Of a DNA stretch of 20,000 nt, positions 1-20,000 are shown in pieces (position 1 is the stretch's first letter; each line of letters opens with the position of its first letter). The DNA is from an uncultured virus (IMG/VR IMGVR_UViG_3300006116_000009). Taxonomy: Duplodnaviria; Heunggongvirae; Uroviricota; Caudoviricetes. The notes beneath the pieces were generated by a model. The model ran no database searches. It had not been told where the DNA came from and saw nothing but the letters and a program-made list of their open reading frames with translations. The position numbers were made by a program, and so were the translations under genes. The DNA is taken from the IMG/VR virus record IMGVR_UViG_3300006116_000009; one strand, written 5' to 3'.

Positions 1-66
1 TACGACGTGCCTGACGTGTACATGGTTTCACCAACCAACTTGCAAATTTTGATGAACGTTGCTTGA
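1..66 (+). CDS. 3' end of a CDS entering from the left (YDVPDVYMVSPTNLQILMNVA*)
   Basis: Frame 1 is open from base 1 to TGA at 64-66 and is followed by a promoter-like element. Too short to assign function. Confidence 0.5.
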   Translation, partial: YDVPDVYMVSPTNLQILMNVA

Positions 67-92
67 CGTTTGCCACTCAACTGTGGTACGGT
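63..92 (+). promoter_or_regulatory. Putative sigma70/SigA promoter
   Basis: TTGACG (63-68), 18 nt, then TACGGT (87-92) preceded by TGTGG (extended -10). Lies upstream of RBS AAAGGA and ATG 133. Confidence 0.5.
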
Positions 93-132
93 AGAATTAC
101 CGAACGAAGCGCACCATCACAAAGGATTACTT

Positions 133-501
133 ATGCGAGAATCTTTGCTAACGCAAATTGAAAAACAGCGTAATTACGACAAATGGAACAAAATCAACGC
201 TAAAGACCCGTGGGTTGTTCAGCCCAGCATTTGGGAAAAGAAGCACGAATTTAGGGCTAACAAGTGGCACGAGCAAACGGTTGCCGTAGAACCTGAACGC
301 CCAAGTGGTGAAATCATCTACACCCCCCACGATTGCCAGCGCCCCGGCGCAACGACGTTGCCTATTGGAACAATCTGGGAGTGCCGTACCTACACCAAGA
401 AAAACCCCGAAGGTATGTCATCAGTCTGCCGTGACCAATGGATTATTGAGGTAAGCGCCAACGGCGTAGCACTGTGGACGCTGTACAAGCGGTACTTTTA
501 G
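133..501 (+). CDS. Hypothetical phage protein, 122 aa, Trp-rich with three Cys (HDC..WEC..VC)
   Basis: ORF 70..501. ATG 133 has RBS AAAGGA at 121-126, so it is preferred over TTG 70. Confidence 0.75.
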   Translation: MRESLLTQIEKQRNYDKWNKINAKDPWVVQPSIWEKKHEFRANKWHEQTVAVEPERPSGEIIYTPHDCQRPGATTLPIGTIWECRTYTKKNPEGMSSVCRDQWIIEVSANGVALWTLYKRYF

Positions 502-701
502 TGCCACGCCCAAAGAAAACGGCGGTTGCGGAAACACCTGAACCATCAGGTCACGATGTAAGCATTGACCCATACAAGTCAGTGATGCTAAACACCACAT
601 TGTACGAAACGTATTGCACGTGTGGCTGGTGGCCCCCACGTTGGGTAAGCAAAGTACAAGCCGAATTGGAAGCAAAGAAGCACGTACTAAATCAAGGGTA
701 G
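501..701 (+). CDS. Small hypothetical protein with a CxCG motif and a C-terminal His (possible Zn finger)
   Basis: GTG 501 overlaps the upstream TAG. Sequence MPRPKKT...YCTCGWW...AKKH. Confidence 0.65.
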   Translation: MPRPKKTAVAETPEPSGHDVSIDPYKSVMLNTTLYETYCTCGWWPPRWVSKVQAELEAKKHVLNQG

Positions 702-781
702 CGTTATGGCTAACAACCCCACTCCAATCCCAAGCGTTCCTCGAATTAAGTATTAGTGAAATCTACTAGTAGCCTTATAGG

Positions 782-1264
782 GTGACCTGTATAGCCGCTT
801 GGAAAGACCGTAAGCAAGTGTGGATGGCTGGGGACGGTGGCGCATTTGACGACACCACGGTCATTATTTCGGCAGAACCAAAGGTTTGGAAATCCGATAC
901 AAGTTTGGTTGGCGTAGCCGGTTCGTTCCGAATAATGGACATTCTTCGGAAAAGCAATATTGGCGACCCGTACAAAATCCGTGATTTTCTTATTAGCAAG
1001 TCTAACGAAGCAATTTTCCCTACTGACTGGTCAGTGTTGGTAGCCAATAAAACGGGCATTTACGAAATAGGTTCCGATTTTGGCGTAGTGAAATCCGCCG
1101 AGAACTATGGGGCTACGGGGGCTAGCGCACAGTCAGCACTAAGCGCATTGTTTGTATTGGAACGTAAAGACGTGACACCACAGCAACGTATGGAATTAGT
1201 GATGAAAGCAACGGGCTACCACACCACAAACTCACGCCCACCTTTTACAGTTATTTCGCTATGA
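782..1264 (+). CDS. Ntn-hydrolase threonine peptidase, HslV/proteasome beta-subunit-like
   Basis: After Met removal: Thr1 (TCIAAW), Asp17 (MAGD) and Lys33 (EPKV) at the canonical proteasome spacing, plus GVAGS and YGATGAS in the GSG-equivalent position. TAGCCT -10 at 770-775 suggests a leaderless start. Confidence 0.8.
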   Translation: MTCIAAWKDRKQVWMAGDGGAFDDTTVIISAEPKVWKSDTSLVGVAGSFRIMDILRKSNIGDPYKIRDFLISKSNEAIFPTDWSVLVANKTGIYEIGSDFGVVKSAENYGATGASAQSALSALFVLERKDVTPQQRMELVMKATGYHTTNSRPPFTVISL

Positions 1265-1962
1265 AAGGCGTTTCTAACAACCCTGCTGGACGACCCGTTA
1301 CGTTGCCAAAAATCCCTTGCAAAAACTGCGGGCAAATATTTCAGCAAAAACAACACGACAGATTTTATTGTTCGTCTGCCTGTGGCAATGGCGGTAAATG
1401 GAGCCGATACCCCCACCCAAAAGGAATGACGGGGCATAAGCACACTGAAGAAAACAAAAAACTGTATGCCGAACACTCACGGCAAAGAATGGCAAATGAC
1501 AAAAAATTCAGGGAAAAGTCCATTACCGCAATGCGGAAAGGACGTGAGGAACAACTACGACTGGGCGGAAGTCCGACTAAGCATTTTACTAGGGGCAAGG
1601 GGGGGAAACGAGCCGACTTGAATAACCAATACTTTAGGTCATCTTGGGAAGCAAACTACGCAAGATGGTTAAATTATTTGATTGGTACGGGGGAAATAGA
1701 AAGTTGGCAATACGAACCAAAAACCTTTGAGTTTCCGACAGACGCAGGTGCAAAGTTTTACACGCCGGATTTCTTGGTGAAAAAAACAAACGAATATGAG
1801 TGGCACGAAGTCAAAGGGTGGCTTACGGAACAAGGCAAGGAAAAGTTAAAAAGATTTGCATTGTTCTACCCAAACGAAAAACTAATATTAATTGACCAAC
1901 AGGCGTATAGTGAAATAAAACTGCAAGCCAAAGAAACGCTGGAAAATTGGGAAAAAAAATGA
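1261..1962 (+). CDS. Probable free-standing homing endonuclease: Cys-rich region, NUMOD3-like motif and PD-(D/E)xK nuclease
   Basis: CKNC..YCSSAC, then GMTGHKHTEENKK (NUMOD3-like), then FRSSWEANYA..WQYEP..YTPDF..HEVKG. Visibly more A-rich than its neighbours, with ATGA overlaps on both sides. Confidence 0.75.
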   Translation: MKGVSNNPAGRPVTLPKIPCKNCGQIFQQKQHDRFYCSSACGNGGKWSRYPHPKGMTGHKHTEENKKLYAEHSRQRMANDKKFREKSITAMRKGREEQLRLGGSPTKHFTRGKGGKRADLNNQYFRSSWEANYARWLNYLIGTGEIESWQYEPKTFEFPTDAGAKFYTPDFLVKKTNEYEWHEVKGWLTEQGKEKLKRFALFYPNEKLILIDQQAYSEIKLQAKETLENWEKK

Positions 1963-2327
1963 AGTCTTACACGGTTACGTATGAATCCCGTCCTAACTTT
2001 GGAATAAACAAAGAAAGAACCGTACACCACATGGTTAGGGCAAAAATAACAAAAGAATGGCGAAAGGCGTTTTGCGAATTAGCACAAGCGGCGATGATTC
2101 CGCACATGGAGCAGGTCGAAATTATTATTCAGCCTTACGTTCTAAATGCAAGGTATCGGCAAGACGTTGCATTTGGGTGCGCACCTTTAGCAAAAGCGGC
2201 TATTGACGGATTGGTAGATGCTGGGATACTTATTGACGACCACGCCCAAATCGTGGTAAAATTGACTTTCCTTGCGCCGAAGTACGGCAAAGACGGTTTA
2301 TCGCTAACCATTGTTCAAGTCAAGTAG
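1959..2327 (+). CDS. rusA: RusA-like Holliday junction resolvase
   Basis: RQDVAFGCAPLAKAAIDGLVDAGILIDD matches the RusA D..K..D.L..AG...DD pattern. ATG 1959 overlaps the upstream TGA. Confidence 0.75.
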   Translation: MKSYTVTYESRPNFGINKERTVHHMVRAKITKEWRKAFCELAQAAMIPHMEQVEIIIQPYVLNARYRQDVAFGCAPLAKAAIDGLVDAGILIDDHAQIVVKLTFLAPKYGKDGLSLTIVQVK

Positions 2328-2399
2328 CACAAGGGTGTGACATAACACCACCCGACTTTGGAAACCCTACTATACTAAATCGGTACAAGGAGAAACACT

Positions 2400-2672
2400 A
2401 TGACCCCCAACGACGATTTCACTACCCCCCTCGACGCTCGCAAGGAAGTCGAAGCCGACTTTTCACCAGAAGTAGCATCGCTTCTTTCGCACATTCGTGA
2501 CATCTGCCGTGAAATGCGCAAGCACGAACAGCAAGTCATTGAATTGGGTCGTGAACGTCGCCAGACCGTCACCCGACTTCGTGAAAAGGGTGTCACGTGG
2601 CGCAAGATTGCGGAGTGGGCTGAAACCACCGACCAAGCCTTGTACAAGCACCACAACCGAGATACTAAGTAG
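2400..2672 (+). CDS. Small helix-turn-helix DNA-binding protein with N-terminal coiled coil
   Basis: LREKGVTWRKIAEWAETTDQALYKH is an HTH pattern. RBS AAGGAG is upstream. Confidence 0.75.
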   Translation: MTPNDDFTTPLDARKEVEADFSPEVASLLSHIRDICREMRKHEQQVIELGRERRQTVTRLREKGVTWRKIAEWAETTDQALYKHHNRDTK

Positions 2673-2682
2673 TTTTGCCGGT

Positions 2683-2730
2683 TATAGCAATTTCGCTATA
2701 CTTGACCTAGCAACTAAACTAGGGTATAAT
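2683..2730 (+). promoter_or_regulatory. Near-consensus promoter of the helicase gene with an adjacent inverted repeat
   Basis: TTGACC (2702-2707), 17 nt, TATAAT (2725-2730), ATG 8 nt later with no SD. TATAGC-N6-GCTATA lies at 2683-2700. Confidence 0.8.
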
Positions 2731-2738
2731 AGTGATGT

Positions 2739-5700
2739 ATGCCTAGTTACCCGTTACTTGCAAATGCCGTTCGTGCTTTAGCCAATCAAGATGATGGCGC
2801 AGTTCGACGTGACGGTGTTGGCTTCAACGGTGGGGATACCAAGTTTGGCAATCGCCTAGCCCAAGTACCAGACGAAGCGTGGTCGCCAGAAATGGCACTA
2901 GAAGCGTGGCAGATGCTGGGTAAGTACCGTGAGCAACTGCAACGGATAGGCATTGACTTTAGCAAAGTCCCTGAACCAATCGTGTCCGAAAAATCAAAGG
3001 CTATTGCACGTGGTGTTAAGGCAGTAGACATTAGAAACAATCACGTGGTGGTGTTTATCCCCTACGGTGAGCCACTGTACCCTAAAGTCCCCCTGACCGC
3101 AGTATGGAACCGTGACATCAAAGGCTGGGTCGTAGCAAAGGAAAAGTACGGCGCAGTATTGGGCTGGGCTGAAAAGAACAAAGTGCCGGTATCTGACCGT
3201 GCCAAAGAATTTCTAGGCAAAGTACCGCCAATAGAAAATGCCAAATGGAATGGTGAAGTAGTTTTAGAAAAAGGGCAACTTGTAATCAGGTTTGACTACA
3301 ACGTAGAAATCCTTGATTCCGTCCGTAGCCTAAGCCAACGTCATTACAACGCCGAAGACAAAACGTGGTCTACCCCAAAAGAAAACGTAATGGCAGTCAA
3401 GGAATTGGCAGCGAAGCACCAACTTTTCCTGACCGAAGATGTCAAGCGATTGCACGGCGAAGAAATCAAACCTTGCCCCAAGATTGGCGTGTTGCATGAC
3501 AAATTTGCCATCACCTTCAACTACCAATCAAACATGGTCAGCGAAATTAGGCAGATGCCTGGGTCTGTGTGGTCACCAGACGAACGTGTTTGGGTTATCC
3601 CTGTAGAAAGTGTCCAAGAAGTAAGGGATTTCGTCACCAAGCACGAAGTTGAAATTTCCAAAGATGCGGAACTGTTGTTTATCGAAGCAGACACGGTGGC
3701 AGAAATTATCGAGTCATCACAGGCGCACGATGCCGACATTGACATCAAGGGGTTTGGTGACGAGCAGTACAAATTGTTCCCGTTCCAACGTGCCGGTGTT
3801 GCTTACGCTATGCAAGCAATGGGATACGAACACCACGAAGGCGAATGGAAGCAAAACACGCCAACCACTGGTGGCGTACTTGTAGGCGACGAAATGGGAT
3901 TAGGTAAGGCGCAGGTTCACGGAACAAAAGTTCTTACGCCTAAGGGCTGGACAAACATTGAGAACTTATCGGTTGGCGATGAGGTGATTGGGTCTAACGG
4001 ACACGCCACAAAAGTCACGGGAGTATTCCCTCGTGGCGAAATGGATGTGTTCACCGTTGGCTTCAATGACGGTTCAACCTTAGACGTATCGGGCGACCAC
4101 CTATGGGCAGTTCAGAGTGTCCAAAACGGATACCGTAAGCCCGACGAATGGCAAGTTAGAGATACTAACTACCTCGCAGAAAATCTCATAGACGGCGCTG
4201 GCAACTCAAAATGGAAAATCCCATTAGTTCAGCCTGTTTACTTTGAGGGCAACGAACCGCTACCAATTGACCCTTACCTTTTAGGAGTGCTGTTGGGTGA
4301 CGGTTGTTTAGGCGGTGCGAGCATAAGTGTCACATCAGCAGATGAATTTATTATTGAGGAAGTCAAAAAGCGTATACCTGAGGGTATGGGTATGACTAAG
4401 CACGGCGAATACGACTATCGCCTTGTATCACCAAGGGCAGGTCTGCCAAATGAACTAGGGCGCACGCTAAGTAAGTTGGGGCTTCGCCTAGGGTCTGGCG
4501 AAAAGTTTATTCCCGAAATGTACTTACGCTCAACGCCCGAAAACCGCCTTGCCCTGTTGCGTGGTCTAATGGACACTGACGGATTTGCCGGTAAAGACGG
4601 AACGAACGAGTTTGTAAGCATTAGTAAAGACCTTGCTGATGGGGTGACGGAGTTGGTTCAAAGTCTCGGCGGTGTAGTGCGCCGTAGCACTAAGCAACCT
4701 ACAAAAAACGGTGCTGATTACGGTCAGTTGGCGTATCGGGTAAATATAAAGTTGATGGACTGTCCATTCTTTATGCCACGCAAAGCAAATGATTGGGTCA
4801 AGCCAACCAAGTATCCACCTAACCGAAACATAAAGTCAATTACGCCCAATGGTCGTGGGCAGGTGACTTGTATTGCCGTGGAAGCACAAGACCACTTATA
4901 CGTCACAGAGCATTACCTAGTGACGCACAACACACCGCAGGGTCTAGCCATTGTCAAAGCGGCTAATGCTTTTCCAGCAGTCATAGTCGTCCCAGCCAGC
5001 CTGAAACTGAACTGGGAACGGGAAGCCAAGCGTTGGATAAAGGGCGTGAAGGTAGCCGTTCTAGGTGGCACTACGGGCGAAGTACCCGAAGCCGAAATCT
5101 ACGTCATCAACTACGACGTACTTACCCATTGGGTGGATAAATTTCCACATATCAAGGCATTGGTCTTGGACGAAAGCCACTACATCAAGAACGGGTCAGC
5201 ACAGCGTTCCAAAGCGTGTGTACGCCTGTCGGACAAGGTGGTCGAGGGTGGCATACGTGTCTGCCTATCAGGGACACCTATCGTCAATCAGCCCACGGAA
5301 ATCATCACCCAACTACGGGTTATCAACCGTCTAGATGAATTCGGTGGTGCGACTAAGTTTCGCAACACCTATGGTAGTGCTAGTGGTCGAAGCCTTGCCG
5401 CCCTGAACCGCAAACTACGTTCCACCTGTTACGTTCGTCGCCGGAAAGCCGACGTGCTAACTGAACTGCCCCCAAAGCGTTGGTCGCAAGTGTTCGTCGA
5501 AGGCAACGCCAAGGTGATGAAGGAATACCGTGAAGCGGAAGCAGACATTGTAAATTACCTAGCCGACCTAGCACGGGAAATTGCATTGGAATCGGGCGCA
5601 ACGGATAAAGAAGCACAAAACGAAGCGTGGCGCAAAGCACTAAAGGCTCGAGCCGCCGAACAGTTGGTTGCTATTTCCACCTTGAAGCAGTTAGCCGCCA

Positions 5701-6224
5701 AAGCCAAAATGGAAGCCGCCCGTGAATGGATTGACAACTTTGTAGATGGCGATAAGAAGTTGGTGGTGTTTGGTTGGCACCGTTCAGTCGTAAATGAAAT
5801 TGCCGACAACTTTAGCAACGGCGTGAAAATTCAAGGTGGGCTAACCCCCGAAAAGCGTCAAGAAGCCGTGGACGCATTCCAAAACGACGACAAACAAAAA
5901 GTGATTGCTTGCAATATCAAAGCCGCTGGGGTTGGACTTACGCTAACTGCCGCTAGTGATGTGTTGTTCCTCGAGCAAGGGTGGACACCAAGTGACATGG
6001 AACAAGCAGTAGACCGTTGCCACCGTATCGGTCAGCAAGACAGCGTGACTGGTTGGCTTATGTTGTGCGCTAACACCATTGACGAAGACATTGCCGTACT
6101 GATTGACAACAAGCGTTCTATCGTAGACCGTGCCATTGACGGGTCAAATGATGACGAAGAAGAAGCACGTTCTATTGTGGGCGACTTGTTGGTAAGTCTG
6201 GCAGAACGTGGACTAAATCGGTAA
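2739..6224 (+). CDS. SNF2-family (SMARCAL1/HARP-like) helicase/ATPase precursor containing an intein
   Basis: GDEMGLGK|intein|T Walker A, VVPASL, LVLDESH (DExH), LSGTP, GVGLTL and QAVDRCHRIGQ motifs. Three N-terminal F.Y...W....K.W repeats. Confidence 0.92.
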   Translation: MPSYPLLANAVRALANQDDGAVRRDGVGFNGGDTKFGNRLAQVPDEAWSPEMALEAWQMLGKYREQLQRIGIDFSKVPEPIVSEKSKAIARGVKAVDIRNNHVVVFIPYGEPLYPKVPLTAVWNRDIKGWVVAKEKYGAVLGWAEKNKVPVSDRAKEFLGKVPPIENAKWNGEVVLEKGQLVIRFDYNVEILDSVRSLSQRHYNAEDKTWSTPKENVMAVKELAAKHQLFLTEDVKRLHGEEIKPCPKIGVLHDKFAITFNYQSNMVSEIRQMPGSVWSPDERVWVIPVESVQEVRDFVTKHEVEISKDAELLFIEADTVAEIIESSQAHDADIDIKGFGDEQYKLFPFQRAGVAYAMQAMGYEHHEGEWKQNTPTTGGVLVGDEMGLGKAQVHGTKVLTPKGWTNIENLSVGDEVIGSNGHATKVTGVFPRGEMDVFTVGFNDGSTLDVSGDHLWAVQSVQNGYRKPDEWQVRDTNYLAENLIDGAGNSKWKIPLVQPVYFEGNEPLPIDPYLLGVLLGDGCLGGASISVTSADEFIIEEVKKRIPEGMGMTKHGEYDYRLVSPRAGLPNELGRTLSKLGLRLGSGEKFIPEMYLRSTPENRLALLRGLMDTDGFAGKDGTNEFVSISKDLADGVTELVQSLGGVVRRSTKQPTKNGADYGQLAYRVNIKLMDCPFFMPRKANDWVKPTKYPPNRNIKSITPNGRGQVTCIAVEAQDHLYVTEHYLVTHNTPQGLAIVKAANAFPAVIVVPASLKLNWEREAKRWIKGVKVAVLGGTTGEVPEAEIYVINYDVLTHWVDKFPHIKALVLDESHYIKNGSAQRSKACVRLSDKVVEGGIRVCLSGTPIVNQPTEIITQLRVINRLDEFGGATKFRNTYGSASGRSLAALNRKLRSTCYVRRRKADVLTELPPKRWSQVFVEGNAKVMKEYREAEADIVNYLADLAREIALESGATDKEAQNEAWRKALKARAAEQLVAISTLKQLAAKAKMEAAREWIDNFVDGDKKLVVFGWHRSVVNEIADNFSNGVKIQGGLTPEKRQEAVDAFQNDDKQKVIACNIKAAGVGLTLTAASDVLFLEQGWTPSDMEQAVDRCHRIGQQDSVTGWLMLCANTIDEDIAVLIDNKRSIVDRAIDGSNDDEEEARSIVGDLLVSLAERGLNR
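3909..4931 (+). mobile_element. Class 3 (Ala1, WCT) intein with LAGLIDADG homing endonuclease, 341 aa
   Basis: Starts AQVHGTKVLTPKGW, block B SGDHLW, LAGLIDADG motifs LLGVLLGDG and LLRGLMDTDG, block F VTCIAV, ends LVTHN/T. Removal restores GLGKT. Confidence 0.93.
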
Positions 6225-6449
6225 TTACTTACCGGAAATGCTTAGGGCGTAAGTCGTAGCCTGTTGCGCCCTAGCCTTTAGCAACGGGGCATCAGGACTA
6301 CCATTCGCCTGTGACACGGCAAGTCGTTTCCAAAGTTCGCTGGCATCAGCAAGGGCTTTAGCAATACGGGCGTACTGCGAAGAAGCGTATTCTTCACCCT
6401 CAAAACGGTCAGTCAGCAGGGCGCTGGTAGTGAAATCAGGCGTTGGCAA
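6225..6449 (-). CDS. Leader-family protein 1, 74 aa, Ala-rich helical
   Basis: TTG start with AGGAGG 5 nt upstream. N-terminus DFTTSALL. RFEGEEY resembles a degenerate PFEGNQY. Confidence 0.7.
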   Translation of the reverse strand: MPTPDFTTSALLTDRFEGEEYASSQYARIAKALADASELWKRLAVSQANGSPDAPLLKARAQQATTYALSISGK

Positions 6450-6852
6450 CGGAGCCTCCTGTGGTCACACCCGTCACGGGGGTCGAGTCGTTCATCACCA
6501 TAGCATTTGCCGATTGCGAAGCGTCAGCAGCAGCCTGAGTTGCCCCTCGAGCGTTCAGCCCGTCAGTTTTGGAATTCTCGGTTGCTGCGTGTTCGTGCAA
6601 GTCAGCAGCGTGGTTATTCATTTCGGCATACTTGGGGTTGGTCTTGGCAAATGCTTGCGCCACCTTACGGTGTTCCTCCGCCAATCGCAAGTGCGTTTCT
6701 TTCCTAGCCTTCATGTCTTGTTTGCTAGAAATGTTGTGGGCATCAGTAGCCAACAACGCCAACTTTTGCCCTTCAGCAGTGTGGCGTGGCAAGGCGTGGT
6801 TCTTTGGATACCGAGACTTACCCTTGAGTAATGCTTCGGTAGTGAAATCCAT
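6436..6852 (-). CDS. Leader-family protein 2, 138 aa, Ala/His-rich helical
   Basis: MDFTTEALLKGKSRYP, with HLRLAEEH..HAADLHEHAA. ATG overlaps the upstream stop. Confidence 0.8.
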   Translation of the reverse strand: MDFTTEALLKGKSRYPKNHALPRHTAEGQKLALLATDAHNISSKQDMKARKETHLRLAEEHRKVAQAFAKTNPKYAEMNNHAADLHEHAATENSKTDGLNARGATQAAADASQSANAMVMNDSTPVTGVTTGGSVANA

Positions 6853-7406
6853 TAGTACCCAGTGGCAAATAAGGCTTCGTTGTACCCTTGACGTGACATA
6901 ACAAACGCACGGTGGCTAGCAAGCCAAGCGTCCTTGATAGGGCTGTCCCAATCGGGAATACGAATGTTGTCACGGTCAGAATTGGAATTCTGGTGGCGAT
7001 TGTCAGTACTGAAATCCACAGCCTGTGGACTACCAGCGACGTTCTGCATACAAACCTTTGACGCTTGCAAGTGTGCGCCGTAAGCATCACCATGTGCCGA
7101 AACAGCCTTGACGTTGCTAGCAGGGTTGGCGTTCTTCATGTCTTGCGCAAGTTGGTAGTGGGCTTGCGCCAAGGCATTGTGTAGTTGCGCCATGCTGGTG
7201 TAGTCATCAGCACTAAGGGGGGCAGACTGACCAAAATGTGCCGATTCTTGTTGGTCGGAAATCAACCCAGCCTGACGGTACAAATCAGCGGAACGAAGGG
7301 CAAAAGGGTTGTTAGTAGCCATACCAGCAGGGGTAAACGAAGGTAGATAGTTGAAGTCACTGGAACCCTTTGTAATGTTTTCTGGTGAAAAACGGTTATT
7401 GTTCAC
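6852..7406 (-). CDS. Leader-family protein 3, 184 aa
   Basis: GTG with RBS GGAAGGA. Sequence RFSPENITKG, LHNALAQAH..AHGDAYGAH. Confidence 0.8.
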   Translation of the reverse strand: MNNNRFSPENITKGSSDFNYLPSFTPAGMATNNPFALRSADLYRQAGLISDQQESAHFGQSAPLSADDYTSMAQLHNALAQAHYQLAQDMKNANPASNVKAVSAHGDAYGAHLQASKVCMQNVAGSPQAVDFSTDNRHQNSNSDRDNIRIPDWDSPIKDAWLASHRAFVMSRQGYNEALFATGY

Positions 7407-7455
7407 GGATTTCCTTCCCTGCGTATCGCTACAAATCTACACCCACATTTAGAAA

Positions 7456-8298
7456 TTAGTCAGTTCGCACTTGCTTTAGGGCTTCGTTCTTTGCCTTATC
7501 AGCCTGCTGTGACATTTCCAATGCGTTTTGTGATGCTTTTTTGTTATTTCCATACGTAACGTCAGCCTGTGGTTTCCAACCACCCTCGACTTTGGAAGTG
7601 GAATAAGCGTTCTGGTCTGCGGCGTTCCCTGCGGTGAAATGGGCTTGTGCCGCTTGACGGTTGATAACGGCAGCGTTAGTTAGGGTGCGTGATAAATCAT
7701 TTTCACCACCGCCATTATTGGCACGGGCAATAGACGCTTGTAGTTCTAGCCCTTCGGCAACACCACGATGTTCGTGTGCCAAAGTCCAATGGACACCAGC
7801 AATAGCCTTTAGGTTGGGGTGTGGATTGGTCACGGGGGTGTCGTAGTACCCAAGTACCTGTTCGGCATCAGGGGCAAGGTCAGGGTCAATAAATTGCCCC
7901 TTGTTGATTACTGCTTGGTTGGCGGCATTCGTAAAATTGGCAGCCCGTGACGAATACTGTTGGGCTTTTTGCGAAGTTAGGGCATTGGAAGCAATTGAAT
8001 TACCCGTGACGGGGCGAATGGCGTTTATTTCACTAGCCGCATCGTCGTGGGCTTGCGCTGCTTCCAAATGTGCTTGTTTAGCCTTACCAGACGGTAACTT
8101 GCTAGCAATAGCCCTATGTTCACTAGCAATCTTGCGGTGTGTTTTCACCGTGTTGGGCAAATCATCTTCCAGCGTTTCCCGAAGCCCATTGGCTTGACCA
8201 GAAAGGGCTGCTGACTGTTGGTTTATCCCAACGCCTAGTTTGGAAACGGGATACCGTGACAGCGACTTTAGAAGTTCTGAGGTAGAAAACCCAGACAT
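7456..8298 (-). CDS. Leader-family protein 4, 280 aa, two His/Ala modules
   Basis: MSGFSTSELLKSLSRYPVSK, THRKIASEH..AHLEAAQAH, internal INKG, then a second module VHWTLAHEH..NRQAAQAH. Confidence 0.82.
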   Translation of the reverse strand: MSGFSTSELLKSLSRYPVSKLGVGINQQSAALSGQANGLRETLEDDLPNTVKTHRKIASEHRAIASKLPSGKAKQAHLEAAQAHDDAASEINAIRPVTGNSIASNALTSQKAQQYSSRAANFTNAANQAVINKGQFIDPDLAPDAEQVLGYYDTPVTNPHPNLKAIAGVHWTLAHEHRGVAEGLELQASIARANNGGGENDLSRTLTNAAVINRQAAQAHFTAGNAADQNAYSTSKVEGGWKPQADVTYGNNKKASQNALEMSQQADKAKNEALKQVRTD

Positions 8299-8747
8299 TA
8301 GTACTTCTTACTGCGATACGCCCCTACGCCACCAGCGCCAGCGTCAGGAATACCGTTTTCGTGGTCGTACTTTTCTGCTTCCCACGTTGCCTTAGCAGCC
8401 TTACGTGGCGTAAAGTGGGTCACTTTTTCAGCAGGGGTAGTCTTTCGCTCCCCAGCACCACCAGATGAAATAAAGTGTTCGAGAAATGCCTTGCGATGCA
8501 GTGCTTCACCAACTTTGTCGCCACGAACACGGGCTGCGACTTCGGCGGATTTGTGATGTGACAGCATGATGTCATGCTGACGTTCAAATTCGCCAGCCTG
8601 CTTAGCGTTAAAGTTCGGCATTGAGTCTTTGTCATCAGAAATACTTTGCGCCTTGTCAGTCCACTGATTTCCCTCAAATGGGTGACCGACCACAGCCCCC
8701 TTTGTCAAGGGATATAAAAGACCGTTGGTAGAAAAGTCATGCGTCAT
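8298..8747 (-). CDS. Leader-family protein 5, 149 aa
   Basis: MTHDFSTNGLLYPLTKGAVVGHPFEGNQW, QHDIMLSHH..LHRKAFLEH. Leaderless -10 lies 6 nt upstream. Confidence 0.82.
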   Translation of the reverse strand: MTHDFSTNGLLYPLTKGAVVGHPFEGNQWTDKAQSISDDKDSMPNFNAKQAGEFERQHDIMLSHHKSAEVAARVRGDKVGEALHRKAFLEHFISSGGAGERKTTPAEKVTHFTPRKAAKATWEAEKYDHENGIPDAGAGGVGAYRSKKY

Positions 8748-8753
8748 AAAACA

Positions 8754-8795
8754 AGGATACCAACGAATACCAAAATCCTAAATGTGGTTTATTAT
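8754..8795. promoter_or_regulatory. Back-to-back divergent leaderless promoters
   Basis: Minus strand TG-G-TATCCT (8759-8754) is 6 nt from ATG 8747. Plus strand TATTAT (8790-8795) is 7 nt from ATG 8803. Neither has an SD. Confidence 0.65.
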
Positions 8796-8802
8796 GGGCG
8801 GT

Positions 8803-9336
8803 ATGACTAGCAACCCTTTCTCCACCGAAAACCTTGTTCCTACTTGGGCGGTCGCTAGTGAAATCTTGAAAGGCGACACACAAGGACACCCATTTCGAGG
8901 CAATCAGTTCACCCACGCCGATGCCATTGACATGGAAAAGGACGCTCAGCAGTCGCTTGACGAGGGACACAAGAACTACGTAAGCGCCGACGATTACGAG
9001 GGTGAAGATGACACCACAGTCCCCTACGGCGACACGTATGTTTCTCTCGGCGGAGGCGGCGCATGGGAGGGTCACAACGACGATGTAGCCGAAAACGCTA
9101 GAAAATTTGAGGACGCCGCCGGTGGTTTTAGGGACGCTGCTGAAATTCACTTGGGGTTGGCTTCTCGAGCGACGAACGCCAATGACGCTATTTTCCACAC
9201 CAACGAAGCGCACCGCCTAAATCGAGCCGCTGATAGTGCGGAAGAATACATGGACGACCAAAATGACCAAAAAGTTTCTGACCCAGATGAACCTACTTTT
9301 GACCCACCAGATTACGACTACGACCCCTACTACTAA
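8803..9336 (+). CDS. Leader-family protein 6, 177 aa, very acidic
   Basis: MTSNPFSTENLVPTWAVASEILKGDTQGHPFRGNQF. ATG 8803 chosen by alignment with its paralog and by promoter spacing. Confidence 0.82.
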   Translation: MTSNPFSTENLVPTWAVASEILKGDTQGHPFRGNQFTHADAIDMEKDAQQSLDEGHKNYVSADDYEGEDDTTVPYGDTYVSLGGGGAWEGHNDDVAENARKFEDAAGGFRDAAEIHLGLASRATNANDAIFHTNEAHRLNRAADSAEEYMDDQNDQKVSDPDEPTFDPPDYDYDPYY

Positions 9337-9351
9337 GTAGTGAAATAACTA
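9337..9351 (+). repeat. 15-bp direct repeat copy 1, GTAGTGAAATAACTA
   Basis: Forms the entire spacer between TAA 9336 and ATG 9352. Identical to 9877-9891. Confidence 0.9.
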
Positions 9352-9876
9352 ATGACAAATCCATTTGACACAAACAATCTTGTTCCTACGTGGTCTAATA
9401 CTGGAAAAATCTTGAAGGGCGACTTTAACGGACACCCTTTCCATGGAAACCAATGGGAACAAGCAAGCCAAATCCGTCAGGACGCACACGAACTTGCAAC
9501 AAAAGCAATTCAAGCCGATGCGCACGTTGATAACGGCGACTATGAAGAAGCAATGAAATTGCACAGTGACATTGAGGACGGTCACAGGGAACTAGCAAAA
9601 GCGTTGCGTGGCATGGTTGTTAATAGCACGCATGACGTTTATGCCAATAAAAACGCCAAACTTACTGCTGCCGCTGATGCCCACGAAAAAGCCGCCGATT
9701 TGCACAGCGAGGCACGAGGTCTACACGCCGACGAAGCAGGTTTCGTGCAACAGTATGACTGGGAAAGCGGCCCAATGTATGACCCACCAACCGCCGGCGG
9801 TGAAGCCACGTGGGACGCAGATAAAGCCAGCAGTGACGCTGCAGCACTAACTGACACGGCGTTGAAGGGTCTGTAG
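9352..9876 (+). CDS. Leader-family protein 7, 174 aa
   Basis: MTNPFDTNNLVPTWSNTGKILKGDFNGHPFHGNQW, LHSDIEDGH..AADAHEKAADLH. Confidence 0.85.
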   Translation: MTNPFDTNNLVPTWSNTGKILKGDFNGHPFHGNQWEQASQIRQDAHELATKAIQADAHVDNGDYEEAMKLHSDIEDGHRELAKALRGMVVNSTHDVYANKNAKLTAAADAHEKAADLHSEARGLHADEAGFVQQYDWESGPMYDPPTAGGEATWDADKASSDAAALTDTALKGL

Positions 9877-9891
9877 GTAGTGAAATAACTA
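9877..9891 (+). repeat. 15-bp direct repeat copy 2, GTAGTGAAATAACTA
   Basis: Begins immediately after TAG 9876. Identical to 9337-9351. Confidence 0.9.
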
Positions 9892-9907
9892 CTGTAGGGT
9901 AGTAGTT

Positions 9908-11110
9908 ATGAACATCAACGTCAATGCTGAACTAGTACCCATTGAGTCCATCAAGCCCCACCCACAAAATCCCCGTTTGGGCGACGTGGTGGCAATCGCT
10001 GAATCACTGGAAGTAAACGGGCAGTACAGCCCCGTTGTAGTTTGGAACGACACCATTATTGCTGGCACCCACACGTGGAAGGCAGCCAAGTCGTTGGGGT
10101 GGAAAGAAATCGCCATCACCAAGTTCCAAGGAAGCGAAGACGACGCATTACGGGTGCTTATTACCGACAATCGCACGTCAGACATAGCGAACTACCACAA
10201 TGACCTATTGCTTGACCTGTTGCGCAGTTTGCCTACTTTGGAAGGTACGGGCTACGACACCGCATTTCTAGATGAATTAGACGGGGTGTTCCAAGATGGC
10301 GGTGGGGGCGTATCCCACGACCCGTTGGTGGACGAACAAGAGGAAAAGACGGAACCGAACCCCATTATTCGTTTCGGTGCCGTTTTCACCGGCGAACTAG
10401 ACCCCGTAATCTACGGCATTTGGTTGGACAGCATCAAGGACGCAGTTGGCGATAAGAAAGCCAAGGTAACTAGTGAAATCCGTGACCGCCTAGACATTCC
10501 CCGTGAAGCCAAGCCCAAGGCAAGCAAGACCAAAGTAGGAAAGTCGGAAACCCCCAAAGTCTCGATGGTGGAAACCACGCTCGTCCCCCTGTCGGAACTC
10601 CGTCGCTACCCTTCCAATCCCCGTGAAGGCGACATCGGCGCAATCAGCGAAAGCCTGCGTATCCTCGGGCAGTATCGCCCCATCGTGGTCAACAAGCGCA
10701 ACAACCAAATCCTCAAGGGCAACCACACCGCAGCAGCAGCATCAGCACTCGGCTGGAGCGAAGTAGCGGTTGTCTGGGTAGACGTGGACGACGAACAGGC
10801 GACCCGTATCGTGCTGGCAGACAACCGTATTGCAGACAAAGCCACCTACGACAATGAACTACTAGTCACCGCCGTATCGTCGCTGAAATCCCTAGACGGG
10901 TCGGGTTTTGACGATGACGACTTGGCAGACATCGCTAAGGGCAAGGAAATTCAACAAAACTCCGTCAAGGTCAAGTTCCAAGTCGGTGATAGCAAATTTA
11001 GTATCACGGACGACCTGTATCAGACGTGGCTTGGTGAAACCAGCGTTCCCGACGAGGCGTTGGCAAGACTAGGACTGCCCCTTTCAGCACTGCTACGTGA
11101 AGGAAACTAA
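9908..11110 (+). CDS. Protein with two tandem ParB/sulfiredoxin-like N-terminal domains
   Basis: VPIESIKPHPQNPRLGDV..IAESL..GQYSPVVV..IIAGTHTWKAA..ITDNR is repeated as VPLSELRRYPSNPREGDI..ISESL..GQYRPIVV..ILKGNHTAAAA..LADNR. TAGGGT -10 lies 7 nt before the ATG. Confidence 0.88.
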   Translation: MNINVNAELVPIESIKPHPQNPRLGDVVAIAESLEVNGQYSPVVVWNDTIIAGTHTWKAAKSLGWKEIAITKFQGSEDDALRVLITDNRTSDIANYHNDLLLDLLRSLPTLEGTGYDTAFLDELDGVFQDGGGGVSHDPLVDEQEEKTEPNPIIRFGAVFTGELDPVIYGIWLDSIKDAVGDKKAKVTSEIRDRLDIPREAKPKASKTKVGKSETPKVSMVETTLVPLSELRRYPSNPREGDIGAISESLRILGQYRPIVVNKRNNQILKGNHTAAAASALGWSEVAVVWVDVDDEQATRIVLADNRIADKATYDNELLVTAVSSLKSLDGSGFDDDDLADIAKGKEIQQNSVKVKFQVGDSKFSITDDLYQTWLGETSVPDEALARLGLPLSALLREGN

Positions 11111-11158
11111 ACCGCAAAACCCGTTGTAGCATTTAGTGAATCTAAAGGAGCAAACCCT

Positions 11159-12331
11159 ATGTCATCTGGCTTCCACACTAACGAACTAATGAAATCGCTT
11201 AGTCGCTACCCTGTTGCCAAGGGCGGCCCTGGCTCCGGCCCACGCCCCGGACAGGGTGGTGGTGTAGAAAGCCACGCTTACAAGGCTGGACAGCACTGGC
11301 AAGTCGCCACCGCCTTGACGGGCATGGCTCGTGAAGAAACCGACCCTAAACTTCGGGACTTACTGCTTCGTGCTGCCGAAGCACACGTACGTGCTGGCGG
11401 AGCGCACTTGGACGCAGACAACCACCCCAATGACCCCACTGCCGAGAACCTTGCCCAACAATACACCACTGCCGCAACGGAAGCAAGCCGTGCCGCAGGT
11501 CGCTACGAACGACCTAGGGGCGAACGAGAATACTCCGATAGCGTAAATAAGGGCGCACAACGGGGACACCCATTTGAGGGAAACCAATACACCCCTATGG
11601 GGTCACAGGCACAAGCAATAGAAAATCGTGCTGAAAGTATGTTTCACCGTGACGCTAATGGTCCGGAGCGCAACACTTGGGGCGGAAACACCGATAAAGA
11701 TTTTGAGGACATTGTTTCTGCGCACAAGCAACTCGAGGCTGACCACCGTGCTGCCGCTGCTAGTGAATACGCAAAGGGAAACACCAAGGCAGGCGACCTG
11801 CACATTGCCGCTGCTCGGGCGCACGGTGACGCTGGGGACGCATGGCGGAATTCAAGAGCCGCTACAGGTCTTGCTTTCGCTCCTAATTATTCTTTTGCTG
11901 CTTACAGTCGGTCAGGAGATGCTACACGTGCTACCAATCATGCCGTAAGCAATTCATCCCCAGATGGTGTTTCCAAGGGCGCACAACCGGGTCACACATT
12001 TGAGGGCAACCAATACGTTTCGGGTAGCAACCAAGCATCTGAAGCACGTCGCCTTGCCGATGCCGTAAAGGACGGTTCCGCCGACCACTTTACCGCTGAA
12101 GGGCAACACCGTGTGATTGCCCGTGCTTGCGAGGAACAAGCAAAGTCGGCTAGTGAAAACGGATTGAAGCGCCTCGCCAATGCGTACACCAAGGCCGCTA
12201 AGTTGCACCGTGATGCTTCAGCCGCTCACGTGAATAATTTGGTTATTGTGAATGGCAAGGCAGACCCCGTAAAGGCAAGTGAAGCCGCTGCTAAGGCTTC
12301 GGAACACGCTGACGACCTGAACTACGCATAG
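11159..12331 (+). CDS. Leader-family protein 8, 390 aa, three His/Ala modules each preceded by V-x-K-G
   Basis: RBS AAAGGAG. Sequence MSSGFHTNELMKSLSRYPVAKGGPGSG, VNKGAQRGHPFEGNQY, VSKGAQPGHTFEGNQY. Confidence 0.88.
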   Translation: MSSGFHTNELMKSLSRYPVAKGGPGSGPRPGQGGGVESHAYKAGQHWQVATALTGMAREETDPKLRDLLLRAAEAHVRAGGAHLDADNHPNDPTAENLAQQYTTAATEASRAAGRYERPRGEREYSDSVNKGAQRGHPFEGNQYTPMGSQAQAIENRAESMFHRDANGPERNTWGGNTDKDFEDIVSAHKQLEADHRAAAASEYAKGNTKAGDLHIAAARAHGDAGDAWRNSRAATGLAFAPNYSFAAYSRSGDATRATNHAVSNSSPDGVSKGAQPGHTFEGNQYVSGSNQASEARRLADAVKDGSADHFTAEGQHRVIARACEEQAKSASENGLKRLANAYTKAAKLHRDASAAHVNNLVIVNGKADPVKASEAAAKASEHADDLNYA

Positions 12332-12333
12332 TC

Positions 12334-12546
12334 GTGTGGTCTTGGGTTCTTAGCCTATTAGGTATCCTTTGCACGGTACTTATTGGTAAAAAGTATTGGT
12401 GGGCGTGGTTGATTTCTAACTGCGTGAACGTCCTTTGGATTATCTTTTCCATCACCACCAAGCAGTATGGTTTCTTGCTAACCAGCGTTGTGTATGCCGT
12501 GTTGTATTGGAACAACATGGTGAAATGGCGTAACGGAAAAGATTAG
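12334..12546 (+). CDS. Small three-TM membrane protein resembling the half-size PnuC-like nicotinamide riboside transporters of actinophages
   Basis: WSWVLSLLG..GKKYWWAWLI..VLWIIFSITTKQYGFL..Y..W, with three hydrophobic segments in 70 aa. Confidence 0.6.
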   Translation: MWSWVLSLLGILCTVLIGKKYWWAWLISNCVNVLWIIFSITTKQYGFLLTSVVYAVLYWNNMVKWRNGKD

Positions 12547-12552
12547 GAACCC

Positions 12553-12580
12553 TTGACATTGTTCTAATCCCGTCTAACGT
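12553..12580 (+). promoter_or_regulatory. Putative leaderless promoter
   Basis: TTGACA (12553-12558), 16 nt, TAACGT (12575-12580), GTG 5 nt later. Confidence 0.55.
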
Positions 12581-12585
12581 TAGGC

Positions 12586-13005
12586 GTGTCACTCAAAGAC
12601 CCAGATAAGCGTCGTGAATATGACCGACAGCGCAAGCGTGAACTACGGGAAAAAGACCGTGATGCGTTCAACCAAAGCCAGCGTGAATACTACGCCGACA
12701 ATAGTGACCGCATAAAAGAACAAGTCACCAAGCGTCGCAAAGCCAATCGTGCAAGGATACGCAAGTATCTGAACGAGGTGAAATCTAAAGAATGTTCGGA
12801 CTGCGGATTTGTGTATCCGCCCCACTGCATGGACTTTGACCACCTAAGCGATAAGCATTTCAACGTAAGCGAAGCCGCTTCGGGCAACTATTCGCTAGAA
12901 ACCATCAAGGCAGAAGTAGCCAAGTGTGAAGTGGTGTGTTCCAACTGTCACCGTGAACGCACCCACCAACGTCGAAATAAAAAGAAACACCCACCGGCTG
13001 CTTGA
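12586..13005 (+). CDS. HNH endonuclease with basic helical N-terminus
   Basis: CSDC..MDFDH..KHFNVS..EVAKCEVVCSNCHRERT. Confidence 0.88.
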   Translation: MSLKDPDKRREYDRQRKRELREKDRDAFNQSQREYYADNSDRIKEQVTKRRKANRARIRKYLNEVKSKECSDCGFVYPPHCMDFDHLSDKHFNVSEAASGNYSLETIKAEVAKCEVVCSNCHRERTHQRRNKKKHPPAA

Positions 13006-13030
13006 TTTCATTATCTAACCCTGATACAGT
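13002..13030 (+). promoter_or_regulatory. Putative leaderless promoter
   Basis: TTGATT (13002-13007), 17 nt, TACAGT (13025-13030) with TG extension, GTG 13038 7 nt later. Confidence 0.6.
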
Positions 13031-13037
13031 AGCGATT

Positions 13038-13424
13038 GTGCAAGAACCCGGATACCCAGACGAAGCGACTATTGCTTCTATCCAACACCAAGCGGAAAAA
13101 CTAGGGTATCTAGTTGCACAGGTAGAAACCTTGTTTGACCAGCGTGTTCGTTGGGAACGCCACCGTGAAACAGTGCGCCATTCCACCAAGTCCACTGGCG
13201 ACCTTAGCGAATGGATGACGGCACAGATTTCGTCCGAGGAACTAGCCGAACGTGCCGCTGTGTTGTTACAGGAAACGTCGGATAAGTACGACCACATCAA
13301 GGCGAACTACCAGCACAACATCAACACCCTGAACCAAATGGTGTTAGACAGCATCAACCGTGGCAAGTCGCAAGCCAATGAACTAGATGAAACCCTTAGT
13401 GAAATACTGAAAGAAGGCAAATAA
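13038..13424 (+). CDS. Hypothetical coiled-coil protein
   Basis: ORF 13002..13424. Start moved to GTG 13038 on promoter geometry. Confidence 0.7.
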   Translation: MQEPGYPDEATIASIQHQAEKLGYLVAQVETLFDQRVRWERHRETVRHSTKSTGDLSEWMTAQISSEELAERAAVLLQETSDKYDHIKANYQHNINTLNQMVLDSINRGKSQANELDETLSEILKEGK

Positions 13425-13888
13425 TGTCAAGCGAATTCCCACACAACAAGTGGAGCGAACACAACAAGTGGAGCGACCCAAAGAAGTACCCCCACAACGG
13501 TTGGTATCCCGAACCCACGATTACTGACCTGTACAGCGCAATCAACGGGCTGAAGAAGCAAGTCGAAGTCCTTGTTGAGCAAAACCGTGACACTTTGAAC
13601 TTGTTAATGGAAATTGTCGGTGGCGAAGAAGAAAACGAAGAAATTGGCATTGTCGAAGTGGTGTTGGTAGAAAACGGCTACGACATTGCTGAGGAAGAAA
13701 GTGGTTGCGGTGAAAACTGCAAGTGCAAGCCACAGTTCCCATTGGGCGGAGAAACCCCCCTCGACGATGTTTGCATTTGGTTGGAACAGCAAATTGACAT
13801 CTGGGGTCGCAACGACGAAACCCGTGCAGTTGGCTACCAGCACACCTTGGAACACATCAAGCGCCTACAAAAGTACATTGGCGAATAG
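13424..13888 (+). CDS. Hypothetical acidic protein with short coiled coil and CGENCKC cluster
   Basis: ATG overlaps the upstream TAA and has RBS GAAGG. 154 aa. Confidence 0.75.
   Translation: MSSEFPHNKWSEHNKWSDPKKYPHNGWYPEPTITDLYSAINGLKKQVEVLVEQNRDTLNLLMEIVGGEEENEEIGIVEVVLVENGYDIAEEESGCGENCKCKPQFPLGGETPLDDVCIWLEQQIDIWGRNDETRAVGYQHTLEHIKRLQKYIGE
13441..13476 (+). repeat. Perfect in-frame 18-bp tandem duplication
   Basis: ACACAACAAGTGGAGCGA x2, encoding HNKWSE-HNKWSD. Confidence 0.9.
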
Positions 13889-13934
13889 TTGCCATGTCAC
13901 GGGTCATTGGGTACGGCATTTGTTCTAAGTGCCA

Positions 13935-13958
13935 CCAGTCAATTCAATTACTGACTGG
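13935..13958. terminator. Possible intergenic hairpin or terminator
   Basis: CCAGTCA-N10-TGACTGG in the gap between genes. No U-tract. Confidence 0.3.
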
Positions 13959-14039
13959 CGAAACTGATTACGTTCACCAAACCCCTGACATAACCCACGA
14001 ACCCACACTAAAAATGTGGGACAACGATTGGATTGTGTA

Positions 14040-14609
14040 GTGAAATCAAACACCTTTGGCGTTCCAATTATTGGCATTACCGGATATGCGCAAAGTGGCA
14101 AAAGTACATTGGGCGAACTGATTGTTCACCACAACGGGGCGCACCACGCCAACTTTGCCGATTTGATGCGTGACTTTCTGTACGCCATAAACCCACTAGT
14201 CACCCCCAAGTCACGTGTTCAAGACCTTGTAGACCACCTTGGTTGGGAACGGGCAAAAGTGGGATACCCCGAAGTACGCCAACTAATGCAACGTCTTGGC
14301 ACTGACGCTGGACGCAAACTGTTTGGTGAAACCTTTTGGGTAGACCAATTCTTTGCCAACGTGGGCAAGACAGACCTTCTGGTTATTTCTGACGTGCGAT
14401 TTCCAAACGAAGCGCAAGCCATCAAAGACCGTGGTGGAATCATCGTGCGCATTGTCCGTGACGGCTACGAACCTGTGAACGCACACGTTAGCGAAACGTC
14501 ATACAACGACCAAGATTTCACTATTTACAACGACGCAAAACCTGATGACTTGTACGTGTTTTTTCGCAACGCATTTGCTACATACTTGACAAACACCACT
14601 AAACCGTGA
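14040..14609 (+). CDS. Deoxynucleoside monophosphate kinase (T4 gp1-like family)
   Basis: IIGITGYAQSGKST P-loop, FAD, RQLMQRLGT..GR, ISDVRFPNE, HVSE. Start uncertain (GTG 14016 or 14040). Confidence 0.88.
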   Translation: MKSNTFGVPIIGITGYAQSGKSTLGELIVHHNGAHHANFADLMRDFLYAINPLVTPKSRVQDLVDHLGWERAKVGYPEVRQLMQRLGTDAGRKLFGETFWVDQFFANVGKTDLLVISDVRFPNEAQAIKDRGGIIVRIVRDGYEPVNAHVSETSYNDQDFTIYNDAKPDDLYVFFRNAFATYLTNTTKP

Positions 14610-14615
14610 TACGGT
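14586..14615 (+). promoter_or_regulatory. Putative promoter for the secreted protein
   Basis: TTGACA (14586-14591), 18 nt, TACGGT (14610-14615) with TG extension, followed by RBS AAAGGAAAG. Confidence 0.6.
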
Positions 14616-14644
14616 TAGTCATTACCCAACCAAAGGAAAGACAA

Positions 14645-15082
14645 ATGATTAGCAAGACCAAGAAGTTCGCATTAGCAATTGCTATTGCGTCCGTTGTATT
14701 ACCCGTTCTACCGGCAAGTGCTAGCACGTCAAGCAAGTATTACTCGTGGAAGCGTGCCACGTTGCCCATTATTTCTAAGACGGTAAACGATTACTCGTCC
14801 TTGACCATTGACCTTACGAACGGCAACGCTAGTAGCGCATCGGCAGACCTGACCACACTGGGCAACGACGCACGGGCAATTAACAACCACGCCAACTCGC
14901 CCGACTACACCCTGAACCTCAAGGTGAACAACCTTGCCATTGCGTTGGCAAACCTTGCGTCGGTTGGTCAGACCACCCTGAACGGTGGCTCGCTTGGACC
15001 GTGGCGCAACGCCCTTGTTCGATGGAACAACGCCGAGACTGCGTTCACCAACCGTTTGTCATACGACAACAACCGCTGGTAA
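14645..15082 (+). CDS. Secreted helical protein with Sec signal peptide
   Basis: MISKTKKFALAIAIASVVLPVLPASA/ST has n, h and c regions with an AxA site. ATG 14645 has a strong RBS. Confidence 0.8.
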   Translation: MISKTKKFALAIAIASVVLPVLPASASTSSKYYSWKRATLPIISKTVNDYSSLTIDLTNGNASSASADLTTLGNDARAINNHANSPDYTLNLKVNNLAIALANLASVGQTTLNGGSLGPWRNALVRWNNAETAFTNRLSYDNNRW

Positions 15083-15085
15083 AAA

Positions 15086-15322
15086 GTGTCCATCTGGGCG
15101 GTGGTAGCAGTATCTTTGCTATCAGGTATCTGCATAGGTATCGGCGTTAGTATCACTTTTCTTCAGAAAAAATCTAACGAATACGCTAAAATGTTCCCAC
15201 CGCCCGGTTGGGATAGTCGTGCTAAGAAGTGCCACGACGTGACCCTTGTAGCAAGTGGCGGATTACTCCACCACACCACTTGCTGGTGTCACGAAAGGCG
15301 CAAACATGAAAACACTGATTGA
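15086..15322 (+). CDS. Small single-TM protein with C-terminal Cys/His cluster
   Basis: Hydrophobic residues 3-26, then KCHD..HHTTCWCH. Confidence 0.7.
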   Translation: MSIWAVVAVSLLSGICIGIGVSITFLQKKSNEYAKMFPPPGWDSRAKKCHDVTLVASGGLLHHTTCWCHERRKHENTD

Positions 15323-15458
15323 AGCACTAAAGAAGAAGCGAAACGACAGTTGGTTCTTTTCACCACGTGACCAACGTTGCGTTCGTTGCGGTTACATCCA
15401 ACTTGACCACCACTTTTCCCCCTGTGCTTGCCACAAATTTAAGGGATACGCTGGCTAA
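15306..15458 (+). CDS. Small Zn-finger-like protein, 50 aa
   Basis: RBS GAAAGG and ATG 15306. Sequence CVRCG..DHH..CACHKF. Confidence 0.65.
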   Translation: MKTLIEALKKKRNDSWFFSPRDQRCVRCGYIQLDHHFSPCACHKFKGYAG

Positions 15459-15500
15459 ATAGCCACCCCTTGCCTCACCAACCCTGCTAGAGTTATTGGC

Positions 15501-15656
15501 ATGGTAAACACCACCCACAGGCAGTCGCTACTGACTGAACTAGCAAAACTTAGGGTAAAACTTTCTGCCCTGAACTACGAAGTCGCTGAACTAAAAGCAG
15601 AAAACGAAAAGTTGCGTTCGCAGTTAGTGGGGGGCAACAATGCTACTCAAGGGTAA
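15501..15656 (+). CDS. Small coiled-coil protein, 51 aa (below the ORF-track cutoff)
   Basis: MVNTTHRQSLLTELAKLRVKLSALNYEVAELKAENEKLRSQLVGGNNATQG has heptad periodicity. TG-C-TAGAGT -10 (15488-15493) lies 7 nt before the ATG. Confidence 0.7.
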   Translation: MVNTTHRQSLLTELAKLRVKLSALNYEVAELKAENEKLRSQLVGGNNATQG

Positions 15657-17436
15657 TTGCTTAGACCTACTGAAAACGTTGCCTGATAACAGCGTGGACA
15701 GCATCGTTACCGACCCCCCATATGGATTGGAATTCATGGGGCGTGATTGGGATGCCCCATGGAAGCAAAGTGAAGTGGTGGAAGTCACTGACAAAGCCAC
15801 CAACGGGATATTTCACGACAAAGGGTTCAAGAACGGCATCCGTTATTCCCGTGGAACACAGGAAATGGTTGCGTTCCAATTGTGGTTTACTGAAATCGCT
15901 GAGGAGTGTTTCCGTGTCTTGAAACCAGGCGGTCACATTTTGTCGTTCGGCGGTTCACGGACGTACCACCGCATGGCGGTAGCGATTGAGGACGCTGGTT
16001 TCGAGATTAGGGACAGCATCCACTGGACATACGGTTCGGGATTCCCCAAGTCAATGGACATTAGCAAAGCCATTGACAAGCAGGGTGGTGAAAACATTGG
16101 GTGGTTCATTGACCTTTGCCTAAAGGTGGCAGAGGAAAAGGGGATTACCAAGAAACAATTAACCGATTTGTTTCCGTCAAAGAACGGCAAGCCAACGGGC
16201 TGGCTTTACAACAAGGCTTCACACACCCAATCCATTTCACCAGAACAATTTAATGTTTTGCGTGATTTTCTTGATTTGCCATACGCCGACTTAGCAGAAG
16301 CCGAGCGTGAAGTAGTGGGCTACAAAGAAGCCGGTATGGGGTCTGGTGAAACATTTGGTATGCGCCAAGCAGAAGGCGACAATGCTAGCGCCAACAAAAC
16401 CGTTCCAATCACCGCACCCGCCACCCCCGAAGCCCAACGCTGGCAAGGCTGGGGAACGGCTATGAAGCCTAGCCACGAACCTATTGTGGTGGCACGAAAG
16501 CCCGTTGAAGGCACGGTAGCCAACAACGTACTGAAATACGGCACAGGGGCTATCAACATCGACGGCACACGAGTTGGGACGACCAAAGAAGTACCGGGTA
16601 CGGCAAACAGCAAAGGCGAAACGTCAGGCTACATGAAAGGTTGGGGCGACCACACCGATGAAATGTCGGGCAAGAACCCGAACATGGGTCGGTGGCCCGC
16701 AAACACCATACTTACACACTCGTCAGCCTGTCGCCAAGTAGGAGAAACTAGCGAAACCGTAGTCACTACCAACGGCAAGGGATTTGCCGGTTCGTTTGAG
16801 GGTGGTGAAAACAACAACGGCGGTGCAGAAACTAAGGTATCCACGCCTATTTGGGAGTGTGCCGACGATTGCCCGACCAAGTTGTTCCCCGAAAGCAACG
16901 GCGGTGCGTTTCCCAAGAAGGGCAATACGCCAACGGGGGAACACTACGAAGGTGGTTGGAAGTCCGTAGACAACGGTGTACGTACTGAAATGGGTTCCGG
17001 TTCAGCATCACGGTTCTTTAATCAGACCGAATACGACGATGACATGGACTTTCCACCAATTATCTACCAAGCAAAGGCAAGTAAGGCAGACCGCAACGCT
17101 GGACTGAATTGGGTACGCCCCGAAGAAGGTATGGGGTCGTACAACTTCCGTGTCAATGGTTCGTTAGATGGCAAGCAAACCGCCCCGAAGCAAAACATTC
17201 ACCCCACCGTGAAGCCAGTTGCCCTTATGCGCCACCTAATTCGCCTCGTAACGCCACCGAACGGCGTAGTGCTAGACCCGTTCTTGGGTTCCGGTACAAC
17301 GGCTGTAGCCGCCATTTTGGAAAACTGCCAATGGATAGGTTGTGAAATGACCGAGGACTACTACGACATAATCGAAAAGCGTGTGGAATGGGCTATGTAC
17401 CAAGCCAATGCACCTAAGCAAGAAAGCCTGTTCTAA
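15640..17436 (+). CDS. Beta-class amino-DNA methyltransferase (N6A/N4C family) with internal HTH-like insertion
   Basis: IVTDPPY near the N-terminus, RVLKPGG, HEPI, HPTVKP, and VLDPFLGSGTT near the C-terminus. Confidence 0.92.
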   Translation: MLLKGNCLDLLKTLPDNSVDSIVTDPPYGLEFMGRDWDAPWKQSEVVEVTDKATNGIFHDKGFKNGIRYSRGTQEMVAFQLWFTEIAEECFRVLKPGGHILSFGGSRTYHRMAVAIEDAGFEIRDSIHWTYGSGFPKSMDISKAIDKQGGENIGWFIDLCLKVAEEKGITKKQLTDLFPSKNGKPTGWLYNKASHTQSISPEQFNVLRDFLDLPYADLAEAEREVVGYKEAGMGSGETFGMRQAEGDNASANKTVPITAPATPEAQRWQGWGTAMKPSHEPIVVARKPVEGTVANNVLKYGTGAINIDGTRVGTTKEVPGTANSKGETSGYMKGWGDHTDEMSGKNPNMGRWPANTILTHSSACRQVGETSETVVTTNGKGFAGSFEGGENNNGGAETKVSTPIWECADDCPTKLFPESNGGAFPKKGNTPTGEHYEGGWKSVDNGVRTEMGSGSASRFFNQTEYDDDMDFPPIIYQAKASKADRNAGLNWVRPEEGMGSYNFRVNGSLDGKQTAPKQNIHPTVKPVALMRHLIRLVTPPNGVVLDPFLGSGTTAVAAILENCQWIGCEMTEDYYDIIEKRVEWAMYQANAPKQESLF

Positions 17437-18683
17437 TGCTTCTAAAAGGCAACTGCCTCGAAACCCTAAAGACCCTGCCAGACAATTCCATTGACAGCGT
17501 GGTGACCGACCCTCCCTATGAATATGGCTTTATGGGGAAATCGTGGGACAATTCTGGCATTGCCTACAACCAAGACCTGTGGCGTGAGTGCCTACGTGTC
17601 CTGAAGCCAGGTGGACACCTGCTCGCCTTCTCCGGCTCTCGCACTTACCACCGAATGACCGTCGCCATCGAGGACGCTGGCTTCGAGATTAGGGACCAGA
17701 TTATGTGGCTCTACGGCTCGGGGTTCCCGAAATCGTATAACGTCGCCAAAGGCATTGAGGGAACTCTGCTGAACGGGTCTGCGTCGTGGAACGACTTTCA
17801 CAAACTCAATGGTGAAATCCGTGAGGTCAAGGGTGCGACAGGCAACCTAACCGCTGCGAACGCTGAACACGGAAACCGCCCAACGAACTATCAGTCGCAC
17901 GGCTCGCTTGATTTGGAACCGACCACCGACGAGGCTAAGAAGTGGATGGGCTGGGGAACAGCCCTAAAGCCAGCCCACGAACCCATCTGTGTCGCTCGCA
18001 AACCCCTGACCGGCACAGTGGCCTCGAACGTGCTGGAGTGGGGAACGGGTGCGCTGAACATTGACGCAACACGAGTGGGAACCTCTGGCGAAAACTTTGA
18101 CAACCTAAAGGGTCGCCCTATCGCAAAGTTATCTACTCGCCGTGATGGTGAAACCGACGAGGAATACAACGCTCGGATATTGGAAAGCCCCGAACAGCAA
18201 AAGGCGTTAGCCAAACTCAAACAACTTGGTCGCTGGCCTGCCAACGTAATCCACGACGGAAGCGAGGAAGTGCTGGCTGGGTTCCCGAACGACGCAGGCC
18301 GCTTCTTCTACTGCGCTAAGGCAAGCAAGTCCGAGCGCAACGCAGGGCTGGAGGGGTTGCCGGAACAAATGCTAACTGGGCGTGACGAGGGGCAAGACGC
18401 TATGCAAGTGCCGTACAAGACCCGTTCCAAAGTCACCGCCAACATCCACCCGACGGTCAAGCCATTGGCACTTATGCGTTATCTGGTGAAAATGGTCACA
18501 CCATCAGGCGGCACAGTCCTCGACCCGTTCCTCGGTAGCGGTTCTACTGCTGTTGCTGCAATCCTTGAGGGTTTTGAGTGGGTGGGTTGTGAAATGACAG
18601 AAGATTACTGGCACATCATCGAGGCACGGGTAGATTGGGCGCACAAACAAGCATTGGAAGCGAAACAAGAAAGGTTGTTCTAG
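17436..18683 (+). CDS. Second beta-class amino-DNA methyltransferase, paralog of the upstream gene
   Basis: VVTDPPY, RVLKPGG, HEPI, HPTVKP, VLDPFLGSGST. N- and C-termini nearly match the upstream enzyme. Confidence 0.92.
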   Translation: MLLKGNCLETLKTLPDNSIDSVVTDPPYEYGFMGKSWDNSGIAYNQDLWRECLRVLKPGGHLLAFSGSRTYHRMTVAIEDAGFEIRDQIMWLYGSGFPKSYNVAKGIEGTLLNGSASWNDFHKLNGEIREVKGATGNLTAANAEHGNRPTNYQSHGSLDLEPTTDEAKKWMGWGTALKPAHEPICVARKPLTGTVASNVLEWGTGALNIDATRVGTSGENFDNLKGRPIAKLSTRRDGETDEEYNARILESPEQQKALAKLKQLGRWPANVIHDGSEEVLAGFPNDAGRFFYCAKASKSERNAGLEGLPEQMLTGRDEGQDAMQVPYKTRSKVTANIHPTVKPLALMRYLVKMVTPSGGTVLDPFLGSGSTAVAAILEGFEWVGCEMTEDYWHIIEARVDWAHKQALEAKQERLF

Positions 18684-18961
18684 TGACAAAGTGTAAGAAC
18701 TGCCAGAAAACCATTGTTGCTGACACCATTTACGAGGGTGGTTGGGCGCACGAAACACCCGTTCCGCACCACGACGCAGACATTTGCCACGAAATCTTGA
18801 CCGCCGAACCGGAATTGGAAACATCTATTGCCATAGATTTCACCGCAGACGAACTACAAGGCATGGCACAGGCTATGCGTATTACCGGCGACACATTCAG
18901 TACGTTCATTGACCGTGCAATCAAAAACACCATTGAAAGGTACGAAAATGGGAGGCCCTAG
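18683..18961 (+). CDS. Hypothetical protein with N-terminal CxxC/His region and possible C-terminal ribbon-helix-helix
   Basis: GTG overlaps TAG. Sequence CKNC..WAH..CH, then TSIAIDFTADELQGMAQAM..GDTFSTFIDRAI. Confidence 0.65.
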   Translation: MTKCKNCQKTIVADTIYEGGWAHETPVPHHDADICHEILTAEPELETSIAIDFTADELQGMAQAMRITGDTFSTFIDRAIKNTIERYENGRP

Positions 18962-19238
18962 AAAGTGCAACCGCTGTAATCAAGACGTATTGGCACAAAA
19001 CCGTGCCGAAGAACTATTGTTAGAACTTATTTCCGAACGGGTACTAAAGCATAAGCCACCATCACAGGGCGACCTCGAGGCTGACGACAAGCGTATGACC
19101 GACCTTGGCTACCCACCTAGTGAAATAGAACTAGCACACCGTAAGGGCTACGACACGGGCTGGTGGGAGTGCTACGAAGTGTTGAGCAACCTCATTGACG
19201 CACACAACGATAACAACGAATACCGCAGGCAACGATGA
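18948..19238 (+). CDS. Hypothetical protein (CNRC, KGYDTGW)
   Basis: ATG 18948 with RBS GAAAGG, inside ORF 18909..19238. Confidence 0.7.
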   Translation: MGGPRKCNRCNQDVLAQNRAEELLLELISERVLKHKPPSQGDLEADDKRMTDLGYPPSEIELAHRKGYDTGWWECYEVLSNLIDAHNDNNEYRRQR

Positions 19239-19292
19239 CCCCCGACTGCGGCAAGCGCCTCGAGTACCTGAACGAAGGATGGAGTGCCTAAG

Positions 19293-20000
19293 GTGAAGTC
19301 ATTGATTCTCATCGGTGACGCTCGCCAGCGTCTAGCGGAATTACCAGCAGGCTCGGCTCGCACCTGCATTACCTCTCCGCCCTACTTCGGGCTTCGAGAC
19401 TATGGAGTGGACGGGCAAATCGGGCTGGAAGAAACACCCGATGCCTACGTTGCTGAGATGGTGGCGTTATTCCGTGAAGTCTGGCGAGTGCTGGCAGATG
19501 ATGGAACCCTATGGCTGAACATCGGAGATAGTTATGTTGGTGGAAAAGGACAGTCAGGACAGGGAAATCCAGACAAACAAGCGCAACGTGCCAGCGAGGG
19601 CGTGAGTATCAACCAAGCCCATCACCAAATCGCAGGACAGGGAAAGACACGACCCACCGACGACCGACAGGCGATGCGTGAGGCTGGGCTGAAACCAAAA
19701 GACCTAATTGGCATCCCGTGGCGAGTAGCATTTGCACTTCAAGCAGACGGCTGGTATCTACGCTCGGACATTATTTGGCACAAGCCCAACACCATGCCAG
19801 AAAGCGTCACCGACCGCCCAACCAAAGCCCACGAATACGTCTTTTTACTAAGCAAGTCGCCTCGCTACTACTACGACAGTGAAGCCATCAAAGAGCCAGC
19901 CATCTACGCAGGTGACGATAGGGGTAGTCGCACTGACGCTCGACGTGGCACGGGTATGAACTCAATGTCGGGTGTCACTGGTGAAACCAAGAACAAGCGT
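19293..20000 (+). CDS. Third DNA methyltransferase, SPPY type (probably N4-cytosine), truncated by the window end and absent from the ORF track
   Basis: ILIGDARQRL..TCITSPPYFGLRDY..QIGLE..VWRVLADDGTLWLNIGDSY..KPKDLIGIPWRVAFALQADGWYLRSDIIWHKPN..HEYVFLLSK. Open to base 20000. Start is GTG 19293 or 19284. Confidence 0.92.
   Translation, partial: MKSLILIGDARQRLAELPAGSARTCITSPPYFGLRDYGVDGQIGLEETPDAYVAEMVALFREVWRVLADDGTLWLNIGDSYVGGKGQSGQGNPDKQAQRASEGVSINQAHHQIAGQGKTRPTDDRQAMREAGLKPKDLIGIPWRVAFALQADGWYLRSDIIWHKPNTMPESVTDRPTKAHEYVFLLSKSPRYYYDSEAIKEPAIYAGDDRGSRTDARRGTGMNSMSGVTGETKNKR

Follow-up and report, generated by a model that had tools for sequence, protein, structure and literature searches.

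The window, by which we mean the whole 20-kb stretch of DNA analyzed here, corresponds to the replication module in a family of freshwater phages of ~110 kb. The family carries WhiB genes, so its hosts are probably Actinobacteria; one scan of genome contigs for host carriage returned only distant non-actinobacterial matches. All relatives used for comparison are metagenome contigs, with genes called as longest ORFs rather than by a trained gene finder.

The window contains 15 exact copies of the asymmetric word TAGTGAAAT, 12 on the plus strand and 3 on the minus strand (Table 1), in full agreement with the positions and orientations reported by the first-pass annotation. Position 10 is C in 9 copies and A in the other 6; apart from this, the flanks show no kinship between copies. 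Among 200 dinucleotide-preserving shuffles (mean 0.10 copies, maximum 2), none reached 15, and the excess of the word amounts to ~30-150 fold. One-mismatch neighbors are not raised, no second conserved element or partner was found within 30 nt of the word, and a downstream ACTA is present at only 4 of the 15 sites. Related word forms in the window are the sole copy of the 8-mer TAGTGAAA without T at position 9 and a probable second word, TGGTGAAA, with 16 in-gene copies against 2.5 expected (synonymous shuffle, 0/500), which swaps with the TAG words at orthologous places.

Table 1. Copies of the word and of related words in the window, with their gene context and the state of the same place in relatives
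Word	Position	Strand	Context	Relatives
TAGTGAAAT	754..762	+	intergenic, 28 nt before GTG of ORF 782-1264; extended form TAGTGAAATCTACTA	
TAGTGAAAT	1086..1094	+	ORF 782-1264 (HslV-like), sense V-V-K	G002 TGGTGAAAT
TAGTGAAAT	1908..1916	+	ORF 1261-1962 (DUF1064/endonuclease-like), sense S-E-I, 47 nt from ORF end	
TAGTGAAAT	2416..2424	-	HTH gene 2400-2672, antisense D-F-T	G002 TGGTGAAAT
TAGTGAAAT	6428..6436	+	between convergent helicase gene and ORF 6436-6852	L002 exact
TAGTGAAAT	6840..6848	+	5' end of ORF 6436-6852(-), antisense D-F-T-T	L002 exact; G002 TGGTGAAAT
TAGTGAAAT	8027..8035	-	ORF 7456-8298(-), sense A-S-E-I	G002 GCC AGT = CAGTGAAAT, synonymous T>C in line with its lineage word
TAGTGAAAT	8856..8864	+	ORF 8782-9336, sense	L002 exact despite diverged upstream flank
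TAGTGAAAT	9338..9346	+	intergenic, 14 nt before ATG at 9352; extended form TAGTGAAATAACTA	
TAGTGAAAT	9878..9886	+	intergenic, 30 nt before ATG of ParB-like gene; extended form TAGTGAAATAACTA	
TAGTGAAAT	10471..10479	+	ParB-like gene, T-S-E-I	L002 TGGTGAAAT (T-G-E-I); residue is K in G004, G002, G003, G005
TAGTGAAAT	13397..13405	+	ORF 13002-13424, L-S-E-I; TACTGAAA directly after	L-N-E-I in relatives
TAGTGAAAT	14038..14046	+	5' end of dNMP kinase gene; GTG of the copy may be the start codon	G002 CAGTGAAAT
TAGTGAAAT	14515..14523	-	dNMP kinase gene, antisense D-F-T-I	L002 exact
TAGTGAAAT	19118..19126	+	ORF 18909-19238, P-S-E-I; extended form TAGTGAAATAGAACTA	G002 P-T-E-I = CACTGAAAT
TAGTGAAA then A	12151..12158	+	sole 8-mer copy without T at position 9	
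TGGTGAAA	18 copies within 26..19986	both	probable second word	
TGGTGAAA	starts 306, 1775, 7383, 11032, 12518, 14324, 16086, 16344, 16803, 17810, 18146, 18484, 19979	+		
TGGTGAAA	starts 26, 2461, 7701, 15358, 16235	-		

Eleven of the 15 copies lie inside ORFs and 4 outside gene calls. A frame check bears out the earlier reading of the word as SEI, VVK or antisense DFT in addition to intergenic copies: 6 copies encode S-E-I and 2 V-V-K in the sense direction, and 3 are antisense to D-F-T. These in-gene copies outlast every codon-preserving null model, with 0.65 expected under synonymous shuffling within genes, 0.37 under pooled synonymous shuffling and 0.13 under shuffling of codon order (0/500 in each case). 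A codon-pair null, a first-order model fitted on the same window genes, predicts 0.69 sense copies where 8 are observed and 0.13 antisense copies where 3 are observed. The first-pass annotation had proposed that the signal acts at the DNA level and had named loss of the enrichment under a codon- or dicodon-preserving null as what would refute this; with 11 in-gene copies against 0.13-0.82 expected, the enrichment stays, and the word belongs to the DNA duplex as such.

The genes come close to being saturated with the word wherever the protein sequence permits it. In the window, TAGTGAAAT is present at 11 of the 17 protein-compatible places, compared to 0 of 20 for six control words (greedy gene calls). 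In the relative G004, TAGTGAAA is present at 50 of the 93 compatible places in sense and at 32 of the 116 in antisense orientation, and in G002, CAGTGAAAT is present at 9 of 15 and 9 of 13, respectively. The helicase gene (2739-6224) and the methyltransferase genes (15640-18683 and 19284-end) lack the word, as already noted in the first pass, because the former offers a single compatible place, which is unused, and the latter offer none.

Beyond the window, the word is spread over the genomes of the relatives. There are 35 copies (19+/16-) in G003, which is 91% complete, and 54 (36+/18-) in G004, distributed over all 5-kb bins, structural genes included, whereas L216, another family member, has 26 copies in 14.7 kb. 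The counts of sense and antisense copies in coding DNA are 17/24 in G003 and 11/9 in L216, and in G004, 245 of the 280 sites of its words are coding. The closeness of the copies to gene boundaries, which had been noted before, is real in the window, where 9 of 15 copies are intergenic or at most 50 nt from an ORF end (3.27 expected; 11 of 5000 random draws reached 9), but it does not extend to the family as a whole. Family-wide, the intergenic density of the word is just 0.6-2.4 times its coding density. No comparable word was found in ~90 loci from other phages, each 15 kb or longer, and of the 80 loci with DNA that a two-copy pattern scan yielded, L216 alone was word-dense among those of comparable G+C. 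Thus, among the sampled loci, the word is restricted to the ~110 kb freshwater phage family.

Within the family, the word exists in dialects, and close relatives differ by one base in it. TAGTGAAA is enriched in the window, L002, G007 and G003; CAGTGAAA together with TGGTGAAA in G002; TAGTGAAA, TGCTGAAA and TGGTGAAA in G004; and TGCTGAAA in G006 and G008. The words of other lineages include CAGTGAAAT, TGCTGAAA and TGGTGAAA. At orthologous places, both synonymous and amino acid changes track the word of each lineage: a synonymous GCT/GCC difference yields T-AGTGAAAT or C-AGTGAAAT, lineage by lineage, and the amino acid replacements K>S/G, N>S and T>S create the word. In L002, which is 83-91% identical to the window, 7 of 8 alignable sites are exact despite varying flanks, the eighth being TGGTGAAAT. 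The general conjecture of the first-pass annotation, a genome-wide site recognized at the DNA level, holds: the enrichment withstands the codon and codon-pair nulls, the sites are conserved in L002, and the word is found over ~110 kb in relatives.

The sites also repel each other at short range. Pooled over lineages, 2 of 75 compatible places carry a word when another site lies within 40 nt, compared to 355 of 845 when the nearest site is at least 100 nt away. The usage at 9-39, 40-99 and at least 100 nt from the nearest site is 2/52, 45/158 and 197/423 in G004; 0/12, 6/25 and 62/142 in G002; and 0/11, 11/20 and 96/280 in the pooled TAG lineages. Among the 280 sites of the three words in G004, there is 1 adjacent pair closer than 40 bp, with 27 expected, a result that was matched in 0 of 2000 simulations. 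The exclusion spans different words, which therefore act as equivalents.

Taken together, these observations lead us to favor, tentatively, the interpretation of TAGTGAAAT as a putative, strongly selected docking word for a sequence-specific factor, the lineage version of a family-wide word that marks the entire chromosome. The word, which can be described as the core TAGTGAAA followed by T and then by C or A, would be the version of the form NNN-TGAAA(T) used by the window lineage. Selection or drive places it wherever the protein code permits, in both orientations, in coding and non-coding DNA and genome-wide, and each copy would be a docking site for one DNA-binding or DNA-processing factor. 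Once bound, this factor would occupy or serve some tens of bp, so that a second nearby site would add nothing. Rather than regulating single genes, the array would mark or organize the whole phage chromosome, for instance by coating it, by serving as a platform for compaction or loading, or by tagging it as ‘self’. Because the factor would co-evolve with the word, it is more likely to be encoded by the phage than by the host.

A more specific and more doubtful version of this scheme is that the family possesses its own ‘self’ word system, in which a phage-encoded machine and its word co-evolve into dialects. An 8-9-bp word written hundreds of times in the phage chromosome would allow the replication, protection or packaging apparatus to tell its own DNA from that of the host and of competing relatives. 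The word may also serve as a recombination or packaging cue, as raised in the first pass.

As for the reader itself, the two proteins nominated by the first-pass annotation have both lost ground. The HTH part of the 2400-2672 protein is nearly invariant across TAG-, CAG- and no-word genomes and is thus unlikely to set the specificity of the word. The ‘double ParB’ protein shows no DNA-binding domain by sequence: the matches of each half to solved ParB/Noc/Spo0J proteins are confined to the N-terminal domain (E 3e-6 to 1.5e-3), and neither half matches the DNA-binding HTH part of ParB/Noc. The N6/N4 methyltransferases are unlikely readers as well, with no PF01555 match in G003 or G002, both of which carry the words, and neither TerS nor the replication initiator tracks the dialect. 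Comparison of gene presence and absence yielded no reader candidate.

The strongest of the competing explanations, although an unlikely one, is that the word is read, like Chi, by a host end-processing helicase-nuclease of the RecBCD, AddAB or AdnAB type, halting degradation or starting recombination on phage DNA as it does in Chi-rich lambdoid phages, with the dialects reflecting different hosts. The length of 8-9 nt, the asymmetry and the 30-150 fold excess all resemble those in Chi-rich phages, the strand bias in the window is 12:3, the left 7 kb of G002 has its 5 copies all on the other strand, and the several similar words of G004 could stem from degenerate recognition. In the Chi-rich phages LLS, MD8 and P1, as described (PMC12315714, PMC3784561), an asymmetric octamer is likewise enriched at least 25-fold, to about one per 2 kb, and, as in the family, is missing from regions thought to be recently acquired; LLS is reported to carry 23 Chi, 20 of which point the same way, at a density of one per 1.86 kb, and P1 to carry 50 (PMC12315714). 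However, Chi in these accounts is the host's word, strongly one-oriented and clustered towards the DNA end, whereas the family shows no orientation bias of TAGTGAAA in G003 (25+/23-), a weak one in G004 (66+/34-), and mutual repulsion of sites within 40 bp. Furthermore, the Chi-rich phages of the lambdoid survey are reported to be without Rec modules and anti-RecBCD (PMC12315714), in contrast to this family, which has a RusA-like gene in the window, Sak4-like (AAA_24) and exonuclease genes in relatives and a Mu Gam-like gene in G002, and in which the word changes by one base between close relatives.

The exclusion zone could alternatively result from the cost of nearby nicks, if the phage encoded a sequence-specific nickase or cleavage enzyme that acts at the word and close sites were avoided lest two nicks break the duplex. 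Such an enzyme would fit a short asymmetric word with a ~40 bp zone that holds whatever the strand, and HNH and PD-(D/E)XK-like endonucleases are encoded by the window and its relatives. We nevertheless regard this possibility as rather unlikely: the localized single-strand interruptions known from T5 and LUZ24-like phages are few and confined to one strand, as opposed to 50-280 sites on both strands here, and there is no evident reason for selection to saturate a genome with nicks.

It is improbable that the word is the target of a DNA-modifying enzyme, such as a methyltransferase or an enzyme of thymidine or other hypermodification, with many modifiable sites being selected. Several features would agree with this possibility: the window encodes three beta-class N6/N4 methyltransferases that stand in tandem and have large inserts; relatives encode a glutamine amidotransferase, an amidoligase, glycosyltransferases and a dNMP kinase; and the presence of several words per genome resembles the several specificities of an enzyme set. 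Yet the absence of PF01555 matches extends to G003 (91% complete) with its 35 copies, enrichment is not usual for targets of this kind, words of 8-9 nt occur too seldom to protect a genome, and the exclusion zone is left unexplained.

Still less probable are the stoperator-like repressor sites and parS-like sites envisaged in the first pass, to which an immunity repressor would bind or onto which, at scattered positions, the double ParB-like protein would load. Stoperators are 13-14 bp long, number 20-35 per genome, reside mostly in short intergenic gaps, are oriented with respect to transcription, and have as their reader a temperate phage's immunity repressor; parS is a palindrome of about 16 bp, and ParB has an HTH DNA-binding domain and a CTP-binding box, GERRxR. 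The word is asymmetric and repeated, with 15 copies in the 20-kb window and 35-54 in the genome of a relative, 9 of the 15 window sites are at or near ORF boundaries, and the ParB-like gene is found in 6 of 6 relatives covering its region. The published stoperators of Cluster A mycobacteriophages are similar in being asymmetric, present in many copies in an actinophage genome, and variable among related phages together with their reader, as we propose for the word (PMC9283540, PMC6550527). Still, the word differs in length (8-10 bp), number, placement mostly within genes (11 of 15 in the window, 245 of 280 in G004) and an orientation untied to transcription. It is not palindromic either, and, besides matching the N-terminal domain only, the ParB halves read GTHTWK and GNHTAA at the positions of the CTP box. 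No repressor was found, nor any integrase family in the window; G004 yielded one weak integrase-like match on a 161-aa ORF, and many ORFs have no family.

We consider it very improbable that there is no reader and that the word is a side effect of codon-pair preferences or of a bias in mutation or repair that depends on sequence context, such as short-patch repair. The codon pattern NNT-GAA-A accommodates many of the words, and TTTGGAAA and TGCTGATG, further words enriched in G004, G006 and G008 that have no exclusion zone, may be side effects of this sort. But the codon-pair null fails ~10-fold, antisense and intergenic copies are equally enriched, amino acid replacements create the word while its one-mismatch neighbors are not raised, and a mutation bias would not leave the 40 nt around sites already present free of new ones. 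Finally, it is hardly credible that a phage-specific transcription system uses the word as a promoter or translation-start element: start codons follow the copies at 754, 9338, 9878 and 13397 after 14-30 nt, and three of these four copies share TAGTGAAAT-N(0-3)-ACTA, but the low ratio of intergenic to coding density, the common antisense copies, the lack of a second element within 30 nt and the lack of a favored spacing or direction relative to the following gene (in G004, 19 sites toward a co-directional gene and 16 not) all argue against it.

Hyper-abundant recognition words are known in bacterial chromosomes, namely, uptake sequences, Chi, KOPS and HIP1; in phages, to our knowledge, such words are known mainly as borrowed host Chi sites. 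The uptake sequences DUS and USS are 9-12-nt words that occur in genes and between them, shape codon and amino acid choice, and form dialects 1-2 bases apart. The family word shares with them a frequency of about one per kb, occurrence in both orientations, dialects and the shaping of coding sequence. The sequences of Neisseriaceae (DUS) and Pasteurellaceae (USS) are described as asymmetric, like the word, with a similar density and both orientations, but as residing in bacterial chromosomes and being read by the competence machinery, their excess being thought to come from biased uptake and recombination (PMC3630211, PMC1626085, PMC2397512). The word, in contrast, is carried by a phage with no known uptake step, and its sites exclude each other within ~40 bp; no competence machinery is encoded in the parts of the family genomes seen. 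HIP1 (GCGATCGC) of cyanobacteria is another hyper-abundant 8-mer maintained by selection, with a function given as unknown and a reported over-representation of 15- to 300-fold, but it is a palindrome of cellular genomes, whereas the family words are asymmetric, lineage-specific and located in phages (PMC5861425). Repeated asymmetric motifs are also described in Microbacterium phages (the 18-bp motif of Cluster EC, SAS/ESAS of Cluster EF and others); unlike the word, these are 13-30 bp long and occur 5-12 times per genome, in one orientation, only in short intergenic gaps and at a fixed distance from start codons (PMC7302621).

What distinguishes these uncultured ~110 kb freshwater phages is the combination of lineage-specific words with a sharp exclusion zone of ~40 bp, under a pressure that fixes codon choice at roughly 40-65% of compatible places and replaces amino acids. 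The near-saturation of the places that the genes permit suggests a reading factor, comparable to those of bacterial uptake or Chi tags, and a single short oligonucleotide with its one-base variant provides the experimental handle. If the reader of the putative docking word is encoded by the phage, the word would represent a novel means by which a virus labels or organizes its chromosome, and would offer a convenient marker for assigning metagenomic contigs to phage lineages.

All 15 copies of the nine-base word TAGTGAAAT counted by the first-pass annotation are present in the 20-kb window, with exact coordinates and strands (12 plus, three minus), as against a mean of 0.10 and a maximum of 2 in 200 dinucleotide-preserving shuffles. 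The base that follows the word is C in nine copies and A in six, and the remaining flanks are unrelated. The specificity is sharp: T precedes every copy of the 8-mer AGTGAAAT, and single-mismatch variants of the word occur in 0-4 copies each. A second word, TGGTGAAA, is present in 18 copies (13 plus, five minus). Four of the 15 copies are extended as TAGTGAAAT-N(0-3)-ACTA, forming a short inverted repeat (TAGT...ACTA) that has no matches in shuffles; three of these four are the intergenic ones, 14-30 nt upstream of start codons, and in the relative G004 the extended form is found at just two of 100 sites of the 8-mer TAGTGAAA. In unrelated low-GC phage loci, TAGTGAAA-N(1-5)-ACTA reflects homologous coding motifs (D-A-P-Y-S-E-M-T, H-P-S-E-I-G-L-D), not enrichment. 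The XhoI-type palindrome CTCGAG is also over-represented in the window, with 7 sites (14 counting both strands) against 1.4 expected under a second-order Markov model.

The excess is a DNA-level signal. The 11 in-gene copies in the window compare with 0.65 expected when synonymous codons are shuffled within genes, 0.37 in a pooled synonymous shuffle and 0.13 in a codon-order shuffle, with none of 500 shuffles of each kind reaching 11. Under a first-order codon-pair model, which is conservative because it is fitted on the same genes and so includes the signal itself, 0.69 sense and 0.13 antisense copies are expected against 8 and 3 observed. The corresponding sense and antisense values are 50 vs 5.2 and 32 vs 3.8 for TAGTGAAA in G004, 12 vs 0.60 and 17 vs 1.03 in another relative, G003, and 9 vs 0.73 and 9 vs 1.13 for CAGTGAAAT in G002. 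The first-pass annotation would have abandoned its reading of the word as DNA-level had enrichment vanished under such nulls, and the counts stay above all of them.

Saturation, the share of places where synonymous codon choice permits the word that do carry it, is high: in the curated genes of the window, the word fills 11 of 17 protein-compatible places, whereas six control words together fill none of 20 (greedy gene calls). In the relatives, all of them metagenome contigs with genes called as greedy longest ORFs, the sense and antisense places filled are 50/93 and 32/116 for TAGTGAAA, 60/121 and 35/108 for TGCTGAAA and 43/91 and 24/106 for TGGTGAAA in G004 (control words there, 0-13%), 9/15 and 9/13 for CAGTGAAAT in G002, and 12/29 and 16/29 for TAGTGAAAT in G003. 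The helicase and methyltransferase genes do lack the word, as had been claimed, because they offer one compatible place (unused) and none, respectively.

Among the relatives in IMG/VR, L001 and L017 are identical fragments, L002 is 83-91% identical, and G002 (L018) is syntenic at about 70%. In L002, seven of the eight alignable sites are exact despite differing flanks, and the eighth is TGGTGAAAT. Changes at individual sites are listed in the table; at site 8027, codon choice gives each lineage its own word, T-AGTGAAAT for the window and C-AGTGAAAT for G002.

Coordinates of genes, word sites and other features in the window and in related phage genomes
Feature	Location	Strand	Detail
HslV-like protein	window
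DUF1064/endonuclease-like protein	window
RusA-like resolvase	window
Small HTH protein	2400-2672
SNF2 helicase	2739-6224	+	Intein with Hint and LAGLIDADG homing-endonuclease domains, about residues 390-740
Protein with two ParB-N-like domains	window
HNH endonuclease	window
dNMP kinase	14016-14609		Modification-type gene
Three tandem beta-class N6/N4 methyltransferase paralogues	15640-20000	+	Large central inserts
Deep contig coverage	17343-18676		Methyltransferase region
ACTA-extended copies	754-768, 9338-9351, 9878-9891, 19118-19133
Sites 1086, 6840, 2416	window		G002 has TGGTGAAAT, its other word
Site 8027	window		Sole word difference synonymous: GCT (window), GCC (G002)
Site 10471	window		T-S-E-I (window); T-G-E-I, TGGTGAAAT (L002); T-K-E-I or T-K-E-V (G004, G002); N-K-E-L (G003, G005)
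Site 13397	window		L-S-E-I (window); L-N-E-I (G002)
Site 19118	window		P-S-E-I (window); P-T-E-I (G002)
Split large terminase subunit	L096:17419-19004 (G002), L189:1981-3568 (G004)		Two neighbouring ORFs, N- and C-terminal parts
Modification-type genes	L097:373-6705, L189:4710-6571, L184:1208-5301
Dps/ferritin-like protein	L185:5208-5666 (G004)
Shared ends of G003	L183:13160-13659, L178:1-330

A terminase search recovered the larger relatives G003 (113.7 kb) and G004 (108.7 kb). The G003 record is listed as linear, but its ends share about 143 bp, so that the assembly closes into a circle; the non-coding junction holds four word copies, one between G7 and C7 runs and another flanked by G7 and G9. 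A second repeat in G003 (L178-L183), about GCGGGCCTGGTTC, has 12-15 copies, nearly all on the same strand. TAGTGAAAT occurs 35 times in G003 (19 plus, 16 minus), 54 times in G004 (36 plus, 18 minus; 100 copies of TAGTGAAA), 13 times in G007 and 26 times in 14.7 kb of L216; it is absent from G006 and G008, and G005 has one copy of AGTGAAAT. Word sites fall in every 5-kb bin, structural genes included. Coding sites are split between sense and antisense as 17/24 in G003, 154/91 in G004 (three words), 36/31 in G002 and 11/9 in L216, and site orientation is tied neither to transcription nor to simple polarity. The clustering near gene boundaries stated in the first-pass annotation is real in the window (9 of 15 copies vs 3.27 expected; 11 of 5000 draws) but local: across the family, sites are 0.6-2.4 times as dense in intergenic as in coding DNA, and they keep no favoured distance from the following start codon. 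A promoter was rejected, since family-wide the copies have neither a constant distance nor a constant orientation and lack any second element within 30 nt.

Other lineages use their own words, or dialects, of the form NNN-TGAAA(T). Judged against synonymous shuffles in about eight independent lineages, a small number, the enriched words are TAGTGAAA in the window, L002, G007 and G003; CAGTGAAA and TGGTGAAA in G002; TAGTGAAA, TGCTGAAA and TGGTGAAA in G004; TGCTGAAA in G006 and G008; TGGTAGAA in G010; and, weakly, GGTAAAAA/GCTAAAAA in G005. No comparable word occurs in roughly 90 further phage loci (15 kb or longer), where high counts come from tandem or collagen-like repeats. When pairs of copies spaced 39-69 nt were sought, the matches listed included 80 loci with DNA; 57 of these had no copy beyond the two, L216, a family member, alone was word-dense at comparable G+C, and the remaining multi-copy loci were low-GC. 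A literature query with the letters of the motif returned primers and similar only, and no such word was found described in phages apart from host Chi.

The sites exclude one another. In G004, the 280 sites of three NNN-TGAAA words include one adjacent pair closer than 40 bp (27 expected) and 34 closer than 100 bp (63 expected; 0/2000 simulations in each case). With local density kept, observed/expected is 0.00 at 0-20 bp, 0.06 at 20-40 bp, 0.58-0.95 at 40-100 bp and 1.04-1.31 beyond 100 bp; in G002, no pair lies within 60 bp (7 expected). The window has one exception, site 13397, where TACTGAAA lies directly 3' of TAGTGAAA. When compatible places are binned by how far away the closest other site lies (9-39, 40-99 and at least 100 nt), those used number 2/75, 62/203 and 355/845 in total: 2/52, 45/158 and 197/423 in G004 (three words), 0/12, 6/25 and 62/142 in G002 (two words), and 0/11, 11/20 and 96/280 in the pooled TAG lineages, those using TAGTGAAA/TAGTGAAAT. 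Exclusion works between different words, so that the words within a genome are equivalent in function. Another two G004 words, TTTGGAAA and TGCTGATG, show no exclusion (8 pairs within 40 bp vs 6.1 expected) and probably represent a different phenomenon; in G004, G006 and G008 (L184-L189, L197-L204), TTTGGAAA/GTTTTGGA and TGCTGATG exceed synonymous shuffles 5-8 fold on both strands.

A Chi-like site with a host-encoded reader is the least improbable of the alternatives, yet unlikely. The excess and the 12:3 strand bias of the window recall the Chi-rich phages described in PMC12315714, but orientation is mixed in G003 and G004, sites exclude one another, recombination genes and a Gam-like gene are present, and the dialects are one base apart. 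Polarity of the Chi/KOPS kind, suggested by the window and by the left 7 kb of G002, where all sites are minus, was dropped on the whole genomes G003 and G004. The nick site of a sequence-specific enzyme would account for the exclusion zone but leave hundreds of sites on both strands unexplained, and we consider it slightly less probable still.

That the word is the target of a DNA-modifying enzyme appears improbable: the family is rich in modification genes, but the N6/N4 methyltransferases are absent where the word is kept (no PF01555 matches in G003 and G002), which also makes these enzymes unlikely readers. The family's set of glutamine amidotransferase, amidoligase, glycosyltransferases, dCMP deaminase-like and nucleoside 2-deoxyribosyltransferase-like proteins and dNMP kinase suggests hypermodified DNA bases. 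Mutation bias with no reader is very improbable, as it explains neither the amino-acid replacements nor the exclusion zone.

Neither candidate reader put forward in the first-pass annotation gains support: the HTH protein (orthologues 67-80% identical) has a DNA-binding part nearly unchanged across TAG, CAG and no-word genomes, and in the double-ParB protein, present in every relative covering the region, the one recognisable domain is the N-terminal domain of ParB, in two copies, and the box that in ParB binds CTP reads GTHTWK and GNHTAA. The stoperator-like and parS-like readings are improbable, several of their defining features having been looked for and not found. The identity of TerS is independent of dialect, and the replication initiator does not track the TAG word, being modular: G003 matches G004 in the N-terminal part alone, whereas L216/G013 and G005 match in the C-terminal part alone. 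Comparison of gene content between word-positive and word-negative genomes yielded nothing beyond structural genes and a membrane-like protein of 70 aa; a Pfam search of 25 large or conserved proteins of no assigned family brought up neither a polymerase or primase nor a candidate DNA-binding protein; and a sequence search of ORF 13002-13424 against solved structures gave nothing below E 0.03.

The genes of the window make up a phage module for replication and nucleotide metabolism. The helicase orthologues of G002 and G004 (818-822 aa) lack the intein. No DNA polymerase or primase was recognised by PHROGs or Pfam among the 125 ORFs of G004 (L184-L189), which include several of 1000-2400 aa without a family. 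Among cultured phages, those of Arthrobacter have the nearest homologues of the ParB-like protein and the helicase (about 40% identity), and megablast of the window against GenBank phages gave no match. Two WhiB genes score above the Pfam cut-off in each of G003 and G004; among 14 control genomes, Corynebacterium alone has this family. The 24 public runs with the window are labelled freshwater metagenomes, available as contigs, with no RNA run among those listed; contigs from four of them show neither read ends nor usable variation at word sites. Contigs are 5-20 times deeper over part of the methyltransferase region than elsewhere in the window, so that this domain is common to other abundant elements. 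A search of genome contigs for the phage peptide deformylase gave just three matches, distant and non-actinobacterial. From the WhiB genes, the distant Arthrobacter-phage similarity and the freshwater runs, we infer a freshwater phage family of about 110 kb with probable actinobacterial hosts.

Taken together, these findings point to a short word in duplex DNA, asymmetric and readable in either orientation, whose number is driven towards the maximum tolerated by the proteins, with each copy serving roughly 40-100 bp and word identity drifting between lineages. A phage-encoded reader co-evolving with the word is favoured by dialects that differ in a single base between closely related phages and by the word's confinement to this family among the loci sampled. 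Under the simplest mechanism, a single sequence-specific factor that binds or processes DNA, its footprint covering tens of bp, would dock at each site, and the sites jointly would mark or organise the entire phage chromosome.

Follow-up and report, generated by a model that had tools for sequence, protein, structure and literature searches.

In phage T4, the internal proteins IPI-III and Alt carry a short shared N-terminal propeptide, the capsid-targeting sequence (CTS), which ends in a three-residue protease motif and is cut by gp21, and the sections of PMC9026906 on these proteins also describe internal-protein gene sets that vary among T4 relatives and a contribution of IPIII to head assembly. 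Head ejection paralogs of SPN3US and phiKZ have identical N-termini and are cut at A/S-x-E, according to passages of PMC5694885 and PMC10052503, the latter of which state that most SPN3US head proteins need no cleavage. MuF-fused toxins and polyvalent proteins are packaged in heads and carry ART, kinase, zeta-like, GNAT, ParB and PBECR domains in the relevant sections of Zhang et al. 2012 (PMC3482391) and Iyer et al. 2017 (PMC5512222), where assemblin-like peptidases are proposed to process this cargo. For P1, the part of PMC9024508 on the Dar proteins describes DarA as processed and packaged and DarB as bearing an N-terminal CTS, with no consensus CTS common to the Dar proteins.

Here we analysed a window of 20,000 nt from an uncultured virus, probably a tailed phage of about 120 kb with a host among the Actinobacteria. 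Like the T4 internal proteins, eight ORFs of this window have in common a short predicted propeptide at the N-terminus, while their bodies diverge. Unlike the Glu motif of T4 that is cut by gp21, the sites in the window end in Lys, and a complete 121-kb syntenic relative (G008) encodes an XkdF protease (PF14550) beside its portal gene. Further differences from T4 are a capsid of the phrog_1005 type, leaders that also occur internally, polyproteins, and a conserved tag that would be left after the predicted cut, of which the T4 passages cited above describe no counterpart. With SPN3US and phiKZ the locus shares paralogous candidate head proteins and a P3-x-P1 motif, but those phages are giant myoviruses with a T4-like protease and mostly long propeptides, and the cited passages describe no retained tag. 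Tagged proteins of other contigs include MuF and DarA-like fusions and proteins with known effector-enzyme domains, whereas the eight ORFs contain no MuF or enzyme domain, and the MuF and polyvalent-protein sections name neither a cleavage code nor a tag. The P1 Dar system resembles the proposed role of this locus in that a short packaging signal directs cargo into the capsid, but it belongs to another capsid lineage with another predicted P1 residue. The eight products are probably head cargo that a T4-like leader loads and XkdF cuts, with the tag staying as the new N-terminus.

Eight divergent ORFs with a common leader

An earlier note on this DNA had described eight ORFs that open with the pattern F-x-[TP]-x-x-[LI], and re-checking the sequence we found all eight at the same coordinates and on the same strands (Table 1), each with the leader core that had been quoted. 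The pattern lies within the first 10 residues of 8/8 family ORFs and 0/19 other window ORFs, and shuffles of all 27 ORFs contain it 0.08 times on average and twice at most (5000 shuffles), a test that is partly circular because the pattern was derived from the same eight ORFs. We also made a leader HMM from 33 sequences that a similar regular expression had picked on other contigs, none of them from the window. Among 266 window segments it recovered seven of the eight family ORFs, missing ORF3, and no other segment. On account of the shared leader, ORF6 likely starts at 8806 rather than 8782. The motif SRYP, noted as common to three family ORFs, is present in those three and also once in an unrelated ORF of the window.

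Table 1. Coordinates of the family ORFs, the enclosed ParB-like gene and the tag copies. A slash marks the predicted cut after a site.
Feature	Position	Strand	Description
ORF1	6225..6449	-	74 aa from a TTG start codon; long-type leader FTTSAL; IAK/A (K31); short helical body without tag
ORF2	6436..6852	-	138 aa; leader FTTEAL; LLK/G; SRYP; His/Ala helical body; no tag
ORF3	6852..7406	-	184 aa; short leader FSPENI; ITK/G; His/Ala body
ORF4	7456..8298	-	280 aa; leader FSTSELLK/SLSRYPVSK/L; two His/Ala helical units; no tag
ORF5	8298..8747	-	149 aa; leader FSTNGLLYPLTK/
Tag in ORF5	8661..8699	-	directly after LTK
ORF6	8782..9336	+	176-184 aa; leader NPFSTENLVP..ILK/; acidic body, net charge -28
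Tag in ORF6	8872..8910	+	directly after ILK
ORF7	9352..9876	+	174 aa; leader NPFDTNNLVP..ILK/; acidic His/Ala four-helix-type body
Tag in ORF7	9418..9456	+	directly after ILK
Double ParB-like gene	9908..11110	+	within the interval; no leader, not a family member; cluster anchor in relatives
ORF8	11159..12331	+	390 aa; leader FHTNELMK/SLSRYPVAK/; three units: VAK/GGPGSG, VNK/tag, VSK/tag
GGPGSG variant tag	11222..11239	+	after VAK; opens ORF8 unit 1
Internal VNK and tag	11543..11590	+	opens ORF8 unit 2
Internal VSK and tag	11969..12016	+	opens ORF8 unit 3

The view that the eight ORFs belong to no named family is upheld by our searches: none exceeded the cut-off in Pfam (hits short of it were Imm5-like E 0.069, MIT 0.035 and DUF4363 0.09), PHROGs and NCBIfam gave no match, and PADLOC, a library of defence and not anti-defence families, returned 0 families at E 0.1. 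A tblastn search with ORF8 found no match in cultured phages. The cluster neighbours are non-structural genes (helicase, ParB, HNH and methylases), with ORFs on both strands, and no head gene lies within the window. Orthologs of the double ParB-like gene are found in G002, G007, G008 and G010 (57-77% identical). Promoter and terminator scans of the window gave no more than shuffles give.

In relatives, leaders are kept while bodies are swapped. One syntenic slot combines 95% leader identity with 23% body identity, the slot of ORF6 in L002 holds a 77% identical leader on a different body (16%), and the leader type of ORF5 is found on unrelated bodies in G010. A leader more conserved than the body is thus seen in these slots, but of the six syntenic slots of the closest relative four show leader and body conserved to the same degree.

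Lysine sites and the tag that follows them

The site [ILV]xK[GAS] occurs 14 times in the family ORFs against 3.2 expected, and 17 times against 13.4 in the other window ORFs. This enrichment agrees with the [ILV]-x-K-G site that had been assigned to most of the eight ORFs, although two assignments needed correction: the IAK/A site of ORF1, which has an LNK/A at the equivalent position of its L028 homolog, had been overlooked, and the LLKG of ORF2 is the counterpart of the inner LLK[SG] within leaders, the outer site of ORF2 having decayed. In G008, the protease and scaffold contain 13 sites against 2.2 expected, compared with 12 against 12.8 in the tail and 13 against 12.3 in non-structural proteins. 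The idea that structural proteins bear the same site therefore holds for the scaffold and XkdF but not for the capsid and portal, where it is not enriched (3 vs 1.5); the G008 capsid protein has no leader, and the leader HMM matched none of the capsid, portal, scaffold and protease of this phage. With tag-adjacent sites masked, the tagged genes have 24 sites against 14.6 and 8 against 3.5. The 337 cargo-unit interiors showed no site avoidance (149 observed vs 114 expected).

Immediately after the site, five window copies of the tag G-x-x-x-G-H-[PT]-F-x-G-N-Q-[YWF] and one copy of its variant GGPGSG were found; 4/8 ORFs carry the tag and the other four do not. The tag starts at the predicted P1' position, and in 106 tags found with a pattern that leaves out K, position -4 is G in 100/106 and position -3 is D/E in 106/106. 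In the fetched loci, GGxGSG is preceded by K in 27 of 30 distinct cases. All synonymous codons occur in the tag, the DNA of which forms 25-nt repeats with 72-84% identity; tags as a DNA element were rejected because codon use shows conservation as protein and not as DNA.

Because two tag copies lie inside ORF8, we interpret its product as a three-unit polyprotein. Unit 2 is a stand-alone gene in L415 (84%), the fourth after XkdF, opens a gene in L002, and in L419 (47%) lies in the gene directly after XkdF, with unit 3 in the same block; unit 3 is also a stand-alone gene in L003/L417 and the terminal unit of several polyproteins, in which the tag-to-tag spacing has a median of 191 aa. The ORF2 body has a 93% identical counterpart in L002, the ORF3 body is homologous to the first unit of the gene that immediately follows XkdF in G008 (36% identity, 160 aa, E 5e-26), and the ORF4 homolog in G008 is the second unit, preceded by an internal leader. 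Relatives recombine units at the site/tag joint, and the same units adjoin portal and XkdF protease genes. The 24 tags of G008 are distributed over the block after portal and XkdF (17), the syntenic remote cluster (6) and one position elsewhere; the tail block has none. Close relatives differ in the gene content of the cluster.

Tag-bearing clusters number 561 among 8000 scored, and the tag is common to phages with unrelated capsid proteins. Fusions of the tag to portal, MuF, protease-scaffold and DarA-like proteins occur on other contigs. Short tag queries pointed to 7 records, and the sole record opened, Xanthomonas phage Rb1, has a true tag after ALD in a DarA-like protein. The matches in Lc-Nu (antisense) and Atu_ph07 (no tag) were taken as chance. 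A GTDB scan yielded 3 stretches, all in metagenome-assembled genomes. The tag motif strings had no match in the literature searched, although alignments in supplements to papers on polyvalent proteins and jumbo phages might contain it.

Proteases and candidate payloads of tagged phages

The His and Ser motifs of XkdF are invariant in 7/7 relatives, and XkdF exceeds the cut-off in 12/30 contigs with the tag after K and in 0/20 others. When K is left out of the tag pattern, the preceding residue is K, L, D, N, A, V or E, mostly one per contig, and tracks the protease family. It is identical in 614/742 within-contig pairs (permutation mean 300, maximum 396), an agreement that may also reflect cassette copying, several contigs being close kin. 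At non-tag sites of proteases and scaffolds, the class of the pre-tag residue is among the top two of 60 in 9/18 sets, only fourth in 3 further sets and outside the top four in 6/18, including all four P1-like D-type sets, the P3 classes for this ranking having been chosen after the tags were seen. The proteases of tagged phages include XkdF, Mu-like Pro and DUF2213, which we take to share one common fold. No experimental paper on XkdF cleavage specificity was found in the literature searched. The cultured Arthrobacter phage Edmundo (Laroyevirus) has an XkdF that is 65% identical to that of G008 and the same scaffold layout with 7 [ILV]xK[GAS] sites, but no leader match and no tag among the 14 proteins inspected in a 20-kb region.

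The bodies of the family are rich in the spacing H-x6-H (18 vs 2.4 expected; 6 vs 2.4 in the other window ORFs) and nearly devoid of Cys. An AlphaFold2 model of ORF4 is all-helical (mean pLDDT 68), and the model of ORF8 unit 3 is a four-helix bundle (pLDDT 86.6) in which His45, His78 and His85 are invariant. SmbP has His heptads, and NiSOD an N-terminal hook that is freed by proteolysis. Both come close to the model in their up-down four-helix fold (Z 8.5 for SmbP and 9.0 for NiSOD), although for helical bundles a Z below 13 carries no specificity and talin domains have higher scores; neither matches the family bodies in sequence. Foldseek found nothing at E 0.001 for the ORF4 model in the PDB or the unit 3 model in BFVD, PDB sequence searches gave nothing below E 0.018, and the ESM Atlas offered no usable feature match, only generic helical bundles. 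A Kaede/GFP strand match (E 0.023) was taken as chance. Other payloads occur at the same address: in relatives it carries ADP-ribosyltransferases, kinases and other enzymes, and 19 of 112 scanned tag-led units have a Pfam match, mostly ART (6), HipA/PI3K-like kinase (5) and zeta kinase (3). Units that combine the tag with His-helices are present in E-, N- and D-type phages too, and protease-scaffold proteins from other phages contain insertions of similar helical units. The G008 cargo block includes a gene for a Dps-like ferritin.

A proposed two-part address and its alternatives

We propose that a cassette apart from the head operon encodes the eight products, which would be accessory internal proteins of the head. 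The short helical leader would dock each protein on the assembling prohead core, comparable to the T4 CTS, and an XkdF-type prohead protease would then cut after [ILV]-x-K, a step for which the comparison with relatives argues well; this cut would remove the leader and divide polyproteins such as ORF8 into units of 10-15 kDa. Once cut, most units would have G-[DA]-x-x-G-H-[PET]-F-x-G-N-Q-[YWF] or GGPGSG at their front, and this retained N-terminus may mark the piece for keeping in the head and for delivery with the DNA. Among tag functions this is the one that we tentatively favour, because the tag opens payload modules, is absent from the G008 scaffold sites and is common to phages with unrelated capsids. 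The window payloads appear to be His/Ala four-helix bundles, and our preferred guess, though less likely than not, is that these bind a divalent metal via H-x6-H pairs. The earlier note had suggested an addressing system for head cargo; recurrence of the bodies in portal-XkdF head modules of relatives speaks for it, but the address appears to have two parts, and the retained tag had been missed.

The position of the tag exactly at the predicted P1' would also fit a prime-side docking sequence that brings cargo to the protease, makes sure that it is cut and has no role after cleavage, the cargo system being otherwise the same. Capsids differ among tagged phages and their proteases presumably have one fold, as docking would predict, yet all 13 protease and scaffold sites of G008 lack the tag, as do the Edmundo sites, so that cutting would not need it, and we consider this function rather unlikely. 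Less probable still is a structural role of the helical units in ejection or in the core, as pilot conduit or filler, instead of one as host effectors. Their Ala-rich all-helical folds, the related units inside protease-scaffold proteins and the part of T4 IPIII in head assembly (PMC9026906, sections as above) would suit such a role, but a cluster that changes its gene content between close relatives is unlike an essential conduit, as is the lack of genes of this kind around the head genes of the cultured phage whose protease is 65% identical.

The tag might also be a metal hook that proteolysis exposes (new amino group, Asp and His) and that acts together with the His-lined helices, as in NiSOD or SmbP, such that the proteins buffer metals or oxidants around packaged DNA. 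This reading could account for the invariant His residues, the H-x6-H excess, the fold scores, the Dps-like ferritin gene and the spread of tagged His-helix units to E-, N- and D-type phages. We hold it to be improbable, given that the scores are unspecific, that Cys is almost absent and that only 41/212 tag-led units fit a crude His-bundle criterion, many of the others being enzymes. Equally improbable is that leader and tag are recombination homology handles or co-inherited linkers of proteins that work inside the infected cell without ever being packaged. The setting among non-structural genes on both strands, the tag repeats and the body swaps at these joints would be expected of handles; against them stand conservation of the tag at the protein level, its fusions to portal, MuF, protease-scaffold and DarA-like proteins, and the enrichment of the K-site in scaffold and protease.

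On the cargo reading, the eight genes would be an accessory cassette that follows an already known principle. How phages choose the internal proteins that enter the host is understood mainly for T4, P1 and a few giant phages. The 13-residue tag, which opens cargo modules across unrelated head types, points to hundreds of unannotated proteins that may be injected cargo. It predicts the boundaries of mature cargo and the P3-P1 specificities of prohead proteases, for which the literature searched holds no experimental data. Trypsin-based proteomics would be blind to cuts at Lys, which may explain the lack of reports. A wider role is conceivable but unlikely, namely that G-D-x-x-G-H-[PE]-F-[HR]-G-N-Q-[YW] is a portable signal whose N-terminus any prohead protease exposes, cut fragments so marked being kept and ejected with the genome in unrelated tailed phages. 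If true, the tag would serve generally for the export of capsid cargo, and the three residues that precede it would give the specificity of several uncharacterised prohead protease families, namely Lys for XkdF, Asn/Ala for Mu-like Pro, Asp or Leu/Ala for DUF2213, Glu for phrog_15531 and Asp for P1-like proteases.

Leaders and predicted cut sites in the window

The eight ORFs and leader cores described in the earlier note were borne out. The leader pattern F-x-[TP]-x-x-[LI] is found in 8/8 family ORFs and 0/19 other window ORFs (shuffle mean 0.08), and the leader HMM proposed there, trained on 33 leaders taken from other contigs, picks up 7/8 ORFs and nothing more among 266 window segments; since both tests go back to the pattern seen in the window, they are in part circular. 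The predicted cut site [ILV]xK[GAS] occurs 14 times in family ORFs (3.2 expected) and 17 times in other window ORFs (13.4 expected). None of the libraries searched gives the eight proteins a name. The core F-[STDH]-[TP]-x-x-[LI] resembles a helix capping box plus hydrophobic staple, and the predicted structure of ORF4 shows a helix of low confidence at this point. In the relatives G008 (complete, 121 kb) and G010, entire leaders are found again at internal positions.

The window is a portion of a tailed-phage genome in which the cluster neighbours an intein-bearing SNF2 helicase, a double ParB gene, an HNH nuclease, a dNMP kinase and two DNA methylases. The nearest database record is a 7-kb piece identical over window positions 9171-16325. 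G008 matches this arrangement: the helicase, then leader genes, ParB, further leader genes and a small membrane gene. Identity is 66% in ParB and 76% in the C-terminal part of the helicase. Because G008 carries two WhiB genes and its protease shares 65% identity with the one in Arthrobacter Laroyeviruses, we infer an actinobacterial host.

Features observed in the window and in other contigs (L-numbers; L228 belongs to G008, L002 is the closest relative)
Location	Strand	Feature
Window 782-1264	+	HslV-family peptidase-like gene (phrog_1040)
Window 2739-6224	+	SNF2 helicase; intein with LAGLIDADG domain at about 3909-4931, inserted in Walker A region; G008 ortholog without intein
Window 9334-9354, 9874-9894		21-nt direct repeat (90%) just past the stops of ORF6 and ORF7; perhaps left by a cassette duplication
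Window 9908-11110	+	Double ParB-like-domain protein; 57-77% conserved in four relatives, within or beside leader cluster
Window 12334-12546	+	PnuC-like membrane protein fragment, 70 aa, immediately after ORF8; similar small genes follow leader cluster in G008, L417
Window 15640-18683	+	Two tandem N6/N4 DNA methylase genes, N-termini near-identical; at least three in tandem in L002, inserts differ
L228:3143-3601		Dps/ferritin-like gene within tagged head-cargo block
L228:5877-7703, L415:5926-7653, L419:7232-9070		XkdF protease precursors of this clade; long poly-Ser/Asp tract and Cys-rich segments ahead of protease domain
L420:9296-10408		Phage Edmundo 2H phosphoesterase fused ahead of XkdF protease, LTK|A site at junction; sister-phage annotation is RNA ligase or aldolase
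L419:17350-19383, L228:3-1235, L197, L212		Head-module protein with internal leader copy (F-S-T-x-x-L-L-T-R-D-F) ahead of site and tag; similar in type to ORF1 leader
L398:10106-11437, L400, L403, L411, L396		Short Gly-rich motifs (HPR..G.F, PRD..G.W, NPxGxNQY) at similar module starts; may be alternative tags

A tag behind the predicted cut site and the residue before it

Overlooked earlier was a tag, G-x-x-x-G-H-[PT]-F-x-G-N-Q-[YWF], which follows the site in ORF5, ORF6 and ORF7 and is present in two copies within ORF8, with a GGPGSG variant at the start of ORF8 unit 1. All synonymous codons are used in the tag. The anatomy is modular and the tag position fixed: ORF8 homologs are polyproteins in which the site-tag joint is repeated, and unit 3 is in relatives a standalone gene or the final unit of other polyproteins, entered nearly always via a K-site and tag or tag variant. 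In L002, the ORF8 leader (95% identical) precedes an unrelated body (23%), units 2 and 3 make up a separate gene under a different leader, the ORF6 slot pairs a conserved leader (77%) with a different body (16%), and the remaining four slots are conserved along their whole length.

When the pattern included K, the scan returned at least 217 stretches; a codon-restricted scan without K returned at least 150 stretches with at least 107 distinct tags. Among the listed matches of the latter, 106 tags have enough upstream sequence, with G at -4 in 100/106 and D or E at -3 in 106/106. The preceding residue in those 100 listed tags is K in 67, L in 11, D in 6, N in 4, A in 4, V in 3, E in 2 and another in 3; P3 of the listed K-preceded tags is V, I or L in 62/67. 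GGxGSG is preceded by K in 27/30 cases and by L in an L-type contig, and a few HPR/PRD and NPxGxNQ motifs stand at places similar to the tag's. At the sequence level the tag does not depend on lysine.

Within contigs, which were analyst-chosen and include some kin, paired tags share the preceding residue in 614/742 cases (permutation mean 300), and in 91/119 for non-K contigs. The prohead protease XkdF scored above cut-off in 12/30 K-type contigs vs 0/20 others, many contigs being fragments. The residue tracks protease family: N and A types occur with Mu-like Pro, D and L/A types with DUF2213, the E type with phrog_15531, and the D type also in DarA-bearing phages. In cultured Xanthomonas phage Rb1 the tag follows ALD; the protein has the annotation "internal head protein" and lies next to DarA- and DarB-like genes. 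At non-tag sites in protease/scaffold proteins, the matching residue class ranked first or second of 60 in 9/18 sets (G017 counting only under a K-AKR linker reading), fourth in 3/18 and outside the top four in 6/18. Shuffling gave clear enrichment in G008, G017, G035, G023, G040 and G036, marginal enrichment in G053 and G054, and none in several further sets.

Tags beside head genes in relatives

Tags co-occur with head genes. In G008, the portal and XkdF (PF14550, E 1e-13) are followed by a block with 17/24 of the genome's tags; six more lie in the syntenic remote cluster, one elsewhere and none in the tail block. In G004, G007 and G010, tags lie immediately downstream of XkdF, with a second group elsewhere. 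The ORF3 body resembles the gene adjoining XkdF in G008 (36%, E 5e-26), and ORF8 unit 2 recurs in the fourth gene past XkdF in L415 (84%) and immediately past it in L419 (47%), where unit 3 is also present.

The proposal that structural proteins share the K-site held in G008, in analyst-chosen protein groups, for protease plus scaffold (13 observed vs 2.2 expected) but not for capsid plus portal (3 vs 1.5). Masking the sites next to tags left tagged genes still enriched (24 vs 14.6 and 8 vs 3.5), and enrichment was absent in tail (12 vs 12.8) and non-structural proteins (13 vs 12.3). Cleavage after Lys occurs in the capsids of HK97 and of some Herelleviridae. The His and Ser motifs of XkdF, which we take to be catalytic, are invariant across 7 relatives. 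PMC7824862 proposes that XkdF is a peptidase that processes head proteins. Because cultured phage Edmundo has K-sites and no tag in the head-gene region inspected, the tag is accessory.

Payload bodies and a proposed role of the tag

A crude His-heptad/Ala-rich test is met by 41/212 tag-led units; 112 of the other 171 were scanned and 19 matched Pfam (ART exoenzyme 4, ART-PolyVal 2, zeta toxin 3, HipA/PI3K-like 5, five singles). A search with a leader-tag profile scored 8000 candidates and yielded 561 clusters. The best 120 hold 447 tags (median spacing 191 aa); the domains listed for them are MuF, portal, XkdF, ART, GNAT, ParB and topoisomerase, and no family is named. MuF and polyvalent cargo has the same kinds of domain according to PMC5512222 and PMC3482391. 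The window bodies are weakly related among themselves (best E 3e-9, ORF4 with ORF8 unit 2) and contain H-x6-H 18 times vs 2.4 expected. Unit 3 is modelled as a four-helix bundle (pLDDT 86.6) with the tag outside regular structure and generic fold matches (talin R3, Z 12.2; NiSOD, 9.0; SmbP, 8.5). Sites inside units are not avoided (149 observed vs 114 expected). Because net charges of +2 to -28 are unlike the basic T4 internal proteins of PMC9026906, DNA condensation by ORF6 and ORF7 is unlikely.

In the proposed mechanism, the leader would drive loading into the head, cleavage would follow Lys, and the cut cargo would be retained and ejected. Modules fused to portal, MuF or protease are packaged in any case and also bear the tag, and G008 scaffold sites lack it; for this reason we favour a role after cutting over one in packaging. 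The main rival is that the tag is a docking sequence for the protease. The lack of site avoidance inside units, six sets without residue-class support and four untagged ORFs of the eight are at odds with a tidy picture. T4, P1 and SPN3US already exemplify this principle of addressing (PMC9026906, PMC9024508, PMC10052503 and PMC5694885), and the eight ORFs fall outside the T4 family on protease and motif. The tag motif strings appear in no paper of the literature searched, which is mainly open-access. The window system is best read as a variant of capsid-cargo addressing, in which the part deserving test would be a retained tag independent of the protease.
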